Shown here one piece after another: positions 1-64,000 of a stretch of DNA of 64,000 nt. This DNA is from Saccostrea cucullata (lineage: Eukaryota): assembly GCF_032062105.1 (NCBI RefSeq), contig NW_026929448.1:248001-312000 (forward strand), in the 5' to 3' direction. A model generated the notes under the pieces. It saw only the letters and a list, made by a program, of their open reading frames with translations. It was not told where the DNA came from and ran no database searches. A program made the position numbers and the translations under genes. Positions within the stretch are counted from its first letter, which is position 1; each line of letters opens with the position of its first letter.

Positions 1-504
1 AATTAAAAAGACATCCCAAAAGATGGCGCACCCAGTCTGTACAAGTCATGTAGTGTCAACACCAGTAAGGAGATGATGTGTTTTAGTGACTTTCCAATTC
101 CGAAAGAGTTTCCTAATTTCATGAATCACGTTTACTTCATGAAATACCTTGATTTGTACGCCAAAAAGTTTAAATTAAGAAAATACATTATATTTCAACA
201 TTCCATTGAAAGAATTCAGAAAGCAAACGATTTTCCTGAATCAGGCGACTGGGTGATAACAAGTGTTAATCTTCAAACTAGAAAGAAAGAAACTACTAGG
301 GTGAACTGTGTTTTAGCCTGTCATGGACATTTAAATGAACCGAATATTCCAAAATTTCCTGGTCTGGAGAAATTTAAACGAAAAGTTCTCCATACACATG
401 ATTATAAGGATTTCTACGGATACGAAGGAAAACGGATTTTACTGATCGGGAACGGTAACTCCGTTGTGGATGTCGCGTCAGAGCTGAGTCTCCACACAGA
501 ACAT
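1..504 (+). CDS. FMO: Flavin-containing monooxygenase, internal exon (5' part outside window); possibly disabled
   Basis: Frame 1 reads KDIPKDGAPSLYKSCSVNTSKEMMCFSDFP, an FMO-motif variant FKRKVLHTHDY and the NADPH motif IGNGNSVVD. GT donor at 505 (phase 0). In-frame TAA at 4-6. Confidence 0.88.
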
Positions 505-1053
505 GTAAGATACTATATTTAGTTTACAGATCTTAATGTCAATGGTTATCTAACCAAAAAGCTTTATGATTAACTTTTAACTGACGTCAAGTTCCCTTCA
601 CTATGCAGCAATATTAATTCATCTCCCGCATACGGAGTTGATATATCTCAATTGATTAGATGCACAAGAGCGTGCTTTACGTATAAACAAATTTCAAATC
701 GATATAAGTTATAGACATACGCGCTAGGTTTCTTTTTATGAAAATCGTGTTATATCGCATAATTTCCACGCATGTTAAATTTGCAATTCTCAAAAGCATA
801 TGTGCATATTTATTTTACGAAATGCACAACCCTTTTATATGGTTTTACTTTTTCGATTGTCTGAGGAACATTAAAGACATAACTTTAACGAATTGTCGAT
901 ATTCCTCTATATAATCGTAAGAAATACTTTTAAACGCTATAATGAAATTTTTGCGAGCTCATTTTACTTAATTACGCGAAAATTAAGTTCAAGCGAATAA
1001 AATATGATTTACAGTATATAAATGTATTCATTCTACTTAATATTCCTTTTCAG

Positions 1054-2064
1054 TTGTACATGTCCTCGAGGAAGGGGTTTTACGTAATTCAGAGAACGTC
1101 TCACGAGGGTCGTCCGTTTGATCACACCGCTGTCTGTCGCTTCAGACAGAACCTCCCCTGGTCTTTGATGCGGCCTGTCATGTACCACGGGGTGTACGGC
1201 AGGTATGACCATGACAAGTACGCCCTGTCCCCCAACCAGAGATTCAACGGAGGAACCGTCTCTATTAGCGACGACCTGCCAAATCGAATCATCTACGGAA
1301 AAATTACAATGAAAACTGGAGTTGAGCGATTCACAGAGAACGGTGCTGTTTTCATTGATGGCACGGAGCTCAAAGATATCGATGTAATCGTTCTTGCAAC
1401 AGGCTATAAGTACAGCTTTGATTTCTTAGAAGAAGGAGTGATCAATCTCGATGATGCATTTCCGTATCTTTATGATTTAGTGTGGCCGGTGGATCTTCAG
1501 CCAGCGACCTTGGCTGTCATTGGTCTCGTTCAACCATTTGGACCAGTTCCACCGATCCTAGAGATCCAGGCTCGATGGGCTGCGCGCGTTTTCGCTGAAA
1601 AATGTCAGCTTCCTTCTGTGGCTAAACGCGTAGCAGAAGTAGATCAGAATTATGTTTTATCAAAGGGACGCTTTGGCATCGAGTCATCGAGATATACCAT
1701 TATCGTTTTTTTCATACAGTATATCGACAAAATTGCAGGGTACATCGGATGCAAACCTCCATTATGGCGGCTCTTTTTCTCTGACAACACCCTCTGGAGA
1801 AAGATTTATTTCGGAGGTGCAACTCCTCCACAATGGCGTCTGAATGGTCCAGGAAAGTGGGAGGGAGCTAAAGACGCGATAGAGCGAGTGGAAGAAAACA
1901 CGTGGTATCCCTTACAAACGCGTCAAGCTGGCAAAAACAGCAAGGAGGGGATCTATGAAGGGTGGATAAATCTTTTGAAGAAGATGATCTTAGGACTTTT
2001 GCTCTTGGTCTTTGTGAAATATATTTTGTCGAATGGCCACGTGACTTTCCCACAAAAAGCGTAG
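1054..2064 (+). CDS. FMO: Flavin-containing monooxygenase, last exon
   Basis: Pyrimidine-rich acceptor ttcctttttcag-like ending at 1053, in phase with the previous exon. LATGY motif, IGLVQPFG, EIQARW, GPGKWEGA and a hydrophobic C-terminal anchor. TAG at 2062-2064; AATAAA about 65 bp downstream. Confidence 0.92.
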   Translation: MYMSSRKGFYVIQRTSHEGRPFDHTAVCRFRQNLPWSLMRPVMYHGVYGRYDHDKYALSPNQRFNGGTVSISDDLPNRIIYGKITMKTGVERFTENGAVFIDGTELKDIDVIVLATGYKYSFDFLEEGVINLDDAFPYLYDLVWPVDLQPATLAVIGLVQPFGPVPPILEIQARWAARVFAEKCQLPSVAKRVAEVDQNYVLSKGRFGIESSRYTIIVFFIQYIDKIAGYIGCKPPLWRLFFSDNTLWRKIYFGGATPPQWRLNGPGKWEGAKDAIERVEENTWYPLQTRQAGKNSKEGIYEGWINLLKKMILGLLLLVFVKYILSNGHVTFPQKA

Positions 2065-2662
2065 ATCTTATCAGGTTTTTCTATGAAATCTGACGTAAAC
2101 ATATATTTTGTTTTTTACACGGATGAAATAAAGAAATTAAAGCAATACTTTTATCAATAATAATTTCAATCAATAACAAGAAAGTCTGCTATTGCAAGCC
2201 ATAGCGTTTGTCGCCCCGAACTGTACAAGACTTTCATTTTTTTGTATCACTAAAACAATACCCATTAGCTAAGCTTGGACTACCATCGATTCGTATCAGT
2301 CCTTTCAGTACTTTGATGTAAGAACCAAAGTTAAAGAATTTTCACTTTCCCCTGGTTCCCATGGCAATAATCGATTATTTGGGAATTTTAAATGCGAATC
2401 GCAAAACTACAATTACTAATCATTAAAATAAAAAAAAGTTTCATGACGAATGTTCAAGGGACCAGAGAGAACATTCGCGGACAAAATTCGTCACTTTTTG
2501 CAGGTTTCCATGGCAACGGTAGCCATTTTTGAAACTGAATGACTACACAACACAACTACAACCAGTGGTTGTCCTTTGACGAAAGTTTCAGGAATATTGT
2601 CCCTACCATCTTAGAGAAACAGCCTGGATAACAAAAACAGGCGTACAATCGCAATATGTCAT

Positions 2663-2903
2663 GGTCATTGAGCAGTGAGGGTTAGTTATCGTATTGCAGC
2701 TCTCCATCGGCTAGTGTTGGCGTCTCTCAGTGAAAAAGTCTCGAGAGATACGTTAAACAATTTATAATCAATTAGTCAAATGGCGATCGCATGTCGCAGA
2801 AACAGTTGTTTAATCTCTCTCGAGATTTTTTCACTCAGAGAGACGCCAACACTAGCCGATGGAGAGCTGCAATACGATAACTAACCCTCACTGCTCAATG
2901 ACC
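2663..2903. repeat. Long inverted repeat (about 98-bp arms) built from SINE-like sequence
   Basis: 2663-2760 is nearly the reverse complement of 2806-2903. The arms contain agtgaaaaagtctcgagaga...gttaaacaa, similar to the SINE tail at 6838-6870. Confidence 0.8.
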
Positions 2904-3047
2904 CTGAGTGCTGAGTAAAGGACAGGATTTGAAGCCCGTCACCGGTATATGGTGACGACTCAATGTGAGTAAAAAATGATCGAATTCAACGTACAGACAA
3001 CATATAGTTATTCAGACTAAGAGTTAGTAGAACTTTGCATAATGGAT

Positions 3048-3842
3048 TTAAAGACACGTTTTCGTAAAATTGGTATTTAGAGATCTAATTTAACTCTAGA
3101 AAATGAAGGGAAACGTCTAAATATTAACGAAATTAAAATGGTTTTATTTTGTTATGATGTACCTGTCATTTTGATTAAAATATGTTTAAAAAACATATAC
3201 CGTGAATATTATGTGAAATTCAAATGGAGTTCAGTTAATTAAACAGGTATGCTAGTTTATTTTCATCGCTTATATTCTCTTTTGAAGACAGTCAGCTATA
3301 AGCGAATCCCGGTCGGCCTTTCCTCTGTCGTTCCTGACAAAAACACTGCAGCAAAACAACAATAAGCTGGATATTTCAAAACATAATATTTGTACAGATG
3401 GAAAGGTTGCCTTCTGACAAACTTGGAAAGTTCTGCTAGAATCCCGAGTTAAGCATGGTTTTACAAAAACTCTCGGTTCATATGCATAAAATTCAAAACA
3501 TCGGGTAAGGTTTACTGCGCATGTGTCGAATAATTATTTTACTGACAGGACATTGGGAATCTAGCAGCACTTTTTATACAAAATAGTTGTTTTTCGACTA
3601 TATTATTTACTCCAAGAATTTGTAAAACTCCGGAGTATTGTTTTCTTGAAGCTTTTTTATTAAGGTAAATGGAAGTCACTTGATGCAGTGTTGGTGGTGC
3701 ACGTGTTTGCGTTAGACACTCTTTTATCTTTATGCAAAAGTTAATGATAGTTTACTTATATCAGTGTCTTCGGTAAATTATTAAACTTAATTTTCTGTAA
3801 AAAGTCCTAATTTCCCGAGAAATGATTTATATGCTTCCTTAA
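3048..3842. repeat. Dispersed repeat family copy (paralogue at about 55510-56523)
   Basis: Colinear similarity to 55510-56523 (e.g. ttggtatttagaga...aactctagaaaatgaa; gaatcccgagttaagcatggttttac). TTAA at both ends. Confidence 0.7.
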
Positions 3843-6038
3843 CATACCCGCGCAGAACCAGAAAGGAGCCGATAACTTTTGACTATCAGAGGAGGCGCAA
3901 TTTTATTTGATGTATCTGTTAATAAAAAAGTGAGCTTTTACGGTTCTAAAAAACCAGATATAACACAAAATTGTTTGAAAATATATCCAACGTAATGTGC
4001 AAAACAGTGATCATCAGAAATTTTAGTGCATGGGTCTCAAAAATAATTCAGGAAAAAGGTAAACCGCTGTAGCTTATCGTAGAAAGGTAATTGTTGTCAT
4101 AGAAACTGAAATTGAAGTGTTGAATACTTCCGACATAAAATAATAATTTTGAATATATGTTGATTAAAATGATACATGAAATGTTGATGTAACCTGTGTT
4201 GTAATTTTTCTATTTTACGTTAAAAGTGTTACATATATTGGGAAAAGGTTTGTCCGGTTGAAATTGTGGACAAATTCTCTTGTGTGAAACATAATCTTCA
4301 TTAAGGATATCCGATCCTCAGCCAGGAAGGATAACTCCAAACATTGATATTTAATTTGAAATGCATAGATGCTTTATGCCAAATTTGGTTGAAATTTGTT
4401 CAGTGGTTGCAGAGAAGAAGCTGAAAATGTTCAAATGTTAACGCACAACTCACGACGCACGACGACGGACGAAAACAGATAGCAATAGGTCCTCTGAGTT
4501 TACTCAGGTGACCTAAAAAAAAGGTATGGCTTATATCATGGAGAGTGTGTTATGGCCTTGAATCAAGGTCATTTAGGATGAGATATTTTGACTGGATGCA
4601 TTGTTTGAAAAAAACCTGTGTGAATTTGTCAATACAATAGCGCATACAAATGGGGTATGCTCATCACCATCTTGTGTCATGGTGTGACCCAAGGTCATTT
4701 TGACAAGGTCAAGGTCGCAAACATTCCTTTACTATCACTTTTTTAATAGTAAAACATTATAAGATGATATCTACCCTTAAAAGATTGCTTTATCATTAGA
4801 ACGTGGCATGACCTCGACTCAAGGTCATTTCTCTCTGTCCGTAGCTCCGACGGAAGACCTACTCATTGCTTTGCAACGAGCTCGGCTCTAGTTATTTTTC
4901 TCTTTTACTTCAGTTAAAATTTCCTAAATATGTAGGCCGATTTTGCACCTTCGTGGCTTTACTTCTTTGGTGATTTTAGCCCCTCTTCTCAGGTTCCAGA
5001 AGGAGGGGGAGAAACCATTAAATTCACATATTTTTCTTTCCCCTTCACCCATAGATGCTGTATACAAAATTTGGTTCAAATTGATTACGTAGTTTCAGAG
5101 AAGAAGCTAAAAATGTTAAAAGTAAACTACCGACTTACGACCTACGACTGACAACGTAATGCGTACGATAACGAACAAAAAACAGATAGAATAGGTCTCC
5201 TGAGTTTACAACAATAATCAACTATAGTTTGCAATTGTTAACTTTAAATGGACAATTTTACCTGATTTATGCCATTTTGTACTATACATGTAGTAAATCA
5301 AAGATTAAAAGATTTAACTATAGAAAATCATCGTTCCAAAGCTTTCACTACAGTCAATAAAAGCTATATACAACGTCCTTATTTTGATCTGATTGTGCAG
5401 GTGTTGGAATATAGTCGGTTCCATTACTTTCACAAAACAACTTAAGAAGGACACAGGACTATTAATACATATTATAAATTGTAAATTGTTTAACGCCGAG
5501 TCGGCAATTTTCAGCCATGTTTCGGCGGAACACAAAATGGAATGATTATACATAATGGAAAGATCGTCTTCCTTAAATAAAAATAACCTATTGCGTTGGA
5601 AATATATCATTTTAAAGGAAAACTACAATTAAATTTTGTTAGTTAAACAATAAACATAACGATATTGCAGTATTTTACATTGTAGATTTCAACACCTTGT
5701 GATCAATCTAATGAAAAAATGTGTATAAATGAAAATGTAAGATTTTCAAATATGTACTAGAATGCATCACAAAATGTTCTTAACTTCTACAATTAGATGA
5801 CATACCATCATAATCCAGTATACATAATATGGGAGTAAGTTTTTTTGGCATTATGATATATTTTGAAATGTTATATTTTCTTGACTTTTCTAAGTTTGAC
5901 CTCCATTTATGGTATTCAATATTTTAGTACTGTTAATGTACAGAATAACATTTTCCTGTGTATTCTTTTAGTGCTGTTATTAATTGGAAAAAAACGTCTG
6001 CTAACAGGTACATGCTATTTCTCTTGCATATACATGTA

Positions 6039-7265
6039 CACGGGTTGTTCAAAAAGTTTACTGACAATGACGTTTTTGTTAAAATTATATATTTATCAAA
6101 ATACTTCTTATTAAAAATCAAGTCAGAAAGATTAAATTTTTTTTATTGAACTTTATATTTTCGTAAAAAATTGGGTATTTAAAGGTCACGGATAGTGCGC
6201 ACGGACCAGTCTGATGTTGAGCTAATTTCATTAAAACGTCGAACATTTGGATATTGAATTTTTGATACATGTTCATGGACACAAACTTCATTTTTATTAT
6301 TACGTCACAATGAAAAGTGCTAACAATCATCTTTAAACATTGATTATATTTTTTTTTAATTTCTAAAATTCGAAACAATACACAATAATTTATGAGGGTC
6401 ATCAATATAAACTATGCGTATACACAGGCTGCACAGTTCAGCCCGATGTTGCACAACGTCATGAACAGAAATATCCACTTTCACGAAATATCAAGTTTTC
6501 AAATCCATGTTGTGTCTTCAAATTTGTAAGCACCGTTGAAAAATTCGTATGTACCCATCTCAAATCAATAAATTTAACATATCCTAATATCATCGAGTTC
6601 TTCGAGCAAATATTTTGTCTCTGACATCGTTTTAACCTTATTAAAACATAATTTTTTGATCGGACGACCGACGTCGCTTTTTCTGTCGAGTTTTGACACA
6701 TATTCGTTGAGGTTTTCGTTCAGATTTTTCCACTGTCTATGTATGTCGCCCGCGGAGCGCAGTGGTTAGAGCGTCTGCTCTAGAGTCTTGAAGTAAGGAG
6801 TCAATCCCTCCACCGGCAAGTGGATGTGTCTCCATATGAGTGAAAAATTCTCGAGAGGGACGTTAAACAATATATCAATCAATATAAAGAAACCCACTGT
6901 CTTTGTAGTAACTGATACTCAAGATATCAAAAAATGGTTATCTGGTTATAGCCTCTTTATTTGTGTTACATACATTTTTTTTATTAAGCTTTGATTTGAT
7001 TTATATAAAAAAAAATTCTAGTTTTCATGCAAACATTTGATTTCAAATTTTATGGCATTTTAACCTTGGTCCGTTTGCACTATCCTCGAAATTTTTAGAC
7101 CCCGGTTTTCATGGTTTTTACAAAAAATATAAAGTTACATCAATAAAATTTATATCTATCTTACTCTGTTTTTCATGAGAAATATTTTGATATACAAATG
7201 ACACAGAAAGAACCATTTATTAGAACAAAAACATCATTGTCCAGGAACTTTTTGGACCACCCTTG
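6039..7265. mobile_element. Non-autonomous Tc1/mariner-type element
   Basis: TA flanks on both sides; imperfect ~42-bp TIRs (cacgggttgttcaaaaagtt... / ...aactttttggaccacccttg); no transposase ORF. Confidence 0.65.
6745..6883 (+). mobile_element. tRNA-derived SINE, internally deleted
   Basis: A-box-like ggagcgcagtggttagagc head; tail ...gagtgaaaaattctcgagagggacgttaaacaa followed by caat repeats. Confidence 0.55.
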
Positions 7266-7592
7266 TACATATATAATATTCTGAAATACGCTAAATCAAA
7301 TCTACGCTAACTTGTTCAAAAGTCATTTCTGCGAAATATTGTACAGGCTTAATATAATCAAGTTGAATTATTGTCCTGTCCTTTAAAATAAAAAAAAACA
7401 AGTTAAATTCATGGTGATCATTGGCTCCATGGTTGGAATAAAAATATTAAATTGTCGGGAGTTTGGGGCTTGGATGAATTTCAGATCTAAGTACTAGATC
7501 CTAAGAATAAATTAATGGCTTTTTAAAAATGAATACAGACTGGTTTAATGATACACACATTCATGTAGTCATAGGTTCTATGAGTAATGCTC

Positions 7593-8270
7593 CTAATTTG
7601 AAGCATCTTTGCTTTTAAGCTTCAATACTGCTGTTTTTATTTCTTGCACATCAGACAGTATTGTCTTTACCATTTCATGCTGATCTTCCATTTTAATCTT
7701 TTCTATTACAGCATCTTCAGTTTCCTTTCTTAAGGTCAGTTTCTGAATTTCATTAAGGTTATCCAAGTATGTCTTTCCAGTGAAAGTTTCCAGTCTTTGG
7801 CAAATATCTACCATCATTGACCAGGTGTCATTGAATTCTGTCTGAGGGATGGAGGCTGAGCTCACATGTGCAGTCAAACTGTTACGGATTGACCTAATTC
7901 TCTCGATATCATCACCCACAGTCACATCTCCTGCTGCAGGCTCATCACCCCATTTTTGTTTTGTTGGTTTAGGAATCTTTTTGCAAATGTTTCTTATCAA
8001 TGTGTATGTTAAAGAAATATCAAAATCCTTATATCCGGAATGTTTTGCATCTGTCAAGTGTTGCTTTTGTTCAGGGCGCAATCTTACATAAAAGTTTAAT
8101 GATGCTTTTGCCTTGTTCTCAATAAGGGAAGGGGAAATCTCAATCTCTAGTATGTCTCGGCATGCCTGATTTAACACATCGTTTGTTGCCATTCCAAGTC
8201 TGGCAAATCTGGACCGGCCCCCAATGTCTTGTCCAGAAGCTGTCGAAGTGCTGGGATTACTCAGTGTTAT
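7593..8270 (-). CDS. Roco gene exon 8 (last): DZIP3/hRUL138-like HEPN domain plus helical tail
   Basis: Acceptor cttgttccag|ATA (phase 0). DFDISLTYTLIRN...WG.EP...VGDDIERIRSIRNSLTAH contains the HEPN R-x4-6-H motif. Stop TAG at 7593-7595. Confidence 0.85.
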   Translation of the reverse strand: MTLSNPSTSTASGQDIGGRSRFARLGMATNDVLNQACRDILEIEISPSLIENKAKASLNFYVRLRPEQKQHLTDAKHSGYKDFDISLTYTLIRNICKKIPKPTKQKWGDEPAAGDVTVGDDIERIRSIRNSLTAHVSSASIPQTEFNDTWSMMVDICQRLETFTGKTYLDNLNEIQKLTLRKETEDAVIEKIKMEDQHEMVKTILSDVQEIKTAVLKLKSKDASN

Positions 8271-8340
8271 CTGGAACAAGATTTCACCACATTTAGTTAA
8301 AAAAAAACCACGCATATTAGGAGGAAAATATAAAATAACT

Positions 8341-8343
<3 letters not shown>

Positions 8344-8380
<37 letters not shown>

Positions 8381-9672
8381 GCTTTGACCATTCTGTTCTT
8401 TACCAGATTTCATCCTTGTTATACATAATGCATCCCCACCCTACCCCACTGATCATAATTTAGACATTTTGAAATCTACACTACCCCATGATTCTTCCAT
8501 GGGCACATATGTTTCGGCTTTTTTTGGCCCAGTGGTTCCTGAGAAGAAGATTTTCAAAGATTTTTCCTATATATTTCTATGTAAAACTTTAATTCCCTAT
8601 AATGGCCCCGCCCTTCCCCCGGGGGTCATGATTCCTACAATTTAGAATTTACACTACCCCAGAATGCTTCAACATAAGCTTCACTTTTTCTGGCCCAGTG
8701 GTTCTTGAGAAGAAAATTTTCAAAGAATTTTCCTATATATTTCTAAATAAAACTTTGATTCCCCATTGTGGCCCCGCCCTTCCCCCAGGTGTCATTATTT
8801 GAACAATTTAGAAATTACATTATACCAGGATGCTTCCACATAAGTTTCAGCTTTTCAGGCCCAGTGGTTCTTGAGAAGAAGATTTTCAAACATTTTTCCT
8901 ATATATTTCTATGTAAAATTTTGATACCCCATTGTGGCCCCGCCCTTCCCCTGGGGGTCATGATTTGAACAATTTAGAATCTACACTATACCAGGATGCT
9001 TCCACATAAGTTTCAGCTTTTCTGGCCGAGTGGTTCTTGAGAAGACGATTTTCAAAGATTTTTCCTATATATTTCTATATAAAACTTTGATTCCCCAATG
9101 TGGCCCCGCCCTTCCCCCAGGTGTCATTATTTGAACAATTTAGAATCTACATTATACCAGGATGCTTCCACATAAGTTTCAGCTTTTCTGGCCCAGTGGT
9201 TCTTGAGAAGAAAATTTTCAAACATTTTTCCTATATATTTCTATGTAAAACTTTGATACCCCATTGTGGCCCCGCCCTTCCCCTGGGGGTCATGATTTGA
9301 ACAATTTGGAATCTACACTATACCAAGATGCTTCCATATAAGTTTCAGCTTTTCTGGCCCAGTGGTTCTTGAGAAGAAGATTTTCAAAGATTTTTCCTAT
9401 ATATTTCTATATAAAACTTTGATTCCCCATTGTGGCCCCGCCCTTCCCCCGGGGGTCATGATTTGAACAATTTAGAATCTACACTACCCCAGGATGCTTC
9501 CACATAAGTTTCAGCTTTACTGGGCCAGTGGTTCTTGAGAAGAAGATTTTTTAATGACCCCACCCTATTTTTGTCTTTTCTTCATCATCCCCCCTTGCGA
9601 GGGGATATGTCCCTTCATTTTAACAATTTATATTCCCCTTTACCCAAGGATGCTTTGTACCAAGTTTGGTCA

Positions 9673-9709
<37 letters not shown>

Positions 9710-9727
9710 GTGAAAAGTTTACAGACG

Positions 9728-9759
<32 letters not shown>

Positions 9760-9779
9760 GACGGACGACGGACAAAATG

Positions 9780-9815
<36 letters not shown>

Positions 9816-9825
9816 AAGCTAAAAA
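8344..9825 (-). mobile_element. Non-autonomous Helentron/HINE (pearl/CvA-like) with ~166-bp tandem array and (GACG/GACA)n microsatellite
   Basis: End palindrome aacaagaggcccatgggcc plus subterminal gctcacctgag; about 6 monomers at 166-bp spacing; microsatellite 9722-9774; terminal hairpin gctcacttgagccttcggctcaggt. A/T-run insertion site, no TSD. Confidence 0.8.
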
Positions 9826-10051
9826 TCATATCTTGAATTGAAATTACATGGTATTTTATGGAAATGAAGATAGTTATTTGGATGTAAGTGGACGCAGTCA
9901 TTATTGAATAAATTAAATTTGAATGGTCTAAAAGGATCTCAATGTCATATAATCATACAATAAGAAATACTTTGTTAATTGGTTTGCAGTTGCTAAATGT
10001 ATGTTTTATGTATTGATGTAGACTAAGTATTTTACATTTCAGAATAATTAC

Positions 10052-11224
10052 CTGTTTCCAATATTTTGTTATATCTCCTTTGTTGATACGATGCTTTTTA
10101 TTCGCCGGACAGGATGGACAAAGAAAAGTTTCTTTGATAAACTTAGATTCACTAATGACAGCGCTTTCTTTGCTGTCACAAAATCCAGTGGATTTGCATT
10201 TGAATGCAACAAGGAATTCCGAGCTTTTCTGGAATGTGTTGGAGAGGTTATCTAATATACGCTCAATGTTTTCCCTAATCTGGTGACAGGTTGAAACATC
10301 AACTTCTCCCTCCACAACAAACACTTGCAACTGAATTTCTGTTTGAGTCATTCCAAGCATGATGTTATGGTGCTGGTCATGAAATACGAGAATAGCTGCA
10401 GTCTGGTAAATGCATCCTCTGTCTTCATCTGTAAAAATCTCCCAGTTAGGAATCTGCATGCACGTTGCTACAAGGCGATGGAAAATTTCAACAGGAAGAA
10501 CATCAAACGTGTAGCAAAGGATGGAGGAGGCAGGGTATGATGAAAAGCAGTCTACTGGAAATTGCATCTTGTTCATACAGGGGACATACCAAATTTTGTC
10601 GCTCTTTTTAGCTAAGAGTCCTAACTTCTCCATGTACATCATGATATCCTCTTTGTGCTCAAGGTAACCATTGTTGTTCATTCTCCATATGGCAGAGAGT
10701 AGTGCTTCATCTAACTCTCCAGTTTCATTGAATTTGTCCCATTCTGAGGCATATTCAAATAAATCTTCTTTTGCATGGTTTTTATCTGTTATGACATTTC
10801 TAAATGCATCTGCAAACCACTGAACGTCGAGGATAATAACTTTATTGAGGAATTGTTGATTGAAGTGCATAAGTTCTCTGATGTCATGGAAGAACTGCAG
10901 CATGGCATCCATATCTTCAATAGTATGGAGCTTTATTCCCTCAGGCAATGTTTCATTGAAAGCCTGAAGTTCAACCCTACTCAAAATCTTGCGAATTTTC
11001 TTTTCCTGAAAGAATGTTTCAAACATAGCCCATGACTGTGGAAGCTCTTCACCCCAGTGATCAAGCTTGCACACAACATCAGCAATGGACAGCTTAAGTT
11101 TTTCAATGCTTTTATTGTCATGGAATCCAACCGCAAATCGCCGTTTCACATCAATATGTTTTTGCAAAGACTTCTTCTTCATGTCAAGAGTCTTCCATAC
11201 TTCTCGGAAAAACAATTCTTTTTC
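10052..11224 (-). CDS. Roco gene exon 7: end of Roc, then COR domain
   Basis: Acceptor ttttcgttag|GAA, donor CAG|gtaatt. WGEELPQSW, LQFFHDIRELMHF, VIILDVQWF, WYVPCMN, LPVEIFHRLV are COR-type motifs. Confidence 0.85.
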
Positions 11225-11445
11225 CTAACGAAAACAAATTCTTCATTTTATTTTATGCTAACAAATTAGTCATAGTAAAATAATGTTCATAATCATACAA
11301 TGATTGTTATTGTTTTGTTCCCACAGAGTTTATGAAACACATTTATACCTGTTTATATTATATTAAATAGTTAGAGATCAGAAAAACCATGTCAAAGTAA
11401 AATATGCATGTGTAAACAATAAATAACAGTATTTAAAAATGATAC

Positions 11446-11543
11446 CTTCTCTGTTTTGTTCTCACTGTGTGTTCCAACCAGGATGACAGGAGCCTTATCA
11501 CTGCCATATTGATGAATGGACTTCATCCAGAATTCAAGATAAT
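11446..11543 (-). CDS. Roco gene exon 6: Roc G4 region (absent from the ORF track)
   Basis: 98-bp exon with ttttcag| and |gtatc sites; translates DYLEFWMKSIHQYGSDKAPVILVGTHSENKTEK; phase 1 in, phase 0 out. Confidence 0.85.
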
Positions 11544-11700
11544 CTGAAAAACAAAAAAAAAACATTCAGCTATAAGAGTTTTCTTTGAGATAGATTGCAG
11601 GAAATGATGGCGGACGTAAATGAAAAACTATATAGGTAAGAGCTATTTACAAGGCAGGGCATACATGTAACAAACTTATTGCCTTCGTGAGGCTGCAGAG

Positions 11701-13048
11701 AAAGGCCAATGGACCACATCGCTCACCTGAGCACTAGGGGTAGGAAAAGGTAAAAATTGGCTTTTTATTAGTTAAAAAGTAGTCCCATGACCAATCATGG
11801 ATTTGTCATTTTTTAGAAAATGATTTTTAAAGAATTTTCCTATATATATCTTTGAAAACTTTGTTCGGCCATTTTGATTTTGGCCCTGCCCTACCCCTGG
11901 GGGTCATGATTTGAAAAAACAAAATGAATCTACACTACCTGAGCATGCTTCCATATAAATATGATGAATTATGGTTTTGTCATTCTTGAGAAGGAGATTT
12001 TTAAAGAATTTTCCTATATATTTCTATGTAAAACTTTGGTCGGCAATTTTGCCCCCCCCCCCTCTTTCCCCCGGGGTCATGATTTGAATAAACTTGAATC
12101 TACACTACCTGAGCATGCTTCCATTAAATATGATGAATTATGGCTTTGCTATTCTTGAGAAAAAAAAAATTAAAGAATTTTCCTATATATTTCTATGTAA
12201 AACTTTGGTCTGCCAGTTTGGCCCTGCCCTACCCTCAGGGGTTATGATTTCAACAAACTTGAAACTACACTACCTGAGCATGCTTCCATATAAATATGAT
12301 GAATTGTGGCTTTGTCATTAAAATTCTTGAGAAGAAGATTTTTAAGGAATTTTCCTTTATATTTCTATGTAAAACTTTGGTCGACCATTTTCGCCCCGCC
12401 CTACCCCTGGGTGTCATAATTTGAACAAACTTGAATCTACACTACCTGAACATGCTTCCATATAAATTTGATGAATTATGGCTTTGTCATTCTTGAGAAG
12501 AAGATTTTTAAAGAATTTTCCTATATATTTCTATGTAAAACTTTCGTCGGCCATTTTGTCCCGCCCTACCCCGGGGGGTCATGATTTGAATAAACTTGAA
12601 TCTATACTACCTGAGCATGCTTCCATATAAATATGATGAATCATGGCTTTGTCATTCTTGAGATGAAGATTTTTAAAGAATTTTCCCATATATTTCTATG
12701 TGAAACTTTGGTCGGCCATTGTGGCCCCGCCAAAATCCCGTGGGTCATGATTTGAACAAATTTGAATCTACACTACCTGAGGATGTTCTTCCATAAGTTT
12801 CATCTTTCCTGGCACAGTGATTCTTGATAAGAAGATTTTTAAAATATGCCAAAAATTTTCATTTATTCCCAATTATCTCCCCTTGAATGAGGGCGTGGCC
12901 CTTCATTTGAACGAACTTGAATCCTCTTCACCCAAGGATACTTTGTGGCAAGTTTCTTTGAATTTGACCCAGCGGTTTTTGGGAAAAGTCGAAAATGTGA
13001 AAAGTTTACAGACAGCCGAACAGGAGACAGAAAGACGCCGGACAAAAC

Positions 13049-13092
<44 letters not shown>
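11701..13092 (-). mobile_element. HINE/Helentron-type element with satellite array
   Basis: Same terminal motifs (cacatcgctcacctgag; aaaagctcacttgagctttcagctcaggtgagct) and ~166-170-bp tandem monomers. Confidence 0.78.
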
Positions 13093-13293
13093 TAAAAAAT
13101 GATTATCGTTTAGGATAAAAGTTTCTTAGGTCTAAAGTTTCGAAATTCAATAAGGCAGATAGGTTCTGAAAATAGGGAAAACTTAATAATTTCCTTTTTA
13201 GTACGTCAATTACATTTATCAATGCAATAAATTTTGATCTGATGTGATGGTCCTTTTGGGCCATGCATATAATAATTAAAATACATGTACTAC

Positions 13294-13818
13294 CTCTGTG
13301 TGTCCATCCCCTGTAAATGGAACCTTCCTGACAACACACTTCTTCTCCAACCTTATCATCAAACTTCTTCTCCATATTCAGCACCAGAATGAAGAATGCC
13401 CGGGGACTCAAAAAAATTTGGTGTGAGGCATAATATGAACACTGTCCTGCAAAGTCAGTCATGGTTATTTTTTTATCTGGATCTTCTGAAATATCTTCTG
13501 CACCTATCTGTAAATTTCCAGAAATTTCTGGACTATGACGAATATCTTTTCTTTCCTTCATAACATCTGCTACATTTTCCGGTGATGTGGCCCCCTGTGG
13601 TTCATGGGATGAGGTTGTTTTAATGTCGGTATCATCATGTGATATCTGTCCACTGCTTGATGCTTCAGTCGTATTGCCCTCATCATCAGGTGTTTCCATC
13701 TTTTCCTGTATTTCCTCATCATTGGCTGCATTTTCTGAATGGTATTCAGGAACACTCTGCTTCATATCTTTTTTATCAAGTCTGAGTTTGAAGTGTTGCT
13801 TTTGGCTTGAAGTATTTG
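13294..13818 (-). CDS. Roco gene exon 5: acidic low-complexity insert plus Roc G3 motif
   Basis: Acceptor ttcatttgcag|, donor G|gtagta; 525 bp, phase 1-1; ITMTDFAGQCSYYASHQIFLSPRAFFILV. Confidence 0.85.
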
Positions 13819-16244
13819 CTGCAAATGAAAATGAATGCACATGTAACACCTTCTCACTTTGTTGTTTCTGTACTTTAAGCAAACAGACTATTATACTACT
13901 TTATATAAATCTGCAACTTAAGAAATAAATTCTAGGGACAATGAGAGTATTGAACTCCCAAAATGACATCCCCAGGCAGGTTCCAATTGAGTATGATGGT
14001 GAATTCTTTGTTTTACTACTGAAAAACCAAATATCTGTCCAATCTGTCCAATCTTAACATAAAGAAGGATGTAGGAATGGCATAAATTTTATTTTATAGT
14101 AAATATTATGTAAAAGTGTTGTTTATTAAGTTGTACAGGTGGAATTGCAAATATGAGATGGGTACCACCAATATAATGGTAGTTTCTATGTTTTGCATTA
14201 GGAAACCATAAACATGTGTCCATTCAAAGAGTAAAACAGAAGGTTTAAAATTTCTCTATATAACAAAGATTCTGTGAAAGTCTCAATAATTTGATTAAGT
14301 AGTAACAATCTTTATTCAGTGGTTAAGCGGTAATGAGGAGTTGCAGATAAGAGATAGATACCCCAAAACGTAATAGACGGACAGATGGAAGGATGGATAG
14401 GAGGACACCTTCATCGATATTACACACCCTACTTTCCATGAAGACAAGTAGGGGGATATGGTGCTTCCACATACAATTTTAATCCTACGTATAGATCTAA
14501 TTATAACACAGGGTATCTAACTCCGAATTACACTCAGTACCCCCTCCTCGGAAATGCATTCATTTACACTTTCAGAGGAAATGCACTAACAAACTGTTTA
14601 TTACCTCTGTCTTCTACGATAATTTATCTACACAATCAAATATGGCATGCATGTGTTTGTTTTCTTTTATCTCCGTAAACTGCAGCGTCTAAACCCTGCT
14701 CACCGATGGAAAGTCGACTTCATTTATGAAACAGTATGTGCTAATCTCGGACAAAGAGCAAAATTTAAAAAATGAGTGAGTTAAAAAAATCAATTCCATA
14801 TTTTAAAAATTGCATATTAATATTGAATAAATAAAATTTGCTAAAGTCTTATTTTCCATAAAAACACTATGAAGTTTTTCCCATGTAATTTTAGATACAG
14901 ATCAATCAAATTCGGGCTCAAATTATTTGCCCTGTTTAAATCAAAAGTTCATAATAATCAATAAGAAATCATTATATTTAACATTGCAAATGCACCAATT
15001 ACAGAAAAAGTTTAATCTTTGCTTTTAAAAAGAACATTTGAAAAATATATACTCAGTATACTGGTTGATCACAAACCAATGAAACATAAACGAATACATT
15101 TTTTGAGCGGCATTGACCTTTTGTAAATAACCACACGCACGTAGGATATGACCCTCTCCCTCCATTCCATTCCCCCCCCTTGAAAAGTGGGGGATATTAA
15201 TTTGGGTTTGTCTGTCCGTCCGTCCGTCCTTCTGTCTATCTGTAACACTTTCGTTTCCACACGATATCTCGAGAACCCTTTAAGCTTTCTCAATGAAATT
15301 TTTCATAGCAACTCCCTGTGGACTAAAGTAGAACCTTGATTTTGAGGTCAAAAGGTCAAAGGTCAAGGTCATAAATTCGCAAATTCTGTCTGTAATAACA
15401 ACGTTTCCGCACGATATCTCAAGAACCCTTTGAGCTTTTGCAATGACATTTTACATATTAACTCCCTGTGGCCTAGGGAAGAGCGCTTTTGATTTTGAAG
15501 TCAAAAGATCAGAATTCAAGGTCATACATTTACACATTCTGTCTGTGTGTTTACACTATCCTTTCCGGGCGATATTTCAAGAAGATTTTGAGCTTTTGCA
15601 ATGTAATTTTATACCAAAACTCCCTAGGACCTCTCTCACCCCTCTCAAAGTGTCCCGCCCCGTTTGTTTTATTAGTATTTATTTATTATATGTCCCTATT
15701 TTTAGCACAGGGGCATGAGGAGAGTTATTACGAATAAAACAGGTTCTTGGCAGACTTTATATTCTTTCTACATCCATTAGAACTGTTTAATAATGGTTAT
15801 ATAGACATCATGCATTGTGTAAAATTTTTACAATATTGAACGTGAATATAATTATACATGTATGTGTGACTTCATTTTTGCATATAATTTTCAAGCGGAT
15901 CCGAGATGTAGTGGTATGTCTCTCGCTTCACATGTGAGAGGTACCGGGATCTAATCGAGGGCAATCCATCTTCTCTTTTTTTCGAAATACTTTTTTTTAC
16001 AAAATGATAGTATTCAGCATGTGAGTTGAAAAATTTTTGAGGCCTGGCTTGCACAAACTCATAAAATCATCATTACGGTGTGATCAATATTCCATATAAA
16101 AAGAATCTTCTATACACATAATAAAGAATAAACAATTAAATTTTTATATCCGTACTGGCATATTTAATTTTCTTCTGTATACATTGAATAATTCTACAAA
16201 TTCAGTCAGGGGGATCCGACCCTCCCCCTGAACTGCACATGGTT

Positions 16245-16619
16245 CAGGGGCATAGCAACGGGGGGGTGGGGGGTGGGGGGGGGGGTGGTGCCCCCCACTT
16301 TTTCCACCAACCTTACTTATACTATAGGAAAAGTTAATTGAAAGCTTGGTTGCCCCCCCACCCCCCACACACTTTTAGTGATGTACCGAAAATGTAGTAT
16401 GAGAATTGGTAGTGAATGTAGTTGACACTGAGAAATAGTTTACCTCAACCCCCCCCCCCCCCCCCCCCCCCCAACCACCACCACCACCACCACGAAAAAG
16501 GGTTTTCAACTTTGGGCAATTTCTTTTTTTATGTTTTTTTTTTTTTTTAACTTTTTCAGGTAAGTAAAAAAAAAATTTTCTCTGGCTGCCCACCTTTCAA
16601 AAACGATGCTACGCACCTG
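16245..16619. mobile_element. CAGG-terminated MITE with poly-G/C tracts
   Basis: TIR caggggcatagca / tgctacgcacctg, flanked by TGGTT on both sides. Related copies at 21207-21452 and 35791-36034. Confidence 0.55.
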
Positions 16620-16907
16620 TGGTTCACTTTTTCCCTAAGCGGGGGACAAAAATTCTCTGAATTAGCTTGTTCTAGCTAAAGCCGGGGATTAGTAAACTTT
16701 TTCCGATTTTTGTATTTTTACTGAACTCTACCCTATATGCGGTTGATTTAATCGAAATATTTACTAATCGAAGGCACATAAAAAATTAAATAAAAATCTG
16801 AAAAGAAAGAAGAATGTCTTTATAATTTTTTGATATCTGCATATTATATGTTTTCCGACGCTTTAGATTATGATAAAGTGACGATTAAGTGAGGCAGACG
16901 ACGAGAA

Positions 16908-16908
<1 letters not shown>

Positions 16909-16945
<37 letters not shown>

Positions 16946-17517
16946 GCTTTGACCATTCTGTTCTTTACCAGATTTCCCCCATCTTATACATAATGCATCC
17001 CCACCCTACCGCACTGATCATAATTTAGACATTTTGAAATCTACACTACCCCATGATCCTTCCATGGGCACATATGTTTCAGCTTTTTTGGCCCAGTGGT
17101 TCCCGAGAAGAAGATTTTCAAAGATTTTTCCTATATATTTCTATGTAAAACTTTGATTCCCCATTGTGGCCCTACACTACCCCAGGATGCTTCCACATAA
17201 GTTTCAGCTTTACTGGCCCAGTGGTTCTTGAGAAGAAGATTTTTTAATGACCCAATCCTATTTTTGTCTTTTCTTGATTATCTCCCCTTGCGAGGGGATA
17301 TGTCCCTTCATTTTAACAATTTAAATTCCCCTTTACCCAAGGATGCTTTGTACCAAGTTTGGTTAAAATTGGCCCAGTTGTTCTTGAGAAGAAGTCGAAA
17401 ATGTGAAAAGTTTACAGACGGACAGACAGACGGACAGCTAGACGGACGGACGGACGGACGACGGACAAAATGTGATCAGAAAAGCTCACTTGAGCCATCG
17501 GCTCAGGTGAGCTAAAA
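16909..17517 (-). mobile_element. Short HINE, near-identical to 8344-9825 but lacking most of the tandem array
   Basis: Same termini, unique segment and microsatellite; only about one monomer. Confidence 0.8.
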
Positions 17518-18290
17518 ACAAATTGCAAGCCATCTTTTTTTTATATATCAGTCGAAAAAGAAATACATGTTTTTAAAGACAGCGCAAAGAGATAAAAGGT
17601 TAACATTATTAGTAACATGCAATGCGTATTTAAATTCCAAAATAGGAACACCCCCAGAAAAACGGAAAAGTATCATGGTGTGATTTTTGATAAAAAAAAA
17701 ATATTAATAGTTACATTTAGCAGACTTTGTCATATACATTTAATTACTAGTAACTATAATAACTTTTAATTACAGGTCACCATGACCTACTTTTTGGTCA
17801 TCACTCTCCGAAAACCCAAGACGCATCAACTCACAAAATTTGATGATTCTAAGCCAATAAATACCTAAGATACTAAGATATAGCCATAAAAAGTTAAAAG
17901 TAAGTCACAGTGACCTATTTTTTGGACATCATTGTCCGAAACCCAAGATGCATCAACTTACAAAGTTTGATGATTCTAAGCCAATAAGGACCATACTTAA
18001 ATAAAGCCATAAAATTTCAAAAGTAGGTCACCGTGACCTACTTTTTGTTTGTTACTCTCTGAAAACCCAAGATGCATCAACTCAAAAAGTTTGTGATTCT
18101 AAGCCAATAAATACCTAAGATAGTAAAATATAGCCATAAAATGTTGAAACTAGGTCATTGTGACCTATATTTTTGTCGACATTTTTCATAGTCACAAGAT
18201 GCATCTGCTGACCAAGTTTGATGATCCTAGGTCTGAAGGTAATCAAAATATGCCTTTTAAACAATTCGAAAACAAATGCCTGCAAAATTC

Positions 18291-18898
18291 AACAAGAGGC
18301 CCAGGGGACACATCGCTCACCTGAGCAATTTGCTAGGAAAAAGCACATATCAGATCCGAACTTTCCGAACTGAGTTTGGGGGGGGGGGGCTTGAATTTTA
18401 ACCTCATAGGGGGTCATGGTTTGAACAAACATGAATCTACACTACCTGAGGATGATTCCATATAAATATCACTAAGCATGGATTTGAAGTTCTTGAAAAA
18501 AAGATTTTAATAGGTTTCCCTATATATTCCTAAGTAAAACTTTGATCGGCCATTTTGGCCCCACCCTACCCCCGGGGGTCATGATTTGAACAAACTTGAA
18601 TCTACACTACCTGGTGATGATTCCACATGAGTTTCACCTTTCCTGGCCCAGTGGTTCTTGAGAAGAAGATTTTTAAAGATTTTTTCTATATATTCCTATG
18701 TTAAACTTTGTGATCGGCCATTTTGGCCCCACCCTACCCCCGGGGGTCATAATTTGAACAAACTTGAATCTACACTACCTGGTGATGATTCCACATGAGT
18801 TTCATCTTTCCTGGCCCACTGGTTCTGGAGAAGAAGATTTTTTAAAAATGCCATTAATTTTTCTCTAATTCATAATTATCTCCCCTTGGAAAAGGGCA

Positions 18899-18935
<37 letters not shown>

Positions 18936-18951
18936 TAAGGATACTTTGTGG

Positions 18952-18985
<34 letters not shown>

Positions 18986-19049
18986 GAAGAATATGAAAAT
19001 GTGAAAAGTTTAACAACAACGACTACAATGACAACGACAGACAACGGAC

Positions 19050-19081
<32 letters not shown>

Positions 19082-19100
19082 TGGCTCAGGTGAGCTAAAA
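18291..19100 (-). mobile_element. HINE nested in the ~140-bp array
   Basis: aacaagaggcccaggggacacatcgctcacctgag ... gagcctttggctcaggtgagctaaaa; the host unit resumes on both sides. Confidence 0.75.
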
Positions 19101-20229
19101 AGTAGGTCACAGTGACCTACTTTTTCATTAATATGTTTTAAGGTCCCAAGATGCATCAATTAACAAGATTTGATGATTTTAAACCTCTCAGTGTCTGAAA
19201 TAATTGGATTAATTGTTTTAAGAAGAATTAGTCATAAAGTTCAAAAAGTAGGTAACAGTGACCTACTTTTAAGCTGACGTTGTTAAGGACCCAAGATGCA
19301 TCAACTGACAAATTTTGATGATCATAGGCATTAAAGTGCCCGAAATATGCCTTCAAATCAATTTGAAAACAAATGCCTACAAAATTTAAAAAGCAGGTCA
19401 CCGTGACCTACTTTTGCGTTAACATGATGTGAAGTTGTAAGATGCATCAACTTACAAGATTTGATGATCCTAGTCCTAATAGTAGGCAAAATATAAACGT
19501 TTTTATTATTTGTAAATTTAGGTCAATTTAAAGTGACCTTGAGACCACGCTCTTTGCCCGAGGGTCATGCCTTAAAGAATTTTTAATCTTCAACATATCC
19601 TGATCCTTGTATGTAAGTTTGGTGAAAATCTGCCTGGTGGTTCTGGAGAAGAAGATTTTTAAGCAACCAGTACTTTTTGTTTTGTTTTCTTGATTATCTC
19701 CCTTTGTTTAGGAGTCCCAACCCTTATTTTAGTATAAAAGGTAGCCCTTGGGCCCAGGATACCCTGTGACAAATTTGACACTGATTGGCCAAGGGGTTCT
19801 TGAGTTATGGCCCATATTCTAAAAAGTTAATGCACACCGCAACTTGCACAAATGGCCATAGCAATAGCTCTTTGAGCCTCAATCTTCGCCAAATCTTTTT
19901 TTCAGCACATGCCCTTCGGGCAGGTGTGATCACCAATTACGCAAGCCCGAACAAATAATTACATGCCCAGAATTTTATCAAGTTATTTTATTCTTATTTG
20001 CCTTTCCATGCAAAGGAAATAATCTGAAAATCCAATCTGTCAATTTCTTGTCTCGCCATTTGTTTTCAACCTGTACACTTTTTGTGTCTCTTTTGCGGAA
20101 GAGTTCCTTGGAAATCGCGGTAAAATAAGATGTCGGTAAAATTTTATTTTTTTTTTACTTCACTTAGATTGAAAATCAGAGACTTTAAAGTACATTTTAT
20201 GTTTTGAGTCTTATTTAATTCAATTATAC

Positions 20230-22656
20230 CACAGGTACTTGTGGACAGGACCCCCCCCCCCCCCCCTTAAACACCCCTGGTGTTTAAAAATATTTTTTTT
20301 CTTTTTTTGTCATGAATTATGTTTCTAGTACTTATTTACAACGTATTCCATATGAAAAATCCAAAAAATAACATAGATTTGACGATTTACTAAAAAAGTC
20401 ATACCCTGGTATTATAAAATAGAGAAGGTAAGTCACTTCGGGTTGTTAATTCGGACCCCTCTTGATTATCGGGCCTAAAATATCATATACCTACTACATG
20501 TCACCAAAATGGGTCATGATATCTTGTTTCGGTAGAGATTTTTGTCGTTAATCGTGCCATTTAATTGCCCAGACATTCCCCAGTTATCCGAGTATTCAGC
20601 ATCAAACGTGAAAAATTTGGAAATGTCAAAGCAGAAATTACGGAAGTGATCCAAAAACGACACCTAGCGGGTAACTTTCGAGTTCCGAGTGTCATAGAAT
20701 GAAGGGAAAAGCCAGAGAACTACGAAAAAGTTCGGGAAAATTTTGATAAAAGTCGAAATCGATTCATTAGAATTTAGATTTTGCTGCAGATTTTCGAGAT
20801 GAATTAGGGTCGTCTTCAATATTCTTTTTACTAAAGACGATTTGTTACTGATACAATATAGTGTTTTAAAAATCGCATAGAGACATTAAATGACATGTAA
20901 CCCCCCTTTTCTACGTGGATATGTTTAGGCAAACTCAACTTTAATTTTCTAGTGACTGTGTCTGCGTAAAGGTTGATTTCTGTTAATGCGTTAGTTTAAA
21001 TAGATAAATACGACCAGAAATGTGCTTATTCAAAACAGCACAAAAATCATTATTCGCTATATTATTTATTATATGGGAAGGAGTGTGTGCACGTCATTAC
21101 AGGTTAGAATTATTTTGATTATACTATAAATGTAGAGAAAGGCGTCTATCCCATATATCCCAGAATACATCCCATCCAATATTCAGTAGTCAAAATCAAG
21201 TACATGCAGGCACGTAGCATCGTTTTTTGAAAGTGGGGGGGGGGGGGCAACCAGAGAAAAATGTTTTTTTACTTGCCTGTAAAAGTTGACAAGCAAAAAA
21301 AGGAAATTTGCCCAAACTCGAAAATCCTATTTTGGGGGGGGGGGGGGGGGGGGGTAGTGGCCAACCTTTTCCAAGGCCAACTCCCTTTTACTTCCAATTT
21401 TTTTGCATACAATACCACATTTTCTTCCTGGCCCCCTATTGCTACATCCCTGAGTACATGTACAACAAGTGACAATATTAAACGATGGCTGTTAGATAAG
21501 ACATACCGAAAGTAGTTTTAAGTCTATGAATTTATACCTAGACAGGCTCGTAGGAAGCAATTTCAGACTGGGGGATGGGGAACAGCCAAACATTTTTAGT
21601 TAGGGCACTATGCTATCAACTTAAAATTCCGCAACAAGCAAAAAGAAATGTCACTGGTTTTTATTGAGGGGCACGAGCATATAGTACCCGTACAGCATAT
21701 TATATAATACATTTATAAAAATATTATTCCTACGGCCATGTTAGATAAATAAAAAGAAGTTAAGCTTCTTTAACAAAGCAGCTAGATATACACAGCCAAG
21801 ACCAGAAACAAACTCCGAGGCTGTAGTAAGGACAATAAACGAGAGAATGTGATCTAATGAAAAGTTCCGATTTTCATTTATTTTTAAGAAACGATTCATA
21901 AATGCTTAAATTCTATGGCAAGTGAGAATCATTGTATAAGATAATTAATTTCATGATATCGGAATTATTGTAGATTGGGGCGGCGATGGGGGTGGGGGTT
22001 ACATGTATTTTAATGTCTATTGCGATTTTTAATACGCTATATGGTATCAGTGATAAATCCTCTAAAAAGAATATTGAAGACGACCCTAATTCATCTCGAA
22101 AATCTGCAGCAAAAATTTAAATTCTAATGAATCAATTTCAACTTTTATCAAAATTTTCCCGAACTTTTTCGTAGTCCTCTGGCTTTTCCCTTCATTCTAT
22201 GACACTCGGAACTCGAAAGTTACCCGCTAGGTGTCGTTTTTGGATCACTTCCGTAATTTCTGCTTTGACATTTGTAAATTTTTCACGTTTGACGCTGAAT
22301 ACTCGGATAACTGGGGAATGTCTGGGCAATTAAATGGCACGATTAACGACAAAAATCTCTACCGAAACAAGATATCATGACCCATTTTGGTGACATGTAG
22401 TAGGTATATGATATTTTAGGCCCGATAATCAAGAGGGGTCCGAATTGACAACCCGAAGTGACTTACCTTCTCTATTTTATAATACCAGGGTATGACTTTT
22501 TTAGTAAATCGTTAAATCTATGTTATTTTTTGGATTTTTCATATGGAATACGTTGTAAATAAGTACTAGAAACATAATTCATGACAAAAAAAGAAAAAAA
22601 AATATTTTGACCAGGGGTGTATAATGGGGGGGGGGTCCTGTCCACAGGTACCTGTG
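20230..22656. mobile_element. Foldback-type DNA element with ~600-bp TIRs and 8-bp TSD
   Basis: About 20230-20850 is the near-exact reverse complement of about 22045-22656; termini CACAGG...CCTGTG; AATTATAC at 20222-20229 and 22657-22664. Confidence 0.85.
21207..21452. mobile_element. hAT-like MITE
   Basis: TIR caggcacgtagca / tgctacatccctg; 8-bp TSD AGTACATG (21199-21206, 21453-21460). Confidence 0.75.
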
Positions 22657-22900
22657 AATTATACCGAGGCTTATGCCTTAGAATTAACATGCCCTTCGGG
22701 CTTGTAAGTGTACAATTTCCACATGCCTGCTTCCAATTTTACCAGGTCCCGGGCATCGGACTCCCGGGATTTGTCGAAGACTGGAGCCTTTGGCTCAGAA
22801 GAGCTAAAAATTACAAACGGACGGACAGCTAGACGGGCAATGGACAAAATGTGATCAGAAAAGCTTACTTGAGCCATCAGTTCAGGTGAGCTAAAAATAC

Positions 22901-23149
22901 CTTGGATGCTTTCTGTCACATCAAAGACATCTGAGTGGATATTGACTCCTCTAGTTGACGTAATAGTTTCCTTTATTTCTTCCAGGTCAATGTCCTTCAA
23001 TCTCTCTAACAATGTTGTTTTACCACTTCCGGCACACCCTATTATCATCCCAGAGGCATGGTACATGGTTGTCTTCCCTTTTTTTAAATTCTCAATGAAA
23101 TTCGTCACAGATTTGTCTCCCCTTAGGATAATCTGCATTGGTATTCCAA
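22901..23149 (-). CDS. Roco gene exon 4: Roc P-loop and switch I
   Basis: Acceptor tcattacag|, donor G|gtattt; 249 bp, phase 1-1; GMIIGCAGSGKTTLLERL...STRGVNI. Confidence 0.87.
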
Positions 23150-23660
23150 CTGTAATGACAAAACTCTAACATTACAAAGCTGTGACAGAGTTAAACTCAT
23201 GATGACAAACAATCATGGCTAGAAGCCTCTGATGAGGCTGTACTCTACTGGTTTGTACTTATAACGAAGCTAAAGAAGAGTAGCACTTGGACTTGAAACT
23301 TTGCAACGGCAATGAACAGAGTAATGGTCTTTGGTTTAGTCTTTTTTGTAGCAAGATTTATTGCAATCAGATTAATGCAATCAGATGAATGTAGGAAGAG
23401 TAATGAAACCTTTTAAAAGATTTTAAAGATATTTTGATTTAAAGTAACCATGGCAACTTCATTCAATAATATCCAAAAAAAAATTGTTAAATCAATTATG
23501 TATCTCAGTGTAATCTATTTGCATGTCAAGTTACACAAAAACTAAAGCAAAACTATAGGACAAGCATTTTGAATGCATTTCACAGAAATTTGTATTTTTA
23601 GTAACCACAGCGTAAACCTTATCTAATTAAATAATTCAGGTGAGATAAAAATAGATTTAC

Positions 23661-24119
23661 ATTTTATAAATACAGCTTCATGGAATGACTGGTCCTCCAT
23701 TGTTGGGTGCGTGAAAATATCTTGTCCAAGTCTTTCTAAAAACTCCTCATTTTTTTCTGGCATTAACCAACAGCAAACTTCATCCTCTCCTCTCTGATAA
23801 TTCCATGATCTACAGTACTCAGCAATGTTTTCTTTTTCTGCCCAACTCAAGAAAATATCAGTAAAGTTTAACTCAAAACTCTTTGAAAATTTCATGAAAC
23901 TTAAGCTTTTGAAGAGCTCAGTGGAAAAAGTTATCTCTGATTCATTGAGTTTCAGAATTGGTTTGTATTGTTCCAAATCTGTACGAACAAATGGCTTTGT
24001 GATTTTCTTGGAGTGAAAACTTTTTGCAATAGCATTATATTTGGTCATCCAGTTTCCTTCTTTCATGTTTATTTTGTAGGAATTGGAAAGAAGAATGCAC
24101 ATCAATAGTGTATCTCCAT
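23661..24119 (-). CDS. Roco gene exon 3: unassigned globular domain
   Basis: Acceptor ttattttgtag|, donor T|gtaaat; 459 bp open, phase 1-1; joins exons 2 and 4 in frame. Confidence 0.75.
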
Positions 24120-24857
24120 CTACAAAATAAAGAAATATATACATTTATATACAAGCTCGGAAAACACCCTGAATGTATTAACATCACCGACTATTATAAT
24201 TGTTATACAGAATGGAGTAATTTTCCCATAAATTTTTATCAGCATTATACCAATAACAGGTCTCCTTACATTGTTTCAAATGTTTCTGAAAGGGCATGTT
24301 TGTGTGTCAGGGACATCCAGATAACACCGTAAAGCCTATGCACATGTATAAAAATTCCTTCAGATGTAAAATTGTGTAATTAGTAATGCTCTTCATCACA
24401 TTAAATGTAAATTATGGTTAATACACTTCATTCAAGAATTTGATTGAGGTGATTCGTGGCCTTGAACTTGCTAAAGTGACCTTGCGTAAAGGTCGACACA
24501 CCTCATCAATGTACCCAGTATATGCTAGCTTTCAGTTTCGTGTATTCCGATTATGTAGTTTTGGGCTTGACATGACAGACAAACAAATCGACAACTTGAC
24601 AGATAAAAAGACAAGATGATTTTATATACCTCCCAATATTTGGATAAAGACAAACCTACAGACAACAAGACATCCAATTAAATGGATAGTGTACAAACTT
24701 AGGACAGAAGATTATCCCTTGTGTGTTTGGATCGGGTAAATAAAGGCCATTGTTATAAATAATTTATTGATAATTTAAACAGAATTGGATCAAATATTTA
24801 AAATATATTCCATTTACTACATACATAAAATGTTTAAGAAACTAATTAAACTCTTAC

Positions 24858-25028
24858 CCTCCATCCTGTGAATGTTGTCAAACAATGTCTTTATCTTTCT
24901 AAGTTCATGTCTGCTGTGATCCTCAGAGCTGGTACACTCCACACACAAGGGAACACCACACGGGGTACAGAACTGGTCCAGGGGAATTCTGGGATGTTTT
25001 CTACATTTGATGTCCTCCAGAGGGACTC
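24858..25028 (-). CDS. Roco gene exon 2: B-box type 2 zinc finger (absent from the ORF track)
   Basis: 171-bp phase 1-1 exon (tttttaacag| ... |gtaaga) translating CRKHPRIPLDQFCTPCGVPLCVECTSSEDHSRH. Confidence 0.85.
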
Positions 25029-27120
25029 CTGTTAAAAATAAAAAAAGTCTTATATTGTAAATACTTTTTAAAAATCCTGATTAATCTTCACAAAACAATG
25101 TCAATTTGGTACTCATATATATAAAGAAAGTCCAAATATTTATGATATTGGAGTAGTTAAAATGTTTTGAGTTCAAAAATTTTAAAATAAAATCTTGATA
25201 TTTACATTCATTAGAAAAACCATTTGTGATTTTCATTATGCCAATAAATACTAAGGGAGATAATTTTGTTCTGATAAAACATCGTTGATTAATTATCTCA
25301 AATGATTATGTATGGGGATTTCTTGTTTCCAATATCATCACCATTATAACAATATAAAACTAGAGGTACTGTGAGCAATGGGCTCACTAAATGATACCCC
25401 CCGCCTCCCATATATGTATAAATGGCAGTGTCCATGTTTTGCTATGGGAAACCCAAAATATGTGTCATAAAAAGTAAAATAGGAAGTGTCTTTTAGCTAA
25501 GTACTGATGACCTTAGCTATGCTCACATGACCTTTGTTCAGAGTTAACTCCACTCAAAATTCACTGAATACAAACATATATATATATGTGGTTGGATGTA
25601 AATTATAAATGAAAACAATCCAAAAATTTTCTCATAAATTGAAATAGGTCATATGAGTTCGCAATAATGAGAAAATACTGACATAATAGTACAGACATAT
25701 CATATATTACCCCCCCCCCCTTCCCTTAGCATCAATACTTAGTTCAGTAACCGTGTAAACCACAGAAATCAACCCTACATATCTCTGTCAGTGACCTCCA
25801 ATGCTTGTAAAAGGGTAAAAATGAAAACATTTTCAGTGCATTATCATCTAAGGGCTTCCAGTCTCTTAAATTCATGTGGTTGGGATACATAGGGTTACAA
25901 ATTGACAGAATAAATCTAGTACAAGTATTTTCTCCTTTACCATATCTTGTACTTACACTTGATACAGGTAGTGATAAGGAAATTATATTTTTAGTTTTAT
26001 GGATCAACTTTTTTGAAACAAAGCAGGAGGCTAATTTGTTTTTTTAAAAGGAATTATTTTAAAACTTTTATTATGAAAAGGGAGGTAACTTAATTTTTTC
26101 TTTACCTTCAAATACAAAATTGAATTGTCTCCCTTTCATTAGCAAGTTAATAAAATTATTCAATGCAGTTGCATTCATGCTTATTCTATAGTTTCTAAGA
26201 AATATTTTTTTGTTCATAAAAATGAAATGAATCTTAAGCATCAGTGTGGACTTAAAGCTTGAATAATGTTGGTTATCTCGGACCTCCATATTTCATTAGA
26301 CATCTAGAACTTTCCCATACAAAAAATGTCACTCCAGTACACAGTGTAGATTTACTGAACACCTGCTACAGAAATACACAACATTCCTAGACAGAGCTGT
26401 GTTAATATCAATGGTGTCTATATCAAACTGTCAACATTAGTACAAATTGTCATCTCTTCTGAATGTAGAATTACTTAAACTGAATACATTATCATGATTA
26501 TATAGGACTTTGTAAAAAATAAAAAAAAAATTCATCTGCTATTTCTCAAAACTGATCATACAACACCAAATGTATTTATTGAACAAAACTTCACACAATT
26601 TCAAAAGTTGATTATTACCCCAAAGACAGTATATGGTACATATATCTATAATTCAAAGCCTATCTGTCAAACAAATAGATGTATGAATAATATACCACAA
26701 GATGGTTCTGATAAAATTTTACAAAAAAGTTTGACATAAGATTCAGTATATACATGTATGAATCAGTGATTGAAGAGTGACACACAACATCTTACAATTC
26801 ATTACAGACTAGATGTTAATCTATCATTTCTTTTAAATCTTTTTATTATATACCCATCAATTTCCTTGTTTTTGTTACTGTTAATTTTACAGAGTTTGAT
26901 CCGATTTTCCGGATCACCACACTGTGGTTTTCTGAATCCATATCACCACTCTCTGAAACTGATGACGTAGTACGCAAAAACATGATGTTATTTTTCTTGC
27001 GCATTAAAAAGTCCTTAGTTATTATGCTTTGTTTTATGGATAAATGTTATACAATTGATCTCTTAAGTTTTATTCTGCTACATTTAGCTAGTTATAAGGG
27101 GGTATATAATAAATGTATCA

Positions 27121-27275
27121 TTATAACAGTAACTTGATCCGAAGAGCCGTATCACGTCTCGTTGACAGGCGCGGATCATCAGATCACACTCGACGCTTCG
27201 CGTCTCGTGAGATCTGATGATCCGCACCTGTCAACTCGACGTGATACGACCCTTCGGACCAAGTTACTGTTATAA
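27121..27275. mobile_element. Palindromic MITE (~155 bp)
   Basis: ttataacagtaacttgatccgaag... is an imperfect reverse complement of ...cttcggaccaagttactgttataa over its whole length. Confidence 0.65.
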
Positions 27276-27493
27276 TAATATATATTTATCATATTTGTGG
27301 TCAGAAAATTCATCTTTAACAGCTTATATTTGTTGTTTACACAATGAGCAATCATTTCTATTAGATTTGTAAATAAACACTTGAATACATTCATGTAAAG
27401 TCATTCTAAAATGACCTCTCTATTACAATGTAGTTATTTAGTATTGTTATAATAATTATACAATAAAATAAAACAGACTACAATGTTACTTAC

Positions 27494-28325
27494 CAGTCAA
27501 AGAGTCTGTATCTACCACTCTGTATAGGTGGACTGTGTTGTTGGCCCATGCCCCTACCCACAGTAGATTAGTGTCATCATTATAACTCAGGCCCTGTGGA
27601 TACTTTATCCCGTGTTGTTGTGTCAGTATCTCTGTCAGATAGTGACCATCACTATCTAACATCTTTACTGACGGTGTGTCTAGATCACAGACCAGGATGT
27701 GTGACAGCGCGTCAGTACAGATTCCTAGTGGTATTAATTGTGATCCTGATGGAGGACCTGTGTAGGAGAATCGGTAATTACCGTCACGATCTGTCACCAC
27801 TACAGCCTCACGTAACAAGTCAGACACAATAACATCTCCATTGCGGTTCTCTGTGATGTAGATAGGATCATTATACAGTCCCTGACCTGTGTTGTTGTGG
27901 TGCTGTATGGTCTGGATGTTTTCTCCTGTGGAGTTATACCGCACTACCTTGCCTGTCCTTGTATCACCTCTACACATCCCGACCAGCAGGTCTCCAGTGG
28001 AGGGGGAGCTGTAGACACTCCGTGGTTCCCATGGTGCTGTGTTGTACTTTATTATCGTAGTCTTTTCTCTGTTATCTTTGGACAGTTTAATGATGTTATA
28101 TTCACTGTCTATATAAATTAGATCACCATTAGAGTCCACAGCGTGTACTCCCACATCACTACCTATATCTGTCACACTGTCTAGTTCTTCCCCTTTAGTG
28201 TTTGTCAGTATAAGATTGCCTTCATCATCACTGATCCAGACCCGGTCTGATGACACACGTGAAATGTGCCAACACTGACTAACACCAGACACGGTGACAG
28301 ATTTCTGGTACACTCCTCTATACAT
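27494..28325 (-). CDS. Roco gene exon 1 (coding): NHL-repeat beta-propeller, TRIM2/3/71-like
   Basis: PIYITENRNGDVIVSD, PLGICTDALSHILVCD, PQGLSYND repeats. Donor G|gtaagt at 27493 (phase 1). ATG at 28325 is the first in-frame start after two stops. Confidence 0.82.
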
Positions 28326-29264
28326 TATTTACAGCAGACCTCTATTTCTTTATCCTGATGTTGTACAACAGAATCCCGTGTGGATTTCCTCAGTCAGGGA
28401 GATCTCTCTGTAAATTACAACATTGTAACAGAATTATCTACATCAGTTACATGTCTATCTGTAAACATTAAATGTTTTAGATCTATATTTTATCTTAATA
28501 CACTTCTTTTAATTAAATCTAGAACAATAACTTATCTCTGTTCACAATTAATCAAATTTACACAAATATAGAAACCTTAACACTGACTTCTGAAATCTTT
28601 CATTGTCTCTGTGAAGTGCAGGGTCCAAGTACTCTCAATGGAAGTTTATCTAAAATGAAAATATGTGACAGATTAAAACATACCATGTATTCATAATAAA
28701 AATACCGACGATTATAGACATCAGTAACATGCTTTTATTTACAGTGTACGCAGTGAATAACATGTATTTATATTAAAGTTTTGGTTTAGAACTTAAAGAT
28801 CACACTATTATTAAGACACAGACACACATAAATACCTTTGTACATATACTTGGTTCTGAATTCTTTCTTTTCTTTGTATAGCAAGGTCCTAGTATTCACA
28901 GCGAAGTCTGTTTTAAAATCAAAATTTAAAGATTAAAACAAAAAAGAATTAGAGCAGTCATTCAAAATTTTTCTGCAGTGCATGAATTATAAAATATTTG
29001 AAATGTAAACTGAAAAATTGACTTCAAATATTTCCTGTTGTTTATACCGGGTAAACTTTATATACAAACTTATAAATTGTATAAAATCTTGATATTCAAC
29101 CTTTACTTTATATATTACAGTATTAAATTATTTTTTTGATATTTTTCAAATATCCATTTATAAAGTAACAACAATGTGCAGTATTAAATGTAGATATTTG
29201 TGATGATGTACCACACTTTATAGATACTGGTATGATCTATTGGTGTGATGTGTTGGTACACCGT

Positions 29265-29508
29265 TATATAAAGTAACATAGAAATGTATACCACACTGAT
29301 GCCTTGTGTCTTGTAACAACTGTACAGTTATATAAGGTAACAGAGAAATGTATACCACTCAGATTTCTTGTGTCTTGTAACAACTGTACAGTTATATAAG
29401 GTAACAGAGAAATGTATACCACACTGATTTCTTGTGTCTTGTAACAACTGTACAGTTATATAAAGTAACAGAGAAATGTATACCACACTCATTTCTTGTG
29501 TCTTGTAA
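29265..29508. repeat. Minisatellite, ~64-bp unit, about 4 copies
   Basis: gtaacagagaaatgtataccacactgatttcttgtgtcttgtaacaactgtacagttatataa repeated head to tail. Confidence 0.85.
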
Positions 29509-32500
29509 CCACGGCAAGGTTTCTATTACTTTTGGTTTGTGTCCTTATGGCCTGGCGAAAGAAAAAAAAAACATTATTATTCATCATCCTACAGAAACAT
29601 GTATTTAATTCATTTATTTTATTTTCATTTTGATATTTCACAAGTCTTGTACATGCATTATCTCTTAGAGGTCCTTCCTTATGCCTTACACATTGAATTT
29701 TGAAAATTTTGGCCTGAGAAACAAATAATTTATTTTTCATGGCCTTACTTTTATAGATTATGAACATATTAAACATTAACATTAAGTGGTTTAAAAACCT
29801 GTATGGAGGTGACAATTTTCTTCCCTTAAAAACTACAGCACATCCTGGGAAATCTGTAAAAACAAATTCAAAATCACTGATATATCAAAGTATAGATTCA
29901 AAATGGATCTAACATTTAGTGTGTGATTTAGATATAAATTTGGGACATATATGTTTGCTATTTACAGCTATATATATATGGGTATAGAATGTACAATGGA
30001 CTTGTAAAACAGTGCAAGTGAACATGTAAAGTTACAAAATTATGATTTTCTATTTTCATGTTACGTACAGTATTTTTTTTTTTTTGGGGGGGGGGGGGGT
30101 CACTTTCAAAATTCTTTATGTAAAATTCATGAAATATTCGCTGCGGTAACTTTCAAGTATCGTGTACATGTACTTTATAGCCTCGTGAACTTCTAGAATA
30201 GGAAAACATGATTTATACATTAACCTTTTAATGATATAGAGTATATACAAAATAATTATAATATAACCCTGTACACTGGAAAGACCATCCTCTTCTTTTC
30301 CACAGTTGCACTTTACATCTTGTGAAATCTATAAAAAGATTTATTCCATGATAACTCTCACGTTAAGAATATCATAAAAGAAGGCGTACATCAAAGGTTT
30401 CACATAACATGCATTCAACCTTATTACGAGCTTTGTCAATTTAACGTCAAAAACACGCTATAACGAAGTCAACCTACCTATCAATTTCAAAATTGGTTTC
30501 AAAATCAGCTGTATAAAATTGTAATTACATTTTTAAACCCTTTATTTTTTTAAGTTTGTTTCATTTGTCTTCATCGGCATTTGTTTTGTGCATCAAGGCT
30601 CGCAAAAATAATTTGATATACAGTAATCCATATACAGCTTGATACAGGCCTTAAGCAACTGATTTCCATGTGCATGAAGGGGGAGGGGGCTCTGAAAAAT
30701 TCTGCATACTACAGCTAGAGCTATGCTACACGTATAACATAAGATTTTTTCAAATTATAGATTTCTTCCGTATAAATTCAGAAGAGATGTAAAGCCCCAG
30801 CCACTAAGGGTTACAATTGATATAGCCCATTTTTATGAAAACTTTATCGGAGATAACATGTAACAATTTTGCTATGAAAGTACTATCAGCCAAAGTAGGC
30901 AGATCATAATAGAAAATATTAAAACAAACATTATTATTTACTAAACCTAGAAACTGTTTTGAATTGAATTTTGGTTAGAAACACACGCATATGGTCCACG
31001 TATTGTAGTCCTTTTTTAAAAGACAGCAACTTGTATAACAATTATCACTTCAACACCTGCGTTATTAAAACATAGCCAGTGGAAAGCAAATATCAATGTA
31101 ATTTGTAAAAACAGTCAATTACATTCAAGAAAATTATCAATAGATACCAATTTAAGAACTGTTTAAGAGGCTGTCCACCGAAAAACCAGGCAATGGGCGG
31201 CACATCGCATGTCATGGATTTTAATTATTTTTTGCATATAGACTTATTAAAGCAAGTGTTTACACATGACAACATCAAAAAATTTTAAAGTGCTCCTCTA
31301 GTCCTAGTTTTGGTAAATGCTTAATTTTAAGTGCAAAAAGGTCAACTTGAGGGTTAAAAAAAATACTACGTTTTTATTTTGTTTTATATGTAACAGATAC
31401 TCCAGAGGTGGATGTGCAAATGAATATCATTTATAGAATAGACTTTTATCTTTTTTCTATGAATGAATAAGACTCCAATTCATACTTCTTTAGAAAAAAT
31501 TATCTGGTCCAAATTTGAGTTTAACAAGTAAATGTTTAAATTCAGTATCCAAATTTAATTACATTATAAAACCCAATACAATACAAGGACATATTTGTTT
31601 ACTTATATTTTTATGAATACAAAGTACAAACTTTTGGGTCATTCAATAAAATCATTGGGAAAAGGTATTTTGAAAGAAATAAAAGGAGTCAAATTTACTT
31701 ATTTTTTATAGATTTCACAAATGAAACCGATCCCGACCGGAATTGTATAAAGAAGAAAATACTAAAATAGTAGTGTCAAATTTGGCTCTTTTGTTGTAAT
31801 ATCATTAAGAAATTACTGGATTTTTTTTTAACATATTATATAGGTGACAGGTGCCTTTAGTTTGATAAATTTATTAATTTTCATTATTTTCGATCGGGAT
31901 CGGTTTTATTTCAATCGGGATCGGTTTTTTCCGTAAATTCAGAAAAAAAATGCTAGTCTATTATTTCTTTTCAGTCAGTTTACTGTTTTTAAATGAATGT
32001 AACCATAGATTCAAATGTATGTATTATTTAAATTACCAATGTCTTTTACTTACATGAAGATTACATGTAAAACATCTGATCTGATTGATTTCTTAATACA
32101 TACTAGGGATTTAAAAAAAATTATTTGTGCATGCATTATGCAACAACCAGAGCGGACAACTTTCTAGCTTCATTATTCATCTCATTTCCAAGTAAAATTT
32201 CTTTTTTATTTCTACCAGGAATTAAAGAGTAAATTCTATCAGTAGCCAAATTAAAATTGCCTAAATGCAAGAAATATTTTTATGTGTACAGTCTCGACTT
32301 TATCCAAGTTTTTTCTTACCTGTCATCTGTAAAGCCTTTTCCTCTTTTACAAAATTTGATTTTATATAAATAAGAAAATATTAAGTTCTTTCATGTGAAT
32401 TATAATTATTCAAGAGCCGATAAATCGCAAGCAAGAAGCGAGGAAGGGGGGGGGGTGCGGGGTCATGGCATAATTATTTTTAAAAATTGGTTTCATGAAC

Positions 32501-32967
32501 GTGAAAACATTTTAGTATTGGTCAATATAGTCACAGGTTAATACTCCATATTAAATATGAGCGTGTGATTGTTTCAATCGCCGAATAAAAATTAAATTAA
32601 AGAAATAAAATAAAAAAAAAATATGTTTCACTAAACCACCTTCCGTTATAGTGCCAAATTATAGTCGGGAGTTCAGCAGTAATATTTTTATAACTTATTT
32701 TTCAGTTGTTTTTTTTTTTCATTTTTAATCGTACTGTTGATAATTTATTTTGATTTGATTGCATAGATAAATGTATTTAAGTTTTAGTTTTTACATCTAC
32801 CAACTTCGTTGAATTAAATGTTGCGTAAATCTAAAACATTCATCATTGATTCCCAATTTTATAAGAAATGTTCCGAATCATTATAAACACTTCATTAATT
32901 ATTTTAACGCAAATCCTGGTAAATCAATTTTTAAAACATAGTTCTCGGTCATGTATAAAATTACTTA

Positions 32968-33783
32968 CGACAGCGGAACATTAACTGGCAAAATTGGAAA
33001 TATACAGCTTACGTCATTTCTATCTGTTACAATCAAAACATTCAGTGATAGACAATGAAATGGGCGGGTACAATTCGACGCGGACGTTTGGAAAACATGG
33101 GATTGAAATTGCAGATCGAAAGTCATTTTCAATCCACCTCAGCTACCTAGAAGGCACATATTACTGATTGACCCAGAAGACAAATAATTTCAACTTTGGT
33201 ACAGTTTGAATTTTTTTTGTCCAGTGTTTTAAATGAATAAATATTTAAGGGAGAAATATTTCATTTCTGTTTGATAAATATATGTATAACATTGTCTTGG
33301 TGGGGGGTGGGGGGTCGAGCGATTTTTAAATAAATTTGTCCAACAGTTTTCAGTGAGAATAAGTATAAAACTCATGCACTATTATAATCCTATAAATAAA
33401 ATATATTGTCATGTTAAGCCATGACCTGACTCGACAATTTTTTACCCCCCCCCCCCCCCCTTCTAGAATCAAATATCTCCTGAAAAATAATCTTTGTCTT
33501 GAATGATCTTTGGCGTTCTTAAAATTATAAGCTAAAACTAATATTAATGTGAACTTCAAACAATATGTATTTGGGAGTTGAAATATAGTTGATTTTTGGA
33601 TCATACAGTCACTCTTTGCTTTGAAAACAGCTCAGGTGGATTGAAAATGAATTTCGATCTGCATTTTCAATCCCATGTTGTACCCGCCAATTTCGTTGTC
33701 TATCACTGAATGTTTTGATTGTAACAGATAGAAATGACGTAAGCTGTATATTTCCAATTTTGCCAGTTAATGTTCCGCGGTCT
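32968..33783. mobile_element. MITE with ~160-bp TIRs
   Basis: About 32971-33144 is the reverse complement of about 33629-33780; possible TA flanks. Confidence 0.65.
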
Positions 33784-34603
33784 TATCAAAACGTCATCTT
33801 GCTGAGAGACGCCGCCTGTGTACTGTGTAGAATACATTTTGATATTAAAATATTATTTAACATTTAGTATAATGCACTCTAAAGAATATTTAACTGAAAA
33901 TGAGAAAAAGCCAAATCATTTAAAAAAAAAAATTTTTCTTTACACTTTACGCAAAGAATTTACGAACTTCTCTGGAAAACTTGTAACTATTTCATTGTGA
34001 CGCAATATTATGACGTCACTGATACATCAATGGAAACATGGATTTAACCTGAATCTTATAGCCAATTTTATCTAAATATTATGTTTAGAGGCGATAATGA
34101 ATTATATTTTGAAAATAAATTATTTATTTTGTGATAAATAATTTTCTTTAGTGTATCGATTCTAAATATTTCACTAGAATTCCGATGAAAATGTGTTTAG
34201 CAGATTTACCGATGCCACGGGAGATAACTCTTGCTTCGCAAATTTTCATTAAAACGTCTATATATTTTGCCAGAAAACTTCTATTAAAAGTGTTTTTCCC
34301 AATGATTCTATTTTTTAAACAAAAAGATGAAAGATTTCTAGATTTATTTAAGTGTGAATTATAGTCCTGTTAAAATTGTATTGGAAATTGAGTCAAATGA
34401 TGCAAAAATCGAATCTTTTATAGCCGTTTTTCATTAATTTTGTTGTTTCTGGGTTCTTCTCTCCGTGAATTTTAAAGGCGTTATAAGTGTATTTTTAACC
34501 GTAAAATTTATTCCAGTTGTTTAAAAAATGGAGAGATGACCCAGAAATACCAAAATCTAAACTTTTTTTATTTATTTTCTGGTAGAAAATGTCCAATTGT
34601 ATA

Positions 34604-34790
34604 CAGTGGACCTTCAGATATCCGGACGCCAGATATCCGGATGCTTCAGTATCCGGACGATTTTTCATCGGAACGAATTTTTTAAATGTTATTTTGTCTT
34701 GTTTAACTGGTGATTCAGATATCCGTATGCTTCACATATCTGGACAAATTGACTGGAAACCAAAGTGTCCAGATAAATGAGGGTCCACTG
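34604..34790. mobile_element. pogo/Tigger-like MITE
   Basis: TA|cagtggacc ... ggtccactg|TA with internal atatccgga repeats. Confidence 0.75.
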
Positions 34791-36293
34791 TATAGAGCTT
34801 TGGCTTTAAATAATGATTTAAATAGCATAGACGTATAGTGTCCCGCAGTAGCTACATTGATTTGTCGATGGATTCGAGATATATATCAAAGCAGCATTTT
34901 AGGTTCGAATACAGTGATTTTTTATTCTATTTTTTTATTTATTTATTTTTTTTTTTTTTGCTTGAAATTTCTGAATTGGTAGTAAAAAAAAAATACTCCT
35001 TGCATAAAGTTGCAAATTATGTTTATATATATTATTTTACTTTAATTGTTATATTTTTCAATGTGTTAACATTTAAATTTGTCAATTATAGAGCTAACAT
35101 TCTCAAATAGAAATAAACATACATGAACTTGTAACTACAAAGTTACACCAATCCTGAATGATGAAAAAATATTGAGTATATTAAAAAAAAACTAGCATCT
35201 TTTATCTTTCCTTAACATTAACATTCAATTTTTTCTTTGCATTTGAAAACTGAGCACAAAAATTATTTAGCTTTAGTTTTTTATTATATTCTATTAAATG
35301 TATCCAGCATAGATAATGTATCTTTCATGACGCCTCTTAATTGAAAAAAAAAATTAAAAATAAACAAACATAAGACAGAAATCTATAGATACCCATGAAA
35401 TTTCTAGGTTCATTGTGGCAATTTATGCAATATATAAGCCAATAATTTAAAGATACTAGATGTATAAGATATGTATTAAAACTACATGGGGCTTGGGCAT
35501 TTGAATCTGAATTGTTTCGTGTCATTGATTCCTGCCGACTGCCTATTTAGTGCGCCCCCTTTCTTTATATCAATGTTATAGCCCACTTTTTTCTTCTGAC
35601 TCATTTCATTTCAGATTATGTCTATAGCTCTACATTAGCTGGAAAGCTGTTTGTTGTTGTTTTTTTTATTTTTTTATTTTTTTTTTTTTTGGGGGGGGGG
35701 CAAATGTTGAATGCCTAATTTAAGATGTTGCTGATATATTTATATTGAACGTAAATTGGAGAAAACAAAACCTTCTTGTGAAATTTTGAACAAGGCGCGT
35801 AGCATCGGTTTTGAAAGTGGGGGGGGGGCATCCAAAAAAATGGGGGGGGGGGGGTAGGTAAACTTTTTGTCAGTGTCAACTTCTTTCAGTACCAATTCTA
35901 ATGCTACATTTTCGGTACATCATTAAAAGTGGGGGGGGGCAACCAGGCTTTCGATTGACATTTCCTATAGCATAGGTAAGGTTGGTAAAAAAAGTGCCCC
36001 CCCTCCCCCGGCCCTCCCTGTTGCTACGCCCTTGCGAGCAATAAATCATTCTGCTCTCAAGAATATTATTCGTACTTACTGAAATTCAAAATTGATTGTC
36101 GGCGACGGTGCCTTTCTTTGTTATTATCGGCTGCATATAGGTGATCGATTTACATGTGTATTGGCAGTTGTTTTGAACATATTTTATTGATATAAGAATT
36201 GGAAACAAGTTCAGAATAACTTCGTTTTACAAATTTATTAAAACTCCAAAAACTTAACAAAATCATATCATACTACATCTTATTTCTCGAAAT

Positions 36294-36385
36294 AACGCGA
36301 AAGTTACGCGTTTATTCGCGAAAGTTTGGCGTTTATTCGCGAAAGTTTGGCGTTATAACGTGAAAGTTACGCGTTTATTCGCGAA
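36294..36385. repeat. 21-bp tandem repeat, about 4 copies
   Basis: cgcgaaagtt(ac/tg)gcgtttatt units. Confidence 0.75.
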
Positions 36386-36482
36386 TTGGCAATTTTTTGT
36401 AAGTTCTATATATAATCCTTTATAGGATCTGCCGCCATTATAGCTCCAATATGGCGAATATGTAAATGAGCAGAATGAACAC

Positions 36483-36615
36483 TGTCATATAAGTCGTCGG
36501 AGTCGCATCACAAAGACAACCACATGGAGGTTTCCATCTTTATTCTGTTAACTAATGTAAAACATAAAACCCAAATCTGACACATTGTATAATTCCGGAT
36601 TACTGATACATGACA
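36483..36615 (-). repeat. 3' LTR of outer Gypsy
   Basis: Direct repeat of 54404-54536; preceded on the minus strand by the PPT aagaggggaga. Confidence 0.95.
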
Positions 36616-36947
36616 TCTCCCCTCTTAAGTTTACTGTACAAATGATATTAATAAAAGTATTTGATGTAAAGTACACAATAAACTATTAAATTTGCATAGA
36701 GATTCTAATATTATTTTCTAAAGTCATTGAACTTTAACATGAGAGTTTTTGACTAGAATAAATGGAATTGTGTCCACAATTTTGAATAAACAGAACCAGT
36801 ATCAAATTGTAAACTGTTAACATATAAACAAATGAAAATATGCTTTATATGGTTTTCACTAGGCATACTACCTTCAAACCATATGTGGGGATTATTCTGC
36901 CCCTTCAAAGAAAACATAAAGTAACACAAGTTCATAAAATTTCACAA

Positions 36948-39660
36948 TCACATTTCACAATCAGAATACTTGGCAGGTACTTTGACGATGCGCCCAGATC
37001 TTGTTTGCTGAGGGATGGATAGACACGCATATGAATTCGACTTGACAGATTTGGAAGGATTTGCGACAGGTGAAGTGGTGGGTTTTGGAACTTCATCCAG
37101 TGGTCTTGATCGAGTTGGAATTGCATCCGCATTTGCAAATGGCTGAAAGTTTTCCTTCGGAATATTCCTCAATAACGGAGTTGACTGCGTTGGTCTGAGC
37201 ATTTTCCGATTCCTTCTGTAAAGTTTGCTGTCAGGGGTCTGCACAATGTATGACCTCGGTGCGTGATGTTTTGACTTAACTGTAGCATGTTTCCAGATGT
37301 TGCCATCCTGAATCATAACTTGATCTCCATCCTTGAGTTCTGGTAGCACATTGCCCGCTTTTCTGTCATAGTAGATCTTAGATTTCACTTGTCGCTTTTG
37401 TAGTTTCTCCTGTATTTGTTTTGAGTTTGATGGACGTAATAATTTACTTGTAGTAGGAAGTGAGGTTTTCAAACGTCTGTTCAAGAATAGCTGAGCTGGT
37501 GACTGACCTATATCTAATGGCGTATTGCGGTAGTCCATCAAAGACTTGTATGGATCTGATGACTTCTTTAGTAAGCGTTTCACTGTTTGAAGCATTCTTT
37601 CTACTTGACCGTTTGACTGAGCAAAATAAGGACTAGACGTAATATGAGTAAATCCATAGTCCTGAGCAAATTGTTTGAATTCATTACATGAGTACTGCGG
37701 ACCATTATCTGAAATCACTTCATCAGGAATCCCATATTTTTCGAACTGGCTTTTCAAAGCTGCAATCACATAGGTTGCTGAGGGTTCAGTTAATTTCATG
37801 ACTTCTGGGCATTTGGAATAGTAGTCGACGGTCAGTATATAATGCTTGGAGTTCAGCATAAACAAATCAGTGGATACTTTAGCCCACGGGCGGTCAGGTA
37901 AGTCAACTAAGACCAGTGGCTCTTTCAGGTTGCTGTTCTGAGTTTCAGCACATATAGCACATTTGGAGACCATGTCTTCTATTTGAGACGACATTCCTGG
38001 CCAATATATGACTTCACATGCTCGATTTTTACATTTCACTCTTCCCATGTGCGCCTGGTGAATAATGTTGAGCATTTCTGCTTGCATTGACTTTGGAATT
38101 ATAAGCTTGTCTCCTTTGTATAAAAGACCATCTAAGCAAGCGATTTTATCTCTGAATGACCAATATAGATGTAGACAATTTGGTAGGTGGTCTTTGTCTG
38201 ATGGCCAGCCATTCTGGACTGTGTCTCTTAACGACTGTAAGAAATCATCATCTGCCGTCTTCTCCTGTAGTTCAACATAGCGTTTCTGTGACACTGGTAA
38301 GTATGTGGCAGGTGAGACTAAGTTTACTTCCAGATCAGGAACAAGTTCTTCCTCTGTTTCATGTAAGTATGCTCGACTGAGTGTGTCTGCAATGTAGAGT
38401 AACTTTCCTGGCTTGTATTGAACATTCAAGTCATACTTCTGTAGAGTTAGTAGGAGTCGCTGTAATCGCATAGGTGCTTTACATAGAGGTTTGCTGAATA
38501 TCGACTGTAGTAGTTTGTGATCTGTTTCCACATTTACCAATCTGCCGTAGACATACTGGTGGAATTTTTGGCATCCATAAACAACAGCCAATGTTTCTTT
38601 TTCAATTTGTGCATAGTTTTGTTGTGATGATGTAAGAGCACGGGAACCATATGCGATAGGTCTTCCTTCTTGTATCAAAACTGCTCCAATTCCCTTAGAG
38701 CTCGCATCTACAGATAATGTCAGTGGTAAATGAGGGTCATAATACCTCAAAACAGATGCGTTCGTTGCCATCGTTTTTTAATGTTTCAAAGCTCTCGTCA
38801 TGCTGAGCTGTCCAGTTCCAATCTGCATGGTTTTCAGTGAGTTTCCGCAGTGGTGTGCTGACTTCAGACATCCGAGGCATAAATTTTCCGAGGTACTGTA
38901 CAAATCCAAGGAAAGTAAGTAATTCACATTTGTTGGTTGGCTTTTCCATAGCTATGACGGCAGGGATTTTCTCTGGATCCGGTTTCACGCCTTCATCTGT
39001 CAACATATGTCCAACATATTTCATACTTTTGCAACGTATCTTACACTTGTCCAAGCTAAGTTTGAGATTGAACTCTCTGGCCTTTTCCAATACCTTCTTG
39101 AGACGTTCATCATGTTCCTGTTCTGTTGAACCCATATCAAAATATCGTCTATTATCGCCTCTGCTCCTGGTATGTCTTCTACCATCTGTGAGGTTATTTT
39201 CTGAAACACTTCAGATGCTGATTTTATACCAAATGGTAATCTTGTAAAACGAAAACGCCCAAATGGAGTGTTGAAAGTTGTAAGTTTCGAGCTTTCTTCA
39301 TCCAGCCTGATCTGCCAAAAGCCAGACACAGCATCAAGCTTACTGAAAACTTTGGCGTTTGGCATGTTGGCTATGACTTCATCTATTGTTTTTAATGGAA
39401 AATGTTCTCTTAGTATGGCCCTATTCAGATCCTTTGGGTCAATACAAATGCGAATCTTCTGTCCTTTGTTCACCACTACAATGCTGTTGACCCATGGGGT
39501 CGGTTCTGTTTGCTTAATAATCACACCAGAGTCCTCCATAGACTCAAGCTCAGCGCGCACTTTATCCAATAACGAAATGGGAATTTTTCTTGGCGGGTGA
39601 ACAACAGGTTGTACACTTGAATCAATTTTGATTGAATGAGTTTCTGGCAGGCAACCCAGT
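36948..39660 (-). pseudogene. pol: Outer Gypsy pol (RT, RNase H, integrase), frameshifted
   Basis: RICIDPKDLN, FSKLDAVSGFWQ, IIDDILIW (RT); VDASSKG, YAQIEKE (RH); H-x3-H...C-x2-C, DLF, SDNGPQY, SNGQVER (IN). Split across ORFs 39021-39569, 38737-39135 and 36948-38771. Confidence 0.92.
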
Positions 39661-40915
39661 CCTCGAAATCTTCATAATCACTTCCTGGGAAAATATCAGA
39701 TAAAGTCTTTAAAACTGGGGTGTCCTCATCTATGACATTCACACGATAGACGAGATTCAATGATTTACACGATTGGGCTCCAATGACGTTCGGTGCGTCC
39801 AAGTCAATGATGTAGAAATCAGTTGTGTATTTGCATCCTTTGTGAGTCAGCTCAAGTTGCGCAACACCACTTGGTTCTATCACATGTCCTGAGTAAGATT
39901 TCAAACGAAATGCTGGTTTCTTGAGTTCTTCACAGAGTTTTAACTGTTTGAAAGTTTTTCTGTTCAACACATTGCACTTTGCTCCTGTATCTAATTGGAA
40001 TTCAACCATTGTCCCACAAAGTTGTAGTTTTGTTGACCAGTCTGCATTCGTACTGTTAACATCTTTGGTAAGCATTCCAAGAAATAAAGTGTCATCTGAA
40101 TCATCTGACTCCTCCTGAAGGGTGTGTACAGATTTGTTGCTTTTATTCTTGAATTTGTGCTTTGATGTATAAGACACTTTCGATCTACACACACACTCAT
40201 AGTGGTCCCGCTTGTTACATTTTCTGCAGAGTCTACCAATGGCTGGACAAGTTTCTCCTCTTTCGTGCTCAGACATACCACATCTTGTGCAACTTGTGAA
40301 CGATTTCTGATGCTTAAAGTGTTTCCGTGGTCCTTGTGTGGGTTTTGTTTTGGCTTGACCGGTATAGTGATTTATTTTCTGTCTTTTTATTATGTCAATC
40401 ATTGGATCCTGTTCATGCATTGTTTTTAGTTGGGCTTGTGATAACTCGTAAGTACGTGCAATGTCTATTGCCTTCTCTAACGTGAGATTTGAGCCCTCAT
40501 TTATCAGTTTGTCACGGATTTTGTCCGACCTTACTCCGAATAGTAGCCTATCTCTCACCATCTCGTCTGCATTTTGGTATCCGCAGTCCTTTACACCAAC
40601 TTTTAAAGCTGTGATAAATTGTTCACATGAGTCACTTTCACTTTGTACAATGCATTGAAATTTATACCTAGCGAATACGTGGTTGGACTTTGGTTCTACA
40701 TATGCCTTGAATTTCCCGTATAAAGTTTCAAGTGATTTTTTTTCATCATTGTCTAGATTCCAAGTTCCATATATTTCTCTACCCTTATCACCAACCCATA
40801 TCATCAAAAAACTGCATTTTTATTCTTCATTCTTTTTCTTGAGTGGACCATTAAACATGAATTCAACGTGTGTTTTGAATGTCTGCCATGCTTTCGGCAG
40901 GTCAACCGCGTTCCA
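39660..40915 (-). pseudogene. gag: Outer Gypsy gag-protease (N-terminal codons at 45591-45643)
   Basis: Paired Cys/His knuckles CTRCG...H...CPA...CRKCNKRDHYECVC and protease LDTGA. Removing the 40916-45595 insertion restores MTDVCSAVAGSTPSLNWNAVDLPKAWQTFK. Premature TAA at 40820-40822. Confidence 0.88.
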
Positions 40916-43900
40916 CAGGTTGGACACACACCTCCAAATGGTCATTTAACACCCGTTTGGTGGTCAATCGCCCATTTCGGCGTCTTTTTAACCTACCAAA
41001 TGGTGGTCTTTTTTATTCAAATCCATTTTTTATTGAAATAAAGCAAAAGCGCATTTACTTAGGCATTTGGGAATTTAAATTAACATATTCCTCGCACATT
41101 TAATACAATTTAGGCAAATTTTCATGTGGAATTTCTATGAAACATCGTAAAAACAAAACCCCCAATTCTTTTATGACGGCCGAACTATTTGGTCTAACAA
41201 TACGAAAAATTATTTTGTTGTGTACAGTTCGGTAAAAAATATATTTAAACAAGAGGTGTTAGTCTAGAGAAGTAACTTTTCAAATGATCTTTCAATCTGC
41301 ATTTATATAATTCTCTATAAAATCCCGTTAAACACGAGCTCCTCGTATTGTATTCGTATGGTGGGCACTTATCGCAATAATATTCATTTTCCTACATTTG
41401 AATATAACATTTATTCTTTATTTTCTTTTAGGATGAAGTTACGATTTCTGTGTGACCCTTTGTGGTTTATTATGCATATCTATGATGTATCTACCTTATT
41501 TATTAAATATTTTTGAATAAAGTACGGTATTAGCAGTAATTCGCCGAAAATAATACGATATTTTAATCTTCTTTGTAAAATTTTCTGATGTTTTGCTTTG
41601 AAGTAAGGAAGATGCGAACTAAATTCTACAGGCACAAACATGACGTAATTTTTAACTATGACGTCACTAATGCGCGCTAAACATGTAATGGTCGTGTAAA
41701 ATCGTTAAATTATATTGAAAAATGAGTAATCTTTGCTGAAATTAGACCCTTTCACCTGCAACAACCACTTTTATACTCCGCATATAAGTTCATCATTACA
41801 TATCGCAGTTACACTTTTAGAATAGTGTTGGTTGTCACCTGTGATCAATATGAATTTTGCAAAAGTTAACATACGGAAAAAAGATATTTTACCGACACAA
41901 TTTTCATGATATCGATGTTAATGACGCATAATTGACACACAATGAGATTCTCTGATTTTAAGTACCATCACTGGATATCGTAAACTATTAATACTTATGG
42001 ATGTGAATAAAAAATTTTGAAAACGAAGAATAAATGGTACCTAAAGATGCCGCTTGTACTTATGCTGTTTGTACATCATCTGCACAAAGTGTATAGACTA
42101 TAGTGTCCGTTGATTGTACATGTAGTATTGAACAACAGTACTAAAATATCCTAGACCTCAATTCATTCCACAAAAATAGCACAAAAATATTTTTTTTTAA
42201 AGATTAATTTTAAAAAATCGGAATTACCTCAGTATAATTATGTTTTCTACGAATCTTCCTCAAAGTACATGTGTATGTAGTCTTACTATAGTCATAGTGT
42301 GACCTCAGAACAATAATATGACAAACATAAAATTAAAATAAAATGTATATGCATCGAATAAGATCAATTTTAATGTAACACTAAAAGTATGGTCAAACAT
42401 TGAATATGTTTTAAAGCTTTTATTGTGAAAAATAAATATTATAATATTCTTGATAATAATAAATCTGCAGTAGTTGGTAGCAGTTCAACAAACCATACAT
42501 GTAAAAAGGTTGCCGAATACTATATAGATAGTATGCACATTATTAGTCCGAAATAGCACATACAATTACAAATCTTTATTTTATCACATGTAATTTTTTT
42601 TTGGGGGGGGGGGGGGGCAAATATTTCATGCAGCATCATCCAAAGTTATAGATTACATGTTTACACAAATTTATATTTTGAAGCCAGTGGTAGATCGGGA
42701 AGGGGGGTGGTCTTGCTAAAACGCTGAACGGAAAGCGGAACGGAACATTAGTGTCAAGCAAATATACTAGATTCTAAATAAATTACACAAAAAGCAATTT
42801 TCTTGATATAAATGTCATTTATAATGAAAATTCATCTATTTTTTTTAAGCACGTTATCTGTAAAGACATATGTTTGACATTCAGCTCATGCATACATGTA
42901 CATTTATGTAGAAAAGAATCCAAGAATCTTATAGAAAGGGGGGGGGGGGGGGTTGGGGTCTGGGCAGGGGCCCACAACCTCACCAAAAATTCATTTATGA
43001 AATCTTATGTATATTTTGGACACAAAAACCCCCCCCCCCCCCCTTAAATCCGCCAGCTTTGCAGTGGCATGATATGCATATCAAGGAATTCAAATATTAA
43101 TAGCTGAAAAATTAAAGAAAATTCTTGCAAATTAACTAAATACATGTAATTCTTTTTCTTTAATTGAAGCGGCTTAGTATAAATTTTAACATCATTGTTC
43201 CATTTCAGGTGTGTAGCAAAGTTATCCTGTTATGGGTGCCTGTAATCATAATCTTCAGAATTTTTTTTTTAGATTTTAGTTCTCTCACCATGGATCATTT
43301 ATAATAATGGTCATTGACACACACATACCCCCCCCCCCTTTGCCCTACACATCTTTTTTGCTAATGTGATTAAGGCTGACTGGAAGTAATTGTACGTTTG
43401 ATGTGACCTATAAACTTCAAAACCTACGAGGGAGGAAGGGAAAAATTAAACAAACGAAATCTTCGAAGAAATGAGCACTAGTATTTACTCATTTATGAAT
43501 TAAAGTACAGTCAATATTTGTAATCATGTAGGCTTCCTGTTTCATAATGGTTTTAAGTAAACTTGTCACTTTACATGAAAGAATAGACTCTCAGAGGGTT
43601 CACATGTTGTCTATTTCTATATATGGAATGTATAGTTTTGCTAAAAGTAAAAGAACACTTTAAATATGTTGACTTTTTCGAGTGCCAATTTCACCGAGAC
43701 ATCCGTGCACGGTATACGAACTTCGGGCAGCCTAAAGTTGTAAGTTGTGTGTAAAAAAAAATGTACTGAGAGAAGATAAGTTTGAACTTGATTAATCCCC
43801 CTTCCAAATCAAACAGCTTGTCACGATCTTTCAGGGTAAGTTTTTTTATTCTACCCCCGCCCCTTTTCAAAAGCAAAATACTTGCGTACGTCACTGCTGA

Positions 43901-45590
43901 TTTTCGTGAATAAGAGACAGGACATAACTAAATCAACTTGTATTTAAGAAAGAGGGATTAAATATGCATAAGATACACCGTATATGAAAAAATTTGTGTA
44001 ATTAAAGGGATTTTATCTAGCTGAAATCATATTTTCCGTTTCCTTCCGCGCTTTAGCAACTCCCGGAAAGGGGGATGCTAATTCGGTAAAAAAAAAAAGA
44101 AAGAAAGAAAGAAAGACTCGTACCCATGCTAGTGGAATTCTGAAAATCTTACAGTGGTCAGCGACATCCAGCAGCTTTTGACTTATCTGATCAAGCTAAA
44201 TGCTTCCCTGCCCTTCATCCTTGGATTTTCAGATAAGTAGAGAGTCATACAGATGAAACCAAAACAAGTCTTACATAACCCTCCCGAATCTTTGTTACGA
44301 AGAAAAGCAGATTGCAAGTTGTCAGCAATAAAATAAGTGTTGATGTACACAGATACGGGTATTTCAAAACTTAAATCCAGGTACATGTATTATATCCGTA
44401 ATGTCCAATAGCATACACAATACATTCCTTAATTTATGATCACGACGGTCATGTGCGTAGAAAAAGTCGTATCTACTTTTTATACTTCTACTTTCTTATC
44501 CACATATTAGTACATGTTTTATGTATGATAAAATGCCATCACTTCATAGCATAATGCATTTTGTACGATAGAAAACGGTATGGCGTGAATTGGGACTTAC
44601 CAAGGAATGCAATAAAATGAGAGTAAATATTTACGAGAAAAATATTATTGAATCAACAGCTTAATTTCTTCAATATGTAATAAAAACTGTGTCCTAGCGA
44701 ATAAGTTGAAATTTTCAGATTACGCTTATTGTACACGTTAAATGTATGGCGTCGCGTCAAAATTCTTCGTAAAATATTGACGTTTTGCTATAAAAGGTAC
44801 AGTATTGAGCGTTATTTTTGCAATGCATACATTTGAGACAGGTATATAAATTATGTTTCATTTAATTCTACAAATCCTAAGGTTTTTAAGATGTTCTGAA
44901 CCGAGCAGGTCTGACAAGCGGCATTTTTTGGCCAATATCGTACTTTGTTCTTTACAAAGTGACATTCGCAGTTATTTTTGTTTATATTCCAAGATTTGGT
45001 TTTCGAGCGATTATTTTATCATGAATTCACGACATATCGTATTTTTGTAAAGAATAAAGCCATAACCTGCGAAGTTAACGATATAAAAGCGAATTTTTAC
45101 CTTTCCTCTTATTTTACTTTTTGAAAATTTTCACTAATGGGCCTCCGTAGTTAAATCAGTCTTTTGACCCAAGTTCGGAAAAGATCGTCATTTTTAATTG
45201 GTTAAGATAATTGATCGGTTACCCGGATGACAGAAATATGAAGTGATAAACACGATTAATAGGCTCAACTAAGCGCGAGATGGAGGGAATTTTTCTTTTT
45301 GAGTTAAAACACAGAAACGTTACACTTGCTTACATAGGTGACGATTTTGTCAAATATTTGAACGACACTGCGCAAAAAAGTCCGAAATTCTGATTTTTTT
45401 CGTTCAAAGTTTAGAAAAATATCTATATTTAATTCCCCGTTAGTTGAAATTATGCGCCATTTCACGTCATTCCAGAGAACTGAACAAAACGATTTTTCTC
45501 TCCCATTTGTAAGGTTAAAAAGACGCCGATATGGGCGACTGACCACCAAACAGGGGTTAAATGACCATTTGGGGGTGTGTGCCCAACCTG
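40916..45590. mobile_element. Non-autonomous DNA transposon with ~88-bp TIRs and 5-bp TSD (hAT5-like by termini and TSD)
   Basis: CAGGTTGG...CCAACCTG termini; TIRs about 40916-41003 and 45503-45590; TTCCA at 40911-40915 and 45591-45595; splits gag codon 18; no recognisable transposase. Confidence 0.88.
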
Positions 45591-45695
45591 TTCCAGTTTA
45601 GACTTGGCGTTGAGCCAGCTACTGCACTGCATACATCAGTCATGTTGCTTATTTTGTTTTATTTGTGAACTTACTCTTTTAAGCCCTTTTACTTT

Positions 45696-45949
45696 TGTGG
45701 TGGTCTTGGAGGAGCCGGGGACGAATTCCCCGGTAGCCTCCGATCACGTGTCCAGCAATGATGCGGTATGACGTAACACTCTCTCTCTTGTGCTGATTGT
45801 TGAACCGATTGGACGTGTTACCTTATTCTCTGTAAGTCACTGTATTATTGTCACATATATTTGGCGACCACTAACTAATAAACGTGCGGAATTTTACCAT
45901 AGTGTTTCTGTTGTCCGCCATCACAGATATGTAATACAGAAATACTATA
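45696..45949 (+). repeat. 5' LTR of inner Gypsy
   Basis: Direct repeat of 54116-54369; contains AATAAA; followed by the PBS. Confidence 0.95.
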
Positions 45950-45950
45950 T

Positions 45951-45969
45951 TGGCGCTGCGAGCAGGGTT
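45951..45969 (+). promoter_or_regulatory. Primer-binding site, tRNA-Ser-like
   Basis: TGG-initiated sequence 1 nt after the LTR, resembling the complement of metazoan tRNA-Ser 3' ends (from recall). Confidence 0.7.
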
Positions 45970-46415
45970 TTTTTGTCTGGGCAGCGGGGTGCCGGCCTAA
46001 CCACGTGTTGTTAGTGCCGTCGCCATCTTGAATTTTTTGTGACTTTTTATTTTATGATGTAACTCTATAAGGTTAAAGTCTTTGTGTATTTGACTTATTG
46101 TTTTATACTTATAGCGTATTAGCCGCAAGGTATTTTTATGTACTTTTAATAAATTTATCTTGTGATCTGAGGACTGGTGTTATGGACCGAGAGATTAGCT
46201 CGTTTGGTCTAGGTAGAGGGGCTTTGAGACCAGGGGGGCTGGTATGCTCGCGGAGGGGGAGGAGACTGGATTGGTCTGATAGGTACCCCGTTAGAGTGCA
46301 GTCCAGGGAAAGTCCCGCATGCTAAGAGTGTGAAGTTCGTCCCCGGTGTTGCTAGTACACCGATGCCCCAGGGGGGAGTGCCCCGGATAATATCACTCAG
46401 TATGGGGAGGGGGAC

Positions 46416-48480
46416 ATGTCACTCACTCAGGGAGCTATTTCGGAGGGTCTAGGGAAAACACCCGGATGGTCTGCATTTTATTCCCTCTTCCAGGAACGAC
46501 AGCAGATACTGGAGGGAGCGGTTGACCGAATCCAAGGGGAAATGGGTCAGTTCCGAGGGAATATTAGTCAAATTCAAGGTGACCTTGGTATGGTACATAA
46601 AAGGGTGGATACCCTAGGTCAGGATATGGGGGCCCTGAAAGGGGATATTGATGCCCTAGGGACTATTGTGTCAGAACAGCTGGGGTCTATGGGATCTCAT
46701 ATAGGTGCCTTTGAGACAAGTATGGTAAAGCAACTGGGGTCTATGGGATCCGCCATTGGGTCTATGGAGACAAATATGGGGGGCCAGTTGAGTAATATCA
46801 CACAGATGTTGGCTGGATTAATGAAGGCCAGTCAGCCCCAGTCACCCCCACTCATGCAGGATAATAAAGTCGGTCAGCCAGTAGTGACTAGTAGCCAGGG
46901 GAGTCCTTGGGTCCCTAGCGCACTACCCGGACATCAGATGCCTGCAAGTACCCCAGTAGTGTCCGCACAAAGCGGAGAGTCTATACCTGTTTCTGTGGGG
47001 GGACCCAGTGTGCACATGTCTCAAGGTCATTCCTTATCCTCACTTGGCAATGACAGTTTAGTCTCGGGATTGCCGAGCACTATTACTTTGGGTTCATTCG
47101 CGTCAGGGGGGACCGATTACCCAGTACTCCCGCGACATTGCCCTTAGCGTCCGCGCATCATAGTGTTGCTGACTCGAGTGGTCAGGGCGCTGGCCACTAT
47201 GGTAGGTTGGTTGGGGAGTCAGTTATATTAGGGGGTAGTCCGTCGTTTGTGCCCGGTTATAGGGGTTCGCATAATGCAGGACAGAGTCATTCGCTAATGA
47301 CCACCGCGTATCAGAGCCTATTGCCAAGTTTACTACCCGCTGGTACCCGTAGCTGTGTCAGTAAGAATATTCCGGCCGAGGTCAAAGGGGTGAAATATAT
47401 AACGGGGATGTAGAATGGGGACCTTTTTACTCGAAGTTCTCCACTATTGCCGAGTATCATCAGTGGAGCGATCCTGACTCTCTGTTTGCCCTAAGTCTTA
47501 CGTTAGAGGGGGCAGCTCTTAAGTAATTTGATATCCTCAGACGGCGAGGCGCGCTGTTAAGTTTCCGAGAGGTCGTTCTCTGGATGGAGGAGAGATTCGG
47601 AAAAACTTCCCTCAGAGCCGCCTCACAGCTGGAATTCAATTCTATCTGCCAGCGAGCGGACGAAGCTATAGAGCAATGGGGGGACCGAGTTATGGACACT
47701 GCCCAGAAAGCCTTTGGTGGCGGTACTTCGCCAGAGGTATTCCAAGAACAGATAATCGTTCGTTTTGCTCTTGGGTGTAATGACGGCGAGGCGGGGCAGC
47801 AGTTAATTAATAATCCCCCGGGGACTCTAGAAGAAGCGATTAAGAGAGTTAAGACTTATCAGCTTAGTCGCAGAGCTTTAGCCCGCCGGCCGAGAGCGGT
47901 TAGATTGCTATCTAGGGACCGTCAAAATGACCGCAGTCAGTCGCCAAATTCGAGTTATTATCGGGCCAGATCAGATTCTGAGTGTTAAGATCTTTACGTG
48001 GCACGCAGAGGGCGCTCGGAGTCAAGGGACCGCTCTAATCGTGCCAGCGGGGACCGTCCTTATCGTGCCAGCAGGGGCCGTTCACCTGATCGTGCCAGCA
48101 GGGACCGTTCCTATGATCGTGCCAGCGAGGACCGTCCTCGCCGTGCCAGCAGAGACCGTTCTGATCGCCGTGCCATCAGGGACCGCTCCGAGTCGCCGGA
48201 TTTGGATTCAGGTAAGAAGCATTACTCCAGTGACTCGGAGGACCGCACCCGAGGATCAAGTCCAGCGCGAGGATCCTCGAGGGATCCGTCACCGGATAGG
48301 GGCCGTTGTCGCGCACCGAAACCTATAGTATGCTTTGAATGCCAAGAGCCAGGGCACTTGCTTCGCGACTGCCCGATCCGCCAGCGACGGCGTAGATCGG
48401 GGACCCCTAAGCCTTGTCTTAAGTCATCGAGTAATAAATCTAAAGACAAACATAATGCGTCAGACCATGAAACAGATGTC
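46416..48480 (+). pseudogene. gag: Inner Gypsy gag (coiled-coil N-terminus, capsid-like region, RS-rich repeats, CCHC knuckle), disrupted
   Basis: ORF pieces 46416-47147, 47584-47988 and 47998 onward; CFECQEPGHLLRDC; several stops and frameshifts. Confidence 0.8.
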
Positions 48481-51400
48481 AAGTTCTATGAGCCGAATGT
48501 GAACGCGACCTATGTAATTCCGTCTGTTAGGTCCGGTAGTCAAACCATTGGTTCAGGAGCGTGGCGTATTCCGATAAGAGTAGGAGGCCAACAAGTGAAA
48601 GCAACCATCGACACAGCAGCCGATATAACAATAATATCAAGCGACGTTGACAAGTCTTTGAGGCCGCAGCCCGAAGTTATAAGCAATACTAATGTTAGGC
48701 TAGCTGGCGAGGGAGCTGGTATGACCGCTCAGTACCTCGGTTGTCTTAACATACGCATCGGGGATTATGATTTTGCTCACCCGATCTATGTTGGTTCTCT
48801 GCAGGATGAGATGCTCTTAGGAATAGATTTCCTGTGCAAGCATGGTGTAGAAATTTCATGTGAAGCCGGTACTTTAAGGGTCAAGGGCATTGACACTACA
48901 TTTGCTATGAGTGTTGATGAGTCAGTACCAGTACTCGATGCGGTTTCAGTCCGCAGAGTGCGGATCCCCCCGCACGCTGCTCAAATCATCGAGAGTACCC
49001 TTAGTTCCGATATGCCAGAGTTTATGCTGGAGCCAGCCAGCATATTTCCGCCTGGTATAGTAGCTTCGCGGACATACAACACAGCAGGAAACAGAGCCAA
49101 GCTGTGTATCTTGAACTTGACAGACCGAAGTCATATTGTTAAGACAGTCACTAAGGTGGGGAAAGCAGTCCCCGCCGATCTAGTTGATGATGCTAGACCC
49201 ACAGTGCGGCGTGTAACCTTTGAGGGGGATGAGAGTTATGACCATATCGCCCCACTCTTAGAGCAGTTAAATAAGACCGCGCCTGTGGAAGTCAGATCTG
49301 AGGCAGCGGAGCTAGTCAAGAAATTTGCCGATGTCTTTGCTACTGATGACCTTGATCTCGGAAGTTTTTCCGAGATCGAACACCGAATAGACACCAGTAA
49401 CGCGTCTCCTGTCAAGCAGCGGATGCGACGCACCCACGCTGTTTTTCAAGGGGAGGAAGAGGGTCATCTCGATAAGATGTTAAAAGCCGGAGTTATCCAG
49501 CCATCTCCTTCAGACTGGGCGTCCGCCCCAGTTCTGGTCCGGAAGAAGGATGGCAGTGTCCGTTGGTGCGTGGATTATAGAGCCTTGAACAAGGTGACAG
49601 TCAAGGACACGTACCCTCTGCCACTCATCGAGGAGTGCATGGATACGCTAGCGGGGAACCGCTGGTTTTCTAAGCTCGACGCTAACGCGGCTTACTGGCA
49701 AGTTAAGATAGCTCCGGAAGACCGGAAAAAGACTGCCTTTATAACAAAATATGGCTTATTCGAATTTACCAGAATGGGGTTTGGTGTGTGTAATGCCCCC
49801 GCAACCTTCGCTAGGGCCATAAATTTGGTATTACACAGACTTAACTAGAAGATTGTCTTAGCTTTCTTAGACGATATTCTAGTACTTGGATCTTCCGCAC
49901 ACGCTCACCTTGATAACCTACGACAAGTGTTTGAGCGGTTCCGAGCATATGGCCTTAAATTCAAGCCTCGGAAGTGTGAACTATTTAAGACTAAGGTTGA
50001 GTTCCTTGGTAGAACCGTGAGCGGAGTTGAGATGGGGGATCAGTACATCGAGTCAGTGCGTGACTGGCCTGTTCCGCGTGATGTTAAGGGCGTAGAGCGT
50101 TTTTTGGCTTCGCCAATTATCACCGTAGTTTCATCCCTCACTTCTGCAGAATTGCGGCTCCGCTGTATGCGGTTACCGGAAAAAATGGTTTCCGGTGGGG
50201 GGAAGAGCAACATAATGCTTTCGAGGAACTCATTCAGTTAATGACTAGACCTCCAGTTCTAGCGATACCGAACAGTACAGGTCATTTCATCCTGGAAACT
50301 GATGCCTCGGATCTTGCCGTAGGCGGGGAATTAAGCCAAGTCCAGGGTGGGAAAGAAAGAACCATTAAGTATGGGAGTGCTGTGCTATCCGCAGAACAGC
50401 GCAGATATTGTACAACTCGTAAAGAGCTATTGGCGGTAATTAAGTTTACCAGACAATTCCGCCATTACCTGCTGGGTCGTGAGTTCACAGTCAGGACCGA
50501 TCATCATAGCCTGGTCTGGCTGATGAACTTCAAGCATCCGCAGAACCAGATTGCTCCATGGCTCGAGGAACTGAGCCAGTACAACATGCGGATCGTACAC
50601 CGCCCGGGGAAGAAGCATGTGAATGCTGACGCTCTGTCCCGGGATATACCCGATTCATGCCAGGGGTACTCGACGAGAATTAGGGTCGAAGACTTGCCCT
50701 GCGGCGGATGCCGTTATTGCCGCCGAGCCCATGAGCGCTGGCATGACTTTAATACTGAAATAGACGATGTAATTCCTTTGTCCCAACTCTTTGACGAAGC
50801 GCCTGTGCCAGCGGAGATTCCGTCCGCTGAGGGGGGTAACTGTAGTTCATTAGATCCCACCCTTCGTCAGGCCATTGTTTCTAGTTCTTGGGAAGATACT
50901 CCCTCGACTGTGAGTGCGTCTGCACTCCCCAGTTTTTAGATTAATGTTAGTGGGGTATCAAGTTTAGATCCCAAGATTGAGACAGTTAGTCCTCAAGTCT
51001 GTCAGGTAACAGGTGACACTGCGGGAATTTCGCTATCCTCATACAGTCCCGCAGACCTAGCTCAGAAACAGAAAAATGACAAAGCTATAGTTTACCTAAG
51101 ACAGTACTTAGAGTTTGGGGACCTACCTACCGAATGTGACTTAATTATCTGTAGTCCGGAAGGGAAGTGCTATCTTCTGGAGCGAGACTGTTTTTATCTC
51201 GACGAGACAGGAGTAGTTTGGCGAGAACCGGATGACTCGGATACGCCCCGTCGGCTTCTAGTGCCGCGGAGTCTCAGATCCGAAATGATGCACTTATGTC
51301 ATGACATACCGTCCTCTGGTCACCAGGGAATATAGAGAACTAAAGAACGCCTTAAACAACAGTTCTACTGGTGGCAGATGACAAAGGACATAAAGCTATA

Positions 51401-52786
51401 TGGCAAGACTTGCGACGTATGTGCTAGGAATAAGCAAGCTTCGCTGCGGAACAGATCAGAGCTCAAGAGCTACCAAGCCGGAAGCCCGATGGAGAGGGTA
51501 CATCTAGACTTTCTCGGGCCGCTTCCCCGAACTGATAGCGGGAACGAATACATCCTCATGATGGTTGACAACTTTACCAAGTGGGAAGAGTGCATTCCGC
51601 TTCCGTCTCAGACAGCGGAAGTAACCGCCCGTTCCGCTATCAATGACTTCTTTTCTCGATTTGGCTATCCTTACGAAATCTTTACAGATCAGGGCCGTAA
51701 CTTAGAGAGTGAGCTGTTCTGTAAGATTTGTGCCATGTTAGGGATCCATAAAGCCAGGACCACACCCTACCGTCCGTCAGGGAATGACCAGGTAGAGCGC
51801 TACAACCGCACTCTAATATGGACGCGGTTCGTTGCTACGTAGATGGCCAGCCCAAGTCATGGGATAAGTACCTAGGCCCATTGGCTGGAGCGTTGCGGTC
51901 CGCGGTAACCCGCCATACTGAATACACTCCAAATCGTCTCATGCTGGGTAGAAAAGTAAATATACCAGCGACATTGATGTTCGCCCCACCGCCTTCCACG
52001 TCTTTTCAAAATGGGGAGGAGGGTGAGGTAGACAAATATGTACGTGATCTAGAACAAATTGTTCAGAGCGCGCACGACATTGCCCGCGGAAAACTAAAAG
52101 TCGCGCAAAAGGCAATGAAAAGGTCTCATGACATTAGGGTCCGTACCAGTAAGTTCAAGGTCGGAGATTTGATCTACTGGCGCCGCAATGCGGGAAAAAA
52201 GGTAGAGTCAGTATGGAGGGGTCCTGGGATAATAACCGAAGCCAAATCGGACACAATATTTGTTGTAAAATCTCGGCGCGAGGTCAAGGTCATACACCAT
52301 GACAAGCTTAAAAGGTGCGAGTCCAGGCAACTCCCCAAATGGTTAATAAACTATAAGAATAAGTTGCCCGGACAGTCAGTAGCCCGAGATGGGGATAGTT
52401 CTCCTACACGTGATGTGGTAGCACCGCTGGGGACCGCAGACTCAGGAATTAGTCCTGAGAGCCCGGGGAACGGGGGTCACTCAAAAGCTAGCCCCAAGCC
52501 AGCAGAGTCAGTAGGTCAGTACATGGGTACCCGCAAACGGGTTAGGGAGAGATTAGCTCAATCTAGACAACCCCAATCGCCCATGAGACCTAGAGCCACT
52601 AGGGGGACGAGAGCTAAGAAATATTGTGTTTGCCTACAGTCTAATCCCAAGGGAATGATGGTGCAGTGCGACAAGTGTCGGGACTGGTTCCATCCGGGGT
52701 GCGTAGGTATAAGTGAGGACTACGCCAAGTCGATACCTCAATATATCTGCCCCGAATGTAGTCCTGTCGGAGTCGACACTGGTTAG
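48480..52786 (+). pseudogene. pol: Inner Gypsy pol: protease, RT, RNase H, integrase, C-terminal PHD finger; disrupted
   Basis: IDTAA; WCVDYRALN, FSKLDA, FLDD (RT); ETDAS, RKELLA, TDHHSL, NADALSR (RH); HLDFLGP, TDQG, QVER (IN); C4HC3 PHD at 52622-52759. Stops at 49846, 50937 and about 51333; frameshifts near 50100 and 51815. Confidence 0.92.
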
Positions 52787-52942
52787 TTAGAGCAGTTAGG
52801 TTTCCGCAATGATGCGGAAGCATGTGCAAGTCTCAGGTTTACATCAGGTTAGGGTAGACTTGTACATGAAGTAGTAAGTTAGACATAGGTCTGATAATCT
52901 TACCTGTCTTTGTAGGTTCATAAGTGATGTCTAAGGAAGTTG

Positions 52943-53676
52943 ATGAGTGTGTCTTTGAGTGCAGAAGCTCCGCCGATGAAGAGATGCGTAACTTATGGTT
53001 TACGAGAGGAACCCCTCTCGGAGTTGGGTAATCCGCATTGGGTTGTAGCTCAGGGGATTTCCCCTGGGTCTGCGGACTTCGTTCTGCAGTCCGGTGTAGC
53101 CGGCGTTGTCGGAGAGTGTAGAAGCAAGAACTTTGTGATTGGGGAGATTGGACTGGATTACTCCAGTCCAGCCACTCAGAGGTGCCAGAGGTTCATGTTG
53201 GCGGAGTTCTTCCGCCAAGCGATGTTCAGTACGGGGATGATTTTGGTTGTGAAGGGAACAGCGGACGACCCTTTGGGCCGCGTCCCTACACAAGATTGCC
53301 TTACCCTGATGGACGGGATGTTTGTTCCCATCCTAGTACCTATCTTTGTCCGTGGTTTCACTGGTGGACCGGAGCAGGTTAGGCTCTGGGTGAAGTCTGG
53401 CAGACCCGTATTCTTTGGAATCGGAGGTAAGATCGCGGAAATGTCAGCGACCCAGTTGTCGGGAGTCAGAGCTATTCCTATGGACCGACTGTTAGTCGAG
53501 TCGGATAGTCCTTTTTTTTTCCTTGTGGAGTTGAGCCGCCGATGGGCCCCAGGCACATCGGGGAAGTTTACCGTCGGGTCGTCGCAGCGAGGGGACAGGA
53601 CGTCGCCTTGCTAGCGGGTCTTGTGTTCAGGAACTTTAGAGTGTTCTTTGGACCCCAGTTGAGGGGATTCTTATAA
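52943..53676 (+). CDS. TatD-like TIM-barrel nuclease homologue carried by the Gypsy (one -1 frameshift at the T-run 53512-53520)
   Basis: VIGEIGLDY, RGFTG, FFGIGG and IPMDRLLVESDSP. The -1 frame continues PCGVEPPMGPRHIGEVYRRVVAARGQDVALLAGLVFRNFRVFF, resembling the TatD terminal helices. TAA at 53674-53676. Confidence 0.8.
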
Positions 53677-54115
53677 ACTACTGCTGTTATAGCCGGGATG
53701 TATAGCCCGCATTACTTACCTGAGTTTACCTGAATCGGGAGCAGATAGTCCTGATGTCTTTGCCGCACTATAGATGTCGCCTTAGATGTACTAAGCAGAG
53801 CCTATCCAGATGTATCAAAGTTAGACCACTTGGTTGACGACATGAGTCGGATGGTAACAACGAGGGACCTCGTGGTGTTCCGAGACGACGCGGAGGATGA
53901 GTGACTGTGTGATATGAACTGTTTAATCTGTGATTTTTATTATTATAGAGACATTAATGTTTAAAGTTTTATTATTGTGTGAATGCATGTGTATGTATGT
54001 ATGATAGGCCCTGTTAGGTGTTAATTATTATTATTGTTTGTACATCTTAATTGCCCCATTGTATATATATATATATATTACGGGCCGGGACGCCCTATTA
54101 TAAAATGGGGAAGAG

Positions 54116-54369
54116 TGTGGTGGTCCTGGAGGAGCCGGGGACGAATTCCCCGGTAGCCTCCGATCACGTGTCCAGCAATGATGCGGTATGACGTAACACT
54201 CTCTCTCTTGTGCTGATTGTTGAACCGATTGGACGTGTTACCTTATTCTCTGTAAGTCACTGTATTATTGTCACATATATTTGGCGACCACTAACTAATA
54301 AACGCGCGGAATTTTACCATAGTGTTTCTGTTGTCCGCCATCACAGATATATAATACAGAAATACTATA
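54116..54369 (+). repeat. 3' LTR of inner Gypsy
   Basis: Follows the PPT; repeat of 45696-45949. Confidence 0.95.
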
Positions 54370-54390
54370 CCTTCTTTGTTAAGTTCCTTA

Positions 54391-54403
54391 ACTTCTGACA
54401 CCA
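54391..54403 (-). promoter_or_regulatory. Primer-binding site of outer Gypsy, tRNA-Leu-like
   Basis: TGGTGTCAGAAGT directly abuts the 5' LTR on the minus strand. Confidence 0.8.
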
Positions 54404-54536
54404 TGTCATATAAGTCGTCGGAGTCGCATCACAAAGACAACCACATGGAGGTTTCCATCTTTATTCTGTTAACTAATGTAAAACATAAAACCCAAATCTA
54501 ACACATTGTATAATTCCGGATTACTGATACATGACA
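54404..54536 (-). repeat. 5' LTR of outer Gypsy
   Basis: Repeat of 36483-36615; flanked by the TSD AACAC. Confidence 0.95.
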
Positions 54537-55509
54537 AACACCATTTCTCCATATGTATATATCAAATGTAACAAAAATCCCCAAATACTTAACTTCTTTT
54601 TTCATTATATTGCTACTGTATCAATTTTGGGTATAAGGATATTGCATTTGTCTTTTTGTAATTTTGATGAAAAACCATTCTTATCCTTCATCTCTGACTC
54701 TCATGCACATGAATTATAATTTATTTGTACCGAAAATTAAAAAAGTTTGACCATTCTTTTCTCGTGACATATTTGAAGCTGATTTGTAAATAATTGTTTT
54801 TAAAATAAAAATGTTAAATTAAATACAAATATACCATAATAAAATTCGTGATTATCTTCCTTTGAATCAGTTTTTATTTAGTATAACCATGTAAAACATG
54901 CTGACAAGAATGAAATAGCCACAACACGGTCACCCAAGCGTTCAGTGTAAAGGAATTATTCTGTCACAGGTAATTAAAGCGCTGTGATGTCGACCCCATT
55001 ATTATCCCATTTTTGTGTATGGTGGCTTATGTGGGTAATAACTTGTATGTCGCTTTGAGTATTTAACTGTGTAACTTGATCATGTGTTTACAATTGTCCC
55101 GTTCTACGTCGTTTTGTGTATCGTGTACAGTGTATGGTGCACAGTGTACGGACTGGGAGTATGGTGTGATGTAAAATATTACCGTTGTATGGACAGACAA
55201 GAGCCAGAATACTATGTACAATATGTTAACTATATAAGTATGAAAACGTTTTTGAGTTTCTTGATTTTTTGGAGAATACTAGGGAAAGAACCCGCAACAT
55301 TGATTACCGGTCTTGTAGAGTAGGCTTTCCCCCCTAAATTCTTCGCCCCCACCCGGAAAACTGGCTCTAGAGTAGGATTCCCCCTCCCGGAAATTTGTCT
55401 CTAGAGCTGGATTTCCCCCGCAGGGGTGATAAAGAAGCATACAAAATATTCTACCTAAATCAGTGCTTAGATTATGACGTCATAGTAGGCGAGATGACGC
55501 CAATTTTAG

Positions 55510-56523
55510 AACACAAGTTTTCGTAATATTGGTATTTAGAGATGTAATTTAACTCTAGAAAATGAATAGAAACGTGTAAACATTCACAAAAATAAAATGT
55601 TTTTATTTTGTTATGATGTATCTGTCATCTTGATTAAAATCTACCACCGATGACGTCATATGTGTACATCAAGTAACTTGGGAATCGATCATGTCGTGTA
55701 AAGAGAATTTGGCCTAGATGGCATGTACAAAGATACGTAAAATGGAGCTTTAAGGCAAATATCGTGAATATTATGTGAAATTCATATGGAGTTCAGTTTA
55801 TTAAACATGTATGCTAATTTATTTTTATTGATTATATTCTCTTCCGAAGACAGTCAGCTATATATGTATCCCGGTCGGCCTTTCCTCTGTCGTTCGTGAC
55901 AAAAATAATGCAACAGAACAACAATAAGCTGGATATTTCAAAACATAATATTTGTATAGATGGAAAGTTTGCCTTATAGCAAACATGGAAAGTGCTGCTA
56001 GAATCCCGAGTTAAGCATGGTTTTACGAAAAATCTCGGTTCATACACAGGGGCATCTTATCCACTCTGTTCTCTACTTCACATATGAAAATACACGTTAT
56101 ATGTGAAGTAGAGAACAGAGTGGATAAGATGCCCCTGTGGTTCATATGCATAAAATTCAAAACGTAGGGTAAGGTTTCGTGCGAATATGTGGAATAATTA
56201 ATTTACTGACAGGACTGTGGGATTCTAGCAGCACTTTCTCAACAAAATAGATGTTTTTCAACAATATTATTTACTCAAAGAAATTATTAACTCCGGGGTA
56301 TTGTTGTTCTGTTAGCTTTTTTATTAAGGAGAATTTCGCTATTAATAGAAGTCACGTGATGCCGTGGTGGTGGTGCACTTCTTTGCATTAGACACACTTT
56401 TATCTGTATGCAATAGTTACATGTAATAACAGTTTACATTTATCAGCGATTTGGTAATTCGTCAAACTTATTTTTCTTTAAAAAGTCTAAATTTTCCGAG
56501 AAATGACTTATATTCTTCCTTAA
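55510..56523. repeat. Dispersed repeat, paralogue of 3048-3842, with inserted MITEs
   Basis: Colinear similarity with extra segments. Confidence 0.7.
56045..56139. mobile_element. 95-bp hairpin MITE with 7-bp TSD
   Basis: Perfect 41-bp arms and a 13-bp loop; GTTCATA duplicated; empty site at about 3476-3490. Confidence 0.9.
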
Positions 56524-57009
56524 GGTCAAGATCTAGTAAATAACATGAGACTAATATTTTGGTGCTAGATCCATTATGACGTCATAATCAATTTCAACTT
56601 TCTTTTTCCCGTACTTTACGGCTATAGCAAAATTATGTAGAAAATAGGGTAGTTTCATGTCATTCAATTTGAAAGCATATAAAAAGTAAAACGGATACCT
56701 ATATTAAATTTGATATTGATTTAAAGAAGAGGTCCTGAACATACTTATCACCGTTTTCTGTGAGACTGTAGGCAATCTAGATACATTTCCTTTGCCGAAT
56801 ACGAAAAAAAAATCCCATATTCATGACTGGTTTTCCTAATTTTTCATTAAAAATGACAGTTCCATATACAGTTTTTCATTTTGTTTACCTACAAATTATG
56901 CCCCGAAACACCTTATGTGACCAAGTTCAAGTTGTAAAGCATCAATAAAGGAATTTTTTTCTCAAGTTTGATAAATCTGTATGCACCTTTCATTTACTAG
57001 ATCTTGACC
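56524..57009. mobile_element. Kolobok-like MITE
   Basis: TTAA|ggtcaagatctagtaaat ... atttactagatcttgacc|TTAA; empty site at about 3839. Confidence 0.8.
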
Positions 57010-57139
57010 TTAACATAACTGCGCCTACAGAAATCCCACACCAGAGTCATTTTCCGGGGAGAAATCCTACTCTGTGTTGTAGTTATAGAGTGCGATTTCC
57101 CCCAGAGTCAATTTTCCCTCCAATAAATATACTCGAGTA

Positions 57140-57728
57140 ACTGTAATGCCCGGGCCTGTACACGAAGTTTCGGGGTATATAGTTTATGCTATGTCGGTCC
57201 GTTTGTCTCTCTGTAACAGAGAGACAGTCTGTCTGTCCGGCTGTTCGTCCGCAAAAACTTTAACCTTGCCCATAACTTTTGATTTAGTACAGCTATGACT
57301 TTCATATTTCACATGTGTATTTCTTGTGACAAGACCTTTTCTTGGTCACCACCAAATTTAACCTTTTGACCTTGCCTTTGGAGTTTGACCCACTTTTACA
57401 CAAAATGTACATAGAAATATATAGGAAAAAACTATCCCCAGGGGTAAGGCGGGGCCACAATAAGGAACACAATTTTTGATTTTAAGTTGAAATATATAGG
57501 GAAAAAAATAAAATTTTCCTCAAAGGAACTAATGGTCCAGAAAAGCAGAAACTTATGTGAAGGTATCCGTATGTAGTGTACATATGTAGATTTTGAATTG
57601 TCCATATTATTACCTATGTGGTAGTGTTGGGTCACAATATACTGTTATATTACAAGAGGGGCGATTCGGTAAAGAGCAGCATAGTCAACGCTACTCAGGT
57701 GAGCGATTTGGCCCATGGGCCTCTTGTT
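57140..57728 (+). mobile_element. Composite/degenerate HINE-type sequence
   Basis: gtcc/gtct microsatellite and 3' end ctcaggtgagcgatttggcccatgggcctcttgtt. Confidence 0.55.
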
Positions 57729-58151
57729 TAAAGATGGACACTAGGGATTCCAACCCCGCATATGTTATGCGTTATCTTGCGCCTGGATCGATGGATCTGA
57801 GGCATGTGTTGTTTTCGTCCTGTCTGTCTGTTTTTTTGTTTGTCTAATTGTCTGTCTTATCAACTAGAGACTTCATATTTAGTATGCATTTTCCAATAAT
57901 TGAGTATTTTCAAATGACACACCAGTGTTAATGACTTCCTGACCTTGATTGTGTCATGTGTGCTATAAATAGTTTTTTCGAACTTTGCTGCCGCCGGGTG
58001 CATAGTGCTTCACAAACACATCTTGTTATATCCCCCCCCCGCTTGAAAAGTGGGAGGGTGTACTGTAATCGATATGTCCGTCCGTCCGACTAGCTGTCTG
58101 TCTGTCTGTTTCGCTTTGTAATACCAATCTTTTATCTGCGACTCCTCTTAT

Positions 58152-60085
58152 CTTTTTTTATTGGCTCTTTCTTCATATACAAATCTATAAAATAGAAAAG
58201 CATGCAACAAATTCAACTATAGACAATAACATCTATCTACATCTTTTAGGACAATGTTTCTGATTTATAAATCATTAAAAATTATTGTGGAGCTTACTAT
58301 ATACATAAATTTATACAAATTATCTGTTCATTGTTTTAACAAAGAAATCTATTACAGGGGAAATTACATTTTGATTTTAACACTTAATTTAATAGTATAG
58401 TATATAAAAAATATAATAAGATCTAAGATAATTATTATAATATATCTAATATTGGTTGCCAGATTTCATTAAAATTATCTAAATCACTATTTGAGCAATA
58501 CACTTCTTTTTTAAGCAGTAATTTCTTTTTCAACATATTTAAAAAGTTGTGAAACTCTGGTACATTTACTTTTCTAATGACATCCAAATTAGATACTGTC
58601 ACCGAATGTATATATGACTTTGCGAGCAAAATGCAGTAATTCAAACAGTCACATTTTCTCTCATATAGACCTAAAATATCATTTTTACAAGAAAGATTTT
58701 CTACATTGAATATGTGTAGATCATTTCACCATGTTAGAAAATGGTTCCAAAAAGTTGCAACACAAGTGCAATAATAAAATTTGTGTTCTAAAGTATCTTC
58801 TTTTTTACAAAATAAACATTGTGCTGAAGTTTGAATTTTCATTTGAAAAAGTAGTTTATTATGTGATAAAAATCTATGAGTTAGCTTATATTGAAAAGAC
58901 TGTAATGATGTTTCATTAGAACACACAAAAGGTAGCATAAATTTTTTTTCTAAGTCTGCAGGTGAAAAGTTTGTGTTAAATATTTTCTTCCATTTTTGTA
59001 CACATGTTGGTACTTCATTTAGACTTTCTATTATAATCCAGTAAAAGTCTTAACAAGATAATTTTGACAATGGACTTATTTTATCATTGAATCTTAAGAT
59101 CAAAGAATCTCTATTGATTAAAACTTTTTTGTTTTGCCTTAAGTATTTTCGCCAATGATATGGAATGGCATTCCTTAAACAAAAGTAATCAAATAAAGAT
59201 ACATTTAAGTCATGCTGTTTATCTAATTCCTCATGACTTAAAAAATCATTATTATCACCTAAAATATCTCCAATATATAAGATTCCTTTTGTGTACCATT
59301 TTTTCCAGAACACAGTTTCATTATTGATTTTAATGTTATCATTGAACCAAAGAGCTTCTTTAAAAATTTTTGGTTCAATATCAATATCCTTACATCTTAG
59401 TTGTGTCCATGTTTCAAAAATTTCTTTGTAAAACTGTGGTAATGTTAAATCTGTATATAGGCTATTTAAGCAACCTCTGCTAATTATAAAGTCATTTGAT
59501 ACTATATCCTTCAGATAATATTGAATTGTACTTCTCCATCTTGCTTTTGTATTACTAAATATCCTTCTAACCCAACCAAGTTTTAATGATTTCATTTGTG
59601 CTTCAAAATTAGGAACTTTCAATCCACCCTTATTAATTTTTTGGCAAGATACTGAACTTTTAACCTTTGGTTTTTCATTATTCCATATGAACTTATTCAG
59701 TTCTTTAGACACTTCCTTTATCATTTGTGGGGGAAGTGGAAGTACTTGTGCTTGATATACTATTTTAGATATTGCTAAAGTTTTTTACTATTAGAATTTT
59801 GCCAATAAGTGTTAAGTTCCTCATTTTCCATAAATTCAAAGTTGCTTTTAGTTCATCTAGTTTTGTATTTAAGTTTTCAGAAAGAACTTTTTGTTCCCCA
59901 CTTGAACTAAACCAAATTCCAGGGGTAAAAAATTCACCTTTTGACCATTTTACTGGCAGAATTACTGGTTTGAAGTTTTTATTCTTTCCTATCCAAATTG
60001 CTTCAGTCTTATTCAAATTAATTTTCAATCCAGAACAATGCTTAAAATTTTGAATAACATTTAACTCCTCTTATACTACTTCGTG
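58152..60085 (-). mobile_element. 5'-truncated L1/Tx1-clade LINE (ORF2 C-terminal half, disrupted)
   Basis: CSGLKINLNKTE, LTLIGKILIVK, FIWN...GGLKVPNF and zf-RVT-like CLFC...TLEHKFYYC across four broken ORFs. AATAAA with an A-run at about 58153-58162 on the minus strand. Confidence 0.88.
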
Positions 60086-60097
60086 AAATTTAATATG

Positions 60098-62278
60098 AAC
60101 AAGAGGCCCATGGGCCTTATAGGTCACCTGAGCAACAACTTTCCAGTGATTGAATATGATTCATGTTTTAAGCCAGATGCTATGGCGTTCACAATTTTGA
60201 AAGAAGCGTCATTGATCATCATAACTATAGTATACACTCAGCAGATACTTAGTTTGGTTACTTAACTCTTTTCCCCCTAATGCATTACATCCTTTACCCC
60301 CTGATGCCACCATTTGACGCTATGCCCCATTTCCCTGATGCCACCATTTGACGCATACACACAACAACCCTAAATTAGCTCTGAGATTTCCCTTGTTTCT
60401 AAATAAATTCAGCTCTAAATGATAGCGAATCATGTGTATTACACATTAGGTAATGTCACTAAAATTAGTAAAATTCACATGAGATTTACCTGTGTGAAAA
60501 CAATGGCACCCAGTTTGTTTACAAGAAGAAATTGGGCCTTGTCAAAACAAAATTCAGCCTTAATATTGCATTTTATGTAACATACCTTGGATTGTATTTG
60601 TAATTTCAATGTTTTTACATCAGTTCCAAAGTTGAATTTTATAGAAATAAAATTTTACAATGGAAATTAGAGGAAGAACATCATAGAATCTTTAACAAGA
60701 ACAACAATGGCGGCCACAAATTTCCCATGTGTTTTATGAGTACTAAATAATCTACTTTCAGCATTTTTTTCATCTGGGCATTGATTTAGATAAAAAAGAT
60801 GTGTTAATTTATTTTCCCCAAGACTTTTGCAAGAAATGGTCAACTAAATATATAAAATATTTATAAACAACATGCCTGTTTGACATGATTGTGAAGTTTA
60901 GTTGGCTCAAGTCTAAGATAATTACATATCATTATTAATCTATCTTAATCAATATTAATTAAACAAAACATAATGACCCTTTTAATTGATTTGGTATTAT
61001 ATTTTAAGTTTACTGGTATGTTTTATAGAAAATTTCTCTCATAGAAAGGATAATATATGAAGATTAGTTGTGAAAAATTCATTTTACCTGGTTTCACCTA
61101 TATATTGTTAATTGTAGATCAATTATTCTTAAAAAAATATATGACAATACTAAAGTTCAATCCATTCCCCAAACATTGTTATATAATATGTCACACTTTA
61201 ATAATGTTTTGATACTTAATTAGCATGTTTTAAATGTAATGGTCAGTCATTTCAAGTCAGTCAAAATGGCTTCAGGGGGCAGCCAGATAAACACGCTAGG
61301 GAAATAGCAAGTGCGTCAAATGGTGGCAACAGGGGAAAAAGAGTTAATACCCATGGGCAGGGTAGAGGAACAAAAAATGCATTTCAACTAAACAGTAATA
61401 TTCAGCAATAATCAGTTGTGCCCCTGCCACACATGAACCCCTGATCCTTAGGTCTAGATCCACACATTGCACAATTTTTGAAAAGGCATCCTTGCTTTTA
61501 TAGAAATATTTAATTCATACCAAGAAGCAGATTTCAAACAATTCATTCATATTCAGTCTATAAGTACAGCCCCCCTATGGTACCCCTCACCCTGGGACCT
61601 TGAAATTCACAATTCTGGAAGATTAGGGCCCTTGTTCATAACTATAGAGGTAGTTCATCTGCTTAATACCCAGGAGCAGAGAAGATTTTCAAAGAAATAA
61701 TGTATTTTCCCTACATAATCAATAGAGCTCCACACAATTTTGGTAGAAGCACTCTTGCTCATCATAACTATGCACTTAGTTAGTTCATTTAAATACCCAG
61801 GAGCAAAGAAGATTTTCAAAGAAATAATGCATTTTCACTGTATACTTATTTAGCCCCGCCCTAGCACTAGAACCTCTGACCCCAGGGCCATGAATTTCAC
61901 AATTTTGGTAGAGGACTCAATGCTGATTACAATCATACTAACAGTTTGACTGCTTGATGTCCAGGAGTAAAGAAGAAGATTTTTAAAAATTGCATTAATT
62001 TTAGTGGTTTTGGCCCCACCCCTCAGACCCCAGGGGGGCAGGGATCATGAAATTCACAATTGTTGTTCCCCTTCAGCCATAGATGCTTTGTGCCAAATTT
62101 GGTTGGAATTGGATTTGTGGTTGCAGAGAAGAAGCCGAAAATGTTCAAATGTTAACGCACGACGCACGCCGACGGACGAAAACGGATAGCAAAAATTTAC
62201 AAAAAGGCAGACGGACGGACGCCCGACAAAATGTGACCAAAAAATCCCACTAGATGTTTCAGCTCATGTATGCTAAAA
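60098..62278 (-). mobile_element. HINE-type element(s) with a nested MITE
   Basis: aacaagaggcccatgggccttataggtcacctgag start, degenerate monomers 61480-62080, gacg microsatellite, degenerate terminal hairpin. Confidence 0.6.
60266..61343. mobile_element. piggyBac-like MITE
   Basis: TTAA|ctcttttcccc ... ggggaaaaagag|TTAA with subterminal tgccaccatttgacgc inverted repeats. Confidence 0.65.
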
Positions 62279-64000
62279 TATTACAGCTCGCGGGTATGTT
62301 AAGGCAGCACATGGACCAGGATTAAGACTTTTTTATAATTAGGTTACACTAATAAATCGGAAAAGTCAAGCATAAAACTTTTGTTATAATTATGCATTCT
62401 ATAGACTTCAATGGGACTTATACTACATGAAGCACTTCACCATGACGTCACGACGTGACGTCTATAATTAGAAAATATGCCTTAATGAAAAAGTGAAAAG
62501 TTCAACACTACCCCGGGGATAATTAATTTCAATTTGTAATAATAATTATGTAAAAACATCTCAGTATCATGAAAAGTGCTGCTAGAATCCTACTGTCCTA
62601 TCACAGAAATAATTATTCAACACTTTCTGACGAAACCTTTCCAAAATTTTTACATTTTGTTCATAACATCGAAAAAATGCATTAATTCCCGTAAACCATA
62701 CGATTCTAGCAGCACTGTTCAAATACAATAGAATAAGAACTTTAGATAGAAACAAAAATTAAGTTTCAAAGTGTGCGGCTTAGTGTTGAACTTTTGAATC
62801 TTATTTGTTACGAACGACAGAGGAAAGGCTGATCGGCAAGTAAACACCCTTCCTGCTTTAATTTTACGAAGAAATTGTTGAAGTATATTACCATACCTTA
62901 TTCATACGCTTTAATCCCACATGAATCACACATGATATTCATTCTAAATGCTTTTAAACTCCGATTTCCTGTGTTTGTTTACATTAATTCTCGTTACGTT
63001 TCACTTTCACTCTGCTACTGCATGATCAACAGTTATGACGTCACGGGTTTGGTATTTAACCCCTGTGATAACTACAGAGACCCAGAAACGACAAAATTCT
63101 GTTTGTATAATGCCTCTGCATATTTTGATTAATTTTTACGACCTCAAATCAATCTTAGATATCGATTATAAGAAATTGTTATCTCTAAACTTCACGTCAT
63201 ATAGCTTACTATGACGTCATATCATATAGGCAAGTAGAATATTTGGTTGTAACCTTAACCTACCTGCGCTGTGGTTTATATTGACTCTGTAACAAGTGGG
63301 GGAAATCCTACTCTGAGAAAGACAAAGGGGGAAATTTGGCACTGGTGTGAGATTTTCCCTAAGGGGGAAATTCTACTCTAGAGTACGATTTCCGGGGGGA
63401 AAGCAGGCTATGGGGGAAATCCTACTCTATAACACTGGTATATAGTATAAATGCATATTTTCTTTGTTCCTCTGATCTGCATCTGAGTATTAAGTTATCA
63501 AGTCAACAAGCTAAGTGTATATTTATGATTAACAATGATGCCTCTTTCAAAGTTGTGAATTTCATAAGTTTAAAACACGAACCAAATTTAATAGTTAGAG
63601 GTTGTTGCATAATACCTTGGTGACCTATAAGGCCCGCAGGCCTTTTGTTTTTCGATATAATGGATGTTTATGAAAAACATTTTTACATGTCATAAAAGTA
63701 TAAAGACCTCAAAATTTAAAATTGAAAACTAAAACACAACAAAACAAAAAAAGAGAATATATTGGTTTCTCTTATTTTTCAACCCCATTCAACAAGTTTA
63801 GAACATACAGAATAAATGTAATATGATAAAACTGCAATATTTTTGATGATTCATCAAATATTAAAATTCGTGATTCAGATCAATAGTAATAGTAAATGAT
63901 TACAATTAATCATTTCTATAACTGGTTTACGAGTCTTCTAGAAATTATAACAAATAACGCCAAGTTAATTAATTGGTTCTCAGGTTTTTTTCCTCCCTAG

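What the first reader, a model, noticed from the sequence alone, without database searches (positions are those of the whole stretch)
7593..28325. NHL-B-box-Roc-COR-HEPN gene: candidate GTPase-switched RNase immune receptor
Seen: eight exons with GT-AG sites and matching phases (27494-28325, 24858-25028, 23661-24119, 22901-23149, 13294-13818, 11446-11543, 10052-11224, 7593-8270) sum to 4185 nt, giving 1394 aa with no internal stop. Roc G1 (GCAGSGKT), G3 (DFAGQ) and G4-like (VGTHSE) motifs are present, and the HEPN motif RNSLTAH is intact. Established: Roc-COR modules (LRRK2, DAPK1, MFHAS1) are dimerising GTPase switches; HEPN RNases (RNase L/Ire1 KEN, Cas13, bacterial toxins) need two R-x4-6-H motifs juxtaposed; NHL propellers of TRIM71/Brat bind RNA. 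Inference: an RNA- or ligand-sensing propeller could control COR-driven dimerisation of a HEPN RNase, a kinase-free analogue of RNase L or NLR logic. I know of no characterised protein with this arrangement.
Basis: partly seen in the sequence, partly recalled or inferred. Interest (0 to 1): 0.85.

Follow-up and report, generated by a model that had tools for sequence, protein, structure and literature searches.

The report
Oyster NHL/B-box Roco GTPase with HEPN tail
This is a real, intact, spliced rock-oyster gene that joins a TRIM-type NHL propeller and B-box to a LRRK2-type GTPase switch and a predicted RNA-cutting HEPN domain. It is one copy of a large, untested family of candidate immune sensors whose tail domain is swapped between copies.

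Summary
All eight minus-strand exons have GT..AG borders and matching phases, and give 1394 codons with no internal stop.

Domain searches exon by exon confirm the order:
- a TRIM2/3-type NHL propeller;
- a B-box;
- an unassigned 152-aa segment;
- a Roc GTPase split over three exons, with a roughly 110-aa disordered insert;
- COR-A and COR-B;
- a DZIP3-type HEPN domain.

RNA reads and contigs show the first three junctions, including NHL to B-box. The other four rest on ten collinear RefSeq models of paralogues.

The gene is not unique. The genome is Saccostrea cucullata. It holds at least 40 copies of the COR exon and hundreds of HEPN_DZIP3 exons. Paralogues carry Death, trypsin-like, caspase, TIR or ankyrin domains in the HEPN position. 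The tail is swapped at one shared phase-0 intron.

Both the COR and the HEPN exon are under purifying selection.

An immune sensor-switch-effector reading is well supported by comparison. RNase activity and GTP- or dimer-gating are untested. I found no paper describing this build. This scan had already met the same Roco-HEPN family on other contigs of this genome.

The parts
27494..28325 (-). Exon 1: start codon (28323-28325) and a complete six-blade NHL beta-propeller of 277 aa. It ends in phase 1.
   Evidence: One search gives the translation. In one search the Pfam NHL hit is marginal (21.3 bits against a cut-off of 20). In one search a profile of 17 paralogue N-termini hits the solved NHL domains of TRIM3 (1.2e-28), TRIM2, Thin, TRIM71 and Brat. 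One search shows it spliced to exon 2.
24858..25028 (-). Exon 2: B-box type 2 zinc finger. The pattern C-x2-H-x8-C-x2-C-x4-C-x2-C-x5-H-x2-H is complete. The exon is symmetrical, phase 1 to 1.
   Evidence: zf-B_box at 1.1e-10, 41.9 bits. One search gives the sequence. One search shows both junctions in RNA.
23661..24119 (-). Exon 3: conserved 152-aa segment of unknown fold between the B-box and Roc. It is not a coiled coil. Phase 1 to 1.
   Evidence: no Pfam hit; 28 invariant columns among 17 paralogues; mixed alpha/beta model, best pLDDT 72 but the other four models only 36-51; best structural match Z 4.2. Atlas search blank.
22901..23149 (-). Exon 4: N-terminal part of the Roc GTPase, with the P-loop GCAGSGKT (23016-23039) and the switch-I Thr. 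Phase 1 to 1.
   Evidence: Roc profile positions 3-41; aligned to the G1 motif of the Methanosarcina barkeri Roco 4wnr and of LRRK2; junction to exon 3 seen, and an X3 contig stops matching at 22901.
13294..13818 (-). Exon 5: an acidic, Ser/Thr-rich insert of about 110 aa, then the Roc core with G3 DFAGQ (13442-13456). Phase 1 to 1.
   Evidence: One search gives the sequence. Roc profile positions 49-92 at exon residues 111-152; the insert falls between profile positions 81 and 191, which are contiguous in 4wnr.
11446..11543 (-). Exon 6: end of Roc, with the G4-like motif T-H-S-E (11461-11472). Phase 1 to 0.
   Evidence: One search gives the sequence. Roc profile positions 95-118; the His and Glu are invariant in 15 relatives.
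10052..11224 (-). Exon 7: COR-A and COR-B in a single exon, ending in a conserved Cys/His cluster. Phase 0 to 0.
   Evidence: COR-A at 1.2e-8; COR-B weak; the profile spans Roc into COR-A of LRRK2 (about 1e-14) and the Chlorobium tepidum Roco; dN/dS 0.14-0.22; the same donor codon is used in HEPN-type and Death-type paralogues.
7593..8270 (-). Exon 8: DZIP3-type HEPN domain with R-x5-H (RNSLTAH, 7866-7886), a long C-terminal helix, and the stop codon (7593-7595).
   Evidence: HEPN_DZIP3 at 5.3e-23, 81.9 bits, profile positions 23-142 of 144. Arg and Asn are invariant, and His is present in 15 of 16 sequences; all-helical model, pLDDT 78; the top structural match is the HEPN domain of Csm6 (Z 8.2, within helical noise); dN/dS 0.23-0.34.

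Best explanation
The locus is one intact, transcribed member of a tandemly expanded oyster (Saccostrea cucullata) family of kinase-less Roco proteins, built as sensor, switch and output.

Shown here:
- The N-terminal TRIM2/3-type NHL propeller and the B-box form the likely ligand-binding and self-association end.
- A Roc GTPase followed directly by COR forms the nucleotide-dependent switch and dimerisation unit, as in LRRK2 and bacterial Rocos.
- The last exon supplies a DZIP3-type HEPN domain with an intact R-x5-H motif.
- This output position is interchangeable between paralogues. HEPN, Death, trypsin-like peptidase, caspase/CARD, TIR or ankyrin domains follow COR in relatives. On this very contig a Death-type copy uses the same phase-0 donor.
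- Both the COR and the HEPN exon evolve under purifying selection.

Inferred:
- The family works in innate immunity or cell-death surveillance.
- Ligand binding at the NHL/B-box end changes the Roc nucleotide state and COR-mediated dimerisation or oligomerisation.
- This brings two HEPN domains together to form an active RNase that cuts viral, transposon or host RNA.

My odds: gene model 0.9; membership of the Roco family 0.95; immune or cell-death role 0.6; HEPN is an active RNase 0.5; activity is gated by GTP and dimerisation 0.35.
For: - Gene model.
- Domains: B-box 1e-10, COR-A 1e-8, HEPN_DZIP3 5e-23, Roc collinear over three exons; NHL profile against TRIM3, TRIM2, TRIM71 and Brat structures, 1e-28 to 1e-13; Roc-COR profile against M. 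barkeri Roco at 1.7e-18 and LRRK2 at about 1e-14.
- Motif conservation.
- Variable output domains: (Death, Trypsin_2, Ank). In one search, of 42 long relatives, 40 have Roc and COR, 12 HEPN_DZIP3, 5 Death, 2 caspase, 2 TIR, 2 CARD and 2 Trypsin_2.
- Tail swapping: searches show a Death-type and an HEPN-type paralogue on the same 396-kb contig with an identical COR-exon donor.
- Constraint.
- Expansion and clustering.
- Literature: the oyster expansion of DZIP3 HEPN proteins and the Rx4-6H motif as a putative RNase site (PMC3710099, PMC9646362); bacterial LRR, Roc, COR proteins with more than 24 alternative C-terminal effectors read as counter-invader systems (PMC8195603).
Against: - No experiment exists on any member. 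From my own knowledge, human DZIP3 is known as an RNA-binding ubiquitin ligase, not as an RNase.
- The G4 guanine-specificity Asp is Glu in this subfamily (THSE), so nucleotide preference is uncertain.
- The fold match of the HEPN model to Csm6 is within the noise for helical bundles.
- Junctions 4-5 to 7-8 of this very locus were not seen in RNA. Reads at 95% likeness cannot exclude the 95-96% paralogues.
- No induction data were examined.
- Some paralogues are decaying, so the family turns over quickly.
Confidence: 0.55

Rival explanations
1. The gene is real, but the HEPN domain is not a nuclease. It would be an RNA-binding or protein-interaction module, as assumed for human DZIP3. The protein would then be a GTPase scaffold or adaptor, signalling like its Death-domain paralogues rather than cutting RNA.
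For: The closest paralogues carry a pure adaptor (Death) in the same slot. No RNase activity has been reported for any DZIP3-clade HEPN in the literature I could search. One C. virginica relative lacks the His (P0224).
Against: Arg and Asn of the motif are invariant, and His is kept in 15 of 16 sequences across two HEPN subtypes. In the pearl oyster, 194 of 202 proteins keep Rx4-6H (PMC9646362). dN/dS is 0.23-0.34. Other slots in the family hold true enzymes: trypsin-like peptidase, caspase and TIR.
Confidence: 0.27
2. This particular copy is a young, silent or redundant duplicate. The RNA evidence would come from near-identical paralogues or alleles, and the locus contributes nothing on its own.
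For: There are at least 40 COR-exon copies, three of them at 95-96% DNA identity. Most laid reads were 95-99% alike rather than 99% or more. Neighbouring copies show stops, frame breaks and decayed pseudo-exons. No database protein is 95% or more identical to exon 8.
Against: The frame is open over 1394 codons with all seven splice sites intact. Coverage is confined to exons, and 21 junction reads fit this sequence. The closest paralogues differ from this copy by 26-27% in the HEPN exon protein, so this copy is not a simple recent duplicate. Purifying selection is seen in comparisons that involve this copy.
Confidence: 0.12
3. Two genes: a stand-alone NHL (or NHL plus B-box) gene upstream, and a separate Roc-COR-HEPN gene.
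For: Left unspliced, the NHL frame would close two codons after the donor (ORF listing). Several RefSeq paralogue models lack the propeller (P0001, P0188).
Against: Junction reads and contigs join exon 1 to 2, 2 to 3 and 3 to 4. Ten RefSeq models carry the propeller and the HEPN domain in one protein.
Confidence: 0.03

Closest known systems
Roco proteins (LRRK2, DAPK1, MFHAS1, bacterial and archaeal Rocos)
   Same: A Roc GTPase is followed directly by COR-A and COR-B. The family profile matches solved M. barkeri, C. tepidum and LRRK2 Roc-COR structures. Sensor repeats lie N-terminal and an output domain C-terminal.
   Different: There is no kinase and no LRR. The output is a HEPN domain, and the sensor end is an NHL propeller plus a B-box. 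Roc carries a disordered insert of about 110 aa. G4 reads T-H-x-E instead of T-H-x-D.
Bacterial LRR, Roc (AP-GTPase), COR proteins with variable effectors, read as counter-invader systems (Kaur et al. 2021, PMC8195603)
   Same: The logic is the same: a rapidly evolving sensor, a Roc-COR switch, and many alternative C-terminal effectors (TIR, caspase, trypsin) in paralogous copies within one genome.
   Different: This one is animal, intron-bearing and swapped by exon. HEPN is not among the effectors that paper names. The sensor is NHL/B-box, not LRR.
Bivalve DZIP3/hRUL138-type HEPN expansions, including NACHT-HEPN NLR-like proteins (PMC3710099, PMC9646362)
   Same: The HEPN clade is the same (PF18738), with Rx4-6H retained. 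There is a large lineage-specific expansion in oysters, and an antiviral or anti-transposon RNase role has been proposed.
   Different: [quoted passage not shown] Roc-COR, B-box and NHL partners are not mentioned. Here the switch is a GTPase, not a STAND ATPase, and HEPN is C-terminal.
TRIM-NHL proteins (TRIM2, TRIM3, TRIM71, Brat, Thin)
   Same: The NHL propeller is clearly of this type (1e-28 to TRIM3), and a type-2 B-box is present.
   Different: There is no RING and no coiled coil. The propeller is N-terminal to the B-box, which inverts the usual order. The rest of the protein is a Roco-HEPN.
RNase L / Ire1 (KEN-type HEPN RNases activated by dimerisation)
   Same: They offer a functional analogy only: a ligand-controlled dimer brings two HEPN domains together.
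   Different: The HEPN clade differs. There is no pseudokinase or kinase domain, no ankyrin 2-5A sensor, and no evidence yet for dimer-dependent activity.

Membership tests
Roco (Roc-COR) GTPases | Ras-like Roc domain with P-loop G1 (GxxxxGK[ST]) and G3 (DxxG) | tested here: met
   GCAGSGKT and DFAGQ are present. The Roc Pfam profile is collinear over exons 4-6. The family profile aligns G1 and G3 to 4wnr and LRRK2.
Roco (Roc-COR) GTPases | COR domain immediately C-terminal to Roc | tested here: met
   COR-A at 1.2e-8, 35.4 bits against a cut-off of 35.3; COR-B weak. One profile stretch spans Roc into COR-A of LRRK2 residues 1386-1614.
Roco (Roc-COR) GTPases | G4 guanine-specificity motif ([NT]KxD, or THxD in LRRK2) | tested here: not met
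   The motif is T-H-S-E. His and Glu are invariant in the subfamily. More distant relatives keep THxD (consensus). The consequence for nucleotide choice is unknown.
Roco (Roc-COR) GTPases | GTP binding and hydrolysis, and COR-mediated dimerisation | not testable with these tools
   This needs biochemistry.
HEPN superfamily, DZIP3/hRUL138 clade (PF18738) | Profile match above the curated cut-off | tested here: met
   81.9 bits against a cut-off of 27, covering profile positions 23-142 of 144.
HEPN superfamily, DZIP3/hRUL138 clade (PF18738) | R-x4-6-H motif | tested here: met
   RNSLTAH is R-x5-H. The Arg and the following Asn are invariant, and His is present in 15 of 16 aligned relatives.
HEPN superfamily, DZIP3/hRUL138 clade (PF18738) | Four-helix up-down HEPN fold | tested here: inconclusive
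   The model is all-helical with pLDDT 78. Foldseek found nothing. The VIA-align top hit is the Csm6 HEPN domain (Z 8.2, 113 aligned residues), and the Swt1 HEPN domain scores Z 6.1. Both are inside the noise range for helical bundles.
HEPN superfamily, DZIP3/hRUL138 clade (PF18738) | Metal-independent RNase activity from a dimeric composite site | not testable with these tools
   This needs an enzyme assay.
TRIM-NHL proteins | N-terminal RING finger | tested here: not met
   No RING hit in any exon. The frame starts at the NHL exon, with an in-frame stop just upstream.
TRIM-NHL proteins | B-box followed by a coiled coil, with NHL repeats at the C-terminus | tested here: not met
   The B-box and the NHL propeller are both present, but the propeller precedes the B-box. 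The segment after the B-box is modelled as mixed alpha/beta, not as a coiled coil.
NLR / STAND NTPase receptors | NACHT or NB-ARC STAND ATPase core | tested here: not met
   There are only short P-loop matches (NACHT E 0.02, 17 residues). The NTPase is a Roc GTPase.

The most novel reading that the evidence does not exclude
The family would be an animal counterpart of bacterial Roc-COR counter-invader proteins. The NHL propeller (possibly with the B-box) would sense viral RNA or an altered-self ligand. The Roc-COR unit would turn this into GTP-dependent dimerisation. Two HEPN domains would then form a composite RNase, giving a kinase-free, GTPase-gated analogue of RNase L. New sensor-output combinations would arise by exon swapping at compatible intron phases.
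Probability: 0.3. Interest if true: 0.85.

Novelty: new variant of a known kind. Interest (0 to 1): 0.6.

Why it matters
Roco GTPases are studied mainly because of LRRK2, where the output is a kinase and the biological trigger is still debated. HEPN RNases are central to CRISPR, toxin-antitoxin and interferon defence.

A family in which the same Roc-COR switch drives an RNase-type, Death, protease, caspase or TIR output gives a natural experiment on what Roc-COR does as a switch. It would also extend the 'sensor, NTPase, effector' rule of immune receptors from STAND ATPases to GTPases in animals.

The intact copy described here, with a defined propeller sensor and single-exon modules, is a practical construct for biochemical tests. 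For oyster biology, it adds a large unstudied gene family to the candidates for resistance to viral and bacterial disease.

Tried and rejected
1. HEPN homodimer prediction: score 0.02, verdict 'no answer'. It is not evidence either way.
2. Foldseek of the HEPN model against the PDB: nothing at E 0.001 or better.
3. Sequence profile of the HEPN exon against PDB sequences: only spurious ubiquitin-level hits, so no solved DZIP3-clade HEPN relative exists by sequence.
4. Exon 3. There was no Pfam hit and the Atlas search was blank. The AlphaFold model was inconsistent across the five runs. The best structural match, Z 4.2, consists of winged-helix-like hits below noise. The segment stays unassigned, and a TRIM-type coiled coil is rejected.
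5. Search for a Death, trypsin-like or second HEPN exon elsewhere in the window: none, so alternative terminal exons are rejected for this locus.
6. Search for a database protein 95% or more identical to exon 8, to prove junction 7-8 for this locus: none.
7. Attempt to find the window's own annotated protein among RefSeq hits: the best matches are paralogues at 68-93% identity per exon. The locus lies between LOC134280863 and LOC134280874 on the same contig, but its own model was not retrieved.
8. A scan for a poly(A) signal is uninformative in this AT-rich DNA. Minus-strand AATAAA sites lie at 7216-7221 and 6956-6985.
9. The two-gene reading was rejected on the junction reads.

Full report
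**Observation.**

A script over the window shows that the eight minus-strand exons add up to 4185 nt. Each of the seven introns begins GT and ends AG, the phases fit, and the translation has 1394 codons and only the terminal stop. GCAGSGKT, DFAGQ, VGTHSE and RNSLTAH lie at residues 525, 692, 768 and 1298. An in-frame TAA sits two codons before the ATG at 28325. There are no N runs in the window.

In that script the exons were joined only to check frame and motif positions. The joined protein was not sent to any search, fold or complex tool. All searches were done exon by exon by reference, or with database proteins of paralogues.

**Domains.**

- **Pfam, exon by exon.**
  - B-box in exon 2: 1.1e-10.
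  - Roc, split collinearly over exons 4, 5 and 6: profile positions 3-41, 49-92 and 95-118.
  - COR-A (1.2e-8) and a weak COR-B in exon 7.
  - HEPN_DZIP3 in exon 8: 5.3e-23, profile positions 23-142 of 144.
  - The NHL hit in exon 1 is marginal.
- **NHL propeller.** A profile of 17 paralogue N-termini matches the solved NHL propellers of TRIM3 (1.2e-28), TRIM2, Thin, TRIM71 and Brat over their whole length. Exon 1 therefore encodes a complete TRIM2/3-type six-blade propeller.
- **Roc-COR.** A Roc-COR profile matches the Methanosarcina barkeri Roco (1.7e-18), LRRK2 (about 1e-14, one stretch running from Roc into COR-A) and the Chlorobium tepidum Roco.
  - The same alignment shows an insert of about 110 residues between switch I and G3. 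In the window this insert is acidic and rich in Ser and Thr.
  - G4 reads T-H-S-E. The Glu that replaces the usual Asp is invariant in the subfamily, whereas more distant relatives keep THxD.
- **Exon 3.** This 152-aa segment is conserved but has no recognisable family or fold. It is not a coiled coil.
- **HEPN exon.** It models as a helical bundle with a long C-terminal helix (pLDDT 78). Its best structural neighbour is the HEPN domain of Csm6 (Z 8.2), but this is within noise for helical proteins.

**Transcription.**

I laid four runs on window 22800-28400.

| Junction | Evidence |
|---|---|
| 25028\|27494 (NHL to B-box) | 21 raw oligo-dT reads from 19 start points, plus contigs in two other studies |
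| 24119\|24858 | 4 raw reads plus contigs |
| 23149\|23661 | contigs in two runs |

- All three junctions have the expected CT..AC ends.
- One contig stops matching exactly at the exon-4 donor.
- Coverage follows the exons. The very deep islands inside introns are repeats.
- Variant junction forms with a few different letters show that paralogues are spliced in the same way.

They rest on the collinear Roc profile and on ten RefSeq proteins of 1346-1406 aa that align over all eight exons at the same borders. P0153, for example, is 78, 88, 80, 88, 84, 91, 92 and 68% identical to exons 1-8.

**Where it comes from, and how many there are.**

- **Species.** P0153 and P0170 are encoded at about 100% identity on contigs of the window's genome. 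P0151 and P0188 lie on the window's own 395,971-bp contig. The genome is therefore the RefSeq assembly of the hooded rock oyster, Saccostrea cucullata.
- **Copy number.** The genome holds at least 40 copies of the COR exon at 77-96% DNA identity. It has at least 150 scored HEPN_DZIP3 matches out of 891 first-look candidates.
- **Neighbours.** The window's contig carries three family members. One HEPN-type gene lies at about 29-32 kb. The gene studied here lies at 255.6-276.3 kb. One Death-type gene lies at about 358-365 kb.
- **S. echinata.** Thirteen of the hits sit on one 12.4-Mb scaffold.

**The tail is a swappable output.**

- The closest relative by COR sequence (P0001, 88%) has a Death domain instead of HEPN. 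Others have a trypsin-like peptidase or ankyrin repeats.
- Of 42 long representatives of the COR-exon relatives:

  | Domain | Relatives |
  |---|---|
  | Roc and COR | 40 |
  | HEPN_DZIP3 | 12 |
  | Death | 5 |
  | Ankyrin | 4 |
  | Caspase | 2 |
  | TIR | 2 |
  | CARD | 2 |
  | Trypsin_2 | 2 |

  Single examples carry Bcl-2, patatin or PARP14-like domains.
- In HEPN-type and Death-type paralogues alike, the COR exon ends at the same codon (..K-Y-W-K/E-Q, then GT) in phase 0.
- Exons 2-5 are all symmetrical phase 1-1, and each main module occupies one exon.
- Identity to paralogues is mosaic exon by exon.
- Between the same gene pairs, synonymous divergence of the HEPN exon (0.45-0.9) is three to four times that of the COR exon (0.13-0.22). 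The two exons therefore have different histories, through exon exchange or gene conversion.
- Both exons are constrained: dN/dS is 0.14-0.22 for COR and 0.23-0.34 for HEPN.
- The Arg and Asn of the HEPN motif are invariant, and the His is present in 15 of 16 relatives across two HEPN subtypes.

**Interpretation.**

The anatomy and the company this Roc-COR clade keeps (death-fold adaptors, caspases, TIR, proteases, HEPN) argue for a role in innate immunity or cell-death surveillance. The NHL and B-box would be the sensing and assembly end, Roc-COR the switch, and HEPN one of several outputs. This much is comparative inference.

Three further steps rest only on analogy with Roco dimers and with HEPN RNases such as RNase L, Csm6 and Cas13:
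- that the HEPN domain cuts RNA;
- that it needs dimerisation;
- that GTP gates it.

A homodimer prediction gave no verdict. The main rival is that the HEPN domain binds rather than cuts, which would make the protein an adaptor like its Death-type sisters.

**What is known.**

- Anantharaman et al. 2013 (PMC3710099) defined the DZIP3/hRUL138 HEPN clade. [quoted passage not shown] Roc-COR, B-box and NHL are not listed.
- Takeuchi et al. 2022 (PMC9646362) counted 202 such genes in the pearl oyster. They described NACHT-HEPN proteins and proposed that these degrade viral and transposon RNA.
- Kaur et al. 2021 (PMC8195603) described bacterial LRR, Roc, COR proteins with at least 24 alternative C-terminal effectors as counter-invader systems. 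They also described bivalve expansions of other immune-domain families.
- Full-text searches for Roco with HEPN, and for Roc, COR, B-box and NHL in oysters, found no paper on this build.
- RefSeq predicts the same build as 'uncharacterized protein' in S. cucullata and S. echinata. It predicts Roc-COR-HEPN without the B-box in Crassostrea virginica and Ostrea edulis.
- Earlier notes of this scan describe the same Roco-HEPN family, and the tail swap, on other contigs of this genome. My copy count and my shared-intron result agree with them and were obtained independently.
- What this window adds is an intact copy with the full NHL and B-box head, and RNA proof that the head is spliced to the switch.

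**Verdict.**

It is a new variant of known kinds (Roco switches, bivalve HEPN immune-type expansions) rather than a categorically new system. Interest 0.6.

Noticed in passing
window 73-2064 (+): Two open frames match positions 65-209 and 210-523 of the flavin-containing monooxygenase profile (FMO-like, 3e-44 and 2.8e-76). They are the last exons of a convergent FMO gene that ends about 5.5 kb from the stop of the Roco-HEPN gene.
   Followed up: partly
window 36948-40807 (-): A 607-aa open frame carries RT-RNase H, the integrase zinc-binding domain and the integrase core. It is an LTR-retrotransposon pol fragment upstream of the gene. A further 428-aa frame beside it has no Pfam hit.
   Followed up: partly
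window 22800-22986, 23548-23734, 25231-25604, 26727-27287: These intron stretches have very high summed depth in all four runs, with many loose ends. They look like dispersed repeats expressed from many copies, not exons of this gene.
   Followed up: no
window 10052-10200 (-), end of exon 7: A Cys/His cluster (C-x5-C-x19-C-x2-C-x5-H) lies just before the effector exon. Its ligands are invariant or nearly so in 15 relatives, and a related C..C-x2-H-x3-H pattern occurs in distant ones. It may be a small zinc knuckle between COR-B and the output domain.
   Followed up: partly
window 13487-13816 (-), first 110 codons of exon 5: An acidic, Ser/Thr-rich, probably disordered insert sits inside the Roc domain between switch I and G3. 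It is present family-wide and absent from LRRK2 and the prokaryotic Rocos.
   Followed up: partly
L003 (G000:C1961:26000-35999), L002 (C6666), L009:7017-7442, L004:4143-4635: Signs of decay in paralogues. The HEPN exon of one C1961 copy has a stop. The C6666 COR exon is 95% identical in DNA but only 80% in protein, with gaps, which suggests a frame break; RefSeq annotates only a 301-aa HEPN protein there. Two copies also carry a second, degenerate HEPN pseudo-exon downstream of the functional one.
   Followed up: partly
window exons 7 and 8 compared with L001, L003, L004, L005: Between the same gene pairs, synonymous divergence is 3-4 times higher in the HEPN exon than in the COR exon. Intron 7 is 1781 nt here but about 330 nt in the closest paralogues. 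This points to exon exchange or gene conversion within the family.
   Followed up: partly
run X1: Run X1, listed as 'RNA?', covers introns at low depth and has no depth over exons 1 and 2. For this locus it behaves like DNA or another source, not mRNA, and was not used as RNA evidence.
   Followed up: no

Follow-up and report, generated by a model that had tools for sequence, protein, structure and literature searches.

The env genes of errantiviruses and retroviruses lie between pol and the 3' LTR and are expressed by splicing, with a donor near the 5' end. An element-borne chromatin-reader domain is reportedly present in an MBD-bearing family of Copia elements. In chromoviruses the element-borne chromatin reader is a chromodomain (PMC13524379), and the available text of a short review of accessory domains names the chromodomain, a DnaQ-like exonuclease and a helicase (PMC6338049). 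The closest described system is that of the rotifer elements Juno and Vesta, in which, according to the available text of their description, ORF3 is a captured enzyme in the env slot, a DEDDy exonuclease or a GDSL/SGNH esterase, organized as a separate spliced and exchangeable unit of unproven function (PMC5408684).

Human TATDN2, a class II TatD protein with an HxH motif and a long N-terminal extension (PMC10085689, PMC10711561), is described in the available text of the latter source as degrading the RNA of R-loops; its barrel alone does not bind R-loops without the N-terminal region, and residues E593 and E705 are essential, with Mg2+ (PMC10711561). For TATDN1, the available text reports that E112A alone lowered both activities, that H149A and H174A had small effects, and that H77A decreased AP-endonuclease activity tenfold (PMC10085689).

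Mollusc Gypsy clades have been named (MolGy1-16, C-clade, Cigr-1 and others; PMC6238403), and the main text, as far as available, of two surveys of mollusc transposable elements and of a survey of errantiviruses mentions neither a PHD finger nor a nuclease ORF. A literature search returned no paper on TatD-bearing LTR/Gypsy elements; Repbase, Dfam and GyDB lay outside it and may hold an entry. For the other enzyme cargoes described below, sequence and word look-ups gave no earlier record.

The window analysed here, a 64,000-nt stretch of the genome of the oyster Saccostrea cucullata (contig NW_026929448.1, positions 248,001–312,000, forward strand), contains a Ty3/Gypsy element whose family carries in the env slot a TatD barrel with replaced active-site His residues. 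As in Juno and Vesta, a captured enzyme occupies the env slot, belongs to a separate spliced unit and is exchangeable, and SGNH enzymes occur in both systems. The oyster enzyme, however, is a TATDN2-type TIM barrel or MBLAC1-like and always stands behind a C2H2/helical module; rotifer LTR enzymes keep their catalytic residues and show no clear departure from neutrality (PMC5408684, a paper in which the word TatD is absent), whereas the His-less oyster family evolves under strong purifying selection. With TATDN2 the element protein shares a sister position, the fold, the three acids and a long N-terminal extension (PMC10085689, PMC10711561), but it is intronless and element-borne, has another N-terminal module and, in the family of the window, has all five His replaced. 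The position between pol and the 3' LTR, the splicing and the donor near the 5' end are those of env, while the architecture is that of a soluble zinc-finger/enzyme protein with no envelope-type domain by Pfam. The chromatin reader of these elements is a PHD finger on the integrase, which differs from the readers named above in kind, and its targeting role is putative. Enzymatic ORF3s are a known kind; the new features are the disarming of a whole family under selection, the recurrence of this disarming in a second nuclease, and a carrier module that the cargoes share.

The host retrotransposon

Region 45696–54369 of the window is a decayed copy of a Ty3/Gypsy LTR retrotransposon family. The 5' LTR (45696–45949, + strand; 254 nt, TG...TA ends, the end type of sister copies) and the matching 3' LTR (54116–54369, +) have 3 differences in 254 nt. 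A putative primer-binding-site-like stretch lies directly 3' of the 5' LTR (45951–45963, +) and a polypurine tract precedes the 3' LTR (54102–54115, +), both recognized by sequence. The target-site duplication of this copy is imperfect (CTTT/CCTT, 3/4), and exact 4-bp duplications are present in sister copies L090, L092, L093 and L097. Gag-pol (46182–52786, +) encodes, in the order given by Pfam, a CCHC knuckle, protease, RT, RNase H and integrase; it is broken into at least 10 pieces in the window and forms one frame of 2,228 aa in copy L081. LTRs, PBS, PPT, target-site duplication and the domain order protease, RT, RNase H, integrase all place the element in Ty3/Gypsy, and the matched LTRs, pol stop at 52786 and PPT given in a first-pass annotation of the window are borne out.

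The integrase ends in a PHD finger (52616–52762, +; Pfam PHD 42.4 bits, cut-off 24), the best PDB sequence matches of which are EBS, PHF2, CXXC1, PHF8, DIDO1 and BPTF (E 4e-13 to 3e-11) and the median dN/dS of which is 0.08. H3K4me3-reading PHD fingers have an aromatic cage of Tyr, Met and Trp, and these residues are present in the finger of the element. Its closest resemblance is to H3K4-reading PHDs; it is common to one whole sub-clade of elements and might direct integration. The literature search listed no publication on Gypsy integrases with a PHD finger.

Elsewhere in the window, a 166-nt satellite-like repeat forms several arrays (8341–19706), an element with 502-nt inverted arms (97%) lies at 20281–22613, and one dispersed repeat is present in two copies (3194–3670 and 55756–56334).

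Structure of ORF3 and its message

A DNA search of the genome (1.17 Gb) gave at least 49 matches (40 of 75 candidates scored). Among 29 other loci fetched, four (L009, L012, L013 and L024) contain an unbroken ORF3 of 625–627 aa, composed of an acidic low-complexity arm, a basic patch, a C2H2 finger, a helical domain, a proline-rich linker and the TatD barrel; this multi-domain protein of about 625 aa, with a TatD domain swappable on a shared module, goes beyond the first-pass annotation. The TatD-like ORF reported there is supported by a Pfam PF01026 match of 44.3 bits in window frame 52928–53611 (cut-off 27, E 1.9e-11) and of 55.4 bits in the unbroken ORF3 (cut-off 27). Pfam found no envelope glycoprotein domain on the 625-aa ORF3, TatD being the sole match. 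In the basic patch, the 12 residues that precede the finger hold 3.7 K+R where 1.24 would be expected (102 of 111 rows).

In the window, the true start of ORF3 (ATG 52927–52929, MSKE...; 52927–52988, +) is cut off by an internal deletion of about 1,130 nt with its junction at 52985–52988 (unstranded; window 52988 corresponds to L081 7397, and window 52985 to L081 8524). Lost with it are the zinc finger, the helical domain, the first barrel strand and most of the N-terminal arm, and an ATG in the wrong frame now precedes the TatD remnant. This remnant (52986–53676, +), lacking the first strand, is frameshifted in a run of 9 T (53512–53520), after which the TatD-like C-terminus continues in the other frame to TAA 53674–53676; the window copy is unable to encode a whole TatD barrel. 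Because of the deletion and the frameshift, the ORF previously drawn from 52943 is a chimera, and a real gene starting there is ruled out. The C-terminus after a −1 shift, also proposed earlier, does lie in the other frame, but the shift is a lesion in the T run; programmed −1 frameshifting is ruled out, as unbroken copies read through in one frame.

Of the 29 loci with ORF3 that were compared, the window among them, 9 have the deletion of about 1,130 nt and three more an 880-nt deletion of ORF3; L014 has a similar one. These recurrent deletions (window 52985–52988; L002, L006, L010) occur in different subfamilies with short microhomology only, and the 880-nt form also appears in sequencing runs X20 and X3.

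Four of 24 listed sequencing runs were aligned to copy L081. A joint L081 86->7325 with GT..AG ends was found in run X20 (oligo-dT RNA) in 2 reads with 2 starts and in X3 (presumed RNA) in 1 contig, and was found in neither X21 nor X1. Aligned onto the window, it connects a donor GTAAGT in the 5' LTR (45832–45837, +), at 45832, with an acceptor (52898–52915, +; AG at 52914–52915) 11 nt ahead of the ATG, the pattern of which is matched in 18 of 20 family copies (L081–L100); transcripts of the family therefore use the acceptor suspected in the first-pass annotation. Read depth is very low (118 and 105 reads among 12.8 and 11.3 million records, less than half of each run), and the reads are assigned to the element family, not provably to one copy. 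This thin record indicates that ORF3 is expressed as an env-type spliced subgenomic mRNA. In L068 (5476–8712), ORF3 is in one frame with the integrase, and in L109, L116 and L123 the N-terminal module is in frame with pol.

Active site of the TatD barrel

The first-strand HxH motif reads DCLWF, with L and F each in 18/18 copies covering the site (10 of the 28 do not cover it) and the whole motif in 17–18 of the 18. The GxHP His is present in none of 28 readable copies (S, P or A instead), the beta5 His in none of 28 (V or A instead), and the beta6 position holds H in 2 of 29 copies and R in 27. In the window itself, the signatures GEIGLDY and LLVESDSP and the substitutions GIHP to GISP, IIH to LVVK and HCFTG to RGFTG, all read earlier by eye, are present, and the His losses extend to the whole family, in the counts just given. 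The absence of HxH also noted there holds for the family, in which undeleted copies have DCLWF, and in the window the motif is missing from deletion. The acidic residues, likewise noted as remaining, are equivalent to TATDN2 E593, E705 and D707 and are kept in 28/28, 29/29 and 29/29 copies. Class II TatD features are thus divided: HxH and the metal-B/GxHP His are lacking, and the GExG Glu and the ExD acids are present.

Most related families keep an intact TatD active site: in 79 ORF3s of other families (7 from the same genome and 72 hand-picked database proteins), each of the five His is kept in 77–79 (HxH in 77/79). A series leads from L113/P0004 with five His through P0003 of S. echinata with two to the window family with none; L078 keeps four, and its twin L077/L147 has the fifth. 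In P0003, represented by one copy only, key acids are also changed, E to D and D to N. In this series the His residues are lost stepwise along the branch.

Structure modelling of the His-less barrel gave a confident TatD barrel (pLDDT 95.4), the model being alignment-driven and partly reflecting the sequences of relatives. The best 16 among the Foldseek matches listed were all of the TatD family (TM about 0.6–0.75), with E 1e-12 to TATDN3 and TATDN1. Since 16 of 29 D/E columns are invariant in the window family in any case, the invariance of the three catalytic acids is weak evidence. Loss of catalysis is a prediction, because the three acids are kept, E593 and E705 are the essential ones in TATDN2, and single His-to-Ala changes in TATDN1 are mild.

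Selection

Selection was estimated as Nei–Gojobori medians over pairs with dS>0.15, the pairs not being independent. Median dN/dS is 0.13 for the TatD barrel (28 copies, 338/378 pairs), 0.08 for the finger with the helical domain, 0.26 for the arm, 0.04 for RT and 0.05 for integrase. TatD variants common to at least 2 copies have pN/pS 0.14 versus 0.51 for singletons, and six single His-less pairs have dN/dS of 0.07–0.14 (Fisher p<=2e-16); none of them lies above the range spanned by three intact-His pairs (0.10, 0.26 and 0.29). These values, far from neutral, point to strong purifying selection on the His-less barrel. With TatD profile matches, at least 49 DNA matches in the genome and non-neutral evolution (dN/dS about 0.13), the proposal of a TatD gene in this element stands, and the DNA matches and selection together exclude an isolated capture or a processed pseudogene confined to one copy.

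Conservation is spread evenly over the barrel. Identity to P0003 is 0.55 in the loops of the old catalytic face versus 0.57 on the back face, and invariant positions number 23/60 on the old face versus 15/35 on the back, with no excess. The barrel is not basic (25 K+R, 29 D+E). Nucleic-acid binding in the old pocket therefore gains no support, the face being no better conserved and the barrel not basic.

Origin and spread of element-borne TatD proteins

A Pfam TatD search of the genome gave at least 151 matches (150 of 178 candidates scored). Among 20 further TatD loci fetched with 8–10 kb, 16 have a same-strand pol upstream; L064 has the integrase tail only, and L071, L074 and L078 have no pol in the stretches fetched. 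With one intact ORF3 as query, phmmer gave 164 clusters at E<=1e-30; among the best 150, the majority align over the module as well as TatD. Named matches are from Saccostrea, Crassostrea/Magallana, Mytilus and the hemichordate Ptychodera, and are mostly annotated as TATDN2 or TatD. Database proteins with 96–99% identity to gene products of the genome analysed bear the label Saccostrea cucullata. Three element-type TatD proteins (P0016, P0178 and P0196) are labelled as genes of Sedimenticola or Thiodiazotropha MAGs; these entries are probably host DNA in symbiont bins, because the proteins group within the element clade.

A tree built from 70 barrels, rooted on TATDN3 and with no TATDN1 row, unites the element TatDs in one incompletely supported group (90/82); host TATDN2, which has introns, is its sister (100/100), and neither TATDN3 nor prokaryotic TatD falls within this pair. 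The barrel was likely captured from host TATDN2, which agrees, together with the LTR context, with the captured nuclease in the env slot suggested by the first-pass annotation, and would make its ideas of R-loop action or a decoy more natural. Bacterial origin or contamination of the ORF3 TatD is ruled out by the LTR context and the TATDN2 sister position. The TatD tree splits into PHD-bearing and PHD-less branches, as does the RT tree (100/99 and 87/91), and this matching split fits one old capture.

The host TATDN2 genes (L101–L104) have introns and are located elsewhere. A cluster of intronless TATDN3-like host genes is formed by L031, L032 and L045 (G000:C14024). L074 (1183–4494, − strand; G000:C18394) contains an intronless ORF of 1,104 aa with two modules and an independently His-less TatD; neither RT nor integrase was found in the stretches fetched around it. 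The protein groups with a Ptychodera protein (98/86), and L074 is possibly a domesticated host gene.

Exchange of the enzyme domain

From the best 150 RT matches of 4,769 candidates, 40 loci (L109–L148) were picked, long open frames being favoured: 2 have TatD, 12 have the N-terminal module and no TatD, and 26 have neither. Among the 12 module-only loci, three encode an SGNH esterase-like enzyme, three an MBLAC1-like protein, five no enzyme, and one is truncated. In the RT tree, which is built on non-random loci and omits L071 and rows with no long RT match, all module-bearing rows fall in one clade of 42 of the 57 rows (99/96), of which 19 count as TatD, 12 as other and 11 as none. TatD as a fixed mark of this clade is accordingly ruled out (19/42 rows only). 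Several elements with swapped cargo have LTRs 98–100% identical.

SGNH/GDSL esterase-like cargo on the same module was observed in L119 (4548–5699), L129 (4033–4953) and L131. By Pfam it is below the cut-off in L129 (20.7 bits) and gives no match in L119; the assignment is based on motifs and a weak match to PDB 4c1b, a retrotransposon ORF1 protein (E 0.009). The MBLAC1-like cargo of L125, L126 and L128 matches human MBLAC1, an endoribonuclease, with E 3.6e-22. Loci with this cargo (L125:3703–5124, L126:6947–7765, L165–L183) comprise intact and motif-less families; the HxHxDH motif is lost at 6 places and kept at 8 (one of the 8 with a neighbouring change), and the family lacking it is under purifying selection, with dN/dS of 0.11–0.24.

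A sister family lacking ORF3 is represented by 8 of 9 loci examined, with pol DNA 91–94% identical and young LTR pairs (100%, 98.5% and 97.4%). Because this family spreads, ORF3 is not needed in cis and is accessory. L122, L132, L148, L159, L160 and L162–L164, as well as L114, belong to sister families without ORF3 that are nearly identical in pol but have another gag and 3' region; L122 lies in a tandem array with a period of 7,587 nt.

The N-terminal module was modelled with pLDDT 91.6. Foldseek gave no match for it at E<=0.001, and by VIA the best Z was 3.2, with C2H2 fingers at Z 2–2.7 over residues 1–60. ESM Atlas leads for the module (unnamed bacterial clusters, 0.94; RAG1 zinc region, 0.92) were dropped for low recognition and fewer than 170 shared features; the His-less protein reached 0.76 only. 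The diverged module of the window family is joined to the shared module by hhalign at 98.9%, a score that includes the barrel. Just outside the clade, the ORF3 of L141 (3382–4137), L143 (3359–4162) and L144 is short and consists of tandem C2H2 fingers alone, possibly a precursor of the module.

Possible function of ORF3

The reading we prefer, and to which we assign about an even chance, is that the disarmed, selected ORF3 barrel serves the element as a non-catalytic decoy. ORF3 would reach the nucleus by way of the basic patch that precedes the finger, and its N-terminal module would be the address, whether for DNA or RNA of the element, for chromatin or for a host factor. Before the disarming, the intact ancestral TatD would have trimmed RNA in R-loops or structured RNA of element transcripts, like human TATDN2; the disarmed barrel would occupy the same substrate or host partner with no cutting, and as a decoy would shield element transcripts from host nucleases or silencing. 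If ORF3 acts in trans, ORF3-less kin could therefore ride along. The decoy is supported by the family-wide His loss with selection and the parallel MBLAC1-like case, by the TATDN2 sister position together with R-loop RNA degradation that needs the N-terminal region, and by the TatD profile, the fold and the basic patch before the finger. It is also supported by Maelstrom and EXD1, inactive nucleases that retain a function in piRNA biology according to the available text of PMC5408684. It is weakened by the kept acids and the old face being no better conserved, by the dispensability of ORF3 in cis (8 copies), its frequent deletion and very low expression, and by the lack of a solved match for the module (best Z 3.2), which makes the role given to the module a guess.

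The kept acids would also suit a working nuclease, in which the His-less barrel holds Mg2+ by three acids alone, the beta6 Arg perhaps taking the place of one metal, and trims element RNA or cDNA. No copy of the family departs from E, E and D, selection matches in strength that seen in intact families, and in the available texts TATDN2 needs only E593 and E705 with Mg2+ (PMC10711561) and TATDN1 H149A and H174A hardly change exonuclease activity (PMC10085689). We nevertheless judge such a nuclease unlikely: all five His are gone together, whereas 77–79 of 79 proteins keep them elsewhere; three invariant acids carry little information when 16/29 D/E columns are invariant; in P0003, the nearest relative, known from one copy, these sites have changed from E to D and from D to N; and in the MBL parallel, too, the metal motif has gone. 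The even conservation over the barrel speaks for another reading, in which the module does all the work and the barrel is a passenger, kept only because misfolding of the appendage would harm or destabilize the protein, or as a spacer or oligomer surface. The module also persists with other or no cargo in 12 of the 40 loci L109–L148 and has a lower dN/dS than the barrel (0.08 versus 0.13). However, a useless barrel could be shed by a stop codon, as the viability of cargo-free relatives shows, but the His-poor barrel has persisted from the divergence of the S. echinata protein (59% identity) onwards and in subfamilies separated by dS of up to about 1; a passenger barrel seems quite unlikely.

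Work of ORF3 inside the virus-like particle or pre-integration complex, in primer removal or protection of cDNA ends and not on host silencing or chromatin, is suggested by L068, in which ORF3 shares one frame with integrase, and by L109, L116 and L123, in which the module is in frame with pol. Nuclease cargo suits reverse transcription, and the available text on the rotifer elements proposes that esterase ORFs aid RNP assembly or membrane passage (PMC5408684). A particle role is distinctly improbable all the same, given the ORF3-less sister family with 91–94% identical pol DNA and young LTR pairs, the own spliced message that ORF3 normally has, and the three unrelated enzymes that fill the slot, no single step of reverse transcription seeming to need it.

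The decoy reading may be extended, tentatively and with considerable doubt, to an old marine-invertebrate Gypsy clade with a zinc-finger/helical platform onto which TATDN2 and MBLAC1 would have been loaded, swapped and repeatedly made into dead decoys. These would provide counter-silencing in trans against R-loop/nascent-RNA surveillance, with the PHD finger steering the elements to active chromatin.

Significance

Little is established about counter-defence in animal LTR retrotransposons, and known accessory genes are few. The clade described here offers natural comparisons within one genome, namely, intact and disarmed TatD and MBLAC1-like proteins, an esterase, the module with no cargo, and elements with no ORF3; in all of these forms the pol genes are close relatives. 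Of the bivalve genes that carry the annotation 'TATDN2', many are probably retrotransposon ORFs, and so are some 'TatD' entries of bacterial MAGs. Two independent conversions to a conserved His-less form suggest that selection in these elements keeps binding, not cutting.
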